From an uncultured Chloroflexia bacterium (lineage in GTDB: Bacteria > Chloroflexota > Dehalococcoidia > GIF9 > AB-539-J10): a DNA stretch of 64,000 nucleotides. Within the stretch, counting starts at the first letter, position 1. Each line of letters begins with the position of its first letter. Shown here piece by piece: positions 1 to 64,000 of this stretch. Made by a program: the position numbers and the translations under genes. The notes below the pieces were generated by a model. That model did no database searches. It was not told where the DNA came from and was given only the letters and a program-made list of their open reading frames with translations. The stretch spans positions 384,434 through 448,433 of the forward strand of contig CAVYNS010000003.1 in NCBI GenBank assembly GCA_963769975.1, in the 5' to 3' direction.

Positions 1-295
1 ACCCGCCTCTTTCTTCCACAATCGGTACCACGGCTAAATAAGCATCGGGACAAAGGCGCCTGTTTAACTCCAGCTCCTGACGACAGAAGAAATGGCGTTT
101 CTCCAAAGTGGTGTAATCCAGATAGCCTAGGTTGACCGGCTTTTTAATCTTGTATACATATTCGCCGGTAAGGAAAATAAAGGACATCTGGGTCTGGACC
201 AGCTCTATCCTTGGTGGTTTGTGGGGATAGGCCTGGGGCTTAAGAAGAGCTTCAACTGTAGATGGTAATATTGACACCGTACTTCTCGCGAAATT

Positions 296-1591
296 TCAGG
301 GCCTTTCCCATACGGCTGCCATCCCTTGCCCGCCACCAATACACATGGTCTCCAAGCCACGATGCAGATTTCTACGCACCATATCATAGATAATGGTGAC
401 CGCTATCCTGGCTCCGGTGCAGCCAATAGGATGACCCATAGATATGCCACTACCATGAGGATTAACGTGGTCGAAATCCCAACCCAGCTCTTTCAGGCAA
501 CCTAGTACCTGAGCAGCAAAGGCTTCATTAAGCTCAATAACATCCAAATCTTTATTACCCAGCCCCGTCTTTTTGAGCACCTTCCTTACCGCCGGCACAG
601 GACCTAGTCCCATGTATTTGGGGTCTGTCCCGCCTGAAGCCCAGGCTCTCAGGGTTGCCATAGGTTCGAGCCCCAATTCTCTAGCTTTGTCTCTGGACAT
701 AAGCACTACGGCCGCCGCCGCATCATTAATTCCCGAAGAGTTACCGGCAGTGACCGTTCCATCTTTCCGGAATGCCGGAGGGAGCTTGGCCATTTTCTCC
801 ATAGAAGTGTCCATAGGCCTCTCATCGGTATCAAAAACAATGGGCTCGCCTTTTTTCTGAGGAATAGGAAAAGGAATTATCTCATCCTTAAATAAACCCT
901 CCACTATGGCTTGGCGCGCCCGAATATGGCTAAGACAGCCTATCTCATCCTGCTGTTGGCGAGTGAAGCCATATCTCTTGGCGATTTCCTCTGCGGTATT
1001 TCCCATATGATAGCCGTAGAATATTTCCCACAATCCATCATAGACCATGAGGTCTATAATCTCTCCCCTGGCTCCAACATCCATGCGATAGCCCCAGCGG
1101 GCTTTAGGGAGAAGATAGGGAGTATTGCTCATGCATTCCATGCCTCCAGCAACCACAACATCGGCTTCGCCCAGCATTATAGCCTCTGCTCCCAAAGTGA
1201 TAGCTTTTAAACCGGAGGCGCAGACTTTATTCACTGTAAAGGCGGGGGTTTCTTTAGGAATGCCTGCGTAGATACAGGCCTGGCGAGCTGTGTTCTGTCC
1301 TTGCCCGCCCTGAAGGACATTCCCCATAATTACTTCGTCAACCTGAACAGGATGCAAAGAAGAATCGTAAGCATAGTGCTTTTTCTCCAGCTCTATTATT
1401 CCATCAGACTTGAGTGCATCAGAGCCATAACCGAGTAATTTTTCACCGGACTTCGGCCTTAGTCCAGCTCGCTTAAGCGCCTCTTTGATTACCACGGCAC
1501 CCAGCTCAACAACAGATATATCTTTTAAAGAACCACCAAAAGCGCCAATAGCTGTCCGGGCACCACTGACGACAACTACTTCTTTTTGCAT
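296..1591 (-). CDS. acetyl-CoA C-acetyltransferase (thiolase II)
   Basis: 431 aa; the N-terminus VVVVSGARTAIGAFGGSL and the C-terminal catalytic Cys/His region are typical of biosynthetic thiolases. Confidence 0.85.
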   Translation of the reverse strand: MQKEVVVVSGARTAIGAFGGSLKDISVVELGAVVIKEALKRAGLRPKSGEKLLGYGSDALKSDGIIELEKKHYAYDSSLHPVQVDEVIMGNVLQGGQGQNTARQACIYAGIPKETPAFTVNKVCASGLKAITLGAEAIMLGEADVVVAGGMECMSNTPYLLPKARWGYRMDVGARGEIIDLMVYDGLWEIFYGYHMGNTAEEIAKRYGFTRQQQDEIGCLSHIRARQAIVEGLFKDEIIPFPIPQKKGEPIVFDTDERPMDTSMEKMAKLPPAFRKDGTVTAGNSSGINDAAAAVVLMSRDKARELGLEPMATLRAWASGGTDPKYMGLGPVPAVRKVLKKTGLGNKDLDVIELNEAFAAQVLGCLKELGWDFDHVNPHGSGISMGHPIGCTGARIAVTIIYDMVRRNLHRGLETMCIGGGQGMAAVWERP

Positions 1592-1683
1592 GCTCTAATC
1601 TCCTTTTACCAGAATTTCCTCTCAGATAGTGCAATCCACATATCCGAGCGAAGCCAAATCACAGTTCAGCACTTTAATACAGG

Positions 1684-2118
1684 CTATGAAGGTTTGAATG
1701 CCAAAAAGGTCGTCGAGTTTTCTCCTTCGCCCCTATGTAAGAACTCTACCTTAAGAGGAGTGCCAATTTTTATGGTTTCAGGCTTGTTCCCATCCACTCC
1801 TTCAATGCGAGCGACAACCCTCACCCCCTCCTCCAACTCTACGACTCCAGAAACATAAGGATGTTTCCTATCGTAACCTTCTTTTATCATGAGTGGAGGG
1901 CCTATAGCTATGCAGGTGAAGGCAACAAGCTTACCCTTTCCCTTCATCTCAACCCATCCCATTTCCGAGCCATAGCACTTAATGCAAATGGAGCGGGGAG
2001 GTACAGAAAGGACACCACATTTCTGGCACCTCGACCCCATCAGTTTATCCTCGCTGAGAAATCGCTCATAGGAAATATCATTAAAGGGCCTTACTTCCAT
2101 TGGCTGTGTCTCCTTCAT
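1684..2118 (-). CDS. DUF35-family Zn-ribbon/OB-fold protein (thiolase partner)
   Basis: 144 aa; has a CxxC...CxxC zinc ribbon followed by an OB-fold; sits between two thiolase-family genes and its stop overlaps the next gene. Confidence 0.7.
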   Translation of the reverse strand: MKETQPMEVRPFNDISYERFLSEDKLMGSRCQKCGVLSVPPRSICIKCYGSEMGWVEMKGKGKLVAFTCIAIGPPLMIKEGYDRKHPYVSGVVELEEGVRVVARIEGVDGNKPETIKIGTPLKVEFLHRGEGENSTTFLAFKPS

Positions 2119-3383
2119 TATCTTCTTTCAAGAATGGTAAGCGTACAAGTACCTCCTGTCCCCCCCAGGCTCTGGGTTGCCCCGATTCGCAAATCCTTAA
2201 TGGGAACTTGCCTTTCTCCAGCTTCACCCCTTAATTGTTTCCAAATTTCCACAAGTTGCCCTGTGCCTGTGGCTCCCACAGGATGACCTTTGCATTTAAG
2301 TCCCCCCGAGGTATTGATGGGCTTGGAGCCATCCAATCTTGTCAGGCCCTCCTCTACTGCTTTATATCCTTCCCCGGGCTTGAAAAAACCCAGGTCCTCG
2401 ATGTGAAGGATTTCAGCTATGGAGAAGCAATCATGCACCTCAGCAATTTGAACGTCTTCGGGCTTGAGCCCTGATAGCTCGTAAGCTTCTTGTGCTGCAT
2501 ATCTCGTGGCTTCAAAATAGGTAAGGTCTTCCTTGGCATGCAATCCCTTGCCACTCCCCTGCCCTATACCAACAACATATAGTGGGTTATCGGTGAAGTC
2601 TTTGGCTATTTTCTCGGCTACTAACAAAACACAACTTGCTCCGTCGCTTATGGGGCAGCAATCATAGAGATGCATCGGCCAGGCAACCACAGGATTAGCC
2701 CTGGGATCACGGAGGAATTCCTTCTCGTCCTTCCAGGTAGGTACAGGCTCCCCTTTATTTTTAGCCTTTTCAATTCTCTGATTCATAATATCGCGGATTG
2801 AGACATTAAACTGTGCCTTGGGATTGAGGCGAGCATTATTATGGCTTTTTATGGTGACATTCATTAGATGCTCCCGGCTGGCACCATATCTGGCAAAATA
2901 AGCAGTGGCCATGGCACCAAAAACACCCGGGAAGGTAAATCCCGCTTTTACTTCATAAGGACTAGCCGCCATGGCCAGGCCTTGTGTAACTTCTTCTGTG
3001 CTGCGTTTCGACATCTCCTCGACCCCACCAACTAGAACCACATCATAAAATCCTGAGGCTATAGCAAAAACCCCCTCTCTAAAAGCGAGGGCGCTGGAAG
3101 CGCAGGCACCCTCCGTCCGCGTTGCCGGCTTTGGCGTAAGCCCCAGCAAATCCGAGATTATCGGCCCCCAGTGTCCTTGATGTACAAAAAAATCGTTCGT
3201 GAAATTCCCCAAATAAAGGGCATCAATATCTTTGGGGTCTATCCCTTTATCCACTGTGGAAAGCATTTCACGGAAAGCTTCAGCAAACAAGTACTTTGAG
3301 TCCTTGTCGCTAAACATGCCGAATTTCGACATCCCTGCACCCACCACAGCTACCCCCCTTCCCAATTTTCTTCGCCCTCGCAT
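2118..3383 (-). CDS. thiolase-like protein (SCP-x type / HMG-CoA-synthase-partner thiolase)
   Basis: 421 aa; GVAVVGAGMSKFG N-terminus with active-site Cys and His characteristic of the archaeal-type thiolase / DUF35 complex. Confidence 0.75.
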   Translation of the reverse strand: MRGRRKLGRGVAVVGAGMSKFGMFSDKDSKYLFAEAFREMLSTVDKGIDPKDIDALYLGNFTNDFFVHQGHWGPIISDLLGLTPKPATRTEGACASSALAFREGVFAIASGFYDVVLVGGVEEMSKRSTEEVTQGLAMAASPYEVKAGFTFPGVFGAMATAYFARYGASREHLMNVTIKSHNNARLNPKAQFNVSIRDIMNQRIEKAKNKGEPVPTWKDEKEFLRDPRANPVVAWPMHLYDCCPISDGASCVLLVAEKIAKDFTDNPLYVVGIGQGSGKGLHAKEDLTYFEATRYAAQEAYELSGLKPEDVQIAEVHDCFSIAEILHIEDLGFFKPGEGYKAVEEGLTRLDGSKPINTSGGLKCKGHPVGATGTGQLVEIWKQLRGEAGERQVPIKDLRIGATQSLGGTGGTCTLTILERR

Positions 3384-3444
3384 TTCACCTCCTGAGTAGG
3401 ATGCTATTTATAATCTCCCTACTATATCAAATTCCTGGGCTACA

Positions 3445-3960
3445 TTAAAGAATTATCTTGGGGCGGCATTTACTACAAAAATGCGCCTCCTTAAAGTCGG
3501 TATCAGCCAGGCTATTGGAAAAGTGCATGACACATTTGTTATTGGGGCAATGCCCCAGGCCAAAAGTATGCCCCAATTCATGGACTATCTCCTTGGTGGC
3601 TCTTTTCAAAAATAAAGCCTCGTCCGAGACCAAGCCATAATATTCCTGTCTTAGCCTGCACAGGGATACGATGGCTGTTCCGGAGATGACATCGGCTTCG
3701 CCAAATACGAAGTTAAGCCTGGGAACATAAAGGTCAACATCAGCTATACCTACAACCCTTTCCTCTCCTTCCGACTTTCCAAGAGAGGCCAGCAATTTTG
3801 AGGAAAGGTATTGCTTCCTCTCTGGATTATAAGCCTGGGCCAAATCGCTAAAGCCTGCTTTTATTTCTACTGGACAATGGAAAATACCGCCAACACTATC
3901 CTTAAGCTTCTCTATTATCTCGTCAGCTACATTACCTAACGGTTTAAGCGTGATTTTCAC
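3445..3960 (-). CDS. amzA: archaemetzincin-family zinc metallopeptidase
   Basis: 171 aa; HELGHTFGLGHC motif followed by CxxC...CxxC, the archaemetzincin signature. Confidence 0.8.
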   Translation of the reverse strand: MKITLKPLGNVADEIIEKLKDSVGGIFHCPVEIKAGFSDLAQAYNPERKQYLSSKLLASLGKSEGEERVVGIADVDLYVPRLNFVFGEADVISGTAIVSLCRLRQEYYGLVSDEALFLKRATKEIVHELGHTFGLGHCPNNKCVMHFSNSLADTDFKEAHFCSKCRPKIIL

Positions 3961-4070
3961 TTAAATTTTTGCTTGCTCTCTTCTCTCAAATAATATTTTA
4001 AGATTTTAGCACAGACTGAGCAGCACATGATGCGTAAGTAGTATAATTGCTGGATTAATGAGGCGAGGAA

Positions 4071-5393
4071 ATGAACTACAGCCAAGCGGAAGAGTATCTC
4101 AATAGTTTTACTAATTATGAGCTGATTCCGGGCATAACTTATGCCCAGCCTGGTTACAGCTTAAGGCATGTGGAAGAGTTGCTAAACCGTATGGGCAACC
4201 CTCAGTTGGCAGCCAAGACGATTCATATCGCCGGCACCAAGGGGAAAGGGAGTGTGGCGGCTATGATTGCTCAGGTTTTGAGTAGTTCAGGATATAAAAC
4301 AGGACGGTATACCTCCCCCCATCTTCATAATCTAAGGGAGCGTATTAGCATAGATAGCAACTTGATTTCTGAAGCTGATTTTGCTGCGGCTATGGCAGAA
4401 GTCAAGCTTTTTATCGAATCCATAAAGCAAGACGCAACTTTTAGGCAATTGACTTATTTCGAGGCATTGACTGCGCTGGCATTCGCTTATTTCCAGAAAA
4501 AGCGGGTGGACTTTCAAGTACTGGAGGTCGGTTTAGGAGGCAGGCTCGATGCCACTAATGTTGTGGCTAATCCTGCGGTCTGTATTATCACTTCTATCAG
4601 CCTGGACCATACTCAGATTCTGGGTAATAGCCTGGAGGAAATAGCCCGGGAAAAAGCAGGCATTATCAAGTCCGGCTGTTGGGTGGTAATTTCTCCCCAG
4701 TCAGAAGAGGCAGCTTCGGTAATCACCGATATTTGTCGGGAGAAAAAAGCGAAGGTGGTTCAGGTAGGCAAGGATGTCACCTGGCATAAGATAGGCGGTG
4801 ACCTTCATCAGCAATCGCTAGAGATCGAGGGTAGAACAAATAAATATCAAGTTAGCATTCCTCTTTTAGGCGACTTCCAGCTTGAGAATGCCGCCACTGC
4901 CGTAGCTGCTTTAGAGATTTTGGCTTCTCAGGGCTTTGCCATCTCAACCGCCGATATTACTCAAGGGCTTGCCCGAGTTAAGTGGCCGGGGCGATTTCAA
5001 ATTTTGCAGCAACACCCTACGGTGTTGGTTGATGGTGCTCATAACGTGGCGTCAATGAAAAAGTTGGTGAGTAATATCAAAGCATACTTCGCTCACAAAC
5101 GGATTTTTCTTGTTTTTGGGACATCCTGTGACAAAGACATACCAGGGATAATAAATGAGCTAGTTCCCCTCTCCCCCCAAGTTATAGTCACGCAGGCATC
5201 CCACTCCCGTGCCGCCCCTCTTTCAACTCTGGTTGCCGAGTTCGCCAAACAAGGCATTGAGTCTAAAACCGGAGAAACTGTAACCAAAGCTATATCCCGA
5301 GCTTTGTCTCTGGCAGGCAGGACAGATATTATCTGCGTTACCGGCTCTCTGTTTGTCGTGGCGGAAGCGTTAGATTATTTCTCAGGGGGCTGA
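4071..5393 (+). CDS. folC: folylpolyglutamate synthase / dihydrofolate synthase
   Basis: 440 aa; Mur-ligase P-loop GTKGKGS and the DGAHN motif. Confidence 0.85.
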   Translation: MNYSQAEEYLNSFTNYELIPGITYAQPGYSLRHVEELLNRMGNPQLAAKTIHIAGTKGKGSVAAMIAQVLSSSGYKTGRYTSPHLHNLRERISIDSNLISEADFAAAMAEVKLFIESIKQDATFRQLTYFEALTALAFAYFQKKRVDFQVLEVGLGGRLDATNVVANPAVCIITSISLDHTQILGNSLEEIAREKAGIIKSGCWVVISPQSEEAASVITDICREKKAKVVQVGKDVTWHKIGGDLHQQSLEIEGRTNKYQVSIPLLGDFQLENAATAVAALEILASQGFAISTADITQGLARVKWPGRFQILQQHPTVLVDGAHNVASMKKLVSNIKAYFAHKRIFLVFGTSCDKDIPGIINELVPLSPQVIVTQASHSRAAPLSTLVAEFAKQGIESKTGETVTKAISRALSLAGRTDIICVTGSLFVVAEALDYFSGG

Positions 5394-5650
5394 GTTTCCA
5401 TAGGAGAGACCATGGCTTCCTTGGGTAACATCTTGCCTAGAATTTGCTGGAGCGCCATGATATGGCTACATATCTTCCATTGGGAAAAGAAATGGCAGGT
5501 ACAATGCCATTTTCCATGGGCATAGCTTAGCTTATGGTCATCATTCTCCCCACGGAAAACAGCGGTTAAACCTGAGAAAGTGACACGATCCGGTTCTTGA
5601 GCATACCTTTTGGCTTTTTCAATCTTCCCGATAAGGCTGGACCGCATCAT
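5375..5650 (-). CDS. SWIM zinc-finger domain protein
   Basis: 91 aa; CxC...CxH spacing (CTCHFFSQWKICSHIMAL); overlaps the folC 3' end by 19 nt. Confidence 0.5.
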   Translation of the reverse strand: MMRSSLIGKIEKAKRYAQEPDRVTFSGLTAVFRGENDDHKLSYAHGKWHCTCHFFSQWKICSHIMALQQILGKMLPKEAMVSPMETQPPEK

Positions 5651-5707
5651 ACTCTCTTATTTTAAGTATACAACAGGGCACAGGAAAAATCCAGCATCCG
5701 TAACCAG

Positions 5708-6277
5708 ATGCAATTATGCTATCATAATAGTTGGTTTGGAAATGATGTAATGGTCGTTCAGCCGCAACTCAAGATTCTTATCAGCCGTGACGAGATAGCT
5801 AAAGCTGTAGCGAAGCTGGCTCGTGAAATCAAGAGGGATTATCAAGGTAAGCAGCCTCTGCTTATTAGCGTCCTGAAAGGGTCCTTTGTGTTTATGGCTG
5901 ACCTTATTCGCCAGCTTGATTTGCCTCTAGAGCTCGATTTTATTAGGCTCTCCAGCTACGGCGCTGCCAGGGAGAGTTCAGGCAAAGTGAAAGTAGTTCA
6001 AGGAATCAAGACGCCTATAAGAGGCCGAGATGTTCTGGTGGTCGAGGATATCGTGGATACTGGAATTACCATCTCTTTCTTACTCGATTACTTGCAGAAA
6101 AAGAACCCAGCTTCGCTTAAGCTCTGCGTTTTAACAGACAAGCCGTCTCGGCGCAGGGTTTCGGTACCCATTCATTATCTGGGCTTCACCGTGCCCGATA
6201 AATTCATCGCGGGATATGGACTGGACTTCGACGAGAAATTCCGCAATTTGCCCGATATATATACCCTAGAGGATTAG
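5708..6277 (+). CDS. hpt: hypoxanthine phosphoribosyltransferase (an alternative start at 5747 is plausible)
   Basis: PRPP-binding motif VLVVEDIVDTGIT; length and layout match a type I PRTase. Confidence 0.85.
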   Translation: MQLCYHNSWFGNDVMVVQPQLKILISRDEIAKAVAKLAREIKRDYQGKQPLLISVLKGSFVFMADLIRQLDLPLELDFIRLSSYGAARESSGKVKVVQGIKTPIRGRDVLVVEDIVDTGITISFLLDYLQKKNPASLKLCVLTDKPSRRRVSVPIHYLGFTVPDKFIAGYGLDFDEKFRNLPDIYTLED

Positions 6278-6280
6278 GAG

Positions 6281-7993
6281 ATGAATTTAAAGAAGCTTAT
6301 CTCTGTGGCTAGAGGGGAAACACCGGCTGATTTGCTCCTGAAAAATTGCCGGATAGTAAATACTTTTATCGGAGAAATAGAGCAAGGCAACGTAGCCATC
6401 TATGACGATAGGATTGCCGGCGTAGGGGATTATGATAATGCCAAGGAAATTATAGATTTACAAGGCCGGTTTTTAGCTCCCGGGCTGATTAACGGGCATA
6501 CGCATATAGAAAGCTCTATGCTTCACCCGGCAAGGTATGCTCAAGCCGTGGTCACCAGAGGCACTCTGGCTGTGGTTACTGACTTACACGAAATCGCCAA
6601 CGTTTGTGGACCTGCAGGCATAAAATTTGTCATGGATTGGGCACGAAAGCTCCCACTGGATATGTTGTTCATGGCTCCGTCATGCGTGCCAGCAACCCAT
6701 CTGGAGACATCAGGTGCTCAAATCAGTTCCAAAGAAGTAAAGAAAATTCTAGCCTCCCCCAATGTAATTGGTCTGGGAGAGATGATGAACTTTCCCGGCG
6801 TAGTCAGCGGGGATGAAGAGGTTTTGCAGAAGATCGGTGCCTCTCAGGGCAGAGTTATTGATGGACACGCTCCGGGACTCAGTGGTAAAGAACTGAATGC
6901 TTACTTGTCCGCTGGCATTCTTTCCGACCATGAATCCACTACCCTGGAGGGAGGAAAGGAGAAGTTGCGCCGGGGCATGTACCTCATGATTCGAGAAGGC
7001 TCTTCAGAAAAGAACTTGGATGCCCTTCTGCTTCTGGTTACCGACAATACTTATAAAAGATGCTTCTTCGTGGTGGATGACCGTAGTTGCTCGGATTTAC
7101 TTCGGGAAGGCGATATTGACGCTGTGGTCCGAAAGGCTATCAACCAAGGTCTGGAGCCAGTTCGGGCAATTCAAATGGCAACGATTAATACTGCCGAGTA
7201 TTTCAGACTCCATGACAGAGGAGCCATTGGTCCGGGTTATATGGCCAATCTCATAACCATCACCAACCTGGCTAAACTAGAGATAGACATGGTGTTTTAC
7301 CAGGGAAAGCTAGTAGCAAGTCAAGGCAAGCTCTTGTCCTCCTTGCCTCCTGTTACTCTGGAGCTAAAAGACACGGTACGCATCAAGCCCATTATGGTGA
7401 AATCGTTGTCATTGCGAGCGAAGCAAAGCAATCTCAGTGAGGAAAGCTACCCGGTTATCGAAATCATCCCCGGACAGATAGTCACCAAAAAGACAATAGA
7501 AGAGATAAAAGTTGTGAATGGGACACTTATGCCCGATGTGGAAAGAGATATTCTAAAGCTGGTGGTGGTGGAAAGACACAAGGCTAGCGGCAATATCGGC
7601 TTGGGACTGGTCAAGGGATTTGGCTTGAAAAAAGGAGCATTAGCCTCATCAGTGGCTCACGACTCTCACAACATAATAGCGGTGGGCACCAATGACCTCG
7701 AAATCCTCAAGGCAATTGAGGAAATTAATAGGCTGCAAGGCGGGCTGGTTGTTTGCGCCGACCTGGAAATTCTCGCTTCTTTACCGTTGCCTATCGCCGG
7801 CCTCCTTTCACCGGAGCCGCTCGATGTGGTCGTATCCCAGTATGAAATTGTTGAGAGGGCTGCTGCCAGCCTGGGCAACTTACCTCCAGCTCCATTTTCT
7901 ATCTTATCTTTCCTGGCTCTGCCTGTGATTCCCGAGCTCAGGTTGACCGACTTAGGCTTAGTGGACGTGGTAGAGTTTAAGTTGCTCAAGTAG
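6281..7993 (+). CDS. ade: adenine deaminase
   Basis: 570 aa amidohydrolase with the HTHIES metal-binding motif and adenine-deaminase C-terminal domain; contains an in-frame copy of a palindromic-repeat arm at 7406-7433. Confidence 0.85.
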   Translation: MNLKKLISVARGETPADLLLKNCRIVNTFIGEIEQGNVAIYDDRIAGVGDYDNAKEIIDLQGRFLAPGLINGHTHIESSMLHPARYAQAVVTRGTLAVVTDLHEIANVCGPAGIKFVMDWARKLPLDMLFMAPSCVPATHLETSGAQISSKEVKKILASPNVIGLGEMMNFPGVVSGDEEVLQKIGASQGRVIDGHAPGLSGKELNAYLSAGILSDHESTTLEGGKEKLRRGMYLMIREGSSEKNLDALLLLVTDNTYKRCFFVVDDRSCSDLLREGDIDAVVRKAINQGLEPVRAIQMATINTAEYFRLHDRGAIGPGYMANLITITNLAKLEIDMVFYQGKLVASQGKLLSSLPPVTLELKDTVRIKPIMVKSLSLRAKQSNLSEESYPVIEIIPGQIVTKKTIEEIKVVNGTLMPDVERDILKLVVVERHKASGNIGLGLVKGFGLKKGALASSVAHDSHNIIAVGTNDLEILKAIEEINRLQGGLVVCADLEILASLPLPIAGLLSPEPLDVVVSQYEIVERAAASLGNLPPAPFSILSFLALPVIPELRLTDLGLVDVVEFKLLK

Positions 7994-8076
7994 AATTAAG
8001 TCTGAGTTCTCAAAGCCCGAGATCAGTGACAGTTGAAAGCCGCCCGCTGGATTGACTGGTTATACAATCATTGATC

Positions 8077-8445
8077 TTATACCCATTCAACCTTCTCAAT
8101 TGTAATCTCATTTCGAACGTTACCCGTATTGGGCACACCCTCTGGTTCAATAAGGATAGCTTTGTATCCATTCTCAGAAGAAGGCTTATGCTCGACTCCT
8201 TTCGGGATAACAATCATCTCCCCAGCGCCTACTTCCACATTGCAATCACGAAAGTTCATAACAAGTGTGCCCTCCATGATAATGAATGTTTCATCTGTTT
8301 CAGGATGGCTGTGCCAAATGAAGTCACCTTTGAATTTTACGATTTTGAAGTCGTAGTTGTTCATCTTAGCCACCAAACGCACTGCGTAGTCACCGGCTGG
8401 CAACTTTCCGAACTTATCCGAAAGGTTGATTTTTTCCACGGTCAT
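8077..8445 (-). CDS. cupin-domain protein
   Basis: 122 aa; His-containing cupin motifs (HSHPETDETF...GEM). Confidence 0.6.
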   Translation of the reverse strand: MTVEKINLSDKFGKLPAGDYAVRLVAKMNNYDFKIVKFKGDFIWHSHPETDETFIIMEGTLVMNFRDCNVEVGAGEMIVIPKGVEHKPSSENGYKAILIEPEGVPNTGNVRNEITIEKVEWV

Positions 8446-8801
8446 TATTCATCCTCCTTTTCTCTTATAGCCCGTTTTCCGCCAAAAGCATGAATAGTTC
8501 TTGTTCCCGGAAGACTTACCCCACCATGCAGCGTACCCTTGGGAATGAAATATTCTTCACCCACCTCTACAGGAATCCGCTTACCACCTATTGTTACATC
8601 ATATTGCCCTTGTACCACAACAAAATACTCGTCATATTCATGAGTGTGTTCGGCTGATATCCCTCCCTTTCGATTTGTCCATATCGCTATTTGGCTTCCG
8701 TCTATTCCATCAAATACATAACCTTCAATCCCCTGAGTATATTGACTCTGGGAAGCAATCCGATTTGATGGATTTCTCATAAATTCTGGGAAATTGTTCA
8801 T
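8445..8801 (-). CDS. cupin-domain protein
   Basis: 118 aa; cupin motifs (HTHEYDEYF...GTLHG); overlaps the previous gene by 1 nt. Confidence 0.6.
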   Translation of the reverse strand: MNNFPEFMRNPSNRIASQSQYTQGIEGYVFDGIDGSQIAIWTNRKGGISAEHTHEYDEYFVVVQGQYDVTIGGKRIPVEVGEEYFIPKGTLHGGVSLPGTRTIHAFGGKRAIREKEDE

Positions 8802-8820
8802 TACCTTCTCCTTTGCGCAG

Positions 8821-8867
8821 CAAAGATTATGTCACCTTCCCATCTACATCAAGCGATATGTATGGTG
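8821..8867 (-). promoter_or_regulatory. promoter-like repeat module, copy 1 (upstream of the cupin gene)
   Basis: Conserved 47-nt module; on the coding (minus) strand it reads TTGATG-N15-(TGa)CATAAT about 25 nt before the start codon. Confidence 0.4.
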
Positions 8868-8869
8868 AA

Positions 8870-9736
8870 TCAGTTTTCTTTCTTATCCGACCGACGTTCC
8901 TCTAAAAGCACCCAGTCAAGCTTTGCAGCTTCAGGATTGTCTTCTAATTCGTCCAAGGCAATTATCTTTGTTTGCAGTAATAATTTAAAATAGCCTTGAA
9001 GATACTTATCTTGGCACTCTGCTGCCCATTGTTGCCATGAACTTTTGATGGTTTCTTCTACAAGCTCTTTCTCTGACTTTTCCGATACCAAGATCTTGGG
9101 GAGGTAGCGGGCTTCTTTCTTAATCTCATGGTTGTAAACAGCAGGGAGGAGAAGTGGAACTCCATCTTTAGGAGTATCACCTAGTTTAGCATCATGGTAA
9201 ATATTAACTCGACAACGCCATTCTCTCTCATGAGTCCAATCTACTACATATCCATCTACGTTTGGTATTGGTTCATATCTAACCCATAAATATTGGTAAT
9301 CCTTTGCTAAGCCATTTTTGTAAATTTCTTTGCCTTCCTCATATCCAGGTTCATTAGGGCTAAGCAGTTCTCCGAGGATGTCTCCTGAATCATAGATTAC
9401 CGACCTACCGCCATATCGATAAAGAGCTCTTTTGTAAAGAGCTATGCCATAAGGGCTATATCGGTTTGGCAAAATTTTGCAGCTTTTCATAAAGTTTTCA
9501 AAAGTCTGCTCAGTGAATGATACGGCTGGATAGGGTCCTCTAACTGTAGGACGTTTAGGTCCACCATAAAAAGACGGCCTAGGGGCAAAACTTGGTTTTA
9601 AGTACCCACATTTAATTATATTTAGTAAAGTTGTAAGGGGTTCAATATATCCCCCCTCGTACCTGCGCCTAATCCAGTGAATCACATAATCTGTAATGTC
9701 GGTCCTTTCTTTCCTAATTCTTTCCCAGTCTTTCAT
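8870..9736 (-). CDS. hypothetical protein, 288 aa, partner of the OLD nuclease
   Basis: Long ORF with no recognisable motif; immediately downstream of the OLD-family gene on the same strand and carrying its own promoter-like repeat. Confidence 0.55.
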   Translation of the reverse strand: MKDWERIRKERTDITDYVIHWIRRRYEGGYIEPLTTLLNIIKCGYLKPSFAPRPSFYGGPKRPTVRGPYPAVSFTEQTFENFMKSCKILPNRYSPYGIALYKRALYRYGGRSVIYDSGDILGELLSPNEPGYEEGKEIYKNGLAKDYQYLWVRYEPIPNVDGYVVDWTHEREWRCRVNIYHDAKLGDTPKDGVPLLLPAVYNHEIKKEARYLPKILVSEKSEKELVEETIKSSWQQWAAECQDKYLQGYFKLLLQTKIIALDELEDNPEAAKLDWVLLEERRSDKKEN

Positions 9737-9816
9737 AGTTAAGAAAGTTTTACTTCTCCCCTATTGCATACGATGGTTGCTTTTTCAAAGGGCTCACTGC
9801 CGGGAATTTCGGGGGG

Positions 9817-9890
9817 CACCATGCTTAATTCCAAAGATTATGTCGCCCCCCCATCTACATCAAGAGATATGCATGGTGTCCCTTTAATTG
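9817..9890 (-). promoter_or_regulatory. promoter-like repeat module, copy 2 (upstream of the 288-aa gene)
   Basis: Same module as 8821-8867, plus flanks (gcTTAATTcc ... TTAATTg) that are shared only with copy 3. Confidence 0.4.
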
Positions 9891-9904
9891 GGTGACCTTG
9901 CGCC

Positions 9905-11776
9905 TCATTCGGATATAAGACCTTTCATGTCTCCAAACCACTCAAGGAGCTCCGCATCTGGATCTACCTTATCAAGCAAAGCCTTCGTCATATTCTTTGT
10001 AGCACGGGAACAGAGTACCTTCTTTGCCTTGGATTCCTTGTCCTCTTTCACTTCTTCGGGAAGGTCGTCCCACGGTTTGGGGCTTCCAGAGGTTTCATGA
10101 ACCAATCGCGCGATCTCTCGCGGAACATCATCAAACGGCCCGAAATCAGATCCTATCTGCAAGCTAATATCTAGTTCTTTATATGCAGCAACAATGGCAT
10201 CTTTGTGCAGGTAATTCTCCATTTCCTTCTTCGCTGTGTTTCGGGCTTTACAACCCTCACGAGCAGTTACCTGATCTACATAGCCTTGGTATTTCGCCGG
10301 TTCCGGCGGAGCGACATCCCTATCGCAAAGATGGAACTCGGGTCTACAGAGGGGTTCAAGACGGGAGGACCAGAGCGCCAGCGTACTGCCGCCAAGAGGA
10401 AAGAAGATGATTTCACCATCCAGTTCTAGCCTTTCCAGATCAATAACGTCAACACCGTCATTGCGTAAAGCGGAAGCTATAGTCCGCAGAAAAGTAATGT
10501 CATTCGGGCCTTCTACGCCAATGAATAACTTCACTGTATTGTCTGGCAGAACCCCAAGGGATTTGGTAAATATCGGATTCGTCTGGGGGCCGCCCTTCAG
10601 GATTCTCCTGGACTTGTCTTCATTGATCTCGATGTAGCGTAGGCAACTATCGGGTAAAGCACGTGCGAGCATAGGCGTGTGCGTACTTATGATCACTTGG
10701 GCTTCGGAAGACAGGTCTGACAAAGCTCTCAACAGCATTCGCTGATTGTTCGGGTGCTGGCAAGTTTCGGGCTCTTCAATGGCATAAACCACCGCCGTAT
10801 GACCTGTTTCTCCTGCAAGTTGTTCCGCTTTTGCACGAAAGAAGTTCAGTAAAATGAGTCTCTTAACACCGCTGCCACGCTTGTTGAGGGGAATGTCGTC
10901 ATCTGAGGTAATGCTGGCCTTAAAGAGGCTATCCCATTTAAGTGTGGTAAAGGTAGGGTTGAGTTCCGTTGCGAGAGTGGGATCCATTTCACGGAGTTTT
11001 TCTAACGTCGAATTAGCGATCTTCTGCACTTCAGCCCGAACGTATTCAGTGATTTCCGCAAGTTCTGCTTCCTTAGCCTTGATAGCCTCTTTGACGGCAG
11101 CCTTCAGCGGGTCCTGGGCTTCAGAGTCTTGGTCAGTACTTTCGCGGTCTGACTTAAAAAGCGCGAAGGCAGGAAGGTACTTGCGAAGCTCAGTCCATAT
11201 CTTCTTGGCGTTGTCTGCTGCGGTCAGCGGGATCAACGATGGAGCAAGCTGCAGGTCAACAAAATGATCTCGTATTCGTGCGCGTATCTGAGCATTGATT
11301 CTCTGATCAACACCCTCGAGATCTAAGTTCAGATCTTTGGCCCGCTGTTTAAGGCCAGGATTCGTGAGTTGTAAGAGATCATTTGCCCCATCCACAGTTG
11401 GATGGTTGGCGTAGGCTTCGATGCTCGTGCATTTTGGCTTCTGCAGATGTCCGCTGTAAGACTTATGGATCTCCAGTCTCCCCTCATCGTTTAGGAGAAA
11501 CTCAATGCCGAATTTTGTGGGATTTGCGTCATCTAAGACAACTTCATCTGGAAGATCAGTAAACTCACAGATTATTTTCAAATCATTCGGATCGCCGCCT
11601 TTTGAAGCATCATCTTTATCTGGATCAATGTCGTTCAGGAACAAGTACAGTGCGTCCAGGACCGTAGACTTACCGGAATCGTTCCTTCCGATAAAAGCTG
11701 TGATATCCTCGAACTCAATAGGTATTTCTTCCTGAAAACACCGGAAGTTACGAAGGCGTAATCTCGCGAGTTTCAT
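9905..11776 (-). CDS. OLD-family ATP-dependent endonuclease (ABC-type ATPase + TOPRIM), class 1 (single gene)
   Basis: 623 aa; Walker A GRNDSGKST, Walker B/D-loop YAIEEPE, H-loop STHTP, and a C-terminal TOPRIM (GVEGPNDITFL ... DRD). Confidence 0.85.
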   Translation of the reverse strand: MKLARLRLRNFRCFQEEIPIEFEDITAFIGRNDSGKSTVLDALYLFLNDIDPDKDDASKGGDPNDLKIICEFTDLPDEVVLDDANPTKFGIEFLLNDEGRLEIHKSYSGHLQKPKCTSIEAYANHPTVDGANDLLQLTNPGLKQRAKDLNLDLEGVDQRINAQIRARIRDHFVDLQLAPSLIPLTAADNAKKIWTELRKYLPAFALFKSDRESTDQDSEAQDPLKAAVKEAIKAKEAELAEITEYVRAEVQKIANSTLEKLREMDPTLATELNPTFTTLKWDSLFKASITSDDDIPLNKRGSGVKRLILLNFFRAKAEQLAGETGHTAVVYAIEEPETCQHPNNQRMLLRALSDLSSEAQVIISTHTPMLARALPDSCLRYIEINEDKSRRILKGGPQTNPIFTKSLGVLPDNTVKLFIGVEGPNDITFLRTIASALRNDGVDVIDLERLELDGEIIFFPLGGSTLALWSSRLEPLCRPEFHLCDRDVAPPEPAKYQGYVDQVTAREGCKARNTAKKEMENYLHKDAIVAAYKELDISLQIGSDFGPFDDVPREIARLVHETSGSPKPWDDLPEEVKEDKESKAKKVLCSRATKNMTKALLDKVDPDAELLEWFGDMKGLISE

Positions 11777-11978
11777 TTTGGCTCACCAAATATCTATATC
11801 TTATGCTTATTTTCTATACTTATTCTATAAGTATATATTGTAGGATAAGACAGCACGAAATATCAAGTATGAAATATTAAGGATTTCCCTATTTAGATTA
11901 TGTTGAAATGTGAGGGGGTAATTCGGTATAACGGTCTGCAGGTCAGTTGCAACCGCTTGTTAGATGGCTCACTCCTGA

Positions 11979-12242
11979 TTACAGCCCGTATCGAAAAGGT
12001 CTGACACATTCAAATTGTCCAGGCGAAACACGTCGGAACAATTCAGAGTTTTTCCTAGGATTCCCTACTGAGTGCTTGTCCAAGAATGCTTTATAAGTTC
12101 CATTGCCAAACCCTGGACAAGCCGCTCGAAAATCATCTTTCGAGAAAGGCTCGCTCAGTGACCCTTTGCGAACGGCTTTGATAATGGCCGTGTACACTCG
12201 GTGCGTCATCGCTGCATTCTCCAGGCTAGATATAGCTCCCAT
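11979..12242 (-). CDS. hypothetical small protein (87 aa)
   Basis: ORF only; overlaps the 3' end of the upstream repeat peptide by 17 nt. Confidence 0.3.
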   Translation of the reverse strand: MGAISSLENAAMTHRVYTAIIKAVRKGSLSEPFSKDDFRAACPGFGNGTYKAFLDKHSVGNPRKNSELFRRVSPGQFECVRPFRYGL

Positions 12243-12477
12243 CAGGACACATCACAGGCTGGCCAGCAACATAGGTGCCGTCGGGAGCCATCATTATTTC
12301 GCCGCCATCGCCCACATACTTTCCATTTGGGGCCATGCGCGGAGTGCCAGCCACATAGCTTCCGTTTGGAGCCATCTGTATCGCTCCTCCGTCACCGACG
12401 TAAGTACCATCTGGCGCAAGACGAGGCGTGCCGTTGACATACTTTCCGTTCGGTGCCAATGTCGGTCGTTTTGTCAC
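12226..12477 (-). CDS. repeat peptide, five copies of (L/M)APNG(K/S)YV(A/N)GTPR-like units
   Basis: 83 aa; GTG start with a strong SD (GAGGAGG) 6 nt upstream; internal periodic repeats. Confidence 0.45.
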   Translation of the reverse strand: MTKRPTLAPNGKYVNGTPRLAPDGTYVGDGGAIQMAPNGSYVAGTPRMAPNGKYVGDGGEIMMAPDGTYVAGQPVMCPDGSYI

Positions 12478-12609
12478 TTTCTACCTCCTCGTTTGCCGTC
12501 TAACATCTATTTTTTTATACCCATTTTCTATGCCCATTCTAGTTGCCCGCGGTCACATAGAGCCGATGCTGGGCAGCGTTTTCCACCTGGCATAGTCCGA
12601 GAATTGTGT

Positions 12610-13194
12610 CTACCTCTCGATACTCTCCGCTCCCAGACACCAAGGCTTGGTCTGCTTCGAAATCTCCATCTGGCGGTCACATGCACGAGTATTGCTTCGC
12701 TCCAGCTCTAGCAATCGTCTCTTAACCGACAATCCACCACCATATCCGACAAGCTCTCCACCGCTTCCAATTATTCGATGGCAAGGGACGATTATGCTGA
12801 TGGGGTTTGCCGCGTTGGCATTGCCCACAGCTCGAACAGCTCTTTCATTGCCTATTTCCCTTGCTATCTGTGAGTATGTTGATGTAGCTCCATATGGCAC
12901 CTTCATGAGCGCATTCCAGACGCTTTTTTGGAAGTCAGTCCCCACCATTAATACAGGAATGTCAAACTTTCTCTTAAGTCCCTTAAAATACTCATCAAGT
13001 TGCGTTCTCGTTTTCTCCAGAATTTCATCATCGTGTTCGACAAACTCGGCATTCAATGCCTTCTTGATCCTATCATCAACGGTTCTTCTCATTTCTCTGC
13101 TTCTGAAACCAAGCAAACACAGTTTGCCACGAAAAGAACCCAGTACGACTCCCCCAATCTCAGTTTTGTGAAGTTGAATGTTAATTTGGTTCAT
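12610..13194 (-). CDS. ogt: methylated-DNA--protein-cysteine methyltransferase
   Basis: PCHRII active-site motif and a helix-turn-helix; 194 aa, slightly extended at both ends. Confidence 0.8.
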   Translation of the reverse strand: MNQINIQLHKTEIGGVVLGSFRGKLCLLGFRSREMRRTVDDRIKKALNAEFVEHDDEILEKTRTQLDEYFKGLKRKFDIPVLMVGTDFQKSVWNALMKVPYGATSTYSQIAREIGNERAVRAVGNANAANPISIIVPCHRIIGSGGELVGYGGGLSVKRRLLELERSNTRACDRQMEISKQTKPWCLGAESIER

Positions 13195-13275
13195 TTTTCC
13201 TCTCTTTCCCTACTCATAACGGCGGGTATAACGACCCTGCGACGAGCGAAAGAAAGATGCTCTTCATTTCAGGGA

Positions 13276-13353
13276 CACCATGCTTAATTCCAAAGATTAT
13301 GTCAACTCTTTATCTACATCAAGAGATATATATGTACGATGTCCCCTTAATTG
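13276..13353 (-). promoter_or_regulatory. promoter-like repeat module, copy 3 (upstream of ogt)
   Basis: Same module; the coding strand has TTGATG ... TTGACATAAT about 100 nt before the start; shares the TTAATT flanks with copy 2. Confidence 0.4.
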
Positions 13354-13362
13354 CCAGAATTA

Positions 13363-14715
13363 TCACTTCTCCCTGGTGGCCCATAGTGATGAAGCATCGA
13401 AAGCCTCTCCTTTGAGTTTGGCTTCTATGACTTTCTTTAATTCTCCTATGGGCACTCGAATTTGCGATAGGCTGTCTCTTTCCCGAATGGTAACCTGCTT
13501 ATCTTCTAAGGACTCAAAATCTATGGTCACGCAGAACGGGGTACCGATTTCGTCCTGACGCCTGTACCTTCGCCCTATGCTCTGAGAATCATCGTAATCG
13601 GTGACGAAGCTCGGGCATAGTTGCTTGAAAACCTCTTTAGCCAGGGGGGTTAACTTTTCATTCCTGCTTAAGGGCAAAACAGCTACTTTAATGGGAGCCA
13701 GAGAAGGATGCAGATGCAGAACTGTCCTTTTTTCTCCTTCGACTTCTTCCTCATCATAGGCATCAACGAGGAAAGCCAAAAGAGAGCGGTCGACGCCAGC
13801 CGAAGGCTCAATAACATAGGGAACATATTTTTCGCCAGCCTCAGCATCATAGTAACTGAGCTCTTTGCCGCTATGCTTGGCATGCTGGGTGAGGTCGAAA
13901 TCGCCCCTGTTAGCGATACCCTCCAGCTCCGACCAGTCCATAGGGAAGAGATAATCGATGTCATAGCAGTCCCTGGCATAGTGAGCCAGCTCATCTTTGC
14001 CATGCTGGCGCAGGCGAAGGTTTTCCTTCCTGATACCCAGTTTGACATACCAGTCAAACCTCTCCTTGACCCAGTAGTCAAGCCACTTTTCATCAGTCCC
14101 GGGCTTAACGAAATACTCCAGCTCCATATGCTCAAACTCTCTGGTCCTGAATATAAAGTTGCCGGGGGTGATTTCATTGCGGAAAGACTTACCTATCTGA
14201 GCAATGCCCAGAGGCAACTTCTTCCTAGAGGTGGTGACCACATTCTCAAAGTTAACGAATATGCCCTGGGCAGTTTCGGGGCGGAGATAGACAATGCTTG
14301 CTTCCTCTTCCACAGGACCCATAAAAGTTTTAAACATCAGGTTGAACATGCGAGGCTCGGTTAGCTCACCACCACATTGGGGACATTTCTTGCCTTCTAC
14401 TGCGTCAGCACGCCACCTCAGGTGGCAGGACTTGCACTCTACAAGGGGGTCTGTGAAATTATCAATGTGGCCACTAGCAGCCCAGACTCCGGGGTGCATC
14501 ATGATTGATGTGTCCAGACCTACTACATCATCCCGCTCATGGACTACCGCCTTCCACCAGGCCTCTTTGACATTGCGCTTAAGTTCCACCCCCATAGGAC
14601 CGTAATCCCAGCAACTAGCTAAACCGCCATATATTTCGCTGCTGGGGAAAATAAAACCCCTCCGCTTACATAGAGAAACGATTCTATCCATATCTACTTT
14701 AGCAGGCATCTTCAC
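13363..14715 (-). CDS. glyQS: glycine--tRNA ligase (dimeric archaeal/eukaryal type)
   Basis: 450 aa; class II aaRS motifs, and the N-terminus [23 protein letters not shown] is typical of alpha2 GlyRS. Confidence 0.9.
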
Positions 14716-14805
14716 GTCTCCTTTGAGTTTCTTAGCTTACCAGCTTTATTCACAGGCGTCAAAGGGGTGTCCTCGTTCGCGGTACCTGAATGACACTTCC
14801 TCTCT

Positions 14806-14882
14806 GTCATTGCGAGGCTGGCGAAGCCAGCCGAAGCAATCTCGGTGGGGCTAAGAGATTGCCGCGCTTCGCTCGCAATGAC
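14806..14882. repeat. palindromic intergenic element (GTCATTGCGAG ... CTCGCAATGAC family)
   Basis: Imperfect 27-38-nt inverted repeat around a 12-nt loop, between glyQS and clpB; its translation yields the spurious ORFs 14712-14963 and 14845-15120. Confidence 0.6.
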
Positions 14883-14967
14883 GAAAGAAAGAGGGGCTCG
14901 CAATAACATGGGCTCAGCGTGGCAAAGAGAAAAGGTCATAGAGGAAAGCGAGTTGCTGAACAACCTA

Positions 14968-17403
14968 TTATTTAGTCTTAGCCCTGGCAGTTTTCAAGGC
15001 CGCGAAGCTCAGGTTATCTTCCTTCAAGCTAACAGCTATGGTATCTCCTTCTTTGAACTCACCCTGCAATATCTTGGTCGATATGGGATTTTCCACATAC
15101 TTCTGAATAGCCCGGCGTAAGGGGCGAGCTCCATATACCGGATCGTAGCCTTTCTGGACTAACCAGGCTTTGGCTTCTTCATTCACTTCAAGCTGAATAT
15201 TACGCTCAGCCAACCCACGTTCTACCTCACGGATAAGTAGGTCAACGATGCTCTTCAAGTGCTCTTTAGTTAGAGGGTGGAATATGATGACATCATCTAT
15301 CCGGTTGAGTAACTCGGGAAGTAAGTGTTCCTTTAAGGCGCTTTTCACATCGGTCCTCATTTTTTCTTCGTCGCCTTCCTCTTTACGGAGAAAACCTATG
15401 CCCCCACGCTGGAATTCCTTGGAGCCTAAGTTACTGGTCATGATTACTACCGTGTTTTTGAAATCCACAGTCCGGCCATGTCCATCGGTAAGCCGGCCAT
15501 CCTCCAGTAGCTGCAACAATATGCTAAGGACGTCGGGATGAGCCTTTTCCACCTCGTCGAACAGGATGACCCGATAAGGACGGCGGTGCACGGCCTCAGT
15601 CAATTGTCCCCCTTCCTCATAGCCCACATACCCGGGAGGCGACCCGATAAGACGGGACACAGTATGTTCTTGCATATATTCCGACATGTCCAGCCTTACC
15701 ATGGCGTCTTCGTCGTCGAAGAGAAACTCGGCTAAGGCACGAGCCAGCTCGGTTTTCCCCACACCGGTAGGGCCGAGGAAGATGAAACTGCCGATAGGAC
15801 GTTTGGGGTCCTTGAGCCCGGCTCGGCCACGCCTGATAGCCTCAGAAACGGCAGCCACTGCCTCATCCTGGTCCACTATCCTCTGGTGAATCCTCTCCTC
15901 CATATGAACCAACTTATCAGTTTCCGTTTCCATCATCCGCGAAACGGGTATGCCTGTCCACTGGGCAACCAGTCCGGCGATATCTTCCTCATCTACCACA
16001 CTGTCAATCTTCTTCTCTTTCTGCCACTTGAGTTTGGCCTGGTTGTATTCCTGTTCCAAACGTATCCTTTCCGCTTTCAATTCAGCAGCTTTCTTATAGT
16101 CCTGCCGCTGCGAAGCAGCCTCCTCCTCATCACGCAGGTGTTTCATCTTTCGGTCCAAAGTTTTAACTTCCTCAGGAGCGCTTTCCATATCAAGGCGTAG
16201 CTTGCTGGCTGCCTCATCGATTAAGTCAATTGCCTTGTCAGGCAAGAATCTGTCGGATATATATCTCTGGCTCAGCTTGGCAGCAGCTACCAGGGCGGAA
16301 TCTTCGATCTTTATTTTGTGATGTGCTTCATATCGGGGACGAAGTCCTCGAAGCATCTCTATGGTGGCTTCTACGCTGGGTTCATCTAGATAAACAGGGC
16401 TGAAACGTCTCTCCAGCGCCTTATCTTTCTCCACGTGCTTGCGATATTCATCCAGTGTAGTGGCCCCGATACATTGAATCTCACCGCGAGCCAGTGCTGG
16501 CTTTAGCATATTACTGGCGTCAATTGCTCCTTCGGCAGCTCCAGCCCCCACCACGGTGTGAAGCTCATCAATGAACATAATAACTTCACCAGCCGCCTGC
16601 CGGACTTCATCTAAAACCGCCTTTAGCCTTTCCTCAAACTCCCCGCGGAATTTGCTTCCCGCTACCAGTGCTCCCATATCCAAAGCCACCACCCTTTTCC
16701 CTTTCAGGGAATCGGGGACATCTTCAGCAGCAATCTTTTGAGCTAATCCCTCAGCAATGGCAGTCTTGCCCACGCCGGCGTCGCCAATAATCACAGGATT
16801 GTTCTTGGTGCGCCGGGAAAGTATCTGTATCACACGCTTGATTTCGTTTTCCCGTCCGATTACAGGGTCGAGCTTGCCCTGACGAGCTAACTCCGTGAGG
16901 TCATGCCCGTACTTTTCCAGGGAACGGTACTTGCTTTCCGCTTGACGGTCGGTGACGCGATGACCGCCACGGATTTTCTGCAAGACTTGATAAATTTTTT
17001 CCTGGGTGACGCCAGATTCAGCGAGAATTGTTGCGGCTTCGCCCCTGGTTTCTCCGGCAATAGCAATGAGCAGATGCTCAGTGCTGACAAACTCGTCCTT
17101 GAGCCTGTCAGCTTCCTTGTTGGCATTCTCGAGAAGAGCAGCAACTCGCGGAGTAGCATAAATTTGCCCCACCTCATAAGTTATCTTGGGGAAACTTTCA
17201 AGCGTTGCTCCTACCCGCTTTTTTATCATATCAATATCCACACCCAGCATCTGTAATATGTCCTTGGTTACTCCCTTTTCCTGCTCCAGCAAAGCTAACA
17301 GGACATGCTCCACATCCCACTGGTTATGGCGATAGCGACGAACTAGCTCCTGTGAGGCTTCTAGAACCCCTTGTGCTTGCTCAGTAAATCTCTCCGGTTT
17401 CAA
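14968..17403 (-). CDS. clpB: ATP-dependent chaperone ClpB
   Basis: 811 aa; two AAA+ modules (GVGKT Walker A twice), a coiled-coil middle domain and a Clp N-domain; TTG start with an AGGGGG SD. Confidence 0.9.
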
Positions 17404-17436
17404 CTTTTTATACCCCCTAATTGTCTATTTTGTCAC

Positions 17437-17521
17437 CCTGAGCGATAGCGAAGGGTCTAGATTCTTCGCAGACCCTGCCCTGAGCAGCATGAGATTCTTC
17501 GCTACGCTCAGAATGACAGAT
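17437..17521. repeat. palindromic intergenic element related to 14806-14882 (TGTCACCCTGAGCG ... CGCTCAGAATGACA)
   Basis: 85-nt element with 14-nt terminal inverted repeats in the clpB 5' region, downstream of hspR. Confidence 0.6.
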
Positions 17522-17538
17522 GAGTTGTTAAATGGTTT

Positions 17539-17901
17539 TTATACTTCCTTCCATTCTGCGTCTTCTATTATGTCCTCTATTATGTCTTCTATTTCAGTTT
17601 CGCCAATCATCTTAGCTTTCTTTTCCATCTCCTCAAGCTGGCGTTGCATATCTTTCATCCTCTGCATCAACTTCAACACCACCTCTACCCCAGCCAAATT
17701 AACGCCACAATCGCTCATCAGAGCCTTAATATAGCGCAAGCGGTCAACATCTTCCTCGGAATAGAGACGGATATTGCCACTGGAGCGCTCTGGTTGTACC
17801 AGCCCCAGCCTTTCGTAATACCGCAATGTGTGAGCCTCTATGCCTATCATTCTGGCGGCTATGCTTATCACGTATCTCGGTTTAGATTCCCAGTCTACCA
17901 T
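17539..17901 (-). CDS. hspR: MerR-family heat-shock repressor (HspR-like)
   Basis: 120 aa; MerR HTH (ISIAARMIGIEAHTLRYYERLGL); sits between dnaJ and clpB as in hspR operons. Confidence 0.75.
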   Translation of the reverse strand: MVDWESKPRYVISIAARMIGIEAHTLRYYERLGLVQPERSSGNIRLYSEEDVDRLRYIKALMSDCGVNLAGVEVVLKLMQRMKDMQRQLEEMEKKAKMIGETEIEDIIEDIIEDAEWKEV

Positions 17902-17915
17902 TGTGGCACCTCGCT

Positions 17916-18902
17916 TTATGCGGGTCGCAGAGACCGCAATCTCTCAAATAGTTTCCTTTCCTCCTCGGTCAAATTAGTAGGCAGAACCACTTTTACCTTA
18001 GCAAACATATTGCCGTAATTTGCATTGCCTAGTTGGGGCATGCCCTTCCCAGCCAGGCGAAAAACCTTGCCGTTTTGAGTCTCCGGTGGAATTTTAAGAG
18101 ATAGATTGCCATTCAAAGTGGGCAATCCGACTTCCCCACCCAACACGGCGGTGGCTAAAGGCACTGAGACTTCAGCATAAAGGTCATCTCCTTTGCGCTC
18201 AAAGAGTTGGTGAGGGAGAACCTTCACGACCAGATAAAGGTCACCTCCGTTGCCCTCAGCACGGCTAGGGCCGCCTTCCCCAGCTATACGGATCCTCGAG
18301 CCATCTCTGACTCCCGCGGGAATCTTAACCTCCAGGCGCTTGGGAATCACTTTGCCACCAGCACCGTTGCAAATAGTACAGACTCGATTGCCTACCTTGC
18401 CTGTGCCGCCACAAGCTGTACAAGGCTCTTCGGTCTCAAGCTGTATAACACGCGCAGAGCCATGGTAAGCTTCTTCAAGACTTACCTCAATTGGGGACTC
18501 TATATCCTGACCACGTTGTGGCCCACGTCTCATCCTGGAACCTATGCCAGCATCGCCGAACAGACTTGAGAAAATATCGCCAAAGCCACTGCGGTCGCCA
18601 TATTCGAAAGTTGTGCCACCTTTGCCAAAATCCCACCGGACTCCCTCCCGACCTCCAGCTTTAGCAAATTGCTCAGCATATTCCCACTGGTCACCAAATT
18701 GGTCGTACTTCTTGCGCTTTTCAGGATTGGAAAGGACTTCGTAAGCCGCATTTATCCCCTTAAATCTTGCCTCAGCCGATTTATCGCCAGGATTGAGGTC
18801 AGGATGATGTTTGCGAGCCAAACGGCGGTAGGCCTGCTTGATTTCCTTTTCCGAAGCATTCCTACTTACGCCTAAAATCTGATAATAGTCCTTGCCTGTC
18901 AT
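17916..18902 (-). CDS. DnaJ-class co-chaperone (J-domain, reduced zinc finger)
   Basis: 328 aa; J-domain HPD motif, CxxCxGxG repeats, DnaJ C-terminal domain. Confidence 0.8.
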
Positions 18903-18928
18903 TTTTCTCCCCTTGTGATTTCGCTCCT

Positions 18929-18957
18929 AATTATAAAATTGTTTAAATATTTTGTCA
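18929..18957 (-). promoter_or_regulatory. sigma70-consensus promoter of the dnaJ-hspR operon
   Basis: The coding strand reads TTGACA-N17-TATAAT, then a ~25-nt leader with an AAGGGGAG SD before the ATG at 18902. Confidence 0.55.
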
Positions 18958-19094
18958 AACATTTTTCAACAGCTTTCGAGGAAACTTAACAGGATTGTTT
19001 AATCCCCTTATAATACTTAGCTGAACTGAGAGTGGGGCTCAGTAACAAACTAAAAAAAGAGGTGAGCTAAACGGCTATAAAAGAGAGAAAATGA

Positions 19095-19715
19095 CTATTG
19101 CAGGGCCCCGCTCTCAGACTTCAACAAATCGATGAACTGTCTTAAAATCCTGGCGGTAGCCCCCCAGATGATATGACCTTCATACTCATAGGCGTAAGAG
19201 TCTTGCTTGAAATTGGCTTCATCCATCAGAAATGACAGGGGAACAGAAAAGGCTCCCTTTACTTCTCGGCCGTTGGTCTTCAAAGAGTGAGGAGTGGGTA
19301 TGAAGGCCACAAAAGGCGAAATAACATAGTTAGTGACAAGAGTCACACTATCGTCAAGCTCCCCTAAAATTTCAATATCTTTGACCTCTAAACCTATCTC
19401 TTCTTTACTCTCTCTGAGAGCAGTCTGGAGTAAACTGGAATCAGATGGCTCTCGGGTCCCCCCGGGAAAGCAGACCTGCCCTTTGTGAAAGACTACCTCA
19501 TCGCTTCTTTCGGTAAACAGAACATGATATTGCCCCTGGTCATAAAAAAGAGGTATGAGCACTGCCGAAGCTTTAAGGCTTTCGCCGATGATTTTCTTTT
19601 TCTTGCGATTACGGAGGATTTTTTTAATCTGCTGTTTCACGGCGTTGTGATTATACCACTTCCTAAGACGCCAAATATTCGCAAGCTCAGTAGCTGAAAG
19701 TTGTCGCATAAGCAT
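19095..19715 (-). CDS. NUDIX hydrolase (CoA-pyrophosphatase-like)
   Basis: 206 aa; Nudix box GGTREPSDSSLLQTALRESKEEIGL. Confidence 0.75.
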   Translation of the reverse strand: MLMRQLSATELANIWRLRKWYNHNAVKQQIKKILRNRKKKKIIGESLKASAVLIPLFYDQGQYHVLFTERSDEVVFHKGQVCFPGGTREPSDSSLLQTALRESKEEIGLEVKDIEILGELDDSVTLVTNYVISPFVAFIPTPHSLKTNGREVKGAFSVPLSFLMDEANFKQDSYAYEYEGHIIWGATARILRQFIDLLKSESGALQ

Positions 19716-19737
19716 TTAAGGATTATACTTAAAGTTT

Positions 19738-20838
19738 ATGGCGATAAAACAAGATTATTATGAAGTGCTGGGAGTGCCTCGAAACGCCAGTGGTGAGGAA
19801 ATTAAGAGAGCGTTTCGCAAATTAGCTTTCCAGTGCCATCCTGACCGCAATAAAGAGCCAGGAGCTGAGGAGAAATTTAAGGAAATAAACGAGGCCTACC
19901 AGGTTCTTTCCGACCCCGACAAAAGGAACAGGTATGACCGCTATGGCCGGGTAGATGTTGAGGGAGGCTTTCCCGACTCTGGCTTTGGTGGCTTGGGAGA
20001 TATTTTTGAATCCTTCTGGGATGGTTTTGGCACCATTTTTGGTGGGCGCACTGCTCAGCGTGTTCCCCAGCAGGGAGATAGCCTACAAAGTCACTTTACT
20101 CTTTCCTTTGAGGAGGCGGTATTCGGCTGTAATAAAGAAGTTGAATTACCCCGCATCGAGTTTTGTCCCTCCTGTCATGGCATTGGCAGCGAGCCGGGGA
20201 CAAATCCTGAAACCTGTCCCAATTGTCGCGGCACAGGCCAAGTGAGGAGAGTTCAGCAAAGCATTTTTGGGCGCTACACCAGCACCACCACTTGCTCTCG
20301 TTGTGGAGGTAGCGGCACTGTGATAAGCCATCCTTGTTCTCAATGCCAGGGGAGGGGAAGGATAAAGGTGAAGCGCAAAATAAAGGTTACTATTCCAGCT
20401 GGCGTGGATGAAGGACATCGATTACGCTTGGATGGAGAGGGGAGTGCCGGCGTATATGGAGGCCCCCCCGGCGACCTTTATGTCACTTTCTCAGTAAAGC
20501 CACACAATTTCTTCCATAGAGATGGCAGTGACATTCTTTACGAGTTACCCATCAATTTTGCTCAAGCCGCTTTGGGTGATGAGGTAAAAGTGCCATCTTT
20601 GGATGGAAAGGTAGATTTAAAAATACCGCCAGGAACTCAAAATGGGAAAACCTTTCGCTGTAAAGGCAAAGGAATTCCTTACATTGATGGCAAGGGCAGA
20701 GGAGACCTGCTTGTCAAAGTAGTGATAACAACTCCACAACACCTGGATAAAAACCAGCGTCATCTTTTTGAAGAATTGTCTAAGGTATTACCTCGGACTG
20801 AACCGCCTCAGGACACTCAATCCAGAGAGCAGCGATGA
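19738..20838 (+). CDS. dnaJ: molecular chaperone DnaJ (full length, 4x CxxCxGxG)
   Basis: 366 aa; J-domain, G/F region, four zinc-finger repeats, C-terminal domain. Confidence 0.9.
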
Positions 20839-21815
20839 CTTGCTACTAGTCCTTTGAATTTGCTCAATACTCGACTGGGAGGCAAGCCTTCAAAAAGAAT
20901 CCCATAAATAAGGTTGATAATGGGTAATTTAAGTCCCTGGTTTTTCGCCAACTGGTGGACCGCCGCAGTGGTGGAGACTCCTTCGGCGACGTGTGTCATA
21001 GAGGCAGATATCTCAGATAAAGAGCGACCCTTAGCCAATTCGTAGCCAACATAATGATTGCGGCTGAGAGTGCTGGCGCAAGTAGTTATCAAGTCACCTA
21101 AACCAGCTAGTCCATAAAAAGTGCCAGCCCTGGCTCCCAAAGTTACCCCTAGGGAAACAACCTCATCCCACCCCCAAGCAATGAAAGCTCCCTTAGCATT
21201 GTCACCTAAGCTTAATCCATCTATCATGCCAGCACCTAGAGCTATAATGTTTTTCAGAGTTCCGCCTAATTCAACTCCGATAACATCATCGCTAGTATAA
21301 AGAACGAATTTGGGCGACTCCATCAATCCCTTCGCTCTTTCCGCTAAAACTATGTCCAGAGCGGCAATGACCGAAACAGCCGGGAGGCCCTGGGCGATTT
21401 CCCCGGCTAGATTAGGACCAGAGAGAACACAAATTTGCCCTCTTAAGGAAGGAGCAATCTCCTCTGCCAGCACTTGTGACATCCTTTTACCACTATCCAC
21501 TTCCAATCCCTTGGCGGCGCTCATCAATAGCATCGAATTAGTCAGATAATCCTTGGCTTGCCTGACATTTTCCCTCAACTTTTGAGAGGGAACCGCCCAG
21601 ATTACCAGGTTGGCCTCGCTTAAGGCTTCCCCAATGTGGCTAGTAGATGAATAACTACGCCGTCCTTGATTTAGCTTTTCGGCTTCAGCCTTGCTTCGCG
21701 TCCACAGTGTTACTGCTGCTCCTTTATCACTCACCAAAGCACCTAAAGTATTGCCCCAAGAGGTATTGCCTATGACAGTGACTTTCAGACATGGCCTCTC
21801 GCGCTTTTTTACCAT
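20817..21815 (-). CDS. gpsA: NAD(P)H-dependent glycerol-3-phosphate dehydrogenase
   Basis: 332 aa; Rossmann GxGxxG N-terminus and GpsA core motifs. Confidence 0.85.
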
Positions 21816-22456
21816 AATCGGCGTTCCGTGCCTTGTCTTAAGCGTTTTATATTGTCTTGATGCTGGTAGACGAGCAATGCGGTAACTACTAACCCATAAA
21901 CTAGATAGATGAGAGGGAAGTTATACAAGATGGTTAAGGGTATCATTAAGCAACAAGCAGCGAAGGCTCCCAGAAGAGAACCAAGGGACATATGCCGGCT
22001 GTGTAATGCTGCTATAGCCAAAACTTCGGCACCAAATATACCCGCGGGAGGGAAAATAGCGAACAATGTGCCAAAATAGGCGGTTACACCTCTACCACCC
22101 CTAAACTTGGCAAATACAGGCCAGGTATGTCCTGCCACTGCCGCCAAGCCAGCTACAACCTGGGCTACATGCTGCCAGTTAAGAGATACGCTACCAATGG
22201 CTAAAACGCCGCTGCCTTTATCTATAATTACTGCGGCTAGCATGACCGCCACAGTAGCCTTAACCACATCGAGAACCAGAGTTAAAACGCCAAGCTTGGT
22301 CCCTACGGTTCTCATAACGTTAGTGGCACCAGTCTTACCACTTCCCTGTTCTCTAATATCAACGCCACTCTTAAATTTGCCTATTATCAGGCCGAAGGGA
22401 ATGGAACCAAGGAGATAAGCAATGACTACCACAGCCACAAACTTAGCTATCATCAT
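21809..22456 (-). CDS. plsY: glycerol-3-phosphate acyltransferase PlsY
   Basis: 215 aa membrane protein; GSGNxGATN-like motif (GSGKTGATNVMR). Confidence 0.85.
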   Translation of the reverse strand: MMIAKFVAVVVIAYLLGSIPFGLIIGKFKSGVDIREQGSGKTGATNVMRTVGTKLGVLTLVLDVVKATVAVMLAAVIIDKGSGVLAIGSVSLNWQHVAQVVAGLAAVAGHTWPVFAKFRGGRGVTAYFGTLFAIFPPAGIFGAEVLAIAALHSRHMSLGSLLGAFAACCLMIPLTILYNFPLIYLVYGLVVTALLVYQHQDNIKRLRQGTERRLW

Positions 22457-23793
22457 GCTCGCACTTCTACCTTTTTATTGGTTTTGCGGGAGGCCTTGGT
22501 GAAAATCAACTTCAAAGGAACGCCGCGAAAACCAAAACCCTGGCGAAGCTTATTTTCCAAATAGCGTCGATAGGAAAAATGAACCAGCTTAGGATCGTTA
22601 ACCTGGAGAACAAAAGTCGCTGGCTGAGATTCATTTTGATAGGCTCGAGCAATGTGTAATCGCCTAGAACCTGTGCGGGGTGGGGGATAACTATTTACTG
22701 CCTGTGTGATTAACTCGTCAACTTCTGATTGAGGTATTCGCTTCTGTCTTTCCTGCCAGATTTCCCAGGCTTGAGGTAGAATCCTGTTTATCCCCTGTCC
22801 TAGTTTAGCAGAGATGTAAACAACAGGTGTGTAGGAAGCAAATCTAAGTCTTCGTTCCAAGCTTCCTTTAAATTCTTGTCTTTGTTCTCGGGGAACAAGG
22901 TCCCATTTATTAACCACGAGCATCATGCCCTTTCCAACCTCAATAATATAGCCCGCGATATGCATATCTTGGGCAGTAATAAATTCACCGGCATCAATTA
23001 ACAATAAGGCAACATCGCAGCGGTTGATAGCCTGAAGAGCGCGCAGCAGACTATAATAATCCACTCCCGCATCAACCCTTCCACGTCGTTTAATCCCGGC
23101 GGTGTCGACAAGTAAGATCTCCTTGTCATCCCACTTCATTATAGCATCGAGCGAGTCGCGAGTCGTCCCCGGAGACTCATGGACAATGGCTCTTTCATCA
23201 CCTAGCAAGGCATTCAACAAAGTTGACTTGCCGACATTAGGTCGCCCCACGATAGCTAATTTAGCTTCTGCCGACTCGGCAATACTGACAGGCTCTGGAG
23301 GCAAAGAAGCCAACACGGCATCCATTAGTTCATCTATCCCTCGATTATGGTGAGCACTGATAGCTATAGGCCCACCCATGCCCAAGCGATAGAAATCGGC
23401 CACCTGATTTGCTTTCTTGGCAGAATCTACCTTGTTTACTGTTAGTATGATTGGCTTATTGGCGGCACGCAGTACATCAGCAATTTCCTCATCGGCAGCA
23501 ATAACTCCGTCTTTGACATCTACCAAAAAGATGATGACATCTGCCTGAGCAATAGCTGCTTCGACCTGCTGTTTGACCTTTTGCTCCAAAGACCCTTGTG
23601 GGTCTGCCTGCCAGCCACCAGTGTCCACCACAGTTAACTCCCGCCCCTGCCAGGAAACAAAAGCAAAAACGCGGTCTCTGGTGGTTCCCGGTAAATCAGC
23701 AACTACAGCTATCTGCTTGCCCGCCAGGCGGTTAAGCAAGGTGGACTTGCCCACGTTGGTTCTCCCCACAATGGCTACAATAGACCTAGTCAT
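22453..23793 (-). CDS. der: ribosome-biogenesis GTPase Der (EngA), tandem GTPase domains
   Basis: 446 aa; two G-domains (GRTNVGKST, GRPNVGKST) and a KH-like C-terminus. Confidence 0.9.
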   Translation of the reverse strand: MTRSIVAIVGRTNVGKSTLLNRLAGKQIAVVADLPGTTRDRVFAFVSWQGRELTVVDTGGWQADPQGSLEQKVKQQVEAAIAQADVIIFLVDVKDGVIAADEEIADVLRAANKPIILTVNKVDSAKKANQVADFYRLGMGGPIAISAHHNRGIDELMDAVLASLPPEPVSIAESAEAKLAIVGRPNVGKSTLLNALLGDERAIVHESPGTTRDSLDAIMKWDDKEILLVDTAGIKRRGRVDAGVDYYSLLRALQAINRCDVALLLIDAGEFITAQDMHIAGYIIEVGKGMMLVVNKWDLVPREQRQEFKGSLERRLRFASYTPVVYISAKLGQGINRILPQAWEIWQERQKRIPQSEVDELITQAVNSYPPPRTGSRRLHIARAYQNESQPATFVLQVNDPKLVHFSYRRYLENKLRQGFGFRGVPLKLIFTKASRKTNKKVEVRA

Positions 23794-25529
23794 GGCCTCT
23801 TAGCTTCAAAACGCCTTGCAATCTCTTCAAATCCCTTCAAGGACTTAAGATCTTCCTCGGAAAGCCTTTCTTTAAATTCTTTCATTGCTTCCTTCACCAC
23901 CTGAGCCATCCCCTCTTTGTCCGCCTCGTTCTTCAATTTAACCAGCACCAAAGCTCTCTCCTCAGCTCCTTTCATGTCCCCCAATCTAATGCTCTCCAAG
24001 CCAAGCCTTTGAAGCGCCACGCCTTTGTTATACCAGGCCTTGGCATCATCTGGCTTTAGCTTTATCGCCTTATCAAAGCAAGCCAAGGCTTCTCTATGCT
24101 GCCCAAGCTCGGCAAGCACCGCGCCTTTGTTGCTCCAAGCCTCGGCATCATCTGGCTCTAGCTTTATCGCCTCATCATAGCAAGCAAGCGCTTTTTCAGG
24201 CTGCCCAAGCTCGCCAAGCGCCACGCCTTTGCCGACCCAGGGTTCGATAAGAGTAGGTTTCAGTTCCAAGGCTTGGTCGAAGCAAACAATTGCCTCGTCA
24301 ATTTCACCAAGTTCATCGCATAGTATGGCTCCCTTGTTGTTCCAAGCTTCGGCAAAATCTGGCTTCAGCCTTATCGCCTCGTCATAGCAAGCAAGCGCTT
24401 CCTTATACCGCTCAAGCTTGCCAAGCGCCATGCCCTTGCCATACCAAGACTGGCAATCACTGGGGTCTAGCTTTAATATTTCACCGAAGCAAGCCAGGGC
24501 TTCTTTAGGCTGCCCAAGCTCGCCAAGCGCCGCGCCCTTGCCATACCAGGCCTGGCAATCATTGGGGTCTAGCTTTAATGCTTCATCGAAACAAGCAAGG
24601 GCTTCTTTAGGCTGCCCAAGCTCGCCAAGCGTCACGCCTTTGTTATACCAGGCCTCAGCAAAATCTGGCTTTAGCTTTACCGCCTTATCAAAGCAAGCCA
24701 GGGCTTCTTTAGGCTGTCCAAGCTCATAAAGCGTCACGCCTTTGTTATACCAGACCCCAGCATTATCTGCCTTTAGCTTTATCGCCTTATCAAAGCAAGC
24801 AAGGGCTTCTTTAGGCTGCCCAAGCTCGGCAAGCACCGCGCCTTTGTTGTTCCAAGCCTCGGCATCATCTGGCTCTAACTTTATCGCCTCATCATAGCAA
24901 GCAAGGGCTTCTTTAGGCTGCCCAAGCTTGCCATGCGCCATGCCTTTGTTATACCAGGCCTCAGCAAAATCTGGCTTTAGCTTTACCGCCTCAGTAACGT
25001 AAACCAGAGCCTTCTCACGTTCCGCCTGCATCGACAGAGCAGCGCCGATGAGGTTAAGGCAAATGGCCTGAAGGGGCTTATCATCGAGCTTTTGAGCAAA
25101 TTCATAGGCTCGGCGATAAGCTTTCTCAGCTTCGGAAAAGGCATCGGAGTGGAAGCTCTCGTCTCCATAGGCAATAAAGGCGAAGGTGCTAAATCGCAGC
25201 TTGTCTTCTTTAGACAAGGCTTTAACCTTAGGAGCCTTCAGAAGCCTCTGGGCATCTTCACTCCGCTTTATCTTTCTGCTCCGCACCTGCGGGTCTTCAA
25301 ATTCCTTCTTGTCCGCCTTGCTCAAGAGTTCTCTAGTTTGAGGGAGCTTCAGCAAAGTTTCCACGCCATAATCAAGAAGCTCCTTAGTCTTTTCGACAGA
25401 TGGCGCTCTTACTCTTATGCCTTTATCGCTCACCTCTATCTCCGCCTCACCAACCCCTAAAGCGCTCTTTACTTTTCCTAAAACACCTTTGGCAGCTTTT
25501 TTGGCTGCTTCCATTCCCAATTCTTCCAT
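23790..25529 (-). CDS. tetratricopeptide-repeat protein (about 13 near-identical TPR units)
   Basis: 579 aa; repeated EALACFDKAIKLKPDFAEAWYNKG units, also repeated at the DNA level. Confidence 0.8.
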   Translation of the reverse strand: MEELGMEAAKKAAKGVLGKVKSALGVGEAEIEVSDKGIRVRAPSVEKTKELLDYGVETLLKLPQTRELLSKADKKEFEDPQVRSRKIKRSEDAQRLLKAPKVKALSKEDKLRFSTFAFIAYGDESFHSDAFSEAEKAYRRAYEFAQKLDDKPLQAICLNLIGAALSMQAEREKALVYVTEAVKLKPDFAEAWYNKGMAHGKLGQPKEALACYDEAIKLEPDDAEAWNNKGAVLAELGQPKEALACFDKAIKLKADNAGVWYNKGVTLYELGQPKEALACFDKAVKLKPDFAEAWYNKGVTLGELGQPKEALACFDEALKLDPNDCQAWYGKGAALGELGQPKEALACFGEILKLDPSDCQSWYGKGMALGKLERYKEALACYDEAIRLKPDFAEAWNNKGAILCDELGEIDEAIVCFDQALELKPTLIEPWVGKGVALGELGQPEKALACYDEAIKLEPDDAEAWSNKGAVLAELGQHREALACFDKAIKLKPDDAKAWYNKGVALQRLGLESIRLGDMKGAEERALVLVKLKNEADKEGMAQVVKEAMKEFKERLSEEDLKSLKGFEEIARRFEAKRP

Positions 25530-25533
25530 TTGC

Positions 25534-26445
25534 TCATTCTCTCATAAGCTTCACCAGCAATGCTTTTTGCAGATGAATCCTGTTTTCTGCCTGGTCGAAG
25601 ACCACTGACCGGGGGTCATCTAGCAACTCGGCGGAAATTTCCTCGCCATGGTGGGCCGGCAAGGGATGCATGAACAAAACATCTCTTTTAGCCAAGTTTA
25701 ATAACTTATTATCCACTTGATAGCCTGAAAAGGCACGACGGCGTTTCTTTGCTTCCGCTTCCTGGCCCATGCTAACCCACACATCGGTATAAATTATATC
25801 AGCACCTTTGGCTGCTTCATGAGGGTCGTTAGTCAACTGAATCTGGCTGCCACTCCGAATAGCGAACCCCTTCCCCTTACTCAATACTTTCTCTTTGATT
25901 TCATAACCTGGAGGAGAGGCGAGGCGGAAATTCATACCCACTAGGCAAGCAGAGAGAAGCAAGCTGTTGGCGACATTATTACCATCGCCAATGAATGCTA
26001 AAGTCAAACCGGAAAGCCTCCCTTTCTTTTCATAAATAGTGAGAAGGTCAGAAAGAGCCTGACAGGGGTGTTCCAGGTCAGAAAGAGCATTAATCACAGG
26101 CACAGAAGAATGACCAGCGAGAATGTGCAAAGTCTCCTGGGAAAATGTGCGGGCGGCAATGCCATCGACATAGCGACTGAGCACCCGAGCTATATCAGCC
26201 GCTGATTCTCGCTTGCCCAAGCCTACCTCTTCTGGAGATAGGTAAATGCTGTGTCCGCCCAGTTGATACATAGCCATCTCAAAACTGACCCTTGTTCGCA
26301 AGGAAGGCTTTTCAAAGAGGAGAGCTAAGGTTCTCCCTGAAAGAAGAGTTGTCGCCCCTTCTTTTTTCATACGCCAGGCTTGCTTTATGAGTTGCTCAAT
26401 TTCCTTGTAGTTAAGGTCAACTATTGAGAGCAAATCCTTTTTCAT
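25534..26445 (-). CDS. argF: ornithine carbamoyltransferase
   Basis: 303 aa; STRTR carbamoyl-phosphate motif and the HPLP motif. Confidence 0.85.
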   Translation of the reverse strand: MKKDLLSIVDLNYKEIEQLIKQAWRMKKEGATTLLSGRTLALLFEKPSLRTRVSFEMAMYQLGGHSIYLSPEEVGLGKRESAADIARVLSRYVDGIAARTFSQETLHILAGHSSVPVINALSDLEHPCQALSDLLTIYEKKGRLSGLTLAFIGDGNNVANSLLLSACLVGMNFRLASPPGYEIKEKVLSKGKGFAIRSGSQIQLTNDPHEAAKGADIIYTDVWVSMGQEAEAKKRRRAFSGYQVDNKLLNLAKRDVLFMHPLPAHHGEEISAELLDDPRSVVFDQAENRIHLQKALLVKLMRE

Positions 26446-26680
26446 CTTTCGTCTCTCTTGATACTACTTCAGCGCATCACGTTTGTCAATTCGTAAAACA
26501 CAACTTTACAACAAGCTCCAGAGTTGTTATTGGGAATGGTAAACTACTTGTACTGTGTTACAATGAAACGAACACCTAACATTCAAGACAACTCACTCTT
26601 GATTCTATCCTGAGAGGATAAGCTAGACTGTCAGGTTTTATTATTATGTCAACTACTTTGTGGTATGACGGTGGCAAAAT

Positions 26681-26896
26681 ATGGAGATAAAAGTGAAATG
26701 CTATTCAGGCTACGTCTATGCTGAAGAACCACGGTCTTTTGTCTGGCAAGAAAAGGAACTAGGAATAAAGTCAATAGAAAAAGCCTGGCAGGAACCAGGC
26801 AAAAGGCTATTCAGGGTTGTTACTCAGGATGGCAAACTATTTGAACTGTGTTACAATGAAGCGGATGACCAATGGTCTGCGGTTGAATTGATGTGA
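26681..26896 (+). CDS. hypothetical small protein (71 aa)
   Basis: ORF with reasonable codon usage; a degenerate duplicate of its 3' end lies upstream at 26527-26575. Confidence 0.4.
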   Translation: MEIKVKCYSGYVYAEEPRSFVWQEKELGIKSIEKAWQEPGKRLFRVVTQDGKLFELCYNEADDQWSAVELM

Positions 26897-26913
26897 TGTC
26901 TTAAGGAGAACTC

Positions 26914-27396
26914 ATGAAAGAGATTTTTGAAATTCTAGAACAGAATGCCCGAGCCACTCCGGCACAGATTGCCACCTTGGTGGGTAAACCCGTCAGAGAA
27001 GTAGAAAAAATAATTAAGCAAGCTGAGAAAGATGGGACTATTCTGAAATATAAAGCCATAGTAAACTGGCCTAAATTAGAAAAGGAAGATATATGGGCTT
27101 TAATCGAAGTCAGAGTAACACCACAACGTGGTGTGGGCTTCGATGCCATTGCCGAGCGCATTTATCAATTCCCCGAAGTGTATTCTGCCTATCTAGTCTC
27201 CGGCACCTATGACCTATCTATATTAGTGAGAGGCAAAAATATGCAGGAAATTTCCAGCTTTGTCGCAGAGAAACTAGCTCCTCTAGACCAGGTGCAAAGT
27301 TCCGTCACCCATTTTCTGCTCAAACGATATAAGGAGTATGGGGAAACTTTTCACCTTCCTAAGGAAACAAATAGACGTTTACCAATAACGCCGTAA
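26914..27396 (+). CDS. Lrp/AsnC-family transcriptional regulator
   Basis: 160 aa; N-terminal HTH plus a C-terminal RAM domain. Confidence 0.8.
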   Translation: MKEIFEILEQNARATPAQIATLVGKPVREVEKIIKQAEKDGTILKYKAIVNWPKLEKEDIWALIEVRVTPQRGVGFDAIAERIYQFPEVYSAYLVSGTYDLSILVRGKNMQEISSFVAEKLAPLDQVQSSVTHFLLKRYKEYGETFHLPKETNRRLPITP

Positions 27397-27397
27397 T

Positions 27398-28603
27398 ATG
27401 CCAAAGACAAAGTCCACTGCAACCGAAGCCCCAGATAACCTGATTTCACAAAAGGTAGCTACGCTGCCGCCATCAGGCATCAGAAAGTTTTTCGACCTGC
27501 TTTCCTCCATGGAAGACGTTATCTCGCTTGGCATAGGTGAACCTGATTTCGTTACTCCCTGGCATATCAGGGAGGCCGGCATATATTCTCTGGAAAAAGG
27601 CTATACAATGTATACCTCGAATTCCGGCATGCCGGAATTACGCCAGGAACTAGCCAGCTATTTGGAGATTCATTACGGGGTAAGCTATCATCCTGAGCAC
27701 GAAATCCTCATTACTGCAGGAAGTAGTGAAGGACTAGACCTTGTTCTGAGAGCAATTATCAATCCCGGTGACGAGGTCGTAATCCCCGACCCTTGCTATG
27801 TAGCTTATCCTGCCGACATCACTCTGGCTGGTGGCACGCCTATTCTTATTCCCACAAACGAAAAAAACAACTTTGTTATCAGGGCCACCGATATTGAAGC
27901 CAAGATCACGAAGAAGACGAAGGCTATTTTGATAGGTTACCCGGCGAATCCCACGGGTGCAGTCATGTCCAAAAAAGAGGCGGATGCCATTGCCGAGCTG
28001 GCCAAAAAGCATGACCTATTGGTAATATCGGATGAGATATATGCTCGTTTGGTTTATGGGGTGGAACATGTCTGTTTTCCCAGCCTTCCCGGGATGAAGA
28101 AGCGTACCCTCTTGATTAGCGGATTTTCTAAATCTCACGCCATGACTGGTTGGCGTATTGGCTATGTGGCAGCCGATCGCCGTTTCATTCAGGCCCTGAC
28201 AAAAATTCATCAATACACTTTGCTCTGTGCCCCGACGATGACGCAGATGGCAGCCATCGAGGCCTTAAAAAATGGTGAGAGCGAGGTCGAAAAGATGGTT
28301 CAAGAGTACAACAGACGCCGTCGCTTCATGGTCAAAAGATTGAATGAGATTGATCTGTCCTGTTTTGAGCCCAAGGGTGCTTTCTTTGCCTTTCCCTCCA
28401 TAAAAGCTACTGGAATGAATTCAGAAGAATTTGCTGAAAAACTGCTATTGGCAGAAAAAGTTGCCGTGGTCCCGGGCGTTGCCTTCGGACCATGCGGTGA
28501 AGGTTTTGTCCGCTGCTGTTACGCTACTTCGTTACCCAATATCGAGGAAGCACTGAGAAGAATGGACAGATTCATCAGAAAAAGCAGGCGATCCACAGCA
28601 TAA
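27398..28603 (+). CDS. class I/II (aspartate-type) aminotransferase
   Basis: 401 aa; PLP-lysine region SGFSKSHAMTGWRIGY. Confidence 0.85.
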   Translation: MPKTKSTATEAPDNLISQKVATLPPSGIRKFFDLLSSMEDVISLGIGEPDFVTPWHIREAGIYSLEKGYTMYTSNSGMPELRQELASYLEIHYGVSYHPEHEILITAGSSEGLDLVLRAIINPGDEVVIPDPCYVAYPADITLAGGTPILIPTNEKNNFVIRATDIEAKITKKTKAILIGYPANPTGAVMSKKEADAIAELAKKHDLLVISDEIYARLVYGVEHVCFPSLPGMKKRTLLISGFSKSHAMTGWRIGYVAADRRFIQALTKIHQYTLLCAPTMTQMAAIEALKNGESEVEKMVQEYNRRRRFMVKRLNEIDLSCFEPKGAFFAFPSIKATGMNSEEFAEKLLLAEKVAVVPGVAFGPCGEGFVRCCYATSLPNIEEALRRMDRFIRKSRRSTA

Positions 28604-28758
28604 GAGGCAAATTAGAAACAAGCTTGAGTTTTACTCATTTCTTCCGAAAGGCGTACCAGTTTGCCCGTGGGGTATGGGATGACAGGAGTTCTCAGTGTGA
28701 CCCCATTAGCAACGGAAAGAATGACTCTACGTGAATTTTCTCAGGAGGTGAATTAGTT

Positions 28759-30101
28759 ATGGCTGGAGAAAAGGGAAAAAGGGCGATAAACCGGCTGAAA
28801 TCAATGCACCCGCTCAGGGCTAAGGTAAATGAAACATATCTAAAGAGTGTTGAAGCTATACAAGCAGGCAAGCCTGCTGTCTGGGGTATGCTCAATTTCT
28901 ACTATGGCGACCCCATCCTGAAAGCCATGGATATAGAAGTGGTCTACCCCGAAAATTATGGCGCCATTGCCGCGGCTACAGGAGTTGCCCGGCAATACCT
29001 GGACCGGGCTGATGCCGAGGGGTTTCCCACCCATCTTTGCGGTTATAGCCTGACCACCCTAGGCTATGCGTCCAGGATGATGAAAGAATTGAAGGGGCAG
29101 ATACCTCCGGAAGCACCCCTCGGAGGAATGCCCAAGCCCCTATTTCTAATGTCCTCAGCTGCCATCTGTGATGCAAGGTACAAGTGGTTCCAAGCGCTGG
29201 GACGTTATATGGATGTCCCGGTATGGCCACTGGAAGCCCCTCTCCCAGGCATCAAGGAATTTTTCATCGAGGGCTATTATGACAGAATGGTGAAACTGGG
29301 AGTCAAGCACCTGAGGGACTTTGTTGCTTTCGTGGAAGGCATGGTAGGCAAGAAGATGGACTGGGACAAGCTGGATAAAACAGCGAACCTCATGATAGAG
29401 GTTAACCGTGTTTGGCATGAAGTCAACGAACTGCGCAAGGCAAAGCCTTGCCCAATGCACAGCCGGGACTTCTGGAGTGCCATGCCCGCTGCCCTGTTCC
29501 TGGCTGGCGACCTCGAGGACTCACTGAGACTCTACCAGGATATGTACAAGGAGGTCAAAGATAGAGTCAATAACCATGTAGGCGCCATCCCCGATGAAAA
29601 ATACCGGCTGGTATTCGCCGAGCTCCCCCCTGGCATAGCCTAGCCTTCTTCGACAGGCTGGCTGAGAGAGGATGGAACTTCGTCATTGAGAGCGTTGGCT
29701 ACCATCCACCTATACCCTTGGACCTCAGCAAGGTCAGTGACCCACTGGAGCGCATCACCAAGTTCAGCCTCCAGTTCCTTGTCGGCTACTACGAAGATGC
29801 CCGGAAACAGAACGTGCTCGGCGGCACCACCGCCTATCCTTACCTGAAGTATGCCAGGGAATGGAAGTGCGATGGAGCGCTTCTTCATCCCCTTATCACC
29901 TGCCGCAGCGCTTCTACACACCTTCCATACGTCTCAGATATGCTCATGGAGAAACTGAAGGTGCCCTCACTGAGCATCGAAGGCGATATCGTAGACCTCC
30001 GCCTGTTTAACCCGGAAGACGCCTTAGCCAAGGCAGAGCCGTTCGAGGAAACTATGGAGCACTACAGAAAAATGAGGAAACAGGCAGGGTCCGACTGGTG
30101 A
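28759..30101 (+). pseudogene. 2-hydroxyacyl-CoA dehydratase / benzoyl-CoA reductase B/C-type subunit (HgdB/BcrB-like), split by a frameshift
   Basis: N-terminal 294-aa ORF (28759-29643) and C-terminal 127-aa ORF (29718-30101) in different frames; the second frame is open from 29598 and the two overlap at a C7 run (29624-29630); together they total ~420 aa, the expected length. Confidence 0.6.
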
Positions 30102-30137
30102 AATAATCCAGGATTTCAATCTAACAAGGAGGCAGCG

Positions 30138-31304
30138 ATGTCAGACAAAAATAAAGGTCTCAGCAAAGCCCGGGAAATCTATTCAAATAACTCACAGAGA
30201 GCCAGGGAGCTCAAGGCAGCGGGCAAAAAAATAATAGGCTATCCTTGTGTCTACGTCCCACTGGAGATGCTGACTGCCCTTGACCTTGTCCCTTACCGGA
30301 CATGCGGCGATATAAAGGAACCGGTCACTGAAGCAGACAGAGCTTTGCCTCATTCATTCTGCCCTATCATGCGCAACTGCCTCGATTGCGCCCTGAAGGG
30401 CAAAAACGATTTCCTTGATGGCATGGTTACCATTCACTCCAGCGACCCTCAGGAAAAAACAGCGCGCGTCTGGGAATCTTATACCAACTATCCCTACTTC
30501 CACTTCATAGACATGCCCATAACAGTCCGTCCCGAGGCTCTGGAATACTTCAAAAGCCAGCTAAGCGACTTCAGAAAGACTTTGGAGGCTTTCACCGGGA
30601 AGAAACTGTCTACAGACAAGCTTAAGGCAGCTATTAAAGCCCATAACCGGCAGCGGGCTCTAGTGAGAGAACTATACGAGCTGACAAAGTCTTCTCCTCC
30701 CTATATCTCGGGAACGGAAATCGTTCAGGTAGTAAAAACTCTGACAAGCCTGCCTGTAGTTGAAGGGAATGACCTGCTAACTGAGACTATAAGCGGAGTC
30801 AAAAACCGTACCGATAGACCAGAAAAGAAATCAGCGCGTCTCCTTATATGGAGCAGTACCCTTGACGATACCGACATCATGCAAGTATTCGAAACTAAGG
30901 CAAATGTGGTGATGAACGAAAGCTGTGGCGGTATCAGGGCTTACAGAAGTGAGGTAAAATCCACTGCTGACCCGCTGGAAGGGCTGGCCGACTACTATCT
31001 CAACGAAATCACCTGCGCCCGCACCTTCAGGCAGGCCACCCTCGGCGAGACCAGAAAGGACTATGCCCGAGACCTGCAAAGCCGTTTCGGCTATCTTAAA
31101 GGCATCATCAAAGACTGGAAAATTAACGGCGCCATAATGCTGCTCGTCAGGTACTGTGACCCCTTTGCCTTCGAAATGCCATCGCTCAAAGACTATTTCA
31201 ACAGCCTCGGCGTTCCCAGCACCTATATAGAATACGACTATACTACAGGAGCCCTGGCCCCATTGAGGACCAGGGTCGAAGCCTTCCTTGAGACAATCAG
31301 CTAA
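30138..31304 (+). CDS. 2-hydroxyacyl-CoA dehydratase / benzoyl-CoA reductase subunit (HgdA/BcrC-like)
   Basis: 388 aa; conserved Cys ligands of the HgdAB/BcrBC family. Confidence 0.75.
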   Translation: MSDKNKGLSKAREIYSNNSQRARELKAAGKKIIGYPCVYVPLEMLTALDLVPYRTCGDIKEPVTEADRALPHSFCPIMRNCLDCALKGKNDFLDGMVTIHSSDPQEKTARVWESYTNYPYFHFIDMPITVRPEALEYFKSQLSDFRKTLEAFTGKKLSTDKLKAAIKAHNRQRALVRELYELTKSSPPYISGTEIVQVVKTLTSLPVVEGNDLLTETISGVKNRTDRPEKKSARLLIWSSTLDDTDIMQVFETKANVVMNESCGGIRAYRSEVKSTADPLEGLADYYLNEITCARTFRQATLGETRKDYARDLQSRFGYLKGIIKDWKINGAIMLLVRYCDPFAFEMPSLKDYFNSLGVPSTYIEYDYTTGALAPLRTRVEAFLETIS

Positions 31305-32169
31305 TAGCAACCCCCAAGAGGTCTGCTTGTATTTCGCCGGTGTTGACATAGGTTCCACCATGACCAAAGTCGTGCTCATCGACAAGAGCAGCAATTTACT
31401 TTCGGCCATCAAGGGCCCTACCGGTCCAGAGTATCGCCAGCTTGCCAACGAGGTTATGCGGCAGGCACTGGAGCAAGCCAGCTTGCAGATTGATGACATC
31501 TCCTATATCGTAGCTACAGGCTATGGACGGTTCAACGTCCCTTTCGCAGACCGTCAAATAACAGAGCTTTCCTGCCATGCCCGAGGCGTCTCCAGCCTTT
31601 TTCCCAATGTCAGAACTGCCATTGATATAGGCGGCCAGGATGCCAAGTGTATGAAAATTAATAACGGCAAGCTGACCAGCTTCGTTATGAACGACAAGTG
31701 CGCCGCTGGAACCGGGAGGTTTCTTGAAGTGACTGCGGTTACACTTGGTATCAGGCTGGAAGACATGGGAGACATTTCCCTTAAAGCCACAAAAAAAATC
31801 CAGATAAGCAACCTGTGCACTATCTTCGCCCAGCAAGAAGTAGTAGCGCTCCTCTCCCGCGGGGAAAAGCTGGAGAACATCCTGGCCGGACTTCACGATG
31901 CCCTGGCCAGCCGCGTAGCAGCGCTGGCACGGCGGCTCGGGATAGAGCCCGACCTGGTGCTCACAGGTGGCGTTGCCAAGAACACCGGCATGGTTAGGGC
32001 AATGAAAGAAAGCCTGGGCTGCGAAATCTTCGTTCCTGAAGAGCCACTTCTGACCGGGGCGCTTGGCGCTGCCATCATGGCAAAGGAAATCTACATGAAA
32101 GCAGTGGCAGTGGGTGAGGCCTTGCCCACAAAATCACGGCGGTTAGAAAAAGCCACCTTCTTCAGTTAG
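31288..32169 (+). CDS. CoA-substrate-specific enzyme activase / ATPase (BadF/BadG/BcrA/BcrD/HgdC family)
   Basis: 293 aa; the N-terminus YFAGVDIGSTMTKVV is an ASKHA ATPase phosphate-1 motif. Confidence 0.8.
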   Translation: MRQSANSNPQEVCLYFAGVDIGSTMTKVVLIDKSSNLLSAIKGPTGPEYRQLANEVMRQALEQASLQIDDISYIVATGYGRFNVPFADRQITELSCHARGVSSLFPNVRTAIDIGGQDAKCMKINNGKLTSFVMNDKCAAGTGRFLEVTAVTLGIRLEDMGDISLKATKKIQISNLCTIFAQQEVVALLSRGEKLENILAGLHDALASRVAALARRLGIEPDLVLTGGVAKNTGMVRAMKESLGCEIFVPEEPLLTGALGAAIMAKEIYMKAVAVGEALPTKSRRLEKATFFS

Positions 32170-32177
32170 GAGCACCG

Positions 32178-32972
32178 ATGAGCTGGTTTATGGGCATTGA
32201 CATAGGCTCGGCATACAGCAAAGGAGTCATAATTAAAGACTTCGAGCTTGTTGCTTCACATATAATCATATCTGGAGCTAATTACCGAAAATCTGCCGAG
32301 GCTATAAGGACGGAGTTAATAAGACAGGTCAATCTGACTCAGAATGACATAGCCCATACTGTTGCCACTGGTTCCGGTGCCGACAATGTTTATTTTGCCA
32401 ACCAGAAGGCAAGCGATATAGTCTGCACTGCCAGAGGCATAAACAACTTCTTCCCGCAAGCCAGGACTGTAATCGATGTAGCCAGTCAATCCACCAAGGT
32501 AATACGGCTAAATGAAGAAGGAATTGTGACCAACTTCACTGTCAGCGAGAAATGTGCCGCCGGCGGCGGTCGCTTTATTGAGGTCATCGCCAACGTGCTG
32601 CGAATAGATTTGAGCGATTTTGGCCCGCTTGCAGCCAGGTCAAAGACCCCCATCACATTTAGTACGGGCTGTGCTGTTTTCGGCGAATCCGAAGCCATCA
32701 CCAGAATAAGCGAAGGCATCCCAAAAGAAGACATCGCCGCTGGTGTTAACAAAGCCCTGGCAAGCAAGATTTCCTCACTGGTCAAGAAGCTTAAGCTGGA
32801 AGAACCCTGCGCCATCTGCGGCGGCGGTGCCCTCAACACCGCTCTTGTCAAGACCATAGAAGGCGAATTAAACACCAACCTCCTGGTACCACTACACCCC
32901 CAGCTCATTACCGCTCTGGGCGCCGCCATAATCGCTAGGACATCAGCGACCTCAGAATCGACCAAAAAATAG
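32178..32972 (+). CDS. second activase ATPase (BadF/BadG/BcrA/BcrD/HgdC family)
   Basis: 264 aa; N-terminus FMGIDIGSAYSKGVII; paralogue of the previous gene. Confidence 0.8.
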   Translation: MSWFMGIDIGSAYSKGVIIKDFELVASHIIISGANYRKSAEAIRTELIRQVNLTQNDIAHTVATGSGADNVYFANQKASDIVCTARGINNFFPQARTVIDVASQSTKVIRLNEEGIVTNFTVSEKCAAGGGRFIEVIANVLRIDLSDFGPLAARSKTPITFSTGCAVFGESEAITRISEGIPKEDIAAGVNKALASKISSLVKKLKLEEPCAICGGGALNTALVKTIEGELNTNLLVPLHPQLITALGAAIIARTSATSESTKK

Positions 32973-33161
32973 AACTGCTAGGCTTTTCTAAGTCAAAACC
33001 TTTTTCCTAGGCAAACAGCAAATAGATTTCAAATATTCTGCGGGCTGCAAGTGAATATGGGGCAAGGTCTTGACAAGAACTGATGAGGATTGTAGTATTT
33101 TATCCTAGCCGATTTGTTCGAAAACGACTGACTCAATACGGCAAGCAAAGGTTCAGCAAAT

Positions 33162-33467
33162 TTGGAGGGGCAGATGAAAGCAATAATAACGAGTATTATG
33201 GTAGCCATTGTACTAGCTTCAATCTTTTCCTTGCCGGCTCTAGCCCAAGAAAACAGTACCATCACCATCACTATGACAGGAGCCAATGAAATTTCCATTA
33301 GCCTGGATAAGACACAATGGCCTCTCGGGAACGTGGCTTCAAACACAGAATATGAGACAAGCCCGCCCATAGAGTGGTGCACACTGACCGTACAGGGCAA
33401 TTGTAATGTAAATACCTTTATTGTAGGGGATGATGCTAAATGGGATTGCGCTCACACAATAACATAG
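33162..33467 (+). CDS. small secreted protein (signal peptide); C-terminus DCAHTIT
   Basis: 101 aa; hydrophobic N-terminus ending ALAQE; its stop codon lies inside repeat copy A. Confidence 0.5.
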   Translation: MEGQMKAIITSIMVAIVLASIFSLPALAQENSTITITMTGANEISISLDKTQWPLGNVASNTEYETSPPIEWCTLTVQGNCNVNTFIVGDDAKWDCAHTIT

Positions 33468-33512
33468 AAATGCTACCATTCAGGGTGTGTGTTTGAGGTG
33501 ACAAGACAGGCG
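33444..33512. repeat. mosaic intergenic repeat family, copy A
   Basis: acaataacatagaa ... ttcagggtgtgtgtttgaggtgacaagacagg; shared with 35521-35660, 36378-36515 and 56585-56760. Confidence 0.6.
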
Positions 33513-33550
33513 GTTGTGCAATTTCACACTTCGCTATGCTATGGCTCTGG

Positions 33551-34972
33551 TTAAACAGTGACCTTTATCAGCCAGACATCATAGTCCCCGTACGAAGATG
33601 TGGAACCGGCAATGATGTATCCTCCATCTGAGGTTTGCTGGACTGAGTAGCCATAGTCGTCACCTGAACCGCCAAAGGTCTTGTTCCACGCCAAATTTCC
33701 TGAAGAATCGGCCTTTATCAGCCAGACATCCCCACCGCTATACCAGGACAACGCCGTGTAACCGGCAATGATGTAGCCTCCGTCCGAGGTTTGCTGGACT
33801 GAGTGGCCATAGTCACAAGATGAACCGCCAAAGGTCTGGTTCCACGCCAAATTTCCTGAAGAATCGGTCTTTATCAGCCAGACATCACTACAGCCAGCCC
33901 CGTAGGAATATGTGTTAGCGATAATGATGTATCCTCCGTCCGAGGTCTGCTGCACGGAGTCGCCTTCGTCATCCAGGGAACCGCCAAAGGTCTTGTTCCA
34001 CGTTTCATTTCCTGCAGAATCTGTCTTTATCAGCCAGACATCACGACTGCCAGCCCCGTAGGAATCTGTGCAACCGGCAATGATGTATCCTGCATCCGAG
34101 GTTTGCTGAACCGAGTACCCCTCGTCATAACCTGAACCGCCAAAGGTCTTGTTCCACGCCAGATTTCCTGAAGAATCCGTCTTCATCAGCCAGACGTCCC
34201 TATCGCCAGCCCCGTAGTATTGTGTGGAACCGGCAATGATGTATCCTCCATCCGAGGTTTGCTGAACTGAGTACCCCTCGTCATAACCTGAAGCGCCAAA
34301 GGTCTTGTTCCACGCCAGATTTCCTGAAGAATCCGTCTTCATCAGCCAGACATCTAAAACGCCACCCTCGTATGAATATGTGTAACCGATAATGATGTAT
34401 CCTCCGTCCGAGGTTTGCTGGACCGAGTAGCCATAGTCATAATCTGAACCGCCAAAGGTCTTGTTCCACGCCAAATTTCCTGAAGAATCTGTCTTTATCA
34501 GCCAGACATCAACATTGCCAGCGCCGTAGGAATCCGTGTAACCGGCGATGATGTATCCTCCGTCCGAGGTTTGCTGGACTGAGTAGCCCCGGTCAGTACC
34601 TGAACCGCCAAAGGTCTTGCTCCATGCTACTTCAGGATTATAATAGGTAGTAGCCCTGAAATTAGCGGCGATGTTCTTATCCGAGTCCATGGTAATGGCA
34701 ATACTGGATGTGTTGCCCGACGCACTACCAGTCCAGTGGTCAAAAGTATAACCACTAGCAGGGCTGGCTGTTAGTGTCACCTGTGCACCAGATTCATATT
34801 GGCCACCTGAAGGGGAGACCGAGCCTGCTCCTATGGGGTCAACGACTGTGGTAAGCTTGTAAGTCTCGGCAGAAGCTGGTCCCTCCCATGGTTTGAAAAC
34901 AAATAAGACTATCGCTACGATAATAGCTATGGTGCAACCTACGATGATTCCTGCCAGCTTTTTCTTACTCAT
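33551..34972 (-). CDS. membrane-anchored protein with an InlB-B-repeat-like domain and ~8 beta-propeller (SBBP-like) repeats
   Basis: 473 aa; N-terminal TM helix, [12 protein letters not shown] Ig-like segment, then ~48-aa tandem units ([28 protein letters not shown]). Confidence 0.7.
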
Positions 34973-35058
34973 TCAATTCTCCCCTATTAGCATTATCAAG
35001 CAGAACTAGGATGTCTGGTCTAAGCAATGTCAATCCTCTCCAAATCCACTTAGCTTAT

Positions 35059-35427
35059 CTAGACATCGGCTGACCGCTCAAACTTACAATCTATGTAACC
35101 GTTAGGCTTGAAAACAACTTTAATGCAATTATATGTTTTCTGGCCGTAACTGCCTTTTTTTAAAGAGAATTGGTAGGCAGTATCTAGATTATCCAAAGCT
35201 ATATGAAACAACCATTCTACGATTGCTTTTTCGCCCCAACCTTTGCCCTTCCTTTCATCCCAGTAATCCTTTATTGTCTTCTGGTCTTCCGGGTTGAAAT
35301 AGTGTCGCTCTTTGCGATGGCTAACTCCCGTGTTCTTAGCATACTTGTCAATCCAGTCGTGCAGTTCACCGAATGCAAAACCAGTTCTCTTTTTACTAAT
35401 AGCACAGTGCTTCTTCACGTCAGGCAT
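35059..35427 (-). CDS. hypothetical protein (122 aa)
   Basis: ORF only. Confidence 0.4.
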   Translation of the reverse strand: MPDVKKHCAISKKRTGFAFGELHDWIDKYAKNTGVSHRKERHYFNPEDQKTIKDYWDERKGKGWGEKAIVEWLFHIALDNLDTAYQFSLKKGSYGQKTYNCIKVVFKPNGYIDCKFERSADV

Positions 35428-35520
35428 AGTATTCCCCCTTTTTATACATCATATGAGAATCAAGAATAACAGTCAATACGCCTGAAGGATGCACTGAGAT
35501 TGAGTTTGAGGATAGCTTGA

Positions 35521-35660
35521 GGGATTGTGGGGACACAATAACATAGAACTTTTGCCGTTCAGCGTGCGCGCTTAATGTCGCATAATCACAATACATCACT
35601 CCCAGTTCGTGTAATGAAATAACAAAACAGGCAATTGTTACCCGAACTGCACGAAATATC
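35521..35660. repeat. mosaic intergenic repeat family, copy B (includes a degenerate gene 3' end ...DCGDTIT*)
   Basis: gattgtggggacacaataacatagaacttttgccgttcag ... aataacaaaacaggcaattgttacccgaactg. Confidence 0.6.
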
Positions 35661-35777
35661 CTTTTGTTACATCAGAGGTAACAACTCAAGCTTCTCTTGT
35701 CATAGCTGCACATTATCGACTAATGTTCAATCTTGTTGCAGTCATGAGGCGGCAAAATTGACTTAGTCCATTGAGTG

Positions 35778-36125
35778 TTACTTGCCGATCGGAGATGGTG
35801 CCAACAAACCAGCTAACGCACCTACAGCCGCTGATCCAAGCGCCACGAGTATGTCTGGGGCAGTCTTACCACCTGACACCAGAATAATGCCACCCACAGC
35901 AGCCATCCATGCGAGCGCACCAAGTGCGCCGACGATCATCCGGTATATCCACTTGTCACTATAATATGCTGGTGGCGGCGTCTCTTTTTTGGCCTTGTCG
36001 GCCACCTTTTGCAGTTCTCGGAGGGCTTGGGTGGGATCGGAAGTGCTTATTATGTCTCGCCATGTCTGGGGGTGTTCTTTTAAAATGCTTAACACTTTAT
36101 CGGCAGACCGTTCCTTCTCTTGCAT
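35778..36125 (-). CDS. small membrane protein (2 TM helices)
   Basis: 115 aa; Gly/Ala-rich hydrophobic C-terminal half. Confidence 0.5.
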   Translation of the reverse strand: MQEKERSADKVLSILKEHPQTWRDIISTSDPTQALRELQKVADKAKKETPPPAYYSDKWIYRMIVGALGALAWMAAVGGIILVSGGKTAPDILVALGSAAVGALAGLLAPSPIGK

Positions 36126-36377
36126 TTCTACCTCCTTATTCCAATGTTCGCAGCAAAATAATCCTAGGAACTCAAGTGTTGCTAAACAAGGTAAGTCTCT
36201 ATACGAAAATTAGCCGAATCTGTAAATTCGTAACACATACATTTGACTACGCACTTTGACATTAGTCTCTAAGGGCTACTTCTTATTTAAAATATTCTTA
36301 TAGAAATTACTATACAACTATTTAAGAGAAATTGTCAATAGTTTGTTCGTGGTTTCCAAAACATACTATGGAGTTAA

Positions 36378-36515
36378 GGAGTCACAAAACGCTGCTTTGT
36401 GCAGTGCGCCACAATCGGGATTGTGGGGACACAATAGCATAGAATTTTTGCCGTTCAGGGTGTGTGTTTGAGGTAACAAAACAGACTATTGTTGCCCGAG
36501 TTGAACAATACGTCA
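36378..36515. repeat. mosaic intergenic repeat family, copy C (with a 24-codon ORF ending ...DCGDTIA*)
   Basis: gtcacaaaacgctgctttgtgcag ... gattgtggggacacaatagcatagaatttttgccgttcagggtgtgtgtttgaggtaacaaaacagactattgttgcccgagttg. Confidence 0.6.
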
Positions 36516-36616
36516 GATTGTGTCATCCATGTACGAATCTGTTATGGTTCTATCATAGCTCGGAAGTGACGGGGAGTAGGTTGGATAATCTCTTTTGGAC
36601 GATGTCTGGTAATCAC

Positions 36617-37222
36617 TTACTCGGGCTCAGCAAACTGTTTAGCCGCATTATCCACAATGAGTTGTAAACTTTTCAGGTACTTATCGAACAGGTCGATTGC
36701 TGGCTCTTTGTCCCATGGCTCATCAACGAAATACATATGGTCAATAGTCGCAACTGTTGTAGATTCTCGCTTACGTTTTTTCCGGCGGAGCCGTCTCCTT
36801 ATCGTTCCAATTCGTTGTTTAAAGTATGCCAAAAAATCTTGACGTAAGTAACGTAGCTTACTTCTCCAAGAGCCTCGAATTACAGTAGCAGTCGCTGTAA
36901 CATGAACGCCTATAGATACGTGTGCTTTCATGGTGACGACCTTTCGCACAGAAATACTTTTTTCCTTTAAAACGAAGTTCCTTTGATTTAGGAAGAATTG
37001 TGCTAGTGGGTCTGCTCCTAGTGCGCTCTGTTGGCTCTCATACCATTCTTTGAAGCCGGGAGTGTTATTATATTGCTTTTGTAGCAGAAAGGTAACGCTT
37101 CTTGCCCATACAATAGCCGTTTCAAAAAAGTGGCTGAACTGGATTCGGTCTTGCATTTCAACTGCAACCGCTTTGTCGTAAAAGAAACGGACTTTGTTAA
37201 GACACTTCTGACCTTCAATCAT
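36617..37222 (-). CDS. hypothetical protein (201 aa, Arg/Lys-rich segment)
   Basis: ORF only. Confidence 0.4.
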   Translation of the reverse strand: MIEGQKCLNKVRFFYDKAVAVEMQDRIQFSHFFETAIVWARSVTFLLQKQYNNTPGFKEWYESQQSALGADPLAQFFLNQRNFVLKEKSISVRKVVTMKAHVSIGVHVTATATVIRGSWRSKLRYLRQDFLAYFKQRIGTIRRRLRRKKRKRESTTVATIDHMYFVDEPWDKEPAIDLFDKYLKSLQLIVDNAAKQFAEPE

Positions 37223-37436
37223 TTTTATGTGCCTACACTATGGATATAGACAATCACCGATATTCCTCATTTTAACAGGAATGTTAATCTAAAGATTCCG
37301 AGTGCAAATGGGCGCCAAAGATGTAATAAGAAACCACATAGTCAGGTCACATTTCATCTTTTTGTTACTTGACAATTCTGACGAAGGTGTGATTATGCGC
37401 TATGCTAATCATAATTCGTTCGGACTTTGGAGTGAG

Positions 37437-37841
37437 CTATTTAGAATCTGCCTCAGATATAGTGACCTCTCTGCAAGGAGACCAATTAGAGGAAACGCCG
37501 CTACCAGTACTCACCACCCTTGCTCTGATACAGTAGAGGCCGGAGATATGCCAGGTATGGGATGCGGTTATAGAAGATCCTGAGTCTACCAAGTCACTCT
37601 CGCTATGATTACCGTCTCCCCAGTCAACATAATACTGAACACTAAAGCCCAGGCTAGAACTTGCTCCCCCAATTGTGTACGTCAGGGTTTGTCCTACATA
37701 TCCAGTAGAAGGGCCACTGGGTATATTCGGCGGAATGAGCCACTCAACGTCAGGGTAAAGACGGGGGTGAAACACAACTATGGTGGCTGCTGCACAGGCA
37801 AGTAGAGCCAAGATTAAGACCAGCTTCCACCTAGTTTTCAT
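37437..37841 (-). CDS. small secreted protein (signal peptide)
   Basis: 134 aa; N-terminus MKTRWKLVLILALLACAAAT. Confidence 0.5.
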   Translation of the reverse strand: MKTRWKLVLILALLACAAATIVVFHPRLYPDVEWLIPPNIPSGPSTGYVGQTLTYTIGGASSSLGFSVQYYVDWGDGNHSESDLVDSGSSITASHTWHISGLYCIRARVVSTGSGVSSNWSPCREVTISEADSK

Positions 37842-38180
37842 CCTTGTTCCTCATGTACCACTCATCCTCGAAAGTCTAGTGCCCATACCATCTGCATAAC
37901 AACGTTATGTTGAAGATATTTCTATCAAACAACTTGCCTGTTTCGAAGATCAAGTGTAGCAGAAAGACATGCCTCTTGAGAATATTGTCAAAGGCAATCT
38001 TTGGCACCATTCCCAATATGCAGAAGGATGTAATCGGCTCCCGTGCTCGCCCAATAGTAACAATATAGCGGATTGTGTAGTTTTCCAGGCGCTTTTAAGC
38101 GCTAAGAGCACCTTTCCTAGCCTTCCTAGTCATGGATAGCAGAGTTAACAATAAGATGTCTTGTGTAGCCAGCCGGTGTC

Positions 38181-38552
38181 CTACGCCTGAAGCTCATTCA
38201 TAACATCTTCAAGAAGTCTTCGAAACCAAACTTTCTGTCTTGCAGTTTGCACGAGGAGTCTTTTCCATACATCGACAGGTTCTGTAATTGTTGTTTGACT
38301 GCCCCAATTTAATGTATCCTTCGGTTTCCGATAGTACCCGATTCTAATCCAAAGTGGTTTCAGTTCACCTTGAAATTCAATGAGGTCCACAACATCCCAA
38401 TATGGAACACCCTTGGTTCTAGGATTGCTAATGATGACAGCTCTGTCTTTTAATATCCCTCTCTTATTCCCTTCGCCTCCCGGAAACTTAAATGAGACTG
38501 GTTTACCCATTTTTTGTTTGATTTTGTCAATTATTTTACGATCATGTGCCAT
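38181..38552 (-). CDS. hypothetical protein (123 aa)
   Basis: ORF only. Confidence 0.4.
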   Translation of the reverse strand: MAHDRKIIDKIKQKMGKPVSFKFPGGEGNKRGILKDRAVIISNPRTKGVPYWDVVDLIEFQGELKPLWIRIGYYRKPKDTLNWGSQTTITEPVDVWKRLLVQTARQKVWFRRLLEDVMNELQA

Positions 38553-38625
38553 GTAATTTCCCTTTCATAAACTTTTTTGCCGAACTCCACCTGAGACAAT
38601 GCTAAGGTCGGTCTAAATAAGTCAA

Positions 38626-39072
38626 TCAGTCTTTCAAAAGTGTTTTAAAAGCTTGAATATCAAAGGGATCGCTTTCAGCTTGGGATTTCCACTGCTGCAT
38701 CAAGCTCTTCCAGGCAGATGTTTCCTGAAGTTCTTTGAATAGTTTCACAGGGAGATGCCCTTTGAGGTCGTTGAGGTCATAACAAACAAGTTGATAACCG
38801 TAGGACTCGTCGTTCGGGGAAATGTGATCAATAGCAGCGTATAGTGGATGGCACCCCGCCTCATTGATATTTGGATTTCCATACTTCTTCTCGAAGAGCA
38901 TTGACGCATTGGAAAGGGAACATCGCCCTTTCTGCCTGATTATTAGCTCTCTAAGCTGAGAAGGACTTAACTTTTTCTTATTCTTAGTCCATGCAATTTG
39001 GGCTTTAGTTAAATAATAATCATCTTCCATGCTGGCTGTGTCCCATAACTCGTTAAAATTCCTGTCTGACAT
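38626..39072 (-). CDS. hypothetical protein, possible HNH-like nuclease fold
   Basis: 148 aa; Cys/His spacing (GRCSLSN ... GCHPLYAAIDH) loosely resembles an HNH motif. Confidence 0.35.
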   Translation of the reverse strand: MSDRNFNELWDTASMEDDYYLTKAQIAWTKNKKKLSPSQLRELIIRQKGRCSLSNASMLFEKKYGNPNINEAGCHPLYAAIDHISPNDESYGYQLVCYDLNDLKGHLPVKLFKELQETSAWKSLMQQWKSQAESDPFDIQAFKTLLKD

Positions 39073-39349
39073 ATCCTAACCCTGCTCTCCATGATAGTCA
39101 ATCTCCTCAGGTAACCAGCCCTTCTTCCAAGAATTCCAGCCCGGTCGGTTCCTGCTCCAACGCTCACTGCTGCACATAACTGACAAATGTGCAATCTCGC
39201 GCCTGCTCGATAAAAATACATAAGGCAAAATTTCAAGAACTAGCTATTATGTCGGTAATCCCAGGGGGATAGGTGTCAAAATTAACGATGAAAAAACCTC
39301 ACATTTCGGGGAGACATCTGTGCTGGGCAGATAGGCTAAAAGTGTTATA

Positions 39350-40249
39350 ATGGCAAGTAGCAACAGACTCAAGTGTTTAGTTACGAGCGACGAGGTAGCC
39401 TATATGAGCATATCGTCCAAATCATCATTAGAACTGGACGCAGCGAAGAGTCTCATGTGGTGGATAACACATGAGACTCTTGTTCCAATTGACAAGCCAG
39501 ATTGCAGCCAACCATCGAGGCCGGGAGGGAACCCTGATTTTATCTTCCAGGACTCGAGAAAGCGTAAGTATGTATTGGAAGTGACTCGGCTGCTAACTTC
39601 AAAGTTACGCAACCTCGAAAATACGGTAGCTGCCCAAGTTTGTGCTCCAGTAGAGTACCAAATTCCTGGTACCTACGGGTTGCATATCCACTTGACCGAT
39701 CCTCTTGGGCGGGGCAAGATCGCCCCCGAGGTTTTGAAGCAAACAGCGGAGGAAATATCTAGAATATTAAAAGATGGCACTTTGCAGGATACTCAACAAT
39801 TGAGCGCAGGGTTTATCCTTTGGAAGGCAAGGAGCGAAGGCAGTAAGCTAGTACCTTGGATTACCTCGCCGGAACTACCATTTGACCTAACTGATGCCCA
39901 TCCCATCGCCAAGGAACTGCGAAGTGTATTTGAGAAATTGATAGAGGAAGGTGATTTGAAGTTTCGAGGCTATGACCCGTACAGGCTCCTGCTTATTAAC
40001 ACTTCACAATCAGGATTGGACTTAAAATTCCATGCCGGAAGATTCAAGGATGGCAAAGGTATCTTGCTCACCTGGATGGATACTTTATGCCAGCGGATCC
40101 TCAACATCGATGCCATCTTCTTAGAACCCGGTATCAATGTCCGGTCAGCAGGAGGCAAAGTAATGGCAGGGCATAAATACGTTGAGAGCAAGTCTGGTCA
40201 CTACCTTGAGCTCTGGCATCGTAGTAGCGTTCCACCGCTTCTTATCTAG
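39350..40249 (+). CDS. hypothetical protein (299 aa)
   Basis: ORF only. Confidence 0.45.
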   Translation: MASSNRLKCLVTSDEVAYMSISSKSSLELDAAKSLMWWITHETLVPIDKPDCSQPSRPGGNPDFIFQDSRKRKYVLEVTRLLTSKLRNLENTVAAQVCAPVEYQIPGTYGLHIHLTDPLGRGKIAPEVLKQTAEEISRILKDGTLQDTQQLSAGFILWKARSEGSKLVPWITSPELPFDLTDAHPIAKELRSVFEKLIEEGDLKFRGYDPYRLLLINTSQSGLDLKFHAGRFKDGKGILLTWMDTLCQRILNIDAIFLEPGINVRSAGGKVMAGHKYVESKSGHYLELWHRSSVPPLLI

Positions 40250-40497
40250 CTGAATACTTTGGGACATCTAACAAATACTCATTATGTTGCCTTAACCCTT
40301 GCGGGGTATTGAACGAAATAGCGTTTTGTGACTGCTTAACCCTATGGCATCTTCTAAGCAAGGGTAGCAATAGCCCTGTGTTGTCAAAAATTCCTGCCAA
40401 GAGGGGAAAGCACGTGCTTTCCGAAAGCTGCTCCAGAGAAGCATGCTTTTTAGCTTAATGAAGCGCTTAAAAAGCAGCTGCTAATTTTATATTAGAT

Positions 40498-40875
40498 GAG
40501 CAGCTCGGGGTGAGCAGCTCGAAAGCAGCTTTTTTGAAGCCCTGATTACGAAGGGTCTCTTGGGGCAACTAGTCAAAACCCAGAAGCAGCTTCTGAATTT
40601 ACGTTTGGCCGAGCAGCTCGGAGCGCTGCTCGGAGCAGCTTTTTTGACCCCCTGATTACGAAGGCGTTATCTTAAGGCAACTAATCAAGGTTCGGAAGCA
40701 GCTCAAGATTTTACGTTGGCCGAGCAGCTCCGAGCAGCTGCTCAAGCAGCTTTTTTGAAGCCCTGATTACGAAGGCGCTATCTTAAGGCAACTAATCAAG
40801 GTCCGGAAGCAGCTCAAGATTTTACGTTGGCCGAGCAGCTCCGAGCAGCTCAAAAGCAGCTTTTTCTTGAGGAGA
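40498..40875. repeat. non-coding tandem repeat, 111-bp unit, ~3.4 copies
   Basis: Units start at 40498, 40611, 40722 and 40833; each contains gagcagctc(g/c)g ... agcagcttttttga(a/c)gccctgattacgaagg ... aaggcaactaatcaagg. Confidence 0.8.
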
Positions 40876-40985
40876 TTCTCGAGATGGGGAAAGTAATTTG
40901 CTTTCCACCGTGCGAAAATCATTTACTATTCGGCGAAAACTGCGCTCCATAGTAAGCATTCCCTAGAGCATCCAAACGTGCTATA

Positions 40986-41516
40986 ATGAGGCTGCGGGTA
41001 AAAGCTAGGGCGTGGGCTCAAGCACACGCGGAGGGTAACATGGCCCAAGTATCAGTTACAATCGATGCTGTTAGACGTGGCACACTGCGGGATGTGTGGA
41101 CGCTACTACTAAAAGAGAAGGTAGCAGAAGGATACCCGTCAATTGGACTCTATTTTTTGCCAATCTGGATAAGCCCATCCCAGGCAGATATTATAATCGG
41201 TGAGCTCCTGCAGCGACCCGACAAGAGCACGACTCCTGATATCTTCCTGGCCAGTATCAACGCGATTGAGTCCAAGATTGAATGCGCCACAATTTATCTG
41301 GAGGGTGAGACGTTTTACGCCAGGCTGCAACTTTTTCATCACGATGAGGTTCGCGAAGTAAAATGTCCAATAGCCGTAGCGGTAGCCCTGGCGTCCAGGG
41401 CAGGAGCATCCACTTTGGTTGAAGAAGCAACATGGGACAAAGCTGCCCTGACGATAAATCGGGACTGGACATTGGGTGTTGGTAATGCTGTCCCAGCGAC
41501 CGGCAAAACTGGGTGA
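40986..41516 (+). CDS. DUF151-family bifunctional nuclease-like protein
   Basis: 176 aa; pattern LPIWIS ... EAxxI ... RP ... D ... ETFYARLQL ... VKCPIAVAVALA matches the BFN/DUF151 fold. Confidence 0.55.
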   Translation: MRLRVKARAWAQAHAEGNMAQVSVTIDAVRRGTLRDVWTLLLKEKVAEGYPSIGLYFLPIWISPSQADIIIGELLQRPDKSTTPDIFLASINAIESKIECATIYLEGETFYARLQLFHHDEVREVKCPIAVAVALASRAGASTLVEEATWDKAALTINRDWTLGVGNAVPATGKTG

Positions 41517-41722
41517 CGCTAGCGCTTGACCCTATATCGGCCCTACCAAAACAACCTCGGTGGAGACGGCTGCTCGGGAGACAGGGGTAAGCCTCGGACT
41601 GTCTTATCGCTAACGCCTTGCCACTTTTGTTGCGTAATGGTGCTTCAATCGGCACGGGAAGGTTAGTATTTCCGCTTTCAACCGTTATTCCTTTACCCTA
41701 GATAATTCAACAAAAGAATCAA

Positions 41723-41947
41723 TCAGGGTGCGCTTTTCCCATTGATTACGTCCCTCAGCTTTAGCCCGTTGGCCTTCAGGACCCCAAAGATATATGCCGG
41801 ACTGCAACCCAGCTCGGTGGCCGCCGCCACCACGTTACGGTGTGCCTTTAACGACTCACAAACGTTTTTGAATGGTATATTAAGCCGTCTGCGTCCTAAA
41901 CCATTCACCGTTACCATTCCCCCGCAGTGCGGACAAGTAACTTTCAC
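41723..41947 (-). CDS. small zinc-ribbon / HTH DNA-binding protein
   Basis: 74 aa; CPHCGG zinc ribbon followed by a helix-turn-helix-like segment. Confidence 0.45.
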   Translation of the reverse strand: MKVTCPHCGGMVTVNGLGRRRLNIPFKNVCESLKAHRNVVAAATELGCSPAYIFGVLKANGLKLRDVINGKSAP

Positions 41948-41974
41948 CCCGCTTTACTCTCCAAATTTTTTCTC

Positions 41975-42155
41975 TGACACTTTCGTGCCTACTGCGCATG
42001 GCTTTACGCACTGACACTTCACTGACAGTACTCTTGACACTTTACTGACACTTTCTGACACTTTCAAAGTGTCAGTGCGTGGGCTGACAATTGTCAGAGA
42101 ATTTTTTAGCTTCAATCCGTGCGTAAGTGTCAAAGTGTCAGAACTGTCAGTGTCT
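41975..42155. repeat. iteron array of the 9-mer TGACACTTT (at least 5 direct and 3 inverted copies)
   Basis: Direct copies at 41975, 42012, 42035, 42046 and 42055; inverted AAAGTGTCA copies at 42066, 42130 and 42139; a TGACAATTGTCA palindrome at 42086. Confidence 0.7.
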
Positions 42156-42165
42156 CTATACTTTT

Positions 42166-43416
42166 TCAAACCGCCTCGTATCTCCTGACTTGCCGTCCTC
42201 TATCCGTTTTCTGGTACGAGTTCTTGATTAGTCCAATCTTCGCAAGTGGCGCTACCAGGCTTTCGAGTTCCTTCGCTGATATTGAGAGCCGCCGGTAAAC
42301 TTCCCGCTCCGGGACCGACCCGCCCTCAGCCCGCAAAAATTCTAGTAATTTAATCTCTTGAGCCTTGCCACTTGACGTTCCGAAGCTGGCGAATACTTCA
42401 GTTACGCTCGCTTCTAGATAGTTCCCCACTGCAATCGCCGCTTCTAGGTGGTCTACTGATATACTCTCTGACATCGTGTCTGCCGCATAGAGTAAAGCTA
42501 TCTTCCAAATGAAGTCCTGAATCCTGACAATAAGCGTGGGTATCAATCCCGGTTGCTGACAGCGCCGGTAATATTCGTGGTAGTATTCCTCAAACAGTGT
42601 GCTTGCCTCGTCTGAGATGGTTATCTCACCGTTGGGCACGTCCTCAGCCCAGCTACGAATCTGATTCAACTCCCGAACTAGCTCATTGCGCTTGTCCAGG
42701 TCAACCTTTGGCGGATTCGGCATGGGGTCTTTTGGCAAGCCATAAAAGTAACACCAGCGATTTGCGAAGCCGCCGTATATGTCCCTCTCGGTGAGCGCCT
42801 TTTGTAGCCAATCCTGTGTCGTGCCCGCCATTATGGAGAGGAAAGGCTCTTTAGCTGGCTTCACGTCTTTTTGATGCACTGGCGGATTTAACAGGTCTGG
42901 AGAATCGTACAACTCGTTGAGCGCTGGGATAATGTTACCTAGCGAATCTTGTTTGGCCTTTGCCAGTAAAGATAGCAGCTCGCCAAGCTGTATGAGCCTG
43001 ACTTTCCGCTCTCCGGCCAGTTCATCCAGCAAGCCTTCATAGCTTCTGATTCCCCTAAGTGTTTTGAATGGCGGACTTGGGTCATCCTCTGAGTACGCGT
43101 GAAGCATGTCCAATACGCTGCGGCCCCTTGACCATGTGGTGTCTTTGCGTGTTAGCCCGCTTCTACCTACAAGGCAGTTAAAGAAGTTAGGGAATAGCCT
43201 TGTTGCGTGATACGTAAAAAGGCGCCTGCCGATGGTACACCCAAAGACTTGAAGAAACGTGGCATAGTGGAAGGCATCTGCCGCCTCGGTAGTATTTGCT
43301 ACCATATCTCGATAGTCTTTCAATAAGCCTCGCCATGCGATAGCGGGTATTTCCAGACTGGCCGGAGTAGTAATCGGCTTTGAGAGTGCCTTTTCCGTAA
43401 TTATTATCTCTGGCAT
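42166..43416 (-). CDS. primase-associated protein (DUF3987-like C-terminal domain family)
   Basis: 416 aa with no P-loop; overlaps the upstream primase gene by 13 nt; arrangement typical of integrative-element replication modules. Confidence 0.4.
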   Translation of the reverse strand: MPEIIITEKALSKPITTPASLEIPAIAWRGLLKDYRDMVANTTEAADAFHYATFLQVFGCTIGRRLFTYHATRLFPNFFNCLVGRSGLTRKDTTWSRGRSVLDMLHAYSEDDPSPPFKTLRGIRSYEGLLDELAGERKVRLIQLGELLSLLAKAKQDSLGNIIPALNELYDSPDLLNPPVHQKDVKPAKEPFLSIMAGTTQDWLQKALTERDIYGGFANRWCYFYGLPKDPMPNPPKVDLDKRNELVRELNQIRSWAEDVPNGEITISDEASTLFEEYYHEYYRRCQQPGLIPTLIVRIQDFIWKIALLYAADTMSESISVDHLEAAIAVGNYLEASVTEVFASFGTSSGKAQEIKLLEFLRAEGGSVPEREVYRRLSISAKELESLVAPLAKIGLIKNSYQKTDRGRQVRRYEAV

Positions 43417-44369
43417 AGCTGCCCCCCTGTCGCTAGTAAATCGTCCAACCCCTTAAACTCTGCGTTCCAATCAGCCTCAAAGGTGCGTATTCTACGCTTG
43501 ATTAGGCAAGCAATTAAGGCGTTCTTATGGAGATTGACAACAGGATAAGATAGCTTGTCCATGTCAAAGGCAACAATCGCCCTTGCTGGTGCGAGTTCAC
43601 GGACTATCGGTATAATGCCCGGCCAATTGCCAACACCAGGCACGGCCAAAACAACACGCTCCAGCCTCAGAGCGGCAATATCGGCTTTAATCGGCCCTTC
43701 GGTAATCCACATTTCGCTCTTAGTGGACACTGGCCCTGCTACATGTACCGGCGCTCCTGGAGAACAGCCGGCGAAGTAGCCGCGAGAGCTTAACCACCTA
43801 TAGCGGCTACCGTTCTCTGTGTTGTCACACCGGATTTGCAATCCTATAATACGGCGCTTAGTGTCCCTTACGGGTATCAGAATCCCGGCTGGGCCTGAGA
43901 GCCTAACTTCCTCAAACCCAAGCCAGAAGCCCGGGACGCCGATTAGCTTGAATCCCTTTGCTTTGAGACTTTGCACTACGCCGCGCCTCCCGTTTACCGG
44001 GAATGATTTGTACTCTAGTCTGAGAATCTCATCGTCCGTTAGTCCCCGGCGTTGTAAGTTTGTGCGGTGGGTATCTGATAGTGACAGTTCTACGAGCAGG
44101 GCGTGGTAAGCTCTGTCAAGCACGTCTGGCGCCGCTTTTGGTATTTGCTTTGCATCAGGTCTAGGCTTAGGTAGCGGTAATGACTTCATGGTGTCCAGTT
44201 TGTGTATCCAACCTGCACCTTTCTTGCCTGCGGGTTTATCACTCTCAATGCGAGCGCAGATAGCGGCTTCCCCATCCTGTGATATAAGACACCAATCAGG
44301 CTTACCGCATACCGGGCACAGGTTATGCTTGGTAACACGAATCCACTTGTTAGCCGTTGCCGTGGTCAT
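43404..44369 (-). CDS. zinc-ribbon + TOPRIM primase (P4-type/DnaG-like)
   Basis: 321 aa; CPVCGKPDWC ... AAIC zinc ribbon, then a TOPRIM with conserved E (ITEGP) and DxD (AFDMD). Confidence 0.6.
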   Translation of the reverse strand: MTTATANKWIRVTKHNLCPVCGKPDWCLISQDGEAAICARIESDKPAGKKGAGWIHKLDTMKSLPLPKPRPDAKQIPKAAPDVLDRAYHALLVELSLSDTHRTNLQRRGLTDDEILRLEYKSFPVNGRRGVVQSLKAKGFKLIGVPGFWLGFEEVRLSGPAGILIPVRDTKRRIIGLQIRCDNTENGSRYRWLSSRGYFAGCSPGAPVHVAGPVSTKSEMWITEGPIKADIAALRLERVVLAVPGVGNWPGIIPIVRELAPARAIVAFDMDKLSYPVVNLHKNALIACLIKRRIRTFEADWNAEFKGLDDLLATGGQLCQR

Positions 44370-44597
44370 TTCTTTCCCTCACTTTCAGCCTTCAATTCAC
44401 GCTGGCACTCAGCGATTAGACGTGAAAAGAACTTCCGCCACTGTTGCCACGCCAGCGGTGATGCTGGCGGCCCTGGCCGAATGCTCATAATGACCTTAAC
44501 TTCGGCCTTATCTCTTGTCTTCGTTGGCTGCTTCGCCATCATCTTTTCTTTTGAGAGGGCGTATAGTCAGTTCACCGTCTGCAATCATCTTGAAATC

Positions 44598-44804
44598 CTA
44601 TCTCTCCGAGTGAGGGATAACTTTTAGCAAATGGTCGGCAGTAATTGGAACCTTCTGTCCTGGTTTGATGTTGTGGGCATCAACGAACTCCCTGGGGAGA
44701 TTCAGGTAGTAGGAACCATTGATGCAAATCACCCGCCGATTCTCCGTAATGGGGTCATTCACTTTGTGTTTGACTCTGTTTTTCCTTAGGTTTACTTTTG
44801 ACAT
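44598..44804 (-). CDS. AbrB/MazE/SpoVT-family transcriptional regulator
   Basis: 68 aa; swapped-hairpin beta-barrel motif (VICINGSYYLNLPREFVD). Confidence 0.6.
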   Translation of the reverse strand: MSKVNLRKNRVKHKVNDPITENRRVICINGSYYLNLPREFVDAHNIKPGQKVPITADHLLKVIPHSER

Positions 44805-44876
44805 TTTAAAATTCTACCTCTAGAATTTTAGTATTGATTAAACAATATTGGGCCGATAATTCGGGAATAGTTAGAA

Positions 44877-45320
44877 ATGTGGCTGACCAGTCAGGAAGCA
44901 CTACGTAAGCTTCAACTAATGGGCGTGGGGAAAAAAGCCGCCGACTCGTTGTTAAGTGAAGATCAATTTAGGAACTGGATTGGGTCGGGCAAGGTGTGGT
45001 TTGAAATATGTGAAGGGCAAAAGAAATTTGATAGCGGACACATAGAAGAGGTGGGGAGTCGTTACATCAAGAGCAGTGGTCTGGCATATTCGATTTACCA
45101 CTTTGACAAGGATAGCGGACGGCGGCTTGAGTATATCAACAGCTATCAGTGTGGGGGGATGTGGTCTGTTAGCGACAGACAGGCTCAAAACATCATAGCG
45201 AGCGGCAAACCAGCTGCCTTCGGCTCCCCATTTTCAATCGTTCGGAAGATTGGCAGGGAGAATTTCGTGCTTCGAGAAGCAGCCGAAGACTATGCTAATA
45301 AAAGACGGGTTTTGGTGTGA
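44877..45320 (+). CDS. hypothetical protein (147 aa)
   Basis: ORF only. Confidence 0.4.
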   Translation: MWLTSQEALRKLQLMGVGKKAADSLLSEDQFRNWIGSGKVWFEICEGQKKFDSGHIEEVGSRYIKSSGLAYSIYHFDKDSGRRLEYINSYQCGGMWSVSDRQAQNIIASGKPAAFGSPFSIVRKIGRENFVLREAAEDYANKRRVLV

Positions 45321-45593
45321 CGATGAATAAAACTGTTATCCTCAGCGTTTTACTTGTGCTAAGCTCAGCGTTCTGGATTTCTGGCACCAGGGCTTCAATC
45401 TCAGAAGTTGCACAACATAGTTTAGTTAGCGTTCCCTGAGACTTACCTGCACATTATGGCTGATTGTTACCTTAGGATATCAGCTTATCAACCAATAGGC
45501 ACAGGCTTGAGACCACAGGTCGTCTTAGTACGTTGTCATAAGGTAATAAATTCCTTATAATAAACTCACCTGGCCTGAGAGGGAAGAGGCAAA

Positions 45594-48317
45594 GTGGTTG
45601 ACTACAGCATAGAGGTTTCAGTTACCGAGGGTACGACAAATACTGAGCGTGGAAACTTGTTAGTAGAGTTGATGCGCGATGTATTTGATGCGACTAACCA
45701 TACCAGTGGTCCGTCTATTAGGGTCACTGGTATGGAGATAGATACTACTGCTACTCATAATGTCACCGGCGAGAAGATATATGCCGAGTGCAAGGCTTAT
45801 AGAGAACCTATACCAGCAGATACTATTTCAAAACTATTGGGCAACGTTTTTCTTAAGAACGTAGACCAGGGATGGCTGGTAACTACATCTAAGCTTTCTA
45901 AGGACGCCGAGGGATCAAAGGAAGAGTGGGAGAAGAAACCTCCAGAAGAACGTCGTCGATTACAGGTCTACAATCCTCCTAGACTGCTAACTCTGTTAAT
46001 AGCTTCAAACCGTATCTTTGATCCAGCCAAGATAACAGCTACCTCAGGAACGGAGCAGGGTAACTGGTATTTTCTTCTGACTAATCTTGGTCGTTACTGG
46101 GCAAAGTTGGTAGTAGAGGCAGGCATACCGAGTAGAGTCATCGTCTATAATGCACAGACAGGCGTGTTAGTAAACGATGCGGAGCTTTTGAAAAAACTCA
46201 AACTGACTGACACTAGCCTCCGCGATTTCAATTGGCCAATTCCTTCTCCCAATGGTTCAGGGGTGGGAGAGTTGCTTGCCTACTTATCGGAAACGGTTGT
46301 TGATGTCGCGACTGGTGATACTTGGGCGGATTATCGTCCTGCCAGACCTCAAGACTTTGTGGGTCGGCATGATCTTCAAGATACTATGCGAGATTTATTT
46401 CTAGGTATTAGGAATAGAAGTACTAACACTCGTTTATTCTCAATAACTGGACCGTCGGGATGGGGTAAAAGTTCTTTAATTGCGAAACTACGGGACCGCT
46501 GTAGTAATAAGGCAAATCGTAAGAAATTTTACATGACTGCATTTGATATGAGAGCCGCCAAATCGTCAAACTATGTTTCCGCTGCTCTCCTAAGGTGTTT
46601 CTCGTCAGCGATCCAACGAAATTTTATTCTTCGGCCTGTTATGCCACTGCAAGTGGGAGCTCCCACAACGCCTCTTGAAAGTGAATCCTTACAAGATTGT
46701 TTACAACAGCTTAAAGATAAGAACAAAGTACTCATCTTAGTTTTTGATCAGTTTGAGGAGGTACTTACTAAACCCGAATTGAGGCAGCTATTTGATAGAC
46801 TTCGGTTACTCGCTTTGTCAGTGGATGCACAAAAAGAGAATCTTGTCCTTGGCTTTGCTTGGAAAAGCGATGCTTTTCTTCCACAAGATCACCCCGCGTA
46901 CTATCTTTGGCATCAACTCAAGGACAGACGTCTTGATCTGGCTGTGCCACGTTTTGGTTCAAAGGACGTCTCGCAAGCCCTAACACACTTCCAAACCGAA
47001 TTGGGACAACGCTTGAATCCTGTTTTACGCTCACAATTGGTACAGCATTGTCAAGGTTTTCCTTGGCTACTCAAAAAGCTGTGTATTCATGTTCTTAACC
47101 TCGTAAGACGTGATCTAAGTCAGCTGCAGGTGCTAGAGCGAGGACTAGATGTACGAGGACTGTTCGAAGCAGATTTAAGTGGGCTTTCCAGTAAGGAAAC
47201 ACTGTGCCTTAAAGAAATCGCGCGGTTGGCACCTGTTGAATGGGTACAAATTGTCGAACAATTCGGGAATGATACATACACTTCACTACTAGGTAAACTG
47301 TTGATAGTTCGTAGTGGCGACAGGCTGAACCCATATTGGGATATTTTCGGAGACTATCTGCGCACCAATGAAATCCCACATGTGCCTGTGTCTTTTCTGC
47401 CAGGAACTGAAATCCGAACTTTAGCAAGAGCAGCTGTTATTACTGTTATGAACAGGCCAGCAGGAGTCACATTAGAAAAACTGAGCACATCGCTGTCTAT
47501 AAATAGTAGGTCAGCAGGTAATGTTGTTCGAGATTTACAGATGTTTAGTCTTGCAGAGAGAAAAGGTGATCATATCGTTTCAACGATAGCTATCAAGGAG
47601 ACAAGAGATGCAGTCGCTGAGATCGCAAGACTAATCGCTCGCGCCTTAAATAACCACACCTTTACAATTATACTTCGTAGGAATGTAGCAAAGGGTTCAG
47701 AGATTACTGAACAGGATTTGCTTGGGTTCTTTAATGAGGCATTCCGGTATGCGTCACTCCGTGATGTCACAAAGAGAATGTACACACTCCGACTCGCCAA
47801 ATACTTGACGGCAACCCGCTTTCTCGAGCGTGTTCCTAGCGTATGGATACTCATTGATGAATTGACGGGACAGTTGATATTAATGCCAAGAGTTAGAGGT
47901 GCAGGTGAGTTTCTAGGAGATGCTCCTCCTGGAAGAGTTTTGGAGGTGCTGCAGAAGCTGTCGGAGTCTCCTGTGCCGAGAGCAGTCTTGAATAAGTCTC
48001 GTCTGAGGAACGCGACAGCATGTGCAATAATGCTGGAGCTCGCAAGCACACGTGATGGCATCGTTTACAGGCTAGAAGATACTAAGGACATGGAGGCTTC
48101 ACTAGTTGGAGCAGTAACCAACACTAGGTCTTTTAAGATAGTTTCAGAGCTTATCTGCAAATCTCCCAACATATCAGCAACGGAAATCGGTAAAACTCTG
48201 TCTGCCCACCTTGATTTGCCTTGGAGTGAGGCATCAAACCTTCGCCGTGGTAACGCGCTTCGTAGGTGGGTTCGGTGGTCGCAAAGTCAGACTTCCACAC
48301 GATCGGAGCCTGTATAG
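45594..48317 (+). CDS. STAND-type P-loop NTPase with an N-terminal Mrr-like PD-(D/E)xK nuclease domain (Avs-like antiviral STAND candidate)
   Basis: 907 aa; N-terminus GMEID ... EKIYAECKAY (D ... ExK); Walker A GPSGWGKSS; Walker B LILVFDQFEE; ~450-aa C-terminal helical region. Confidence 0.75.
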   Translation: MVDYSIEVSVTEGTTNTERGNLLVELMRDVFDATNHTSGPSIRVTGMEIDTTATHNVTGEKIYAECKAYREPIPADTISKLLGNVFLKNVDQGWLVTTSKLSKDAEGSKEEWEKKPPEERRRLQVYNPPRLLTLLIASNRIFDPAKITATSGTEQGNWYFLLTNLGRYWAKLVVEAGIPSRVIVYNAQTGVLVNDAELLKKLKLTDTSLRDFNWPIPSPNGSGVGELLAYLSETVVDVATGDTWADYRPARPQDFVGRHDLQDTMRDLFLGIRNRSTNTRLFSITGPSGWGKSSLIAKLRDRCSNKANRKKFYMTAFDMRAAKSSNYVSAALLRCFSSAIQRNFILRPVMPLQVGAPTTPLESESLQDCLQQLKDKNKVLILVFDQFEEVLTKPELRQLFDRLRLLALSVDAQKENLVLGFAWKSDAFLPQDHPAYYLWHQLKDRRLDLAVPRFGSKDVSQALTHFQTELGQRLNPVLRSQLVQHCQGFPWLLKKLCIHVLNLVRRDLSQLQVLERGLDVRGLFEADLSGLSSKETLCLKEIARLAPVEWVQIVEQFGNDTYTSLLGKLLIVRSGDRLNPYWDIFGDYLRTNEIPHVPVSFLPGTEIRTLARAAVITVMNRPAGVTLEKLSTSLSINSRSAGNVVRDLQMFSLAERKGDHIVSTIAIKETRDAVAEIARLIARALNNHTFTIILRRNVAKGSEITEQDLLGFFNEAFRYASLRDVTKRMYTLRLAKYLTATRFLERVPSVWILIDELTGQLILMPRVRGAGEFLGDAPPGRVLEVLQKLSESPVPRAVLNKSRLRNATACAIMLELASTRDGIVYRLEDTKDMEASLVGAVTNTRSFKIVSELICKSPNISATEIGKTLSAHLDLPWSEASNLRRGNALRRWVRWSQSQTSTRSEPV

Positions 48318-48454
48318 ACCCCTTGCTGAACTTGTGTACAAACAAGGTCTTCATTAGGTTTATTAGGTGCTCGGTGAGGGTGAAATTAATATAGCTTATT
48401 CATGGTTAGGTAGCTGACACATTTCTAATAATCCGTCCCGACGTCACAATATGA

Positions 48455-48500
48455 CGAATTGTTACGCTAGAGGTAACAAAACAGGCTTTTGTGACTTTAA
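48455..48500. repeat. mosaic intergenic repeat family, partial copy E
   Basis: ttgttacgctagaggtaacaaaacaggcttttgtgac matches the 3' module of copies B and C. Confidence 0.45.
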
Positions 48501-48567
48501 GCCGTTGTTCTCCTCCTTCTGCCCTATGTTCTAGACAGACAATATGTTGAACCTCTAGACTATAGAC

Positions 48568-49329
48568 ATGGCACGAGAAACTTGGCATCAACCAACTATG
48601 GTAGAGAAGCGTGAAACCAGTATTAATGGGCAAACCATCACATATACAGTCAAGCGAAGCCTTAGGGCAAGGCATGTTCGGCTCGAGGTGAGACGGCAAA
48701 CGGGGCTTACGGTAGTTGTTCCTCACTCTTACAAGATTGGGCAACTCCCTAGACTTCTAGAATCGAAGGAACGATGGATCTCAAGTAGCTTGGCAAGATG
48801 TAGCAATTTCCAATCGCCTTATGCCGAGAAGGAACTCGGGAGTGGCGATACTGTCCCCTATCTTGGCCGAGACTTGAAGCTAGTCAAGCGGGAAAACCAC
48901 AGTGAAGTTGATAGTGTAACGCTAGAGGGAGATACACTGGCAGTGAGTCACGGATTATTTAAAAATGGTATCTTGGAGTTGGCTTTGGAACAGTGGTATC
49001 GGGCGGAGGCTGCTAGGCTGATAAACGAGAGAGCAGATAGGCTGAGTTCTCAGATGGGCATTCACTGCAAACGAATTGTCATACGAGGTCAAAAGACTCG
49101 CTGGGGCAGCTGCTCTCATAAGAAAAATCTTAGCTTTAACTGGAAACTAATAATGGCGCCAGAGCCTGTGATCGACTATGTTGTTATCCATGAACTTGCC
49201 CATCTGAAAGAGATGAATCATTCAAAGAGGTTCTGGGAATTGGTAGCTCAACACTGTCACAGATGGCGGGAGTATAAGAAGTGGCTCAGGCAACACGAGG
49301 CAAACCTTACTGCGAAACTCTGTCCCTAG
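48568..49329 (+). CDS. DUF45/YgjP-family metal-dependent hydrolase (WLM/SprT-like HExxH)
   Basis: 253 aa; HELAHLKEMNH zinc-binding motif. Confidence 0.75.
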   Translation: MARETWHQPTMVEKRETSINGQTITYTVKRSLRARHVRLEVRRQTGLTVVVPHSYKIGQLPRLLESKERWISSSLARCSNFQSPYAEKELGSGDTVPYLGRDLKLVKRENHSEVDSVTLEGDTLAVSHGLFKNGILELALEQWYRAEAARLINERADRLSSQMGIHCKRIVIRGQKTRWGSCSHKKNLSFNWKLIMAPEPVIDYVVIHELAHLKEMNHSKRFWELVAQHCHRWREYKKWLRQHEANLTAKLCP

Positions 49330-49431
49330 AAATAGCCTTGATTGCACATTTTGGACATTTGTTATTGAAACAAATGCCCAAAATAGGGCCGAGAGGGGCG
49401 TATCAGTTCGTCCTGAAGTGCTTCAGTCGCG

Positions 49432-50517
49432 CTACAGGTCAAACTCTGTCCAGACCGCTCCGTGATCCGACGCTGATGCGGTGATGCCGTTGTCCTGCAC
49501 TTCCGGCCAAGCAATTACTTCCCCGTTGGAGTACTTTGCAACATCAAAAATACCTCTGCGTTCGACTCCGGCCTGTCTGCACGCATTCTGGAGCGGTTCC
49601 GAGACAAGAATGAAATCAAGCTGCTGATTCACATCGTAATGGTATGTCCATCTGTCCTCAGGTTTTGCGATTTTCAGCGCCAGTACATCTTTTAGCTCTC
49701 TCACATTCATCAGCGGCGATAGTGACTTGCTGTCAGGCGCCGCGTTGAAATCTCCGAGTACCACGACTTTGTCTCTCGTCAGGTCATGATTCCGCTCTCT
49801 AATAATGTCACCCACCCGTTGTGCTTGACGCAGTCTTTTGGCATCGTTTTGCTCCTGTGAGCCGTATCCTTGACTCTTGAAATGATTGACGAAAAGGTAC
49901 AGGAAATCGTTGTCTGGGAGCTTGATTGTGACTTCAAGACAGTCGCGAGAGAAAATGCGTGAACGTCCAACTTTCTCAAACATGTGGGTCCTGATATCGC
50001 ACATCTCGAAGCGAGAAAGGAGCGAGACATCAATTCCACGGGGATCAAATGCGTCAATCAGCATACTGTACGGATACCTCTTTCTAATGAATTGAGAATT
50101 GAATATATCAAGGGTGGGTTTGCTCTCTACCTCAATCACGCTGATGATGTCCGCGCTCACAGAGTTGATGACTTTCGCAGTGTTCTTTCTTGTGATTTCG
50201 GTGAAGTCGTCGGCTTTGAATGCGATGAAGCCACCCCAGTCATCCCTGCCTTTCGCTTTTACGCCGACGACGTTGAACTTCCGGTCACGCTTGAATAGTT
50301 TCTGGCGCACTTCATTTATGTCGATGAAATCCTTTAGTTCTTCATAGAGACCAAGAATCTTCTTGCCATCGTAGGCCTTCTTCTCCAACTCCACTTGTAG
50401 TTGGTCAACTTTGGCGAGTATTTCATCCCCATCTCTCCGCTCTTCAAAATTAAAGACTTTTGCGCGGCGAAATAAGTTCTCCGCATTGAACGTCGCAATC
50501 TTTAGAGTGTCACGCAT
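49432..50517 (-). CDS. endonuclease/exonuclease/phosphatase (EEP) family protein
   Basis: 361 aa; N-terminus KIATFNAENLF; motifs VLGDFNA and SDHGAVWTEF. Confidence 0.75.
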   Translation of the reverse strand: MRDTLKIATFNAENLFRRAKVFNFEERRDGDEILAKVDQLQVELEKKAYDGKKILGLYEELKDFIDINEVRQKLFKRDRKFNVVGVKAKGRDDWGGFIAFKADDFTEITRKNTAKVINSVSADIISVIEVESKPTLDIFNSQFIRKRYPYSMLIDAFDPRGIDVSLLSRFEMCDIRTHMFEKVGRSRIFSRDCLEVTIKLPDNDFLYLFVNHFKSQGYGSQEQNDAKRLRQAQRVGDIIRERNHDLTRDKVVVLGDFNAAPDSKSLSPLMNVRELKDVLALKIAKPEDRWTYHYDVNQQLDFILVSEPLQNACRQAGVERRGIFDVAKYSNGEVIAWPEVQDNGITASASDHGAVWTEFDL

Positions 50518-50636
50518 CTATTGTCCTCCAGTTGAGCTTACGCCGATTCAGTATACCATAGCGGCGTTAGACTTACCGAACCTGGTTCAAAACCGTGTAC
50601 TACAAGGCCCGGGGCACGAATCGCCCAAATGTTAAG

Positions 50637-51569
50637 CTAGATATTGTTCGCGTTTCCTTGGAATATTTGCTTTCTACAAATCAAGGTGACGTCTCGGACT
50701 AGGCCTAAAGTTCTGGGAATTCGCTCTATTATAGTTGGTATTGCCTGAACGATTCCGAGTCCTTGAGTATAATCTTGTGGCTCCAGAAAACCTCCTGGAT
50801 ATCGTGTATAACTCTCGTGAGGGAAGGTTAACACTCCAAAGATATAACACTGACCTGCTGCCTGACCAAATTTCACCGAGGAATAGGTAACAATTGATTC
50901 TTTGTACTCAGGTAGGTATTCTGCAAAAACGGTTTTGACTTCATTTTCCTTCTGCTCTAATAATGGATGTGTTGTGAAGAGTGCGTCAGCAACTCTGATC
51001 AGTCCCTCTATGCCGAGTACACGGGGGGACGAGTTCATGGGCAGCTTGGCTAGCCGCTGTTGATCACTGTTAACTAGTTTCTTCACTTGGGTGATGGCTG
51101 TCTTGTAGTCTCGGTTATCAAGTGAGTTCAGTATACTCATCATCTCGTTGCCGGGCTTTTCTTCAATGATCTTCAATAGAGGTTGTGGAGTTCGATGAGT
51201 TGTGAGCAGTTCCTTAATGGTTACATCACCAATCGATAAGCAGAAAGCTTTCATGGCCTTTTCAATTGCTTGCTGGATGTGATAAACGCTCAGAGCAAGT
51301 TCCCCATGTTGAAAGAGTAAATTTGCCGCCCTATGATCTGCTTCTCCAGCGCCTAGGTATTTATCAGCAATGTCCAAAGAAGACGAATCTCGCCTTATCA
51401 CGACATGCTTGAGGGCACGCTTTACGAGTACTTCTGTTCGGAGCGAGTCTATCTGGTTAGCTTTCGGCATCAACTTCTTGATACCCGGCTTAACCCTAAG
51501 CCATAGCGTCTCGATTAGTTCATTTCCATTTTCGTTTGCCATTTGGTCGCCCGGAATGAATAACATCAT
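50637..51569 (-). CDS. hypothetical protein (310 aa)
   Basis: ORF only; follows the EEP gene on the same strand. Confidence 0.45.
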   Translation of the reverse strand: MMLFIPGDQMANENGNELIETLWLRVKPGIKKLMPKANQIDSLRTEVLVKRALKHVVIRRDSSSLDIADKYLGAGEADHRAANLLFQHGELALSVYHIQQAIEKAMKAFCLSIGDVTIKELLTTHRTPQPLLKIIEEKPGNEMMSILNSLDNRDYKTAITQVKKLVNSDQQRLAKLPMNSSPRVLGIEGLIRVADALFTTHPLLEQKENEVKTVFAEYLPEYKESIVTYSSVKFGQAAGQCYIFGVLTFPHESYTRYPGGFLEPQDYTQGLGIVQAIPTIIERIPRTLGLVRDVTLICRKQIFQGNANNI

Positions 51570-51776
51570 TCAGCCATTCAAATTCTACCACGATTCGCAT
51601 ATGGGAAGCGTGCTAACTTCGGTTATGAGGATAAACAAACCGCTAGATTGTATAGCCAATGTGACTAATCAACGAAATCAAGATTTGAACCTTAAGCGCT
51701 CCCTCTCAAAACTAGCTTGTCTAGGGACTTGCTGTATTAGCGAGAGTGCTCCGCAGCAAGCTGCGGGGAGGTTCAC

Positions 51777-54470
51777 TTAGAGATCGCGAATTATCTCGAT
51801 TGCAGGCTTTTGAGCAGCGCGAATCATCACAACACCGGCGCCTGATACTGCCGCTATCACTATACCTAGCACCAGAGCTAGGTATGTCCAGGGCACAAAA
51901 AGGTGCTCCGGCGGCGGATCGAACACACCGCTCATTATTCTGACCATGACTAGGGATAGTGACCATCCGGCAAGTGCACCGAGGACTATGCCACCGACGG
52001 TCAGGAAGAACGCCTCGCTCCATACAAAGGAGGACAACTGTTTGGCGTTTGCCCCAAGGGAGGCTGATATAGCGAATATCCTGCGGCGCTCGGCCAAGCC
52101 AAGAAGGAAGACGAGGCCCGAAGCCCCCGCAGCCAGAATCAATGCAAACAGCAGTTCGAGTTTCGTGAGGCCGGATAGATCAACCGCCGTCAAGCTAGAG
52201 AGTGTGACATGCAATTGGGTTTCGACATCCTGAACAGTCGCTCCCGATGCTGGGCCGAGTAGGTCGCGGATGCGACCGGCTACAACCTGTGGGGAGCCGC
52301 TGGTCTTCACAAGCAGGGTTTCGTAGGCTGACGAACCGGTTTCTTGAGCGATGTACGATGCATTAGCGATGAGAAAGGAATCTCGGGGCGCTGTAGGGAA
52401 TTCGCGTACTATCCCCACGTAATGGAAGTCCACCAGATGGTAAGCGTGGTCGCTGGCAAACTGAAGCCGGATGCGGATTAAGTCACCAGGCTGAAGCTGG
52501 AAATCATTGACGGTCTCTGCCGATACTAGGATGCCATCGGGTCTTGAGGCCAGTTTGCTGAGCATCTCATTCGCGCTTCCGCCTGAGAAGAAAGCGTTGG
52601 ACATCGGGGTTGCCTTGCGGATTAGCTCGGGGTCTATGCCGTAGAGGTCCTGGAGGTCTCTACCCACATATGCGAATCGGTGCTGCATAGGCTCTGCGTC
52701 GATTACACCCGTAATATTCTCTACAGATTGGGCCAACCCCTCCGGAAATCCGCTTGAAGCAGTCGTTGAAACCGTTACATCAGCACCATTGGTGAGTTGA
52801 GCGTCTACCCGGGCCTGATGCGAGTAGGTGGTGTTAAATACCGCAACCGTCACGGCAAATGAGAAGGCCAGCGCGAGGATGACAAGCCCCCTTGATAGCA
52901 GACTTCGTTGCCTTGACATCGATGCCGTTACCACCCCTGACAATCGTTGGGCGATCAGGGTTAGAGCTCGACGTAAGAATGGTTTTCCACGTGCCAGCGT
53001 AAGGTTGGAAAGTCGCCAGATCAGCAAGGCGAAACCAACCCACAGCATGAGGGGGGCCAGTAAAGTTAGGTAATTAATAGAAATGGTCGGGATGCCTTCC
53101 GGCGCGAGGATGACCTGGTAGGCATTTCGCATTGATTGCCAGAATATGATCCCACCGCCGGCAAGCAAAATGATGTCAAGATAAATGAGCGACCACAGTG
53201 GCGGGCGGGGATTCGTTATAGTTAACTGTGCCGCTCTAACGGTGAGACTTCTAGCATCGCGCCACGCTGGTAGAAGGATTGTCATAAAAGAAATGGCGAA
53301 CCCCAAAACCACGGCGGCGATAACCCAAGACACCGCCTGTATTGGCGTTGCTCCGAACCGCGAGGTACCGAACGCAATATGACCTGCGAGCACTGCTCCT
53401 CCGAGGCCCAATACTATTCCTATGGTTCCAACCAGCGCAGCTTCTGCTGCAGCAAGCCTTAGAACCTGCCGGGGCGATGCTCCGCGGATTATGAGAAGCG
53501 CCTGTTCCCGCCGCCGCCTGTCGCCGCCACTCATAGCGATGACGTACACCAACAATGCGGCAAGGACGACGCAGGGAAGGCCGAGAAACAGGAATAATAT
53601 CTGTGCGTAGGTGGCATCAGAACGTGCCCCATCCAGTTGAGCACCGAGATTATTACCCACAATACCGGCGCCTCCAAGTTCTGCTTCAAGACTATGTGCC
53701 CGGTGGATAACTTCGCTAAAGGCTGCCGTGGGATCCGCAGGAAGATCGCTCGCAAGCTTCACGTGAACCTGCATGTGAACGGAATTGGGATTACTCTTTG
53801 CTAACTCGTCAAACATCTGATGCCAGGTTGAGAGGGGCATGAGGACAACATTGTCAGGTGGTGCGGTGGGGTTGGCCCCGGGCACGCCACCGATGCTTTG
53901 GAACAGAGAATCGGCTGCCGGCAGATCGACGATTCCCTGCACTAGAAGCTCCGTTTGTGTCCCACCAGGTAGACCAACCGTCATGGTATCTCCCACCGTT
54001 GCTTGAAGATTTGCCGCGGTCTGTTGCGCCAACAATATGCCTTGGGTAGATCCGACCAGGAACCGGACCTCTCCGAGGAATGACGACGCATACCCGTCAG
54101 GGATCCCAAGGGCCTTGCCCTGTCCTGTTGTCTGAACGGTCCCACCTGCGGAAGTCCGTAGATAAACAACATCAGCGTAGCCCACAGGTTGGGCCTCTAC
54201 GACCCCCTTGGTCTGCTTGATAGTTTGAATGGACTGTATCAAGTCTGCATCCTGCGAGAGCTGAACCTGCCAGTCGACCGGGACCCCAGCGGTGGCTTCT
54301 TTGGTCATGTGGGCCCTGCTGGATACAAAGAACATGCCTAGCGAGGCAATCAGGCTCACTGCGAGACCGACACAAAGAACCATGCCGATCAAACGCGCTC
54401 TTCTTCTTTGTATTAACCCGCTGATCCAAGTCAGACTGAGCAAATGATCACCCCATCTGTAAATGCCCAT
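51777..54470 (-). CDS. ABC transporter permease, FtsX/MacB-like, duplicated (10 TM)
   Basis: 897 aa; two FtsX-type four-helix modules separated by large extracytoplasmic domains. Confidence 0.8.
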   Translation of the reverse strand: MGIYRWGDHLLSLTWISGLIQRRRARLIGMVLCVGLAVSLIASLGMFFVSSRAHMTKEATAGVPVDWQVQLSQDADLIQSIQTIKQTKGVVEAQPVGYADVVYLRTSAGGTVQTTGQGKALGIPDGYASSFLGEVRFLVGSTQGILLAQQTAANLQATVGDTMTVGLPGGTQTELLVQGIVDLPAADSLFQSIGGVPGANPTAPPDNVVLMPLSTWHQMFDELAKSNPNSVHMQVHVKLASDLPADPTAAFSEVIHRAHSLEAELGGAGIVGNNLGAQLDGARSDATYAQILFLFLGLPCVVLAALLVYVIAMSGGDRRRREQALLIIRGASPRQVLRLAAAEAALVGTIGIVLGLGGAVLAGHIAFGTSRFGATPIQAVSWVIAAVVLGFAISFMTILLPAWRDARSLTVRAAQLTITNPRPPLWSLIYLDIILLAGGGIIFWQSMRNAYQVILAPEGIPTISINYLTLLAPLMLWVGFALLIWRLSNLTLARGKPFLRRALTLIAQRLSGVVTASMSRQRSLLSRGLVILALAFSFAVTVAVFNTTYSHQARVDAQLTNGADVTVSTTASSGFPEGLAQSVENITGVIDAEPMQHRFAYVGRDLQDLYGIDPELIRKATPMSNAFFSGGSANEMLSKLASRPDGILVSAETVNDFQLQPGDLIRIRLQFASDHAYHLVDFHYVGIVREFPTAPRDSFLIANASYIAQETGSSAYETLLVKTSGSPQVVAGRIRDLLGPASGATVQDVETQLHVTLSSLTAVDLSGLTKLELLFALILAAGASGLVFLLGLAERRRIFAISASLGANAKQLSSFVWSEAFFLTVGGIVLGALAGWSLSLVMVRIMSGVFDPPPEHLFVPWTYLALVLGIVIAAVSGAGVVMIRAAQKPAIEIIRDL

Positions 54471-55122
54471 GCTCTATCGACCATTGGGTAGGGAGGAAGT
54501 CGGCCACGACTCTGTCATGCGTTGCAACCACCAGGGTAGCACCGATCTCTTCAACGAAATCTAGAAGAGAGTCCATCAGATACCGGGAGCCCTCACTGTC
54601 TTGTTGCCCAGTCGGCTCATCGGCCAGCAACAGCGCGGGACGTGTAACTAATGCCCGGGCGATACCTGCTCTCTGTGATTGGCCCCCCGAAATCTCCTCA
54701 GGCAAGCTGTAGCCAACGTCTGCAAGTGACATGCGTTCCAGCATTTCCCAAGCAGCCTTCAGCGCTTCGGGTTCGGGATCACCGGCTATAAGAAGAGGCA
54801 AAGCCACGTTTTCGGCGACGGTCAGGGGCGGAATGAGGCTGTGCCCCTGGAATGCCATTGCCACTAGCCTAGGCCTCAGCCGCTCTTTTGCTCCTAGAGC
54901 AGGCCACTGGATCATGCCGTTTGTGGGCGAATCAAGCCCCGCGACCAAGTGGAGCAACGTCGTCTTCCCGCTTCCCGACGAGCCGACCAACGCTATGCGC
55001 GAATGGGCAGAGATCTGAAAAGTAGCGCCCTCCAGCGCGATAACGGCGCGCTCACCTGTACCGTAGATTTTCCCGATGTTATCCGCTCTAACCAGTGGGT
55101 CATGCATCGGTGATCCTGCCAT
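54448..55122 (-). CDS. ABC transporter ATP-binding protein
   Basis: 224 aa; Walker A GSSGSGKTT, ABC signature LSGGQSQR, Walker B LLLADEPT. Confidence 0.85.
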   Translation of the reverse strand: MAGSPMHDPLVRADNIGKIYGTGERAVIALEGATFQISAHSRIALVGSSGSGKTTLLHLVAGLDSPTNGMIQWPALGAKERLRPRLVAMAFQGHSLIPPLTVAENVALPLLIAGDPEPEALKAAWEMLERMSLADVGYSLPEEISGGQSQRAGIARALVTRPALLLADEPTGQQDSEGSRYLMDSLLDFVEEIGATLVVATHDRVVADFLPTQWSIEHGHLQMG

Positions 55123-55789
55123 CTGAGAGTCGAATCAGGCGGTTGGCCTCTCTGGCCACGCGCTCGCTGTGCGTGACCACAACAACAGTACCCCCGGCCT
55201 CGGCCCTGTCCCTCATGATTTTCAAGATTGCTGCCTCGTTCTTGGCATCAACCTCGCCGGTCGGCTCATCGGCAAGGAGGATAGGTGGGTTGTTTGCAAG
55301 AGCTACGGCTAGACCGGCACGTGCTGCCTCTCCTCCGGAGAGTGTTGATGGCCAGGCGTTAGCCCGGGCCTCTAAACCTACAGCGGCCAAAATGGTACCG
55401 GCATCTGGATGCTCTCCCTTGACCAAATACTGAGCAACTTTAATATTCTGTGCGACCGTCAGGTGTTCCAATAGATTTCCTGACTGCAAGAGCACCCCCA
55501 TCCACTTGGCTCGCAGCTCAGTTCGCGCTGTTTCCGGTCGTCTGGTGATTCGGTCCCCAGCAATATCAACATGACCTCCGTTAGGTTCGTCGAGGCCAGC
55601 GATGCAGGCAAGCAGAGTAGATTTTCCACTTCCGGAGGGGCCTACAACCGCCACCATTTCGCCAGCGTGGACCGATAGGGATACACCACGCAGTGCAAAA
55701 GTCTCATCGTCCCCGTTATGGTAAAACCGGTATAGTTCTGAGACACGGATGAGGAGCTCGCCTGAGCAAAGGCTACCCGTTAGAGCCAT
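55100..55789 (-). CDS. ABC transporter ATP-binding protein (second ATPase)
   Basis: 229 aa; Walker A GPSGSGKST, signature LSGGEAAR, Walker B LLADEPT. Confidence 0.85.
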   Translation of the reverse strand: MALTGSLCSGELLIRVSELYRFYHNGDDETFALRGVSLSVHAGEMVAVVGPSGSGKSTLLACIAGLDEPNGGHVDIAGDRITRRPETARTELRAKWMGVLLQSGNLLEHLTVAQNIKVAQYLVKGEHPDAGTILAAVGLEARANAWPSTLSGGEAARAGLAVALANNPPILLADEPTGEVDAKNEAAILKIMRDRAEAGGTVVVVTHSERVAREANRLIRLSDGRITDA

Positions 55790-56352
55790 TTGAAGCTCTC
55801 CGAAATAATTTTCCAGGGATCCACATTATCTGCGCCCACCGGAGACGCAAGCATCAGATTCACCTGGAGACCGTTTCGATAAAACTCGTAAAGGAGCACA
55901 TCCATCCTGTACTTCTTTCCAGTGACCTGGTTTGGTGCGCTGTCCTTCTGGTATTTGATAAGTATCGCCGTACCTCCGGGCAAGGTGACCTGCTTGGTTT
56001 CGACAAGCTGGAATGCAGGCTCGGTGCTTGCTAGCTCCGGCACATCGACCGAGTTTGCCCGCTCGACAGTCGGCTCTGGAGCATCAGGAACCCACCTGAT
56101 GGATACTATGTTCAGCTTGTCGGTGAATTCAGTACTTGACTCAGAGGTCGACTGCGCCCATCCCTCCGGTACCTTGACCTCAAAACTCCCGCTGGTCGGC
56201 TTGTACATCACGAAGACCTGGTTGTCTGGAATATCACCAGAAGGATTAACCCCCTCGTTGCTTGCGGATTTTCCGTGTGCTAAAGCCAACAATACCGACC
56301 CGGTTGCTATTAATACTATTAATATCAGATAGACCAACCTTTTTTTCTTCAT
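55780..56352 (-). CDS. secreted/lipoprotein component of the ABC system
   Basis: 190 aa; signal peptide MKKKRLVYLILIVLIATGSVLLALAHG. Confidence 0.5.
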   Translation of the reverse strand: MKKKRLVYLILIVLIATGSVLLALAHGKSASNEGVNPSGDIPDNQVFVMYKPTSGSFEVKVPEGWAQSTSESSTEFTDKLNIVSIRWVPDAPEPTVERANSVDVPELASTEPAFQLVETKQVTLPGGTAILIKYQKDSAPNQVTGKKYRMDVLLYEFYRNGLQVNLMLASPVGADNVDPWKIISESFKWL

Positions 56353-56584
56353 CTAAACCTCCTTCGTTTGGCCACACGACCTCGCCATGGTTCTTATTCG
56401 AGAATCGTACTTGTCATTTAACCGACATTTCTCATATGACATCCCTGCCTGCAACATTATGCCACCTCACAGGCTGACCCCTAATGCCAGAATCGATGCC
56501 CCTATGTTCTTTTTGGGGAACATTTTGGTCAATTATATTACATCAAGATGAATAGGGGATGAAATAGCTAAATCGTATTCTTTA

Positions 56585-56760
56585 ATTTGCCGTTCACTCC
56601 CGGTTCATGTTGCTGTGTTTACATGGTCACAATAACACTCAGTTTTTGTCTTCAGGGTGTGTGTCTGACTACGCTGTTAATACCTTTTGTTGCTTTGTGG
56701 TTACAGGTATCAAGTCAAAGCAAGAAGTCACAAAACGCTAAAAAGTGCAATCAGATATAA
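56585..56760. repeat. mosaic intergenic repeat family, copy D (rearranged)
   Basis: tttgccgttcac ... ggtcacaataacactcagtttttgtcttcagggtgtgtgtctgac ... gtcacaaaacgctaaaaagtgcaatc. Confidence 0.55.
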
Positions 56761-56910
56761 CTAGGTGATCGCATAGTTGGTACTAAGTTGACTTGCGGAG
56801 AGGATGAGGTTTGGTGCTTAGAGACTGAGCGACAAATTGTCGAGTCCCACCATCTCGGTAACCATCCTTGTTTCACCCTGCCTCAGACATGAAGTAAAAT
56901 AGAGTATGTT

Positions 56911-57980
56911 GTGAGAATTCTCGATCAGGAGGGAAATACCGTGACGGATAGGAAAACAGACAACTTAGAGGATACACTTAGAATGGTACAGGAGGTCTTG
57001 ACAGCTAACAGAAAAGACCTCCGCTCACTGCTCTACAAAGACATTATCCTGAATTCGCTGAAGTGCAAACGAGATGAGCTTGATATTCTTGATCTCAAGG
57101 TCATCAATCGGGCAGTGGCCGAGTTCCGACATGCCGCGTGTGTCTTCAAACCGTACAGGATGGTTCGTAAAGTGTCCATGTTTGGTTCCGCTCGAGTAAC
57201 CAGGCACAGCCCCGACTATGAGCTAGCGCGCAGACTCGGCCGTTTGCTAGTTGAAAAAGGGTTCATGGTAATCACTGGAGCTGCAGAAGGTATCATGAGG
57301 GCGGAATTGAAGGTGCCGGCGCTGAAAACAGTTTTGGAGCTAACATCCTGCTCCCAATTGAAAGGGGGCCTACCAGTATAATTCGAGATGATCCAAAGGT
57401 GGTTCGGTTTAAATATTTTTTCACGCGCAAAATATTCTTTGTAATGGAAGCTGATGCTATTGCGCTATTCCCTGGGGGCTTTGGCACGCATGATGAAGGA
57501 TTTGAAGTGTTAACGTTGCTACAGACAGGTAAAGCACCGCCAATGCCTGTAGTGCTTATGGAATTGCCAGGGGAACAGTACTGGGAAACTTGGGATCAAT
57601 TTATAAGGCAGCAGTTGCTAACCCGGCGCTTTATCTCCCCGGAGGACCTTTCCCTTTACAAGATCATCCATTCTCCCGAGGAGGCGGTAGAATGGATTAG
57701 GTCATACTACGCAACCTACCATTCAACACGCCAAGTACGAGACCAGCTTGTCATCAGGCTAGAGAAAGAGCTTCTGGGCAGTCATATTAGGAAACTAAAC
57801 GAGTCTTTTCAGGACCTCGTTGAGTCTGGGGAAATTGCCAAAACACCCGCTCTAAAAGAGGAAGAAGACGAACCGAACCTCTCATTAAAACCCAGAATTG
57901 CTTTTGCGTACAACAAAAAAAGTGCTGGGCGCCTTAATCAGATGATATTAATGATAAACCAACTGGGCCAAACAATTTGA
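56911..57980 (+). pseudogene. LOG-family (TIGR00730-type) Rossmann nucleotide-binding protein, split by a 1-nt frameshift
   Basis: ORF1 (56911-57381) carries FGSARV ... VITGAAEGIM. The other frame, open from 57255 (track ORF 57399-57980), continues GGIEGAGAENSFGANILLP ... ADAIALFPGGFGT. The frames switch near 57295-57300. Confidence 0.6.
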
Positions 57981-58002
57981 GTGTTTGTGCAATCAGCAAC
58001 AA

Positions 58003-60210
58003 TCATTTGCTGTTCGAATTGTTTTCCCCTTCACTGAAAAACATACTCATGAAAGGTTCCCGACTAGATGTGTCGCGCGCTAGACCTACCCAGGATAAAA
58101 TACCTGCTTCATCCATTTTATGCACACAGTATTCTGGCAAGAACATCATGCGCTCAAGATTTGGTTTTTGTGTGCCATCTCCACAGAAATAGGTGAACCC
58201 CCATTGATTAGATGTGTCGATTATCGTGAAGTCTTTGAGCGCTCCGCCGCTATCTTTGGATCGACGCAAGGTGGACACAATACTTTCCTCGATGGCCTTT
58301 CGAAACGGATAACTAATGTCAAGTAGAGAGCAGCAAACATCAGTGTAACCCGGATTGTGAATCCGCTCCAAAGCCAGCAAGATGCTTTTCAGATGTCTCG
58401 GTATGAACTGACCCGGTCTTGGGACTCTTAACCTCAATCCTCTCTTATAATAGAAATATTGATCAAAATCGCTGGTTGCGTTAACAATATGAATCTTTTC
58501 TATGGGATCGGTGACCTTGGGCATCGGGATTTCCAGATTTAAGATAAAGTAGCACCCAAAATAGTCAAGTTCGTCAGATGCGTATACCTTCTCCGATACA
58601 CTCATCCTCTTTTTGAAGTAATGCACAAATTGAGAAGGAAAATCGATAAAATCTGAGATCAAACTCAAACTTCCTATGTAAATAGGCCAAGGATATTCAT
58701 CTGCTGAGAACAGTCCCAGAGATTTTAACTTTCTTGGATCTGCTGCCAGCACGTCAAATGAATCAAAGGTTACACTTATGAGAAAATAATTCTTGATGGA
58801 CCTCTTATCTATCGTAATTGTCGAACCGTCAGACAAAGTAAATTCTGCTTGGTCACTCATTTTTATATAGTCCTTGGCGCGTCTTGCCTGTCTAAAGGTC
58901 CTTTCGATAGATTGCTGAATATCATGTACTATAGGCTCTTTCACGCCTTTTTTTGATGCCTGGGTTACTGGGTGGGTTGCACATTCTATCAGGAACAGAT
59001 TGTTGTCATGTTGAACCAGAACGTCTAACTCGACTCTGATCCTTCTGCTATTTTCTATCACATTGTATTTAAGTCTATTGTAGGCAGCAGCTGTTGGGAA
59101 AATCTTCTTGAAAAGCCTCAATGATTCCTGTTCTAAGTAGCGTGACCTAAGACGGTTATATTTTTCTCGATACAATGAATCTCCCATCAACTCCTTGTCC
59201 AGGGAATAAAATAGACAGCGGGCCAAATAGGCTGAGGAATGGAAGAGATATGCCTGATCAAGTTTGACTACAGGGGTGTCCTGAAGAGGGTTGTCATCTA
59301 ACGGACTGGTGAACTTACCATCAACCTGTCCCGGTTCAATGGAAACCCATTTTAGAAAAGAAACCAAAGAATCTTGATCGTTAGAATTAACATTTTGAAG
59401 TAGTTCCTGTTCGGAAATGAAAAACAAACCTCTAGCCAGTTCTGGGAGTGTATTCAGAACATGCCCTGCTTCAACAGATTGCTTCTGGCTGCGTTTCTTT
59501 TTATAAATACCTATAGGCCAGGCGGTCGCATTAACTTCTGTTGAGGCCAGTTCTGTAAAAACCGTAATCAGTCTTTCTTTTTCCTTCTCGAATCTATTAA
59601 TTTTGAGGCGAGAAATCGTCTTTACAAAGGCAATCGCTTGAGCTATATTAAATCCAAACTTCTGTTCAAGGTACCGTGCCTGTGAATCAAATAGCTGTTG
59701 TGCCATCTCAAGAAAGTACGTGTCATAAGTTTCACCTCTGACGAGCATATAGTTCAGACGTGCATTTGTTAAGATATTCCACTTATCCTCGTCTGCATGC
59801 TCTGAGCTGTAGAATTGTGCTGCGCAGTATTCATTGCACAACCAAAATATTTTCTCGGAGAGGTCACGAATTGCGGTAGCGTCTTTGATGCTGGGATACT
59901 GCAGATTCCGAACATTATTTTTCAGTGCCAAAGCTGTAATGTATTCTATGAATGCCGGAGAATTTGGGTCTACGTACCCCCTCCGTACTTGTGCAGAACG
60001 TGCCATGTTTAATACTACTATTAGGGGCAATAAGGTTGACTTATCAAATCTGGCAATAGCGGACTCCAGTTGCGACGCTTCTGATTTGATTTGGTCATGT
60101 AGCTTAGCGGCATCTGGCAGTTCAAGCTCATCAACCCGCTTCTTATCCTTTGAACTCTTACCACCTAGCCACACTAGCTGGATACGTTCATTGAGATTTC
60201 GTCTTTTCAA
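58003..60210 (-). CDS. hypothetical protein, 735 aa, second gene of the TIR operon
   Basis: Long ORF 83 nt downstream of the TIR gene on the same strand; no P-loop and no recognisable catalytic motif. Confidence 0.55.
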   Translation of the reverse strand: MKRRNLNERIQLVWLGGKSSKDKKRVDELELPDAAKLHDQIKSEASQLESAIARFDKSTLLPLIVVLNMARSAQVRRGYVDPNSPAFIEYITALALKNNVRNLQYPSIKDATAIRDLSEKIFWLCNEYCAAQFYSSEHADEDKWNILTNARLNYMLVRGETYDTYFLEMAQQLFDSQARYLEQKFGFNIAQAIAFVKTISRLKINRFEKEKERLITVFTELASTEVNATAWPIGIYKKKRSQKQSVEAGHVLNTLPELARGLFFISEQELLQNVNSNDQDSLVSFLKWVSIEPGQVDGKFTSPLDDNPLQDTPVVKLDQAYLFHSSAYLARCLFYSLDKELMGDSLYREKYNRLRSRYLEQESLRLFKKIFPTAAAYNRLKYNVIENSRRIRVELDVLVQHDNNLFLIECATHPVTQASKKGVKEPIVHDIQQSIERTFRQARRAKDYIKMSDQAEFTLSDGSTITIDKRSIKNYFLISVTFDSFDVLAADPRKLKSLGLFSADEYPWPIYIGSLSLISDFIDFPSQFVHYFKKRMSVSEKVYASDELDYFGCYFILNLEIPMPKVTDPIEKIHIVNATSDFDQYFYYKRGLRLRVPRPGQFIPRHLKSILLALERIHNPGYTDVCCSLLDISYPFRKAIEESIVSTLRRSKDSGGALKDFTIIDTSNQWGFTYFCGDGTQKPNLERMMFLPEYCVHKMDEAGILSWVGLARDTSSREPFMSMFFSEGENNSNSK

Positions 60211-60292
60211 TTACGCGAACTCACAGAATGGGTTTTTCCTTAATCCTTCCCGCGCAGGACAGCGTGCATTCACATTCATTTGAGAGAATGCT

Positions 60293-61324
60293 TCACCTAG
60301 CCTCAATGGCTGGGAGCAAATCCTCTAGACCTCGTTGGTAGTTTGTCCTGAAATCTGCGTACCGCTTATCCGCAATGAGAGGTGGAATGTCACAATCAGC
60401 AATCAGAACTGGCAGGACTACTACATTCCTTGTTTGTAGTTCACGCATTAAGCCAGCACTCAGCTCTTTCTCAACCCAAGACGATTTTACTGAATTAGGC
60501 GATAGAATGAGTATGAGGTAGTCGTTCCTATTAATACTTTCGTTGATCTTCTTCGCAATAGAGTCGCCAACCTTTATTTCCCAACGATCCCACCATACTT
60601 GCTTCCCTGAGTTATTCAGGTCGTTCACGAGGCGTTCTACAAACTCAGCATCCTTACTTGAATAGCTGATGAAAGCGCTGGGTATTGTCTTGTCCTTTTT
60701 TAACACTGGCTTACGATTCTTCCTATAGGCAGACAGTTCCGCTTCTACCACAGGAATGATTTCAGCTGGCATGGTCCAATCTGGGTATTTATTACTGCCG
60801 GTTTTAAAGATCAGTTTTAGAGTGCGGAATCTTGGTAGCAAATAGGATGGGACAAATTCATAACCGAGCGCTGATTCAATGGCATCAAGAAGCTCGAAAT
60901 ATTCACTTCTTCCGCCTTTATCGATAATTCCTCGCAAGACACCGTAGGCTTTGTCTCCCCAGCGACTGAGCGCCTTTTGCACGTTCGCACGTACAGCATC
61001 CCAGGAACTTTCGACCTTCAGTCGACCACTTTCATCGCAAGTGTAATAATTTCCCTGGAATCCACCGAGGTCAAGGCCATACTTTGGCGGTTTCTTCATT
61101 ATGAGTTTGACCAGCGTTTCGTCAGAAATCACTTCTGCAATAGCTAAGGCCGCCTTTAACCTAGAATCATCCCCATATCCAATGTCCCAGTAATTCGCGA
61201 ATTTCTCAAAATAAGGAATACGCAGGATCTTACCTACATTATAGAGGTCCTCCAGCCAATAAAGGCGCATCAATAATAAGGCTCTTTCTTTTGTCCTTGC
61301 ATCCGTCAGTTCGTTAGATGGCAT
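60293..61324 (-). CDS. TIR-domain protein (unknown ~200-aa N-terminal domain + C-terminal TIR)
   Basis: 343 aa; the C-terminus FISYSSKDAEFVERLVNDL ... WWDRWEIKVGDSI ... ILSPNSVKSSWVEKEL matches TIR core motifs, including the catalytic-region Glu. Confidence 0.75.
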   Translation of the reverse strand: MPSNELTDARTKERALLLMRLYWLEDLYNVGKILRIPYFEKFANYWDIGYGDDSRLKAALAIAEVISDETLVKLIMKKPPKYGLDLGGFQGNYYTCDESGRLKVESSWDAVRANVQKALSRWGDKAYGVLRGIIDKGGRSEYFELLDAIESALGYEFVPSYLLPRFRTLKLIFKTGSNKYPDWTMPAEIIPVVEAELSAYRKNRKPVLKKDKTIPSAFISYSSKDAEFVERLVNDLNNSGKQVWWDRWEIKVGDSIAKKINESINRNDYLILILSPNSVKSSWVEKELSAGLMRELQTRNVVVLPVLIADCDIPPLIADKRYADFRTNYQRGLEDLLPAIEAR

Positions 61325-61628
61325 GTTTTAGCCTCGCGTTCTCGTGAGAGTTATGACCCAGATTCCTATTTTACCATTTTTAACATGTGTACCAAACGGT
61401 TCATGATCCTAGCTGTAAAACCTTGCTTATCTCTACGCATGGTATGCCAAGGCTTAACAATTGTCAGTATTGTTTAATGCAAAGAACACCGGTCTTCGGA
61501 GACTGAGACTAGGGTGGCGTTTTCATCGTGCCGAAATGAGACCCGACGGCCCGACACCACGAGGGGTTACACCTGACTACAACTGCCAACACTCGCGATA
61601 AGCGAGTAGTTAAGCGTTAAAATCCGAG

Positions 61629-61653
61629 AGGGGAAGCGTCAAGCCTCCCCTCA
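61629..61653 (-). terminator. putative rho-independent terminator after the hsdM-S gene
   Basis: Minus-strand hairpin GAGGGGAGGCTTGACGCTTCCCCTC followed by tcGGATTTT. Confidence 0.35.
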
Positions 61654-61680
61654 GCGGCTCTTTATTCCCTTGGTAAGGAA

Positions 61681-63660
61681 TCACGACGGCAGAAAGTCAG
61701 AGATAGTAACGCGCCTCTTTGAAGTTTTCATCAGCCCTTCTGTTTCACGTATTATCCGCTCTGCCAACTTAATAACTTCTTCATCCGACGAGGAATCTCG
61801 AAGCAATGTTGCTGCGTCAATCATTGCAGCTGCTTTGGTGGCGATTAGATGAGACTCAATTGCCTCATCTTGAAGGTCAGGCTTTGGGACGGGAATTATT
61901 ACACCACCGAGTTGACCGCTGCTCATTGTTACGTTAGTAGCTCCACACATCAGTGGGACCAAAAGTTCGTCGCACATGGCACTCAACAAAATGTGCAAAT
62001 ATCGCGGCCGGATAATGTCTTCATCTTTGACGAATAGTGCACACATAGTACTCGCCAAGGCAAATTTTCCCTCCTGAAAGTGGATCCGTTTGATATCCGC
62101 TTTGCCATGTCCCGCCGACGAGACTAATGGAATGCAGATCGCACTGCCTTCGAAGTCCCAGTGGTCGGCCGTTTTTCGCTCATCTGCTGGGACTACCAAG
62201 ACGAAGTCGCCTGGCGGAGTCGCCATATTGGGAGATAGCCCATCACGGATATCACACAGATCACCAAGGCGCATCAACGGGATATCCTTGCGATGTATGA
62301 CTCGGTTGGGGAGATCATGCCATCGGCCCAGAAGATGAGCCTTGTCGTTGCCCAGAAGTGTCACTTTAGATATTTCATATGACCTGACGCTAGTGAGAGT
62401 CCGTTTCCAAGCACGCCTCTCACTCACAGCACGCTTAAACGAAAGGATACACTGCTTAGCATCCTCAAGCTGCGATCCTGCTATTGGATCTCGGGTATCG
62501 GATTGAGAAAAGCCATCGTTTTCGATCTCCACGAACAGCACTGAATCGCTCTGGTGTGCGAGACTGCAGTCGATTATCAAGATATGAGTCTTGACACTTG
62601 CGTAAGGTTTAAAAACTCCGTGGGGAAGAGTAACATCGGCGAGCAAGAATCCTTTCTCCAACAAAGTCTTCCGTAATTGAGTGTGACCCGACTGTGCAAC
62701 AAAATGGATCCCTTCGGGTACGATAACCCCTGCCTTGCCTGCCGGAGTAAGGTGCTCGATTATGTAGTCCAGAAACAGAACTTCGCTGCGCCTGGAATGC
62801 ACCGAGAAGCGGTTATGTGGCTTGATGCCCCCTTTCGGTGTCATGAAGGGTGGATTAGCCATGATGACGTCTGCATATTCGTTCCAGCGCTCTTGACTCG
62901 TCAAAGTGTCGTACTCGGCGATGTGTGGGTCGGCGAAGCCGTGCAGGTACATGTTCACAAGCGACAGGCGCACCATGTCAGGCGATATGTCGTAGCCCTT
63001 GAAGTTCTGGGCGAGACGGCCTTTTTCATCCGGCGTCAGGGTGCTATTGCGCTCAGTATCGGTGTTGGCCTTGAGGATATGCTTGTAGGACGAGATGAGG
63101 AACCCGGCGGTACCACAGGCTGGGTCAAGTACAGTCTCGGTCTTTTTAGGGTCGACCACCTCAACTATGAAATCGATGATGTGGCGCGGGGTTCGAAACT
63201 GCCCGGCTTCACCTTGAGAGCCGAGTACGGAGAGCAAATACTCAAAGGCATCGCCAAGCCGTTCGCTGTGGTCGTAAGTGAACTCGTCGATGATCTTGAG
63301 GAAGGCGCGCAGGGTTTCCGGATCGCGGTAGGGCAGATACGCATTCTTGAAGATATCTCGGAAAAGCGGTGGAATACCGGGGTTCTCCGGCATCTTAGCA
63401 ATGGCGTCGGCGTAGAGGTTCAGGGTTTCGTGTCCCCCCAACCCAGAGCGCATTAGCTTGGACCATCCGTACTTGGCGAACTCATTGGCAAAGAACTTGC
63501 GCTTACCACCCATCTCCTCGGATTCGGCGTCCATATCGTCCATGAACTTGAAGATCAACGCGATAGTAATCTGCTCAACCTGACTCTTCGGGTCGGGTAT
63601 TTTGCCCACAAGAATATCTCGGGCGGTATCGATACGGCGTTTAGTCTCGGTGTCTAGCAT
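61681..63660 (-). CDS. hsdM: type I R-M N6-adenine DNA methyltransferase fused to a single specificity (TRD) domain (HsdM-S fusion)
   Basis: 659 aa; motif I VLDPACGTAGFL, motif IV NPPF; the C-terminal ~230 aa resembles an HsdS target-recognition domain. Confidence 0.8.
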   Translation of the reverse strand: MLDTETKRRIDTARDILVGKIPDPKSQVEQITIALIFKFMDDMDAESEEMGGKRKFFANEFAKYGWSKLMRSGLGGHETLNLYADAIAKMPENPGIPPLFRDIFKNAYLPYRDPETLRAFLKIIDEFTYDHSERLGDAFEYLLSVLGSQGEAGQFRTPRHIIDFIVEVVDPKKTETVLDPACGTAGFLISSYKHILKANTDTERNSTLTPDEKGRLAQNFKGYDISPDMVRLSLVNMYLHGFADPHIAEYDTLTSQERWNEYADVIMANPPFMTPKGGIKPHNRFSVHSRRSEVLFLDYIIEHLTPAGKAGVIVPEGIHFVAQSGHTQLRKTLLEKGFLLADVTLPHGVFKPYASVKTHILIIDCSLAHQSDSVLFVEIENDGFSQSDTRDPIAGSQLEDAKQCILSFKRAVSERRAWKRTLTSVRSYEISKVTLLGNDKAHLLGRWHDLPNRVIHRKDIPLMRLGDLCDIRDGLSPNMATPPGDFVLVVPADERKTADHWDFEGSAICIPLVSSAGHGKADIKRIHFQEGKFALASTMCALFVKDEDIIRPRYLHILLSAMCDELLVPLMCGATNVTMSSGQLGGVIIPVPKPDLQDEAIESHLIATKAAAMIDAATLLRDSSSDEEVIKLAERIIRETEGLMKTSKRRVTISDFLPS

Positions 63661-63666
63661 GAGATC

Positions 63667-64000
63667 TCCTTAGGCGGCGAACTGATCCACAGGAACATAG
63701 TCCTTGACATATTCAGGAACCAGCGTACGGTACTTCTCCGGAACGGCACGGAAGTCGCGTGTGGAGAACATGGCATTGGTGGCCAGATCGGTGAAATTAC
63801 GGCTCTCTATAATGTGACGTACCTGATCGCTGGTGATGTAGGCTTTGAAGTAGGTCTTGATAGCTGGGATAGCCTCGACCATCTCCGGTTTGGTATCGGC
63901 GATGAATTTGACGAACTCTTCTTCGAGCAGTTCATCTTTGGACTTGAAGCGTGGGATGAAACCGAAGATCTTTTCGAGCATTTCACGCAGTGTTAGGCGG
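63667..64000 (-). CDS. hsdR: C-terminal end of an upstream gene, probably the type I restriction R subunit (HsdR); truncated by the window edge
   Basis: The reading frame is open to the window boundary; it ends 7 nt before the hsdM start; the tail sequence is compatible with an HsdR C-terminal domain. Confidence 0.4.

What the first reader, a model, noticed from the sequence alone, without database searches (positions are those of the whole stretch)
8870..11978. Class-1 OLD-family ATPase/TOPRIM nuclease with a co-oriented unknown 288-aa partner in a small inserted block
The 623-aa protein has all ABC-ATPase motifs plus a C-terminal TOPRIM, the architecture of P2 Old / class-1 OLD nucleases, whose defence mechanism is still poorly understood. 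The 288-aa ORF directly downstream has no recognisable domain. The block is bounded upstream by a ~200-bp AT-rich spacer (11777-11978), unusual for this ~50% GC window. It is interspersed with three copies of a promoter-like repeat and sits next to a repeat peptide and ogt, which suggests a horizontally acquired defence or stress islet. It lacks the UvrD-like GajB (so it is not Gabija) and has no retron or AriB partner.
Basis: partly seen in the sequence, partly recalled or inferred. Interest (0 to 1): 0.7.

Follow-up and report, generated by a model that had tools for sequence, protein, structure and literature searches.

The report
Solo OLD nuclease beside unrelated ART-like gene
The two neighbouring genes are real, but they are not a two-gene system: one is a stand-alone OLD-type ATPase-nuclease of a common, widely spread family, and the other is a separately mobile gene for an AbiGi/DarT-like enzyme, and both sit in a strain-variable gene-cassette region.

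Summary

The pairing is not conserved. No co-occurrence was found in 80 genome loci with partner homologues, 80 metagenome loci with OLD homologues, or 89 viral loci. Closely related Dehalococcoidales contigs carry OLD without the 288-aa gene at the same site (one differs by a clean cassette-sized gap inside a repeat) or the 288-aa gene without OLD. GC content also differs (0.40 against 0.48).

The region between glyS and the adenine deaminase gene is a hypervariable cassette array. Its junctions carry a ~90-nt promoter-like repeat.

New members of known kinds; modest interest.

The parts
9905..11776 (-). Gene for a 623-aa OLD-family protein (ABC ATPase + TOPRIM nuclease), stand-alone
   Evidence: ORF. 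Pfam AAA_15 E 7e-72. More than 6000 homologues, 60-94% identical across phyla. Best PDB sequence relative is TsOLD 6p74, E 1.7e-16, ATPase part only.
10622..11776 (-). ATPase region (residues 1-385): Walker A K36, signature 299-307, Walker B 329-337, H-loop H366
9908..10621 (-). C-terminal region (residues 386-623): TOPRIM core plus helical bundle; E422, D426, D485, D487, E518, E520, H524, K585
8870..9736 (-). Gene for a 288-aa AbiGi/DUF2971/DarT-like ART-fold protein; an independent cassette; motifs H20, S73-x-T75, E170-x-E172
9804..9894 (-). Full copy of the ~90-nt cassette-junction repeat (promoter-like core flanked by a 12-13-nt inverted repeat), between OLD and the 288-aa gene
   Evidence: The L085/window breakpoint lies inside it.
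8821..8867 (-). Core-only copy of the repeat, between the 288-aa gene and the cupin genes
13263..13357 (-). Full copy of the repeat, between glyS and ogt
11777..11978 (.). AT-rich leader upstream of OLD (GC 0.347) with a sigma-70-like site TTGATA-18-TACAAT at 11866->11837 on the - strand; parts of it recur upstream of unrelated genes in sister contigs
11979..12242 (-). 87-aa ORF upstream of OLD; kept with OLD in L085; absent in L084, where the cassette repeat directly precedes the OLD leader, and homology to the window in L158/L159 begins downstream of it; not a conserved OLD neighbour

Best explanation
These are two independent single-gene cassettes that happen to be adjacent. They lie in a strain-variable accessory/defence islet between glyS and the adenine deaminase gene of a Dehalococcoidales genome.

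(1) The 623-aa protein is a solo OLD-family enzyme.
- Shown: an intact N-terminal ABC ATPase; a C-terminal TOPRIM fold with the two-metal acidic set (E422/D426, D485-x-D487, E518-x-E520); no conserved partner gene.
- Inferred from TsOLD, P2 Old and Vc OLD: it dimerises through its ATPase insert and uses ATP binding or hydrolysis to control a Mg2+/Ca2+-dependent nuclease. That nuclease would nick or degrade invading DNA (or, as reported for P2 Old, cut tRNA) and so block phage or plasmid propagation.

(2) The 288-aa protein belongs to an uncharacterised family related to AbiGi/DUF2971.
- Inferred: it binds NAD+ and ADP-ribosylates a nucleic-acid or protein target, as cargo of mobile elements.

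Each gene has its own upstream promoter-like module. Each is gained or lost separately between sister strains, probably by recombination at the ~90-nt repeats.
For: Domains. Invariance of the acidic residues across 38 close and 35 distant homologues. The pattern E...(+4)D/E, DxD, [S/T/D]xE equals the metal A/B ligands reported for TsOLD, BpOLD and P2 Old (PMC7049728, read).

No pairing:
- 0 of 80 partner loci have an OLD-like gene.
- 0 of 80 OLD loci have a partner homologue, and 49 of these have at least 1 kb of downstream sequence.
- 0 of 89 viral loci.
- 0 of 7 contigs whose 288-aa gene is 82-84% nt identical.

Same-site relatives:
- L085 (92.5% nt) has OLD-repeat-cupins, with the 288-aa gene cleanly missing.
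- L084 (94%) has MTase/REase-repeat-OLD-repeat-ade.
- L004 (80%) has the 288-aa gene without OLD.

GC is 0.404 for the 288-aa gene against 0.482 for OLD.

Immediate neighbours of OLD elsewhere are heterogeneous. R-M components recur, and no UvrD-like or reverse-transcriptase family appears among the 25 neighbour families listed. On plasmids the gene is a lone "ATP-binding protein".

The partner family links to AbiGi and DUF2971. AbiGi is listed as an ART-like family near DarT/DUF2971 (PMC12522546).
Against: - TOPRIM identity rests on a predicted structure and motifs. No sequence profile links the C-terminus to any known TOPRIM family, and no residue-level superposition could be made.
- No terminator-like site was found between OLD and the 288-aa gene, so read-through co-transcription in this strain is possible.
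- The repeat's hexamers are 15 nt apart by eye and did not pass the sigma-70 scan, so "own promoter" is unproven.
- A defence role is inferred for both genes; nothing was tested.
Confidence: 0.78

Rival explanations
1. The two genes form a new two-component defence system in which the OLD ATPase-nuclease works with, or regulates, the 288-aa protein.
For: The genes are adjacent, co-oriented and 168 nt apart. No terminator-like site lies between them. Both families are typical mobile-element or defence-island cargo.
Against: There is no co-occurrence in 249 independent loci, nor in 7 further contigs carrying close homologues of the 288-aa gene. Sister contigs carry either gene alone at the same site. 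A separate repeat/promoter-like module lies between them. Base composition differs.
Confidence: 0.04
2. The OLD-like protein is not an autonomous defence gene. It is instead an accessory of restriction-modification systems, or a housekeeping DNA-processing factor comparable to the archaeal Class 5 OLD Cran1.
For: Conservation is unusually high for a defence gene (60-94% identity across phyla). It recurs next to DNA methylases, HsdS and SNF2/ResIII genes (8, 7 and 5 loci in the +/-4-kb clustering; immediate neighbours). In L084 it sits directly after a type II MTase/REase pair. Cran1 shows that OLD proteins can have non-defence roles (PMC12796447).
Against: Most loci have no R-M neighbour. The gene is present or absent between near-identical strains. 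It is frequent on conjugative plasmids as a lone gene. A housekeeping factor would not be strain-variable.
Confidence: 0.12
3. The 288-aa protein is not an active ADP-ribosyltransferase. The ART resemblance would then be a remote fold relic, and the protein would act as a non-enzymatic regulator or "antitoxin", as Pfam labels AbiGi, or through another chemistry.
Confidence: 0.22

Closest known systems
Class 1 OLD nucleases (P2 Old, Thermus scotoductus OLD 6P74, Vibrio cholerae Vc OLD, E. coli YbjD)
   Same: It is a single gene with no dedicated partner and has an N-terminal ABC ATPase plus C-terminal TOPRIM. The ATPase domain is the closest PDB sequence match (6p74, E 1.7e-16). The metal A/B acidic pattern is the same.
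   Different: It is longer (623 aa against 528 for TsOLD). It carries a C-terminal helical bundle, which TsOLD lacks (PMC7049728). The C-terminus has no detectable sequence similarity to any described OLD TOPRIM.
Class 2 OLD / Gabija GajA (BpOLD C-terminal region 6NK8, GajA 8U7I)
   Different: There is no UvrD/PcrA-like GajB gene next to it here, and no UvrD-like family appears among the 25 families listed for 68 neighbours of homologues.
PARIS (AriA + AriB, Class 4 OLD)
   Different: Here the ATPase and TOPRIM are fused in one polypeptide.
AbiGi of the lactococcal AbiG abortive-infection system (Pfam PF10899) and DUF2971
   Same: Members of the 288-aa family give weak to borderline PF10899 hits (25 of 46 at E<=1; one above the curated cut-off). 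A faint DUF2971 hit is seen, and a plasmid relative is annotated DUF2971. Size is similar.
   Different: The window protein has no hit of its own. No conserved neighbour was found and no AbiGii family appears among the neighbour families listed. The family forms its own well-conserved group, including longer forms fused to DUF4427.
DarT (DNA ADP-ribosyltransferase of DarTG)
   Different: Sequence identity is 10-12% and there is no PF14487 hit. No DarG macrodomain antitoxin is adjacent. Foldseek does not support the match.
Integron cassette arrays / genomic-island hot spots at 3' ends of conserved genes
   Same: Single-gene cassettes sit in one orientation, separated by a shared repeat. Strains differ by whole cassettes. 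Duplicated 3' fragments of the flanking genes glyS and ade lie inside the array.
   Different: No integrase was found (crude motif scan only). The repeat's conserved part is its centre, not its stems. Single-strand folding is no better than for shuffled sequence, unlike attC sites.

Membership tests
OLD family nuclease (general) | N-terminal ABC-type ATPase with Walker A, Walker B and H-loop | tested here: met
   Pfam AAA_15 1-370, E 7e-72. Aligns to the TsOLD P-loop, Walker B and H-loop. Motif positions.
OLD family nuclease (general) | C-terminal TOPRIM fold | tested here: met
OLD family nuclease (general) | Metal A ligands (Glu + DxD) and metal B ligands (acidic residue at Glu+4, [S/T/D]xE) | tested here: met
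   E422, D426, D485/D487 and E518/E520 are present. E422 and D485 are invariant and E520 nearly so, even in distant homologues; D487 is replaced by Glu in most of the stand-alone forms. The pattern matches PMC7049728. Residue-by-residue superposition was not possible.
OLD family nuclease (general) | ATP-dependent or metal-dependent nuclease activity | not testable with these tools
   Needs biochemistry.
Class 1 OLD | Single gene, no conserved neighbouring component | tested here: met
   No conserved neighbour cluster in 80 loci. A lone gene on plasmids.
Class 1 OLD | Shorter protein lacking the C-terminal helical domain of Class 2 (as in TsOLD) | tested here: not met
   623 aa. Model residues 551-622 form a helical bundle. 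The best match is the Class 2 BpOLD CTR.
Class 2 OLD / Gabija | [quoted passage not shown] | tested here: not met
   The downstream gene here is the 288-aa ART-like protein. No UvrD-like family appears among the 25 families listed for 68 immediate neighbours of homologues.
Class 3 OLD / retron | Adjacent reverse transcriptase and msr/msd ncRNA | tested here: not met
   No RT family appears among the neighbour families listed. No Rfam hit in 7000-15000.
Class 4 OLD / PARIS | ATPase (AriA) and TOPRIM (AriB) encoded by separate adjacent genes | tested here: not met
   The two domains are fused in one 623-aa ORF.
AbiG (AbiGi + AbiGii) | Match to Pfam AbiGi (PF10899) above the curated cut-off | tested here: inconclusive
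   The window protein has no hit. Among family members, 25 of 46 hit at E<=1 and P0095 scores 26.3 bits against a 22.4 cut-off over 50 residues only.
AbiG (AbiGi + AbiGii) | Adjacent AbiGii gene | tested here: not met
   The neighbours here are OLD and cupins. There is no conserved neighbour in 80 loci, and no AbiGii family appears among the 25 neighbour families listed.
DarTG | DarT-type ART domain (PF14487) with adjacent macrodomain antitoxin DarG | tested here: not met
ADP-ribosyltransferase superfamily | Three-motif catalytic core (H/R; Y or S-x-S/T; E or E-x-E) on the split beta-sheet fold | tested here: inconclusive
Integron | IntI integrase plus attC sites that fold as imperfect hairpins | tested here: not met
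   No Tyr-recombinase motif in the window (crude scan). Repeat folding z-scores range from +0.9 to -1.6.

The most novel reading that the evidence does not exclude
The glyS-ade interval of this Dehalococcoidales lineage may be a dedicated cassette-exchange site. It would be an integron-like array without a recognisable integrase. In it, single accessory or defence genes (OLD, the AbiGi-like ART, a type II R-M pair, ogt, cupins) would be inserted, deleted and reordered at a ~90-nt promoter-bearing, inverted-repeat-flanked element. Duplicated 3' ends of glyS and ade would mark successive insertions. A second reading that is also not excluded: the 288-aa family are solo DarT-like nucleic-acid ADP-ribosyltransferases, which would give AbiGi-type proteins a biochemical function.
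Probability: 0.25. Interest if true: 0.6.

Novelty: new member of a known kind. Interest (0 to 1): 0.3.

Why it matters
The proposed new OLD-plus-partner system does not exist, which saves follow-up effort. Three smaller points remain.
- A very large, highly conserved and plasmid-borne subfamily of solo OLD enzymes has a TOPRIM domain that current sequence models miss. It is usually annotated only as "ATP-binding protein", so defence-system censuses probably undercount it.
- An uncharacterised family related to AbiGi/DUF2971 has a DarT-like predicted fold and an intact ExE motif. This supports an ADP-ribosyltransferase chemistry for AbiGi-type proteins, whose mechanism is still unknown.
- The locus is a clear natural example of gene-by-gene cassette turnover in uncultured Dehalococcoidales.

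Tried and rejected
- Two-gene system: rejected by neighbourhood analysis from both sides, with tblastn and with family profiles.
- Sequence-level proof of TOPRIM: failed. Tried Pfam on the C-terminus at E<=10, a profile of 35 distant homologues against PDB, Pfam on those members and a full-length profile against PDB (ATPase only).
- Foldseek confirmation of the DarT match: nothing significant.
- PADLOC and NCBIfam give only generic ATPase hits for OLD and nothing for the 288-aa protein.
- attC-like hairpin for the repeat: folding is no better than for shuffles.
- Sigma-70 scan: the repeat's hexamers did not qualify; by eye they are 15 nt apart. A site in the AT-rich leader did qualify.
- Retron or other ncRNA: no Rfam hit.
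- Integrase in the window: none by a crude motif scan. A proper domain scan of all window ORFs was not done.
- 87-aa ORF as a conserved OLD partner: seen only in L085.
Full report
1. What is in the sequence

On the minus strand the order is:
- glyS (13363-14715)
- a ~90-nt repeat
- ogt (12610-13194)
- a tandem-repeat peptide ORF (12226-12477)
- an 87-aa ORF (11979-12242)
- a 202-nt AT-rich leader
- the 623-aa ORF (9905-11776)
- the repeat again
- the 288-aa ORF (8870-9736)
- a core-only copy of the repeat
- two cupin genes (8077-8801)

The adenine deaminase gene (6281-7993) then converges on the plus strand. The repeat occurs three times in 64 kb and none is expected by chance. The leader has GC 0.347, below every 900-nt window of the 64 kb. 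The nearest genome in the species collection is an uncultured Dehalococcoidales MAG (L004).

2. The 623-aa protein

Residues 1-370 match Pfam AAA_15 at E 7e-72. Walker A (K36), signature, Walker B and H-loop are present. A family profile finds the Class 1 OLD from Thermus scotoductus (6p74) as the best solved relative (E 1.7e-16), but only over the ATPase.

The last ~240 residues have no sequence hit. This held for Pfam at E<=10, for a profile of 35 distant homologues against PDB, and for Pfam on those homologues.

The sequence carries E422-x3-D426, D485-R-D487 and E518-M-E520. E422 and D485 are invariant and E520 is nearly so, even among homologues 30% identical. D487 becomes Glu in most of the stand-alone versions. 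This is the pattern of metal A and metal B ligands reported for TsOLD (E377, D431, D433; D381, S478, E480), BpOLD and P2 Old (PMC7049728).

The protein is longer than TsOLD and has a C-terminal helical bundle like Class 2 enzymes. "Class 1" applies by gene context rather than by architecture.

3. The 288-aa protein

It has no hit of its own in Pfam, PADLOC or NCBIfam. It has 108 homologues in metagenomes, all unnamed. These share invariant H20, G44, G67, D166, E170, E172, W173 and R174.

Links to known families:
- Scanned one by one, 25 of 46 family members give weak AbiGi (PF10899) hits. One (P0095) passes the curated cut-off.
- More distant relatives are clearly homologous (hhalign E 1e-55). 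They include ~400-430-aa forms with a C-terminal DUF4427.
- One gives a faint DUF2971 hit, and a plasmid relative is annotated DUF2971.

H20, S73-x-T75 and E170-x-E172 lie on or beside the strands where ART motifs I-III are found. A published survey lists AbiGi as an ART-like family near DarT and DUF2971 (PMC12522546). A 2026 review still regards AbiG as being of unknown mechanism (PMC13064643).

4. Are they partners?

No, on every test made.

From the partner side: 80 genome loci with homologues contain no OLD-like gene by tblastn or by family profile (one weak unrelated ABC ATPase). They also have no conserved neighbour at all.

From the OLD side: 80 metagenome loci, 49 of them with at least 1 kb downstream, contain no partner homologue by tblastn or profile.

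Among 89 viral or prophage loci carrying one family or the other, none carries both.

The same chromosomal site in close relatives is the most telling evidence.
- L085 (92.5% nt identity) reads 87-aa ORF, leader, OLD, repeat, cupins. The window differs from it by exactly the 288-aa gene plus one repeat unit, and the breakpoint lies inside the repeat.
- L084 (94%) reads glyS, DNA methylase, MutH/MvaI-like endonuclease, repeat, OLD, repeat, ade.
- L004, L254/255, L256/257, L258/260 and L259 (80-84%) carry the 288-aa gene at this site with five different sets of neighbours and no OLD.

The two genes also differ in composition. The 288-aa gene has GC 0.404 (1st percentile of the window) and OLD has 0.482 (average).

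5. What accompanies the OLD subfamily elsewhere

The family is very large, with more than 6000 hits at E<=1e-10. It is 60-94% identical across Aminicenantes, KSB1, Clostridia, Acidobacteria and others.

Neighbours are heterogeneous. Restriction-modification parts recur: N6_N4 and N6 methylases, HsdS, ResIII/SNF2 and DUF2130. No UvrD-like helicase or reverse transcriptase appears among the neighbour families listed.

Homologues lie on 376 plasmids, 297 of them conjugative. They are annotated only as "ATP-binding protein" or "AAA family ATPase" and are flanked by unrelated genes.

The C-terminal domain also exists as stand-alone ~230-aa proteins.

6. Mechanism

For OLD, the architecture and catalytic motifs are shown. 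Activity is inferred from TsOLD (metal-dependent nicking and exonuclease, PMC7049728), Vc OLD (a solo Class 1 nickase that blocks phage replication, PMC12392090), P2 Old (tRNA anticodon-arm cleavage, PMC12445682) and YbjD (PMC13261556).

For the 288-aa protein, NAD+-dependent ADP-ribosylation is an inference from fold and motifs. The target is unknown.

7. The locus

The repeat consensus is CAATTAAGGGGACACCATACATATCTCTTGATGTAGATGGGGAGGCGACATAATCTTTGGAATTAAGTATGGTGTCCCCGAAAT.
- It has a strongly conserved centre with -35/-10-like hexamers and 12-13-nt inverted arms.
- It does not fold better than shuffled sequence and did not qualify in the sigma-70 scan.
- An HMM of it finds 22 copies. All lie in these Dehalococcoidales loci, all in the cassette orientation, usually between cassettes and sometimes facing the convergent ade gene.

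Pieces of the AT-rich OLD leader recur upstream of unrelated genes in L254 and L256. Duplicated 3' fragments of glyS (L004) and ade (L254, L258) lie inside the arrays.

No recombinase motif was seen in the window, but the scan was crude.

The simplest reading is recombination between repeated promoter modules. A dedicated cassette-exchange mechanism is not excluded.

8. Verdict

Both proteins are new members of known kinds, and interest is modest.

Noticed in passing
window 7993-13363; L004, L084, L085, L254-L260: The interval between glyS and the adenine deaminase gene is a hypervariable cassette array. At least eight different gene orders occur among contigs sharing roughly 75-94% nt identity with the window across this region. 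The cassettes include OLD, the 288-aa gene, a type II MTase/REase pair, ogt, cupins, PhzF, an MFS transporter and several unknown genes.
   Followed up: partly
window 8821-8867, 9804-9894, 13263-13357 (- strand): A ~90-nt repeat with a conserved promoter-like centre and 12-13-nt inverted arms marks cassette junctions. There are 22 copies, all in the related Dehalococcoidales loci and all in one orientation. Its single-strand folding is not significant, and no integrase was found.
   Followed up: partly
window 11784-11932; L254 4123-4192 and 5068-5132; L256 1069-1130: Pieces of the AT-rich leader upstream of OLD recur (about 82% identity) directly upstream of unrelated genes in sister contigs (PhzF, a methyltransferase, a 315-aa unknown). 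This suggests a second reusable 5' module.
   Followed up: no
L004 5190-5361; L254 3942-4002; L258 1245-1520: Duplicated 3' fragments of glyS (172 nt) and of the adenine deaminase gene (61 and 277 nt) lie inside the arrays. Such fragments are left by successive insertions at the ends of conserved genes.
   Followed up: no
proteins P0305, P0322, P0326, P0337 and others: The TOPRIM-plus-helical C-terminal domain of this OLD subfamily also occurs as stand-alone ~220-240-aa proteins with their own N-termini (DxE instead of DxD). These may be split, PARIS-like versions. Their gene neighbours could not be looked up.
   Followed up: no
L029-L081 (for example L065 7998-9272, L067 7971-9251, L077 7986-9248): Longer (~400-430 aa) relatives of the 288-aa protein carry a C-terminal DUF4427 domain.
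   Followed up: partly
window 12226-12477 (- strand): An 83-aa ORF is built of tandem ~28-aa units (84-nt period, 70% identity between the two copies found) with the recurring motif APNG/APDGxYV. It has only a sub-threshold PD40 hit. Its 3' end (to window 12317) is kept upstream of OLD in L085.
   Followed up: no
window 11979-12242 (- strand): An 87-aa ORF with no family hit lies upstream of OLD. It is kept with OLD in L085. It is absent in L084, and homology to the window in L158/L159 begins downstream of it.
   Followed up: partly

Follow-up and report, generated by a model that had tools for sequence, protein, structure and literature searches.

Background

The ATP-dependent benzoyl-CoA reductases and the 2-hydroxyacyl-CoA dehydratases belong to one superfamily, with subunits of the HGD-D type. 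The Bzd-type class I benzoyl-CoA and 3-methylbenzoyl-CoA reductases, with the subunits BzdO and MbdO, are encoded by two HGD-D genes clustered with two different BcrAD_BadFG ATPase genes. The dehydratases normally use one activator gene, the product of which is a homodimer. Structures are available for BzdO (PDB 8s02), for MbdO (9g87) and for HadB, the alpha subunit of (R)-2-hydroxyisocaproyl-CoA dehydratase (3o3m).

Indels at homopolymers, which break up gene calls, are known as the chief error of Nanopore consensus sequences, and cytosine runs are harder (PMC9262707). In the Microflora Danica project, which has Nanopore-only data assembled with Flye and corrected with one Medaka round, low coding density was tied to long homopolymers.

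The window, that is the whole stretch of DNA analysed here, is 64 kb long. The region 28759-30101 of the window is a single gene for a 447-aa subunit of the HGD-D family. The subunit is BzdO/HadB-like and the gene is the first in a four-gene cluster, and in the sequence as given it is interrupted by a one-base frameshift.

The gene cluster and its relation to known enzymes

The cluster consists of two different HGD-D genes and two different BcrAD_BadFG ATPase genes, and the same four are found in L001. The initial annotation described it as otherwise intact, in agreement with the state of the three downstream genes (388, 293 and 264 aa). Nucleotide alignments to L014, L012 and L007 reach about 2 kb upstream of the cluster, and the neighbourhood, with a regulator and an aminotransferase, is therefore shared. 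The features are listed in Table 1.

Table 1. Positions in the window of the broken gene, its neighbours and the second broken gene
Feature	Position	Strand	Basis and remarks
Lrp/AsnC regulator, intact, upstream	26914-27396	+	full-length Pfam match
Class I/II aminotransferase, intact, upstream	27398-28603	+	full-length Pfam match
5' piece of the broken gene	28759..29643	+	open reading frame list and translation; 294 aa, ATG start
C6 tract, CT before it, one base missing	29625..29630	+	base-by-base read
3' piece of the same gene	29631..30101	+	-1 frame, from TGG (Trp292) to the stop
Partner HGD-D subunit, 388 aa, BzdN/BcrC/HadC-like, intact	30138..31304	+	Pfam HGD-D 263.7 bits, profile 1-342 of 342
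First BcrAD_BadFG-type ATPase subunit, 293 aa, intact	31288..32169	+	PF01869 229.7 bits; TIGR00241 271 against a cut-off of 125.4
Second BcrAD_BadFG-type ATPase subunit, 264 aa, intact	32178..32972	+	PF01869 150.1 bits; TIGR00241 217.3 bits
LOG/TIGR00730-like gene broken by a one-base deletion	56911..57980	+	base missing between 57302 and 57303

Counted from its TTG, the first ATPase gene shares 17 nt with the end of the gene before it. This start is probably too far upstream, because the L001 orthologue begins past the preceding stop codon and is 284 aa long. The second ATPase and its L001 orthologue are equal in length.

By the Pfam and NCBIfam matches, the cluster has the gene set of a class I benzoyl-CoA reductase. 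A specific enzyme could not be assigned, as the matches to BzdO, BcrB, HadB and the double-cubane reductases are all under the curated cut-offs. The repaired protein scored 87 bits with the BzdO equivalog model (TIGR03191, cut-off 448.6) and matched it over residues 62-303 only. The corresponding values were 102.9 bits with the HadB model (NF052455, cut-off 750) and 41.6 bits with the BcrB model (TIGR02260, cut-off 486.55). For the 388-aa partner the NCBIfam matches to double_cubane, bzdN and HadC were likewise all under the equivalog cut-offs. Because the equivalog models lie this far under their cut-offs, the cluster is, as judged from profile scores, placed as a distinct branch of the ATP-dependent benzoyl-CoA reductase/2-hydroxyacyl-CoA dehydratase superfamily. 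It resembles an ATP-dependent reductase or dehydratase.

Of the solved structures, HadB (3o3m, E = 6.4e-30), BzdO (8s02, 1.6e-29) and MbdO (9g87) match best. BzdO is also 447 aa long and shares the HGD-D superfamily and the clustered gene set with the window, but the profile match of the window protein to BzdO falls in two stretches and the gene order differs, with the O-like and N-like genes followed by the two ATPase genes. With HadB the window protein aligns end to end (query 23-441). The aminotransferase gene directly upstream would suit an amino-acid-derived 2-hydroxyacyl-CoA pathway. The presence of two different ATPase genes, instead of one activator gene, separates the cluster from the dehydratases and is a reductase-type layout.

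The break site

The break is present in the sequence as given. As the initial annotation had it, the gene is split by a frameshift, and both reported open reading frames were recovered, a 294-aa one that ends at 29643 and a 127-aa one in a frame that is open from 29598. Codons 1-291 of the 5' piece (to ...FAELPP) are authentic; three more codons, out of frame (G I A), lead to TAG. The 3' frame stays open until its stop at 30101, and the 127-aa open reading frame is counted from TTG at 29718, the earliest possible start there. The two frames overlap by 46 nt, spanning the C run, where the sequence reads GAG CTC CCC CCT GGC ATA GCC TAG. An overlap across seven C at 29624-29630 had been reported. 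The overlap at the C run was found, but the length of the run is off by one, because position 29624 is T and the run consists of six C (29625-29630). C6 is thus the observed state and C7 would be the intact one.

Insertion of one C in the window gene gives a continuous ...RLVFAELPPWHSLAFFDRLAERGW... protein. The earlier statement that a change of the run by one C restores the reading frame holds for such an insertion. The repaired protein reads ...YRLVFAELPPWHSLAFFDRLAERGW... across the junction and is 447 aa long, not about 420 aa as had been expected for the intact protein. If the full-length product is made, a peptide from this part of it would span FAELPPWHSLAFFDR. Removal of two C was considered as another repair. 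It yields ELPWH and was rejected because an invariant proline is lost; the conserved sequence is restored only by adding one base.

Homologues of the repaired protein

The repaired protein has a single Pfam match, to HGD-D (PF06050), with 150.3 bits against a gathering cut-off of 28.4. The match runs in one stretch from residue 48 to 415, across junction residue 291, and takes in profile positions 3-327 of 342. In the unrepaired 294-aa piece HGD-D is covered only over profile positions 3-207 of 342.

A search of a large protein collection gave 895 relatives of the repaired protein. Among the best 120 of these 895, most (more than 100 homologues) are exactly 447 aa long, with 100% query cover and identities of at most 94%. 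In an alignment with 21 homologues, down to 65% identity, the junction residues E288, P290, P291, W292 and H293 are invariant, and the invariant ELPPWH junction is kept in the repaired protein. Downstream of the break 50 residues are invariant in the 21 homologues, C382 among them, and the window keeps 50 out of 50. The cysteines C94, C137, C231 and C382, the last one downstream of the break, are invariant in the same homologues; we take these conserved HGD-D cysteines to be the ligands of a [4Fe-4S] cluster. In the alignment with HadB (3o3m), cysteines stand opposite three of them (C94, C137 and C382).

Four proteins (P0086, P0091, P0099 and P0117) were considered as split homologues. They are shortened at the N-terminus only and all have ELPPWH in frame.

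Compared with the intact relative L028, 15 synonymous and 5 non-synonymous codon differences were found after the break and 35 and 14, respectively, before it. The part after the break shows no trace of decay, and its ratio of synonymous to non-synonymous differences resembles that of the 5' part. An old pseudogene is ruled out because the differences after the break look like those before it.

The subunit is found mainly in Dehalococcoidia. Close homologues with 76-77% amino-acid identity were seen in MAGs of the Desulfobacterales/Desulfobacteraceae (L031-L033), and three copies with about 60% identity in one Bathyarchaeia MAG (L050, L051 and L053). These homologues suggest either a transfer across phyla or domains or contamination in binning. 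A separate observation is that a 9-kb Dehalococcoidia contig (L038) carries paralogous copies at 5168 and 8136, about 3 kb apart, in which the ELPPWH codons differ.

Orthologous loci

The scan for orthologues, with one genome per species, gave 68 loci, mostly from Dehalococcoidia MAGs, and L001 was added as number 69. The pattern [FY][AS]E[LIM]PPWH is in frame in 62 of the 69 loci and none of these 62 is split. In the genome loci the leucine at the site is encoded by CTT, CTC, CTG or TTA and each proline by CCC, CCT, CCA or CCG. The combination CTC CCC CCC (C7) was found in 11 genome loci, and CTT CCC CCC or similar in 9. The third codon positions vary freely at the site, and neither the C run nor the frameshift is therefore conserved.

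The closest relatives of the window gene (L003, L028, L023, L005 and L002) have 93-95% nucleotide identity to it in pairwise alignments. The only internal indel in these alignments is a one-base gap at the C tract, where the window has CT+C6 and the intact relatives have CTC CCC CCC (C7) or CTT CCC CCC.

Metagenome contigs were matched at the site with a pattern fitting either state. All 34 matching contigs have the in-frame 26-nt form, 23 of them with C7, and the 25-nt form of the window was found in none of the 34. No tract-length variants that switch the frame were seen: the C7 copies are in frame in 23 of 23 metagenome contigs, where the pattern was unable to match a C8 state, and in 11 of 11 genome loci. 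A comparison with orthologous loci had been suggested in the initial annotation, with split orthologues as the sign of a two-protein arrangement or a programmed frameshift. The orthologues are unsplit, which removes that scenario.

The only other locus with CT+C6 is L052, which reads GAGCTCCCCCCTGG as in the window. It is part of contig_32229 of the long-read MAG MFD04408.bin.2.194 from the Microflora Danica project. Frame breaks were surveyed by tblastn, with six proteins of the window as queries and all of the 68 genome loci as targets. Breaks were found in L052 (6001-7340 and 8558-9410) and L058 (6001-7342 and 8664-9501) only, both from this project and with two breaks each in this cluster. 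The second break of L052 is a one-base insertion in a GCTGCTGCT stretch of an ATPase gene.

The neighbour-joining tree places the window and L052 in different clades. Each has closer intact relatives, L003, L028 and L023 for the window and L010 (C7) and L006 for L052, and the C6 state has therefore arisen, or been miscalled, twice at the C7 tract. That the window comes from the same genome as L052 is ruled out, the two being 87-90% identical and of different clades. Searches for the exact 294-aa and 388-aa products found neither of them in the collections covered.

The second broken gene and other parts of the window

A LOG gene at about 57297 had been pointed out as a second homopolymer frameshift. 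The gene is broken, but the deletion is not in a long homopolymer, since GGGC-GGA in the window stands opposite GGGCTGGA in five orthologous DNA loci. The repaired LOG-like protein has an LDcluster4 match across the junction, and its homologues, with identities up to 91%, are unsplit and mostly 346 aa long.

For further frameshifts, overlapping open stretches of at least 50 codons were paired on each strand, and Pfam was run on the candidates and on small open reading frames in gene-poor stretches. Beyond the LOG-like gene, no further broken genes were found in the window by these paired frames and Pfam matches. The pairs 22456/21920 and 44369/43452 and the gene run from 54448 to 56352 were rejected as frameshifts; they are overlapping neighbours with full-length domain matches.

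The other long homopolymers in the window, two C7 and many C6/G6, are mostly in frame within intact open reading frames. An A8 run inside the same four-gene cluster is also in frame within an intact open reading frame. Errors are therefore not rife in the assembly, which is mostly accurate, with two one-base deletions in about 55 genes. Two broken genes in about 55 lie within the range of real pseudogenes in bacterial genomes.

Some other genes of the window were noted. In a 907-aa protein (45594-48317, + strand) a restriction endonuclease domain of the Mrr type (residues 43-108) is joined to a STAND-type NTPase (nSTAND1/AAA_16, residues 247-488), a predicted layout reminiscent of anti-phage STAND defence proteins. 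A 473-aa protein (33551-34972, - strand) carries a membrane or signal segment at its N-terminus, one domain like the InlB B-repeat and, after these, about eight tandem repeats of about 48 aa that have no Pfam match. The region 35000-39350, about 4 kb, contains small open reading frames only (115-201 aa) with large gaps between them and no significant Pfam matches, and a 735-aa open reading frame at 58003-60210 is also without a Pfam match. Pfam checks gave no sign of broken genes in either of these two regions.

Cause of the missing base

All the evidence fits the original proposal of one gene with a one-base frameshift at the C run, caused by homopolymer error or by recent mutation or slippage. 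The most likely cause, we infer, is a consensus error of the assembly at the C7 tract, with a probability of roughly 0.65. One base would then be missing from the Leu-Pro-Pro codons (CTC/CTT CCC CCC), leaving CT+C6. A one-base deletion of this kind in the consensus would be a typical C7 undercall in long-read data, in which case the organism probably makes a normal full-length protein. The same C7-to-C6 state in an unrelated Nanopore-only MAG points towards error. The second one-base deletion of the window, in another highly conserved gene, also speaks for this reading.

With the known homopolymer errors of Nanopore data the window shares a one-base deletion at a C run that turns a conserved gene into two adjacent open reading frames in different frames. 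It also shares the position, the same site being one base short in the Nanopore-only L052, which has a frame break nearby. The window differs from such data in that its other C7 and A8 runs are in frame and its second deletion lies outside a long homopolymer.

A real and very recent one-base deletion by replication slippage, in a C7 (or CTT+C6) tract, is a weaker candidate and on balance unlikely. The deletion would have made a young pseudogene in the lineage, or it would be a population variant picked by the assembler. The break is there in the given sequence, C7 tracts slip easily, and elsewhere the assembly has its C7 and A8 runs right. The absence of decay suits a very young lesion as well as an error, the second broken gene (LOG) could mean ongoing real gene loss, and a very recent mutation would have looked identical in every test that was run. 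Against this, none of the about 34 C7-bearing copies (23 metagenome contigs and 11 genome loci) is shifted, and no other short-read orthologue is. The sole other shifted copy belongs to a Nanopore-only MAG with a further frame break in the cluster. Purifying selection is still clear in the three remaining subunit genes and in both halves of the broken one. If the deletion is real, the product of 294 aa would be without Cys382 and the conserved C-terminal third and the enzyme would therefore be inactive; the gene would then be a young pseudogene of the ordinary kind within an accessory metabolic cluster.

Programmed frameshifting and a true split gene have, taken together, only a very small probability. 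The larger part of this belongs to slippage on C CCC CCU, either as a programmed -1 frameshift of the ribosome or during transcription, by which the full-length protein would be made at a controlled ratio to the 294-aa product; this is regarded as highly improbable. The sequence at 29625-29631 fits X XXY YYZ in the frame of the 5' open reading frame, and a -1 slip at CCC-CCU reads E-L-P-P-W-H, exactly the conserved junction. The fit is only formal, because any one-base deletion in CTC CCC CCC TGG creates it. The same state is found in a second lineage, L052, but the two shifted copies are not from sister lineages and L052 is from an error-prone assembly. The arrangement is not conserved, the site being in frame in 62 loci and 34 metagenome contigs, and synonymous changes break the C run in many orthologues.

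The sites of the dnaX type have the same formal heptamer and also reach the correct protein by a -1 slip. The window differs from them by the lack of conservation among orthologues, of a stimulatory structure downstream and of an SD-like element upstream. For the RNA of 29632-29731 the folding energy is -30 kcal/mol, where shuffled sequences have a mean of -27.2 (z = -0.86) and 40 of 200 do at least as well. The 20 nt upstream contain no GGAGG-like sequence. To our knowledge, heptamers of C only are not among the efficient slippery sites of bacteria. It is more improbable still that C CCC CCU is both real and functional, so that the window and L052 lineages express the subunit through -1 frameshifting or polymerase slippage. 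If so, the cytosine tract would set the ratio of truncated to full-length protein in two Dehalococcoidia lineages.

A true two-protein arrangement, with N- and C-terminal polypeptides encoded apart and then assembling, is effectively refuted: two open reading frames can be listed mechanically, but the orthologues are never split, the TTG at 29718 lies 87 nt past the junction without a ribosome-binding site (upstream GCTACCATCCACCTATACCC), a product started there loses the invariant W292 to P320, and the overlap of the frames lies at the very place where adding one base brings back the invariant motif.

Consequences for annotation

There is no new biology in this break. In Nanopore-only MAGs the C7 tract of this gene family causes trouble repeatedly, and the second one-base deletion within the same 64 kb suggests that polishing or frameshift-aware gene calling is needed, with a check of the assembly for more such deletions. 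The region 28759-30101 should be annotated as one 447-aa gene, either marked as frameshifted or corrected, and not as two proteins. In metabolic reconstructions the cluster should not be scored as missing a subunit.

Follow-up and report, generated by a model that had tools for sequence, protein, structure and literature searches.

Integrons are known in Chloroflexi (PMC4889954). The ~70-nt repeat reported here shares the co-orientation and spacing of their attC sites and differs from them in having neither the attC fold nor the R''/R' boxes. A second comparison is with Upx, a single-protein dual-nuclease defence protein, which has the closest solved fold to a 735-amino acid protein of the same locus, although the TM-score is low, at 0.25, and identity is 12%. 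We analysed a window of 64,000 nucleotides from an uncultured member of the Dehalococcoidia (Chloroflexota). The sequence from nucleotide 33,443 to at least 64,000 is, with a probability of about 0.78, a horizontally assembled accessory island. As a defence island it is ordinary; the repeat system within it may be new. The 70-nt repeat is apparently undescribed and also marks arrays of gene cassettes in numerous contigs from sediment metagenomes.

Synteny breakpoint and composition

Gene order is common to at least 10 related Dehalococcoidia species from 20.8 kb to nucleotide 33,443. Genes 20817–32972 and the first 90 codons of 33162–33467 are collinear and 75–97% identical in amino acid sequence in at least 10 Dehalococcoidia MAG species, and homology to all relatives compared ends at 33,443–33,444, within a gene called c0.

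33162..33467, + strand: truncated c0, the 5' 90 codons of a 187-amino acid secreted protein, which relatives have in intact form

Past nucleotide 33443, c0 continues for eight foreign codons and stops. The closest relative (L003, 96%) has c0, c1, and c2 all intact, and the block replaced by the island, as carried in related species, consists of c0, c1, an ECF sigma factor, and a subtilisin; c1–c3 are lost in the window. A conserved dehydratase/activase operon adjoins the anchor. None of the window genes at 33551–63981 occurs in the stretch compared downstream of the locus (~1–10 kb long, depending on the contig) in any relative, except in L001 and L002, which are from the same population as the window; this comparison was confined to 10 kb around a single anchor gene, and the relatives may carry island genes elsewhere in their genomes. 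A few kilobases downstream, the relatives are also variable, and large PKD/VWA surface proteins differ between species. The right end of the island lies beyond the window.

The initial annotation had proposed a switch in gene content beyond ~33 kb, to be overturned by conserved synteny. The switch can now be placed to the nucleotide: the region is non-syntenic with at least 10 relatives, is compositionally foreign, and is equipped with mobile-element genes. Tetranucleotide correlation with the syntenic core, the suggested k-mer check, falls from 0.81–0.87 at 1–8 kb to 0.31–0.72 across 32–64 kb. The first half, described as housekeeping, is not purely so: it includes an AAA_15 ATPase in a low-GC islet (9905–11776; PARIS AriA match, 1e-58) and a TPR gene (23790–25529) missing from relatives.

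The island is a mosaic of modules unlike in composition, with GC varying between them from 0.436 to 0.555.

33.4–40.4 kb, module (i): co-oriented array of one- to few-gene cassettes with full repeat copies between them
40.4–45.5 kb, module (ii): 111-nt tandem repeat, then a DUF3854/DUF3987 primase/helicase module
45.6–51.6 kb, module (iii): Mrr-nuclease/nSTAND1 NTPase, DUF45, EEP nuclease, and HEPN
51.8–56.4 kb, module (iv): high-GC MacB-type ABC exporter
56.9–58.0 kb, module (v): LOG pseudogene
58.0–64.0+ kb, module (vi): Upx-like nuclease-fold protein, TIR protein, and hsdR-hsdM/S

The island junctions are real, given independent assemblies that match the window at 99.8–100% identity over 28,822–42,237, 41,332–44,995, 42,239–50,706, and 57,055–64,000; the stretch at 50.7–57.1 kb is outside this coverage. 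Two assemblies break at 42,238. That the 33.4-kb junction is an assembly or binning chimera, joining unrelated contigs at a repeat, is extremely improbable: the junction does sit at a multi-copy repeat where many related contigs end (L004, L014), but assemblies from two other samples cross it at 99.8–100% identity (L001, 28,822–42,237; L002, 30,836–33,693), and the same c0'|repeat junction is present in L187, L129, and L191.

Repeat-delimited cassette array

Unexpectedly, the ~70-nt repeat lies at the breakpoint and at the borders between modules. The window has three full copies, one degenerate core, and two partial remnants, all past 33.4 kb; the first 33 kb has none, and the relatives' loci have a single copy in 0.996 Mb. 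Degenerate remnants border modules (ii), (iii)/(iv), and (v).

33440..33517, − strand: repeat copy 1 (nhmmer E 1e-17), its sharp edge ..CAATCCC being the synteny breakpoint
35521..35700, − strand: repeat copy 2 (E 1.5e-21), with additional TTGTTAC-N7-GTAACAA modules
36340..36530, − strand: repeat copy 3 (E 2.4e-19), then "module B" (AGCGTTTTGTGACT)
40281..40355, + strand: fragment of the ~70-nt repeat in inverted orientation (module B)
48438..48496, − strand: repeat remnant, 5' module only
56625..56740, − strand: degenerate repeat copy and module B (E 0.06)

The cassettes of module (i) encode secreted, membrane, and uncharacterized proteins along with a PD-(D/E)xK-fold protein.

33551..34972, − strand: secreted InlB B-repeat protein with ~6.7 copies of a 156-nt (52-amino acid) repeat; first cassette behind the anchor, with a 63% homologue in L090
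35059..35427, − strand: 122-amino acid protein, no match in any library searched
35778..36125, − strand: 115-amino acid protein, judged from the sequence a likely membrane protein, hydrophobic at its C-terminus
36617..37222, − strand: 201-amino acid protein, PF26900 (Phage_lambda_Ea47) in the precomputed annotation, nothing significant in a fresh Pfam scan
37437..37841, − strand: 134-amino acid secreted protein, weak PKD match
38181..39072, − strand: two small ORFs (123 and 148 amino acids), the longer with an HNH-like C..C/DH/N..C motif read from the sequence, for which HMMs gave no confirmation
39350..40249, + strand: member of a family of 46 proteins of ~281 amino acids, in which the motif PD...E.TR is invariant and the fold resembles that of restriction endonucleases

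For these left 7 kb, an array of repeat-delimited cassettes for secreted and uncharacterized proteins is a better description than a defence locus. One of the uncharacterized genes put forward as defence candidates, 39350–40249, has a nuclease fold, and its family elsewhere adjoins a type I-C CRISPR-Cas or a WYL/helicase-PLD locus.

The repeat is carried by more than 120 metagenome contigs. In 120 loci with 170 copies, all 50 adjacent pairs are co-oriented, at a median spacing of 1,442 nt, and 10 pairwise alignments, from seven independent sets, stop no more than 12 nt from the sharp edge. Between L085 and L183, units of gene plus repeat are inserted or deleted. The c0'|repeat anchor recurs in L129, L187, and L191 with different cassettes behind it, and in L004 and L177 c0 is truncated in the same way, a repeat copy lying at or close to the truncation. 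In the window, a repeat copy or remnant bounds both the DUF45 gene and the 281-amino acid gene: homology of the 281-amino acid cassette to L151 stops at 40289, within the inverted fragment, and the DUF45 cassette becomes homologous to L158 and L179 at 48471–48472, within the remnant at 48438..48496. In L179, DUF45 directly adjoins a full repeat copy. The repeat edges are homology breakpoints, and the repeat behaves as in a cassette array, without attC structure or a visible integrase.

Could the repeat nevertheless be an attC site, and the array that of a classical integron (CALIN)? Co-oriented sites about one gene apart, gain and loss as units of gene plus site, a fixed chromosomal anchor, and the occurrence of integrons in Chloroflexi all speak for this. 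However, the repeat is conserved in sequence yet unfolded, with no consensus RNA or ssDNA fold beyond a 6-bp hairpin (alifold energy −2 kcal/mol; ssDNA z-scores −1.07 to +0.71 for seven copies); inspection showed no complementary R''/R' boxes (RYYYAAC/GTTRRRY) on either side of it; and no tyrosine recombinase lies beside the anchor or recurs in the 120 loci. An integron is accordingly very improbable.

Secreted RCC1, LRR, and InlB-B-repeat proteins are the commonest products of genes upstream of the repeat. A vertically inherited, fast-evolving surface-protein locus, with incidental defence domains and the repeat as a terminator or 3' UTR of a paralogous family, would fit these upstream genes, the variable PKD/VWA proteins of relatives, and a repeat with no more structure than its hairpin. 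We regard it as quite improbable, given the shift in composition, the truncation of c0 and loss of c1–c3, the 61 unrelated gene clusters upstream of the repeat, co-orientation of 50 to 0, and homology breakpoints exactly at the repeat edge; R-M, STAND, TIR, and replication genes, moreover, are not surface-protein genes. Homologous recombination between 70-nt repeats, together with duplication of a paralogous surface-protein family with a conserved 3' region, could be a partial explanation; 30 of 102 upstream genes fall together in one cluster.

The accessory island would instead have grown by successive recombination at the repeat, site-specific or homologous. No recombinase, integrase, or transposase was found in the island, and none is recurrent among 632 ORFs around the repeat in the 120 metagenome loci; recombination is therefore a putative means of gaining cassettes. 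Also against this reading, the orientation bias of the repeat towards gene 3' ends is only moderate (48/70 versus 31/70, p 0.006).

Replication module

The initial annotation's repeat families and mobile-element replication genes are borne out by the tandem and dispersed repeats and by DUF3854 and DUF3987 at 42166–44369.

40512..40865, no strand: 111-nt tandem repeat, 3.2 copies, rich in GAGCAGCTC palindromes
40986..41516, + strand: bifunctional-nuclease (BFN) domain protein
41723..44369, − strand: mobile-element replication module, comprising a 74-amino acid protein with a CxxC motif (41723–41947), a DUF3987 helicase/primase-associated protein (42166–43416; PHROG DNA primase, 6e-27), and a DUF3854 protein (43404–44369)
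44598..45320: 68-amino acid AbrB/MazE-like protein (− strand) and 147-amino acid uncharacterized protein (+ strand)

The 111-nt repeats may be iterons and a candidate origin for the adjacent replication module, in which no integrase was found. A single insertion into c0 of one mobile element (ICE, integrative plasmid, prophage, or satellite), with the whole region as cargo, would account for the sharp junction at which c0 is truncated, for a primase-helicase module beside iteron-like repeats, and for the two assembly breaks at 42,238, as expected of an element end found in multiple contexts. This is unlikely, as integrase, excisionase, conjugation, and virion genes are all absent from the island, and viral contigs scanned with the DUF3987 protein and the repeat pattern yielded neither a relative nor a match. 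There is no att-like direct repeat of the junction, GC differs between modules, island genes are found alone in other contexts, and L129, L187, and L191 have the c0'|repeat junction with different cargo. Under stepwise growth of the island, at least one integrative replicon would have been captured as well and since decayed.

Defence-type genes

Gene content was assigned by Pfam, PADLOC, PHROGs, and NCBIfam searches. Defence-type genes are about a third of the 29 island genes.

45594..48317, + strand: 907-amino acid protein with an Mrr-type PD-(D/E)xK nuclease (Mrr_cat), an nSTAND1 NTPase, and a ~400-amino acid C-terminal region
48568..49329, + strand: YgjP-like/DUF45 metallopeptidase, a discrete unit
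49432..50517, − strand: endonuclease/exonuclease/phosphatase (EEP) protein
50637..51569, − strand: 310-amino acid protein, N-terminal HEPN match (32 bits, cut-off 22)
58003..60210, − strand: 735-amino acid protein, no Pfam domain, family of 13
60293..61324, − strand: 343-amino acid protein, uncharacterized N-terminal domain and C-terminal TIR_2 (PADLOC matches PDC-S66, 4e-22, and ThsB-like, 1e-12), with the SSWVEKEL glutamate motif
61681..63660, − strand: HsdM, type I R-M methyltransferase with a single S-like target-recognition domain fused C-terminally
63670..64000, − strand: hsdR (type I restriction subunit), 3' end, with the rest beyond the window

The suggested clustering of defence loci is seen in the Mrr-STAND, DUF45, EEP, HEPN, TIR, and R-M domains. 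No island gene reaches an NCBIfam curated cut-off, and PADLOC, one of the proposed checks, gives component-level matches, also for type I R-M, and no complete system; the label "defence" thus draws on domains and on links to defence genes in other places. With these qualifications, and with the left 7 kb set apart as a cassette array, the defence-island reading is supported overall.

Two proposed groupings dissolve. Two other contigs carry the DUF45 gene at 97% nucleotide identity, and similarity there stops short of the EEP gene; the "TIR operon" is no conserved pair: in five other contexts, three of them defence-rich, the 735-amino acid family is a solitary gene in varying surroundings with no TIR gene adjacent. 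The DUF45, 281-amino acid, and Upx-like genes are discrete units elsewhere, at 80–97% nucleotide identity in other contigs. Two of the island's proteins (the 281- and 735-amino acid ones) are unannotated nuclease-fold proteins within defence islands of other genomes.

The defence-type genes would act independently of each other. The type I R-M system would methylate and restrict; NTP-dependent oligomerization of the STAND protein may free its Mrr nuclease; the TIR protein may cleave NAD+ or signal; and the Upx-like and 281-amino acid proteins are putative nucleases.

ABC exporter and LOG gene

51777..56352, − strand: MacB/FtsX-type ABC exporter operon, encoding a 190-amino acid secreted protein, two ABC ATPases, and an 897-amino acid double-FtsX permease
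56911..57980, + strand: LOG/SLOG-family gene, split by a frameshift into ORFs of 156 and 193 amino acids

The exporter named in the initial annotation is present, its FtsX/MacB permease and two ABC ATPases spanning 51777–55789. The operon has a GC content of 0.555, and nowhere in the window is composition more atypical (r 0.31). Of two genes reported as frameshifted, only one was verified, the LOG gene; the other damaged gene found, 33162–33467, is a truncation with no frameshift. The LOG halves lie at 56911–57381 and 57399–57980, two other assemblies have the downstream one called as an identical product of 193 residues, and the split is also present in contigs from four other samples at 99.9–100% identity.

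Island border and composition

The window has a GC content of about 47% and contains no tRNA or tmRNA genes. Genes of its first half code for thiolases, FolC, adenine deaminase, GlyRS, ClpB, two DnaJ proteins, and an aminotransferase, and there is a 2-hydroxyacyl-CoA-dehydratase-like operon that includes two activases. The corresponding loci of relatives were collected by scanning species-representative genomes with the last activase (32178-32972). This yielded 78 loci, nearly all from metagenome-assembled genomes of uncultured Dehalococcoidia or Chloroflexota, with amino-acid identities of up to 96%. A tblastn comparison with all window genes showed that L007, L008, L011, L015, L023, L064, and others of these loci are collinear with the window over 20817-32972 and the beginning of 33162-33467. 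None of the genes from 33551 onward was found by tblastn in the downstream DNA of the relatives' loci (~1-10 kb, varying with the contig). L001 and L002 are the only exceptions; both match the window at 99.8-100% identity and represent the same population in other samples.

The relatives continue downstream, in order, with c0 (a 187-amino acid secreted protein), c1 (a 184-amino acid anchored protein), an ECF sigma factor, a subtilisin, and large variable PKD/VWA surface proteins; in L003, the closest relative, c0, c1, and c2 are intact. Codons 1-90 of c0 remain in the window, and c1-c3 occur nowhere in it. At the break (marked by a slash), the window reads ...GATGATGCTAAATGGG/ATTGCGCTCACACAAT and the relatives ...AAATGGG/TTAGCGATCC. 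Tetranucleotide usage correlates with that of the syntenic core at 0.81-0.87 in an independent stretch at 1-8 kb and at 0.31-0.72 in every 4-kb interval between 32 and 64 kb, the minimum being over the ABC exporter, and the GC content between island modules ranges from 0.436 to 0.555. The initial annotation had described the region beyond ~33 kb as accessory; its variability between relatives is borne out by the missing island genes downstream in these loci and by the compositional shift.

The left junction is real, as contigs from other samples cross it at 99.8-100% identity. Independent contigs cover the island apart from 50.7-57.1 kb.

Contigs from other samples matching the window at 99.8-100% identity
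Left part: L001, 28,822-42,237; L002, 30,836-33,693
Middle: L220, 41,332-44,995; L217, 42,239-50,706; L219, 42,239-49,325
Right part: L081, L082, and L204, 57,055-64,000+

Three contigs of two independent assemblies (ERZ27250423 and ERZ935967) break at 42,237-42,239, and a third assembly bridges this point. The break point at 42238 falls inside the DUF3987 gene, 24 codons short of its end; it may mark the terminus of an element or a structural variant within the population.

A repeat at the border and seams of the island

A repeat search of the window identified a 76-nt repeat family at 33442, 35521, and 36417, with related motifs at 40.3, 48.4, and 56.7 kb. The first copy begins exactly at the synteny breakpoint. 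On the minus strand of the window, the consensus is tga.c.tgc.acaTtAaACACgCACgCTGAACGGcAaaAgTTCTATGTTATTGTGTcccCaCAATCCC, and conservation stops sharply after CAATCCC. An exact 21-mer of the repeat matched no metagenome contig; a degenerate pattern specifying 26 bases was required, and this was found in more than 120 metagenome contigs among the matches listed and in no viral contig. A profile of the repeat detected three strong copies and one weak copy in the window, all beyond 33.4 kb, a single copy (in L004) in 0.996 Mb of relatives' loci, and 170 copies in 120 metagenome loci among the matches listed.

Within these 120 listed loci, adjacent copies are co-oriented in 50 of 50 pairs, and the median distance between them is 1,442 nt. 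An ORF on the same strand ends within 400 nt upstream of 48 of 70 copies, as compared with 31 of 70 for the other strand (p 0.006). The genes upstream of the repeat form 61 clusters, the largest of which (30 genes) consists of secreted RCC1, LRR, and InlB-B-repeat proteins, and others include hydrolases, radical SAM enzymes, and dehydrogenases. A short accessory motif, module B (AGTCACAAAACGCT), is located at 36380-36393, 40320-40333 (minus strand), and 56726-56739. Module B follows the sharp edge in some copies, as it also does in the contig L088, and stands alone elsewhere in the window, once inverted; the repeat is therefore composite.

Homology between loci ends at the repeat. Megablast comparison of pairs of repeat loci gave 10 alignments, in 7 independent sets, that end within 12 nt of the sharp edge, and 7 of the 10 end within 2 nt of it. 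For example, locus L183 has the order A, repeat, B, and locus L085 the order A, repeat, X, repeat, Y, repeat, B. The junction between truncated c0 and the repeat is common to the window and contigs L129, L187, and L191, with divergence occurring inside the repeat or at its far edge. L004 has the same junction, followed by the contig end, and contig L177 shares the truncation point of c0, with a repeat copy located ~175 nt beyond it. L191, which aligns to window 29380-33494, has the same activase operon and truncated c0, followed by at least five co-oriented repeat copies over ~8.5 kb; it is the clearest array at the same anchor, and the genes between its copies differ from those of the window.

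Seams within the island behave similarly. The nucleotide identity of 97% to contigs L158 and L179 is limited to the DUF45 gene (48,471-49,364), which separates this gene from the EEP gene with which it had been annotated as a pair. The DUF45 gene in L179 is directly beside a full repeat copy, of which the window keeps a remnant only. The match of the 281-aa family gene to contig L151 ends at 40,289, at a repeat remnant. The border and seams of the island are copies of a lineage-wide repeat that behaves as a cassette junction. The junction with c0, a gene otherwise free of the repeat, shows only TGGG microhomology, and orientation is strict at 50 to 0; both observations suggest that the repeat edge is a true element terminus.

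We tentatively propose, at a probability of roughly 0.3, that the ~70-nt repeat (ending in ACACGCACGCTGAACGGCAAAAGTTCTATGTTATTGTGTCCCCACAATCCC) is the recombination site of an undescribed cassette system in sediment Dehalococcoidia. Such a system would be an integron analogue that operates without attC folding or IntI and forms co-oriented arrays at fixed chromosomal anchors, the anchor here being truncated c0 beside the dehydratase/activase operon. Single genes would be shuffled between genomes by this system, among them genes for surface proteins, enzymes, and candidate defence nucleases such as DUF45, 281-aa PD-(D/E)xK proteins, and Upx-like proteins. The repeat may be the site of a dedicated enzyme or simply a place where homologous recombination occurs. 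Should a dedicated recombinase be at work, it would constitute a second, independent route to bacterial cassette arrays and provide a handle to map the flexible gene pool of a not-yet-culturable group; if there is no such recombinase, the repeat still marks recombination hot spots in these genomes.

A copy of the repeat also occurs in L101, a metagenome contig of a close relative that carries the thiolase-FolC genes and aligns to window 4-5270 at 92%. This copy is ~5 kb beyond the stretch matching window coordinate 4, and therefore another repeat-marked variable site may flank the window on its left. Within the syntenic core, a gene for a 579-amino acid TPR protein (23790-25529, minus strand) separates two genes that lie next to each other, at a distance of ~24-60 nt, in every relative examined, and is therefore a lineage-specific insertion.

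Comparison with integrons, genomic islands, and short repeats

The repeat has integron-like traits, namely co-oriented sites about one gene apart and cassette-wise variation (L085 versus L183). Sedentary chromosomal integron arrays, such as those of Vibrio with VCR sites (PMC4889954), likewise combine strict co-orientation with conserved sites spaced by roughly one gene, gain and lose gene-plus-site units, and occupy a fixed platform whose cassettes differ between lineages. Unlike these arrays, the repeat has no attC hairpin or R''/R' boxes, no IntI or attI was found, and the orientation of genes relative to the repeat is biased rather than fixed. The repeat does not fold as single-stranded DNA, with z-scores ranging from -1.07 to +0.71 in seven copies, and inspection revealed no complementary R''/R' boxes (RYYYAAC, GTTRRRY). 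No IntI lies beside the array on its anchor side, which is occupied by the conserved dehydratase/activase operon, and none recurs in the 120 loci listed. More generally, the 632 ORFs of 100 amino acids or more in these loci include no recombinase or transposase that recurs near the repeat. We found no paper linking Dehalococcoidia with integrons or attC sites.

The possibility that the repeat is a structured RNA or an attC site was rejected, as alifold gave -2 kcal/mol and only a 6-bp hairpin is conserved. Rfam had no match at gathering thresholds across the whole window, and none at E≤1 over 33.3-36.7 kb.

A second comparison is provided by the high-plasticity regions and ssrA-targeted islands of Dehalococcoides (PMC2764846). 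These organisms belong to the same class and have streamlined genomes with variable genes at few sites, and their islands similarly accrete in tandem at one anchor with direct repeats between them. However, the anchor in the window is the protein gene c0 rather than the tmRNA gene, and the repeat is not a copy of the end of the target gene. In addition, there is no serine recombinase, and the units are single genes of ~1.4 kb instead of multi-kb islands.

REP/BIME and MITE-like repeats are short, conserved extragenic elements that occur in many copies, have a small terminal hairpin, and often lie at the 3' ends of genes. The repeat resembles them in all of these traits, being conserved at the sequence level and multicopy within a lineage. 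Arrays of REP/BIME and MITE-like elements lack strict co-orientation, and such elements do not usually mark the exact ends of homology; the repeat differs from them in both respects. No RAYT or IS200-type transposase accompanies the repeat among the 632 ORFs.

A prophage or integrative conjugative element was also considered. No integrase, att direct repeats, or structural or conjugation genes were detected with Pfam and PHROGs, and the junction sequences have no direct repeat in the window. The prophage reading was rejected, since PHROGs matched only the primase/helicase protein and a scan of viral contigs with the DUF3987 protein found no relative. The association with mobile elements noted in the initial annotation takes the form of a DUF3854/DUF3987 replication module and repeat-bounded cassettes. 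The region is a mosaic and no single element.

Gene content of the island

Recognizable genes and features of the island
Secreted InlB-B-repeat protein, containing 6.7 copies of an in-frame 156-nt repeat
Secreted protein with a weak PKD match, in the left part of the island
201-amino acid ORF, whose sole annotation is a precomputed PF26900 (lambda Ea47) match
39350-40249, 299-amino acid ORF, a member of the 281-aa family
BFN-domain protein, near the primase/helicase genes
Replication genes, DUF3987 (PHROG DNA primase 6e-27) and DUF3854
AbrB/MazE-like protein
45594-48317, 907-amino acid protein, Mrr_cat and nSTAND1 (Pfam)
YgjP/DUF45 protein (Pfam 1e-59)
EEP nuclease and HEPN protein (Pfam)
ABC exporter, consisting of a double-FtsX permease, two ABC ATPases, and a small secreted protein
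LOG-family gene, split by a frameshift, with a 193-amino acid fragment called identically in two other assemblies
58003-60210, 735-amino acid ORF without domains
60293-61324, TIR_2 protein (PADLOC PDC-S66 4e-22, ThsB 1e-12)
HsdM with one fused S-like domain (PADLOC MTase_I 1e-90)
63670-64000, extended with L081:2-589, last ORF, C-terminus of a type I R subunit (by homologues)

Against Pfam, PADLOC, PHROGs, and NCBIfam, no significant match was found for 35059-35427, 38181-38552, 44877-45320, or 41723-41947, and 35778-36125 and 38626-39072 had sub-threshold matches only. The region of the LOG frameshift is 99.9-100% identical in contigs from four other samples.

Two tandem repeats adjoin the replication genes. 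One has a 111-nt unit in 3.2 copies (40512-40865) and is rich in GAGCAGCTC palindromes; it immediately precedes the BFN and primase/helicase genes, and its resemblance to iterons points to a possible origin of replication. The other has a 10-11-nt unit (CACTGACACTT, five copies) and lies at 42009-42065, in intergenic sequence/ORF 41954-42169 just downstream of the DUF3987 gene.

Defence-type genes

The reading of this half of the window as an accessory, defence-island-like region is correct at the level at which it was made, given the synteny break, the foreign composition, and the defence-type domains. Several genes of defence families lie close together, comprising MTase_I, TIR/PDC-S66, Mrr_cat with nSTAND1, HEPN, EEP, YgjP-like, and the HsdR C-terminus. 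The clustering of defence-type loci stands as domain and component matches (PADLOC, Pfam), and no island protein reaches an NCBIfam curated cut-off. Judged from domains and from association with defence genes elsewhere, the putative defence content is confined to ~45.6-51.6 kb, 58-64 kb, and one nuclease-fold cassette at 39.4 kb.

Defence islands, as reportedly described by Makarova, Wolf, Snir, and Koonin in 2011, are clusters of immunity genes in variable genome regions. The island resembles these in combining R-M, a STAND NTPase, TIR, HEPN, and several nucleases with mobile-element genes in a segment that related species lack, and in having unknown neighbors with nuclease folds that recur in other such clusters. 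It differs in that defence-type genes make up only about a third of it, with no complete named system recognizable beyond type I R-M, and in that genes for secreted and unknown proteins form a cassette array at its left, with an ABC exporter in the middle. As a defence island it is an ordinary example, which extends such islands to an uncultured, streamlined Dehalococcoidia lineage. Makarova et al. are also said to have linked DUF45 to type I R-M in 2011; a literature search found no paper on COG1451 (DUF45) and defence islands.

Type I R-M is the only recognizable named system in the island, as predicted at the level of components. HsdM matches N6_Mtase (1e-47, Pfam) and, over residues 2-421, PADLOC MTase_I (1e-90); its NCBIfam hsdM score of 51 bits is under the cut-off of 243. 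A single S-like domain (Methylase_S, E 0.004, residues 463-597) is fused to it, two target-recognition domains being usual in HsdS, and no separate hsdS gene occurs in the window. The last 110 codons of HsdR (195 with L081) are 74-85% identical to the 120 best of 1,155 homologues. Many of these are named 'type I restriction enzyme R subunit' by their sources, and the window covers the C-terminus only, the regions for the motor and nuclease domains being located beyond it. Some of the best 120 are attributed to Bacteroidetes and Neomarinimicrobiota, suggesting from sequence that this type I R-M family has been exchanged across phyla.

The TIR protein (60293-61324) matches ThsB-type models (PADLOC ThsB, 1e-12 to 1e-5; Pfam ThsB_TIR, 5e-6), as expected of Thoeris, which pairs ThsB with the adjacently encoded effector ThsA (a SIR2 or Macro/TM protein with a SLOG sensor). 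Unlike in Thoeris, no ThsA is beside it (neither neighbor matches in PADLOC), and its best match is PDC-S66, a PADLOC candidate. A Thoeris system formed with the nearby SLOG/LOG gene was rejected, as the LOG gene is a frameshifted pseudogene without a ThsA match.

Avs/AVAST proteins are antiviral STAND NTPases. The 907-amino acid protein (45594-48317) has the same three-part plan, in which an Mrr-type nuclease effector at the N-terminus is followed by a STAND NTPase and an extended C-terminal region (Pfam: Mrr_cat 43-108, nSTAND1/AAA_16 247-488, then ~400 residues). Unlike Avs proteins, of which Avs2 is an example (PMC13601566), its NTPase belongs to Pfam nSTAND1 and its C-terminal putative sensor has no recognizable domain. 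No PADLOC model for Avs1-5 matched at E≤0.01, and there was no PDB sequence match.

Two candidate defence nuclease families

Two small unannotated families, the 735-aa Upx-like family (13 members) and the 281-aa PD-(D/E)xK family (46 members), are nominated as candidate defence nucleases from their predicted folds and gene neighborhoods. The 735-aa family members share 47-100% identity and lack Pfam domains. Upx is a single-protein antiphage nuclease with dual PD-(D/E)XK domains (PMC13099982), for which terminase sensing has been reported (PMC13601566). The overall fold of the 735-amino acid protein resembles the solved Upx (12% identity over 261 aligned residues), with no match to Upx at the sequence level by profile or PDB sequence. 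Unlike Upx, it is 735 rather than 1,212 amino acids in length and has no evident canonical ExK lysine (it reads IECATH). It has one PD-(D/E)xK-like strand motif (residues 380-420), in which D396, D402, E409, and H413 are invariant, and no second PD-(D/E)XK core was found.

In other contigs, the 735-aa gene is solitary. It adjoins a type IIG methyltransferase, a 2006-amino acid STAND protein, Dam, DUF87, and HD proteins in L205; a type ISP R-M enzyme, HEPN/NTase, a DEAD helicase, and LexA in L206; and an Mrr protein in L209-L211. In L208 it lies between core genes. None of these contigs has a TIR gene next to it, and the 'TIR operon' of the initial annotation is accordingly not conserved in the five other contexts examined. 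A distant 736-amino acid homologue (24%) occurs in L151, right after a repeat copy.

One homologue of 39350-40249, P0176, is a chimeric 459-amino acid ORF in which the C-terminal part of a large serine recombinase, with Recombinase and zinc-ribbon domains, is fused to the final ~160 residues of the 281-aa family in the same reading frame. This arrangement suggests that a serine-recombinase element integrated into the 281-aa gene in another genome.

A further locus with defence-type genes may be located in the 'housekeeping' half of the window, at 8870-11776 (minus strand). It encodes a 623-amino acid AAA_15 ATPase that matches PARIS AriA over the full profile (1e-58) and also Old and GajA, directly followed by a 288-amino acid ORF without a match. 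With its low GC content (0.42) and atypical composition (r 0.64), this islet looks like a second small defence locus.

Follow-up and report, generated by a model that had tools for sequence, protein, structure and literature searches.

The repeat that recurs in the 33-57 kb part of the window (the whole 64,000-nucleotide stretch analyzed, from an uncultured Chloroflexia bacterium) is probably the junction region between mobile gene cassettes in a site-specific cassette system of a Dehalococcoidia lineage. Based on sequence comparison, we assign this reading a probability of roughly 0.6, with the decisive evidence coming from a cassette that encodes a YgjP-like metallopeptidase. An earlier note had suggested recombination sites for gene-cassette exchange, which the comparative evidence supports, and att-like remnants, which is true in a loose sense only. 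Sequences similar to the repeat also occur outside the window, and variable DNA has its breakpoints at the repeats, the reverse of what that note had named as refuting its idea.

Repeat copies in the window

A repeat search of the window placed copies A, B, and C in one family, D2 (33442-33517, 35521-35596, and 36417-36492), and the 27-nt and 26-nt module patterns of these copies each had 2 matches in the window against 0.00 expected. A profile of 42 sequences (39 from other genomes plus the window's own A, B, and C) matched the three copies at E = 1e-16 to 1e-19. Compared with A and C, copy B has a 42-nt additional module, and it matched the full-length profile at E = 6e-36. Copy D (48439-48505) matched this full-length profile at E = 0.0012, and two other genomes have a complete element at its position, ahead of the same gene. 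Copy E is at best a degenerate remnant, the detection of its core-like part being marginal (profile E = 0.011-0.08). Of the five copies originally described, A, B, and C are therefore confirmed, D is a true partial copy, and E is marginal; as a total, five is an undercount, as an orphan L module and isolated single sites lie elsewhere in the window. The orphan module was recognized by an exact 13-mer match (nhmmer E = 0.014), and the same variant is also found upstream of a homologous cassette gene in L066.

Table 1. Repeat copies, single sites, and genes in the window (^ marks a junction, here and in the text)
Feature	Position	Strand	Details
Truncated 97-aa form of secreted ~170-182-aa protein gene	33174-33467	+	Alignment of short and long homologues
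Copy A, short type	33442-33531	+	Core 33442-33497; R-type module 33494-33531; lacks L module; junction with truncated gene GGG^ATTGCG (33444^33445)
473-aa anchored surface protein	33551-34972	-	InlB B-repeat (Pfam Flg_new_2) and seven 52-aa repeats
122-aa ORF, second gene of first unit	35059-35427	-	Promoter-like site at 35476-35448
Copy B, long type	35521-35691	+	Core 35521-35576; M module to about 35617; R hairpin site ACAAAACAGGCAATTGT at 35622-35638, then further inverted motif TTGTTACATCAGAGGTAACAA; terminator-like hairpin on minus strand, 35644-35628
115-aa small membrane protein gene	35778-36125	-	Cargo of 896-nt unit between cores B and C
Copy C	36378-36524	+	L hairpin 36378-36417 (ACAAAACGCTGCTTTGT); core 36417-36471; R hairpin 36476-36492; palindromic junction CCACAATCGGGATTGTGG at 36409-36426; additional site 36505-36521
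Isolated intergenic site ACAATATAGCGGATTGT	38060-38076		ACAAW...WTTGT form; strand-less
Orphan L-type hairpin module GTCACAAAACGCTATTTCGTTCAAT	40310-40333	-	No adjoining core
Copy D	48439-48486	+	Right-hand sites only: ACAATATGACGAATTGT, then GGTAACAAAACAGGC (left arm and spacer of R-type site); no core
YgjP-like metallopeptidase cassette, 870 nt	48487-49356	+	TTTTGTGACTTTAAGCC to GATTGCACATTTTGGAC; Pfam YgjP-like
Copy E, degenerate and rearranged	56585-56764	+	Core-like 56625-56668; L/R-type hairpin head GTCACAAAACGCT at 56727-56739
Further isolated sites	51635-51651, 57972-57988, 61457-61473		ACAAW...WTTGT form

Anatomy and distribution of the element

The element is modular: between an L hairpin and an R hairpin lie a core and, optionally, an M module, and each of these parts contains an ACAAW-spacer-WTTGT site. 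The general form of the site is (C/T)ACAAW - 4 to 13 nt - WTTGT(G/T). The core site reads CACAAT-CGGG-ATTGTG, the M module has one site, and the R hairpin reads GGTAACAA-N-CAGGC-WWTTGTKAC. ACAAW-N4-9-WTTGT occurs 14 times in the window compared with 1.9 expected, and with the exception of one, these matches fall within 35.6-61.5 kb, on the downstream side of copy A. Rather than a copied gene end, the repeat is a cluster of small palindromes that is present in many copies.

The core pattern was found at 31 loci, all in Dehalococcoidia/Chloroflexi assemblies except for one WOR-3 bin; assembly CAYFSE01 contains at least 14 core matches on 11 contigs. Elements form same-orientation arrays with a spacing of 1.1-2.8 kb. 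The element is nearly always directly 3' of a gene, and adjoining genes are on the opposite strand, with their 3' ends against its right side.

A YgjP cassette occupies many contexts

The YgjP cassette is mobile. It was found at 20 loci, mostly at 96-99% identity (median pairwise identity 0.976; one truncated copy, 94.6%), while the 200-nt flanks on both sides are unalignable in most pairs, with a median score of about 0.1 on a matches/length measure. Once three exact duplicates were removed, 17 non-identical left flanks remained; several represent orthologous positions, with 79-88% identity, so that the unrelated contexts number about a dozen. YgjP is the only cassette with many independent contexts, one of which is a site with no other homology to the element.

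Both cassette ends are defined to the nucleotide and fall within an R-type site. On the left, the flank invariably closes with an arm of ACAA type (or CACA type), after which comes NN-CAGGC or a variant differing by one base (TAAGC, TACGC, CAGGT, or CAAGC). The right flank starts with NN-WWGT(T/G) in 12 of 13 distinct right junctions; the exception, L045, diverges earlier than the other 12. These patterns place the cassette within an R-type site, with a single orientation. The left end was partly set by the search pattern, so the left crossover is deduced from the right end together with the general variation among R modules. The sole unoccupied site seen, in L012, matches and adjoins the same right-hand gene, with a flank identity of only 72%. 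No circular intermediate was observed; upon excision of the cassette, the circle junction would read GATTGCACATTCTGGAC^TTTTGTGAC.

A secreted-protein gene is interrupted at copy A

The earlier note held that the repeat propagates a gene 3' end together with its 3' UTR, based on shared protein tails. These tails are literally present: the ORF finishes at 33467 with WDCAHTIT*, and copies B and C contain DCGDTIT* and DCGDTIA*. However, the frame ending DCxxTIT* is open for only 7-72 codons, outside any gene, in 37 of 42 copies from at least 7 assemblies. The variable residues correspond to the 4-nt loop of the element's hairpin, and the tail is evidently an in-frame reading of the repeat's terminal hairpin rather than a conserved protein end.

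In clustering at 90%, the 97-aa protein groups with proteins that are usually 182 aa long. By tblastn, its homology to the long forms stops at 33443/33444, where the repeat starts, and the codons from 33444 on (DCAHTIT*) are read from copy A. The C-terminal half of the ~170-182-aa protein is absent from the window. The gene is thus a truncated long form, which indicates that the repeat replaced the gene end instead of copying it; the opposite strand of the genes beside the repeat likewise speaks against propagation of a gene 3' end. A reading of B and C as decayed paralogues of the small secreted-protein gene, with the repeat as its 3' end and UTR, draws on the similarity of their tails to that of A, but is contradicted already and very improbable: upstream of the tail there is no gene similarity in B, C, or 37 copies from other genomes, the usual protein lacks the tail and is about 80 residues longer, and the residues that vary are those of the hairpin loop.

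The gene junction is polymorphic. Metagenome contigs L038, with the short form, and L039, with the long form, share 99.9% identity across 1286 nt; every aligned base matches up to AATGGG, after which the two diverge. In a tree built on the common N-terminal part, the two forms are intermixed. Fusions to the gene involve at least six variants of the core spacer, and four different contents lie downstream of its junction (in the window, L004, L026, and L032). Synteny of the window with relatives ends at 33443; this verifies, for the left side only, the proposal that repeat copies bracket a 33-57 kb segment. Either a simple insertion or an insertion followed by a later deletion would fit a gene cut in this way by the element junction.

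Units between copies and their cargo

The first unit carries as cargo the gene for the 473-aa surface protein, the gene's 3' end lying directly against copy A. The protein belongs to the paralogue family that is commonest beside the element in other genomes (26 members by all-vs-all blastp). The gene for the 115-aa protein has its own promoter-like site (TTGACA-18-TATAGT at 36338-36309), and its homologues in other contigs keep the upstream hairpin-plus-promoter block. Units in the window have the promoter-like site at the L side and the terminator-like R hairpin at the opposite side. No other context was found for the A-B and B-C units. Elsewhere, L030 and L036 have 1.6 kb in common at 88% identity between unrelated flanks, and this unit starts at GGG^ATTGTG and ends at ...CGGG^.

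These arrangements bear on another explanation, in which the repeat is a conserved transcript end (a terminator or 3'-UTR RNA) plus the promoter-upstream block of surface-protein paralogues, spread by gene duplication, with the copies serving only as substrates for homologous recombination that shuffles the island. The 26 ORF fragments of the 473-aa cluster at core-found loci, many directly beside the element, are consistent with this, as are the position just 3' of genes, the resemblance of the B and C R modules to intrinsic terminators on the gene strand, and a predicted G-U-rich hairpin whose pairs are possible only in plus-strand RNA. We nevertheless regard this explanation as improbable. 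Unrelated genes are flanked as well (YgjP, 115-aa and 201-aa ORFs, and others), and the YgjP cassette keeps nucleotide-precise ends in its unrelated contexts, including the site without other element homology. The junction at the 170-aa gene has only about 8 nt in common with the element, too little for homologous recombination. Rfam gave no match even at E ≤ 1, the core hairpin showed no significant covariation (Fisher P = 0.24), and folding z-scores were only -1.2 to -2.5; the regulatory 3'-UTR RNA envisaged in the earlier note is likewise unsupported.

A model for cassette exchange

Under the cassette-system reading, a unit would start just past the spacer of one site and end with the spacer of the next, carrying one or two genes. 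New DNA would be joined at one precise phosphodiester, at the boundary of spacer and right arm (...CAGGC^TTTTGTG..., ...CGGG^ATTGTG...), in a fixed orientation; no target duplication was seen. One event would have used a look-alike site in the secreted-protein gene (GCTAAATGGG^), replacing the gene's 3' half and creating the 97-aa ORF with its element-derived tail. All DNA downstream of 33444, which carries surface protein, small protein, YgjP, STAND, HEPN, TIR, and R-M genes, would then be cassette-type accessory DNA. The single-point junctions would be compatible with exchange of a single strand where arm and spacer meet, followed by replicative resolution of the kind known from integrons or Xer-dependent elements.

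Alternatively, the units might be non-autonomous single-strand (HUH/Y1, IS200/IS605-like, "PATE") or rolling-circle transposable elements with subterminal hairpins; a transposase encoded at another locus would paste them 3' of a CAGGC or YGGG word presented in a hairpin loop, so that the repeat would be an accumulation of nested, decayed ends and preferred targets. We consider this unlikely, while noting that single-point junctions, fixed orientation, the lack of target duplication, hairpins at or near both unit ends, and a conserved word of 4-5 nt directly on the 5' side of the insertion point would all agree with it, as would right ends that resemble the target word without being identical (CAGGC^ versus CTGGAC^, YGGG^ versus CGGG^). 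In contrast, head-to-tail units with one junction for each pair are typical of recombination into a resident site, and the targets are full palindromes like the element's own sites. The absence of Y1/HUH transposases from the 25 most frequent families of 245 flanking ORFs argues only weakly against transposition, since only those families were covered.

For the cassette system, we infer that a dedicated recombinase is encoded elsewhere. In the window, the one tyrosine-integrase query used gave no tblastn match, and a Pfam scan of 38 of its roughly 73 ORFs found no recombinase family. For the first 147 flanking ORFs, the 25 commonest Pfam families included no recombinase family; in a second set of 98, Phage_integrase was found in three, from two contexts. 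In L048/L054, the integrase is directly beside a cassette and also next to a tRNA fragment, and may therefore be part of an ordinary integrative element. Spacers of only 4-5 nt, with arms read as 7-10 nt, are short for a classical tyrosine recombinase.

Comparison with known systems

The best reading of the system is that it would be integron-like in logic. As in integrons, arrays consist of short one- or two-gene units with a structured, imperfect palindrome between neighbors, a given cassette recurs almost unchanged in many arrays, junctions are single-point as one-strand exchange would give, and a fixed "first position" junction takes up different cassettes. Most arrays lack an adjoining integrase, similar to CALINs (attC clusters without a neighboring integrase). 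However, the attC features inspected are absent from these sites, which lack the R''-L''...L'-R' architecture and the RYYYAAC/GTTRRRY consensus and have their crossover at the spacer/right-arm boundary rather than at G^TT. Also unlike integrons, units in the window have their own promoter-like sites, cassettes carry genes in either orientation, sites occur in strings of several, interspersed with short non-coding modules, the "first position" is inside a protein-coding gene, and no IntI was found.

IS200/IS605 elements, PATEs, and REP/RAYT systems share the end hairpins, the lack of classical inverted terminal repeats and target duplication, and orientation-specific insertion just 3' of a short conserved word. 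The system here differs from them: ordinary genes make up the cargo of its units, a Y1 transposase was not seen, junctions are shared head-to-tail, and the palindromic targets resemble the element's own sites.

In the NIMEs of Neisseria, RS modules are separated by the 20-bp palindromic dRS3 repeat (ATTCCC-N8-GGGAAT), and gene exchange at NIMEs and minimal mobile elements is thought to be mostly homologous recombination following transformation. The likeness lies in a mosaic organization between genes, in which short modules can be interchanged and a small palindromic repeat forms the borders, located downstream of genes that often encode surface proteins, with variable gene content and a role as targets for mobile-DNA insertion. 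In contrast, sequence and host phylum are unrelated, and the boundaries here are nucleotide-precise.

Xer-dependent modules (IMEX elements and the pdif modules of Acinetobacter plasmids) are similar in their small gene modules, short arm-spacer-arm sites, host recombinase encoded elsewhere, single-strand exchange, and precise junction. The arms here resemble the XerD arm of dif over 7 nt (TATGTTA), presumably at chance level, as judged by eye without a statistic. Spacers are 4-9 nt here compared with 6 in those modules, and the sites here are clustered; pdif orientation alternates, whereas the arrays described here are direct.

Repeat copies and module layout

A repeat search of the window grouped copies A, B, and C into one family with ungapped identities of 62-80%, and each of two diagnostic module patterns matched twice in the window, compared with 0.00 matches expected from shuffled sequence. 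Profiles recovered these three copies at E = 1e-13 to 6e-36; the core profile had been trained on 42 sequences, 39 of them from other genomes and the other three being A, B, and C. Copy D scored E = 0.0012 and copy E only E = 0.011-0.08. The earlier note had described five copies of a mosaic intergenic repeat, which is largely right: A, B, and C are solid and D is a genuine partial copy, but E is only a degenerate remnant. We also considered copy E as the continuation of what lies downstream of copy A in L032, the closest relative. The similarity covers a 46-nt module only (76%, E = 0.006) and was not accepted as synteny.

Positions of the repeat copies and of other features described in the text (window positions unless a locus is named; a locus is a contig from another genome or metagenome).
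Feature	Position	Detail
Copy A	33442-33531	repeat search, 33442-33517
Copy B	35521-35691	repeat search, 35521-35596
Copy C	36378-36524	repeat search, 36417-36492
Copy D	48439-48486	profile match, 48439-48505
Copy E	56585-56764	profile match, 56625-56668
Isolated intergenic ACAAW-spacer-WTTGT sites	38060, 51635, 57972, 61457	
ORF of small secreted protein	33162-33467	start most likely 33174, 97 aa
YgjP cassette	48487-49356	870 nt, adjoins copy D
Promoter-like site	36338-36309	TTGACA-18-TATAGT
Promoter-like site	35476-35448	
Terminator-like hairpin, R module of B	35644-35628	minus (gene) strand
Terminator-like hairpin, R module of C	36498-36482	minus (gene) strand
Tandem coding repeats in 473-aa gene	33586-34665	156 nt (52 aa) each
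Intergenic tandem array	40483-40870	~111-nt units
DUF3987 and primase-like gene pair	42166-44369	
Defence-type genes	45594-48317, 50637-51569, 58003-63660	
LOG/SLOG-family gene	56911-57980	ORFs of 156 and 193 aa
Long form with TGG to TAG change	L001, 10001-10270	P0039
Core copy on phage-type contig	L042, 1914-1940	
Tyrosine recombinase gene	L054, 2500-3730	327 aa

A scan with one genome per species found 31 loci with the core pattern GGATTRYG-N5-RCAATARCATAGAA, all but one in Dehalococcoidia/Chloroflexi assemblies; CAYFSE01, JAOUFZ01, and CAVSBM01 are examples of assemblies with many copies. Once 42 copies were anchored on the core, a modular layout became visible. The L module (GGAGTCACAAAACGCTRCTTTGTGCAGCACTAAAATCG) is optional and has one variant with a 50-nt insert; it precedes the core (GGGATTGTG-N4-CACAATAACATAGAACTTCTGCCGTTCAGCGTGCGTGTTTA), after which come an M module (ATGTGGCATGGTCACAATACAACATTCCCAGTTTGTGTAATGA), likewise optional, and an R module (GGTAACAAGACAGGCTTTTGTGCAATTTCAC or ...CAGGCAATTGTTACCCGA). 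Alignment of the window copies showed a 42-nt block in B that is missing from A and C, both of which lack the M module. Every module contains a small palindromic ACAAW-spacer-WTTGT site. This motif occurs 14 times in the window against 1.9 expected, with 13 of the 14 occurrences between 35.6 and 61.5 kb; the window holds no tRNA or tmRNA gene that could serve as a classical attachment site. The layout recalls the NIMEs of Neisseria, mosaics in which a small palindrome likewise stands between the modules. We found no publication describing the element in a literature search that left most subscription journals uncovered and is therefore weak on this point.

A scan of viral contigs yielded a single prophage-like contig with one core copy (L042, from IMG/VR), which encodes phage capsid, portal, and terminase proteins; a GLUG-motif protein adjoins the copy. 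The element can thus reside on (pro)phage DNA.

An RNA role for the repeat finds weak support, because there was no Rfam match, no significant covariation in the core hairpin, and only modest folding z-scores. Rfam returned nothing at gathering score over the whole window and nothing at E <= 1 over 33300-36700. The core hairpin, ATTGYG-NNNN-CRCAAT, has one variable pair (T-A in 24 copies, T-G in 8, C-A in 5, and C-G in 5; Fisher P = 0.24), and changes in a second hairpin are mostly one-sided, with one double change in 17 sequences.

Replacement of the 3' half of a secreted-protein gene

Copy A begins within a small secreted-protein gene. Metagenomic homologues of this gene are many and come in two forms: a short form of 97 aa that ends W-DC(A/G)x(T/A)IT before the stop, and a long form of about 170-182 aa that past the same tryptophan reads VDNPSAYKWTLS...ITISAVAA. 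The 90%-identity cluster holding the window's protein consists mostly of 182-aa members. In tblastn, homology of the long form to the window stops at 33443, and its C-terminal half is absent anywhere in the 64 kb. The start of the repeat coincides with this break (GGG^ATTGCG, 33444^33445; carets mark junctions). The apparent tail of the short form arises from the core hairpin, whose 4-nt loop encodes the two variable residues of DCxxTIT.

The earlier note took the repeat to propagate a copied gene 3' end. Because homology breaks at the repeat start, because the tail is read from the core hairpin, and because the DCxxTIT frame is open for just 7-72 codons and is part of no gene in 37 of 42 distinct copies, the repeat has instead replaced the 3' half of the small gene; that the long form continues beyond the tryptophan likewise shows the copied-end reading to be wrong. 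Recurrent short "proteins" ending in DCxxTIT should be regarded in annotation as truncation products.

The gene junction is polymorphic and recurrent. One short-form locus (L038) and one long-form locus (L039) are 99.9% identical over 1286 nt, with every aligned base the same up to AATGGG and complete divergence thereafter. A neighbour-joining tree of the 75 residues common to both has short forms interspersed among long ones, the gene is fused to at least six variants of the core loop, and four different sequences lie downstream of the gene-fused element (in the window, L004, L026, and L032). In the intact gene, the native sequence is GCTAAATGGG^(G/A)T(G/T)GAT, and the usual left flank of the core is ...(C/T)AAAT(C)GGG^ATTGYG. 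This resemblance marks the gene sequence as a look-alike site, one that has been used repeatedly.

Two other kinds of truncation were seen. A long-form gene in another genomic context (P0039) carries TAG in place of TGG at the very tryptophan codon of the repeat fusion, and its frame remains intact after the stop. A third recurrent truncation gives forms of ~77 aa (P0049, P0053, P0054, P0057, P0059, P0060, and P0063-P0065), which break after ...TSPP and end SYAMIFGSWKYL before the stop; these suggest a second, different insertion joint in the gene.

Cassettes with precise boundaries in unrelated contexts

Synteny between the window and its relatives (94% DNA identity with L032 and 85-87% with L004 and L006) spans the operon upstream and that part of the small gene which encodes the N terminus, and ends at 33443. 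Two other loci, L030 and L036, have in common a 1.6-kb unit at 88% identity that starts at GGG^ATTGTG, ends with an L module (...CGGG^), and lies between unrelated flanks.

The clearest case is the YgjP cassette, a segment encoding a YgjP-like metallopeptidase, which is 96-98% identical in assemblies of two other species with different flanks. A metagenome scan with its left end added 17 loci, for 20 in all, with a median pairwise identity of 0.976 (mostly 96-99%; one truncated copy at 94.6%), compared with 85-94% between relatives in the single stretch of core genome that was measured. On either side, the 200-nt flanks of most pairs could not be aligned. Without three loci that exactly duplicate others, 17 left flanks remain; some of these occupy orthologous positions (79-88% identity), so that about a dozen contexts are truly unrelated. 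At least this one cassette is mobile between species.

Its junctions are highly regular. Every left flank closes with an arm of ACAA type (or CACA type) and then NN-CAGGC or a one-base variant, and the segment always ends ...GATTGCACATTCTGGAC. Four variable bases and then GT(T/G), typically GTTAC, open the right flank in 12 of 13 distinct right junctions; the exception, L045, diverges about 40 nt earlier. This is the pattern expected from insertion into an R-type site, GGTAACAA-N-CAGGC^WW-TTGTTACC, in one orientation, at one phosphodiester, and without duplication. In L012, an unoccupied R site adjoins a gene homologous to the one found after the cassette in L030, L046, and L057. The boundaries are precise and recurrent, lying at the spacer/right-arm edge of small palindromic sites, with fixed orientation and no target duplication.

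A search for other contexts of the unit between copies B and C matched its 115-aa protein at 100% identity nowhere but in this arrangement. Homologues with 65-69% identity keep an L-type hairpin and promoter block, with no full element detectable there. The earlier note had proposed cassette-exchange recombination sites as one role for the repeat; the end of synteny, the polymorphic gene junction, the 1.6-kb unit, and the YgjP cassette all support this proposal.

Genes beside the element

With the element in plus orientation, the next gene to the right is almost always on the minus strand, so the element lies just 3' of a gene; the adjoining gene is on the strand opposite to the one read in the earlier note. 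Paralogues of the 473-aa surface protein of the window adjoin the element most often, and one blastp cluster of them holds 26 ORF fragments; Flg_new_2 occurs in 12 of 147 flanking ORFs, and numerous unrelated genes adjoin the element too. Further downstream genes encode a STAND-Mrr NTPase, YgjP, an EEP nuclease, a HEPN protein, an ABC transporter, a TIR protein, and a type I methyltransferase. The window's inter-core units have promoter-like sites at their L side. Terminator-like hairpins lie in the R modules of B and C, with stems that hold only three G-C pairs; the consensus scan that detected them returned 6 sites in the region against 3.5 expected.

Comparison with known systems and search for a recombinase

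Integron arrays and CALINs are closest in logic: as in integrons, discrete near-identical cassettes with precise ends occur in different arrays (17 non-identical left flanks for YgjP). The sites differ. attC sites span 57-141 nt and comprise R'' (RYYYAAC), L'', L', and R' (GTTRRRY) boxes with extrahelical bases, whereas the R hairpin, GGTAACAA...TTGTTACC, as judged by eye in the 42 aligned copies, appears to keep the AAC/GTT triplets without L boxes, to have only 5-9 nt between its arms, and not to respect the RYYY/RRRY classes. Integron crossover falls at G^TT in R', whereas the YgjP cassette ends ...CTGGAC^ and the join is placed 4-5 nt 5' of GTT, because contexts vary in the 4 nt that precede GT(T/G). 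No IntI with attI was found beside the array in the 64-kb window and the flanking-ORF searches. The array thus does not fit an integron in site architecture, with attC features assessed by inspection, in crossover position, or in having an adjacent IntI.

A MITE or DDE transposon, which would have terminal inverted repeats and a target-site duplication around every copy, does not fit either: there is no duplication at the YgjP flanks (..CAGGC^ ... ^NNWWGT..) or around the 1.6-kb unit (GGG^ATTGTG ... CGGG^), and the rest of the interrupted gene does not follow copy A. The absence of terminal inverted repeats and target duplication, the subterminal hairpins, and the oriented insertion 3' of a 4-5-nt target word also resemble IS200/IS605 elements (PATEs), a likeness that is compatible but not specific; the most frequent Pfam families of the flanking ORFs in the genome slices include no Y1 (HUH) transposase. 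A dif/Xer site was rejected as a match for the core, since comparison by eye with the dif sequence gave only TATGTTA in common.

A recombinase that is site-specific and acts in trans could generate the boundary pattern. Exchange of one strand and subsequent replication would leave a single-point junction, as happens when integron attC and attI recombine or in Xer-dependent integration; transposition of the single-strand HUH kind would leave one too. An excised cassette circle would have the junction GATTGCACATTCTGGAC^TTTTGTGACTTTAAGCC. Recombination would take place between GGTAACAAAACAGGCAATTGTTACC and this cassette junction site, with cleavage at C^TT on one strand only. At the small gene, the right junction with the gene's 3' half, missing here, would read ...CACAATCGGG joined to GT(G/T)GAT(A/G)AYCC.

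No recombinase family appeared among the 38 of ~73 window ORFs scanned with Pfam or among the 25 commonest Pfam families in a first set of 147 flanking ORFs; in a second set of 98, Phage_integrase was assigned to 3. A tblastn search for a tyrosine integrase in the window, with the one integrase found as the single query, gave no match; these searches thus found no linked integrase in the 64-kb window, a slice of a 737-kb source contig. Only in L048/L054 does an integrase lie beside a complete site and the YgjP cassette. In L054, this tyrosine recombinase gene lies between a tRNA 3' fragment and the complete site (GGTAACAAAATGTCCTTTTGTTAC), with the YgjP cassette directly next. We did not adopt it as the system's enzyme, because an integrase adjoining a tRNA fragment may belong to an ordinary integrative element. 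L054 also has a second integrase gene about 2 kb upstream on the opposite strand.

Our confidence that the repeat is part of a site-specific gene-cassette system is moderate to good, and that in the enzymology of joining is low. We give about two chances in five to the fuller reading, a previously undescribed Dehalococcoidia gene-cassette capture system. It would parallel integrons with different parts (clustered ACAAW-spacer-WTTGT sites, cassettes with expression signals of their own, single-point joining at the spacer/arm edge, and a recombinase in trans), would carry genes of surface-protein, defence, and housekeeping-like kinds from one species to another, and could exploit look-alike sites in genes. 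Dehalococcoidia are abundant in sediments and aquifers, mostly uncultured, and have small genomes with sharply delimited variable regions; to our knowledge, gene gain and loss in these regions is poorly understood, except for integration beside the tmRNA gene in Dehalococcoides. If this reading is true, a cassette system with a site grammar of its own would account for near-identical single genes in different species and would imply a recombinase whose target is defined, compact, and orientation-specific. The site motif would then be a handle for finding cassette arrays in metagenomes; software for detecting integrons would probably overlook such arrays, since their sites depart from the attC features inspected.

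Other features of the accessory region

The defence-type genes of the accessory region encode a STAND NTPase with an Mrr-like nuclease domain, a HEPN protein, a TIR-domain protein (with Thoeris ThsB-like matches), and a type I methyltransferase. One protein of the region has weak CARF/PD-DExK matches, and PADLOC gave no match on the small cargo ORFs. A DUF3987 (helicase-like) gene adjoins a DUF3854/zinc-finger primase-like gene, a pair typical of integrative or satellite elements. The LOG/SLOG-family ("lysine decarboxylase-like") gene is seemingly split into two consecutive ORFs, as by a frameshift or stop. The intergenic tandem array comprises three to four units rich in GAGCAGCTC/AAGCAGCTTTTTTGA motifs, and two independent assemblies of this locus (L060 and L061) both end near it. 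The 473-aa surface-protein gene contains six to seven tandem coding repeats; in another assembly of the same species, the protein has 421 aa and is shorter by exactly one repeat, so that the number of repeats differs within the population.
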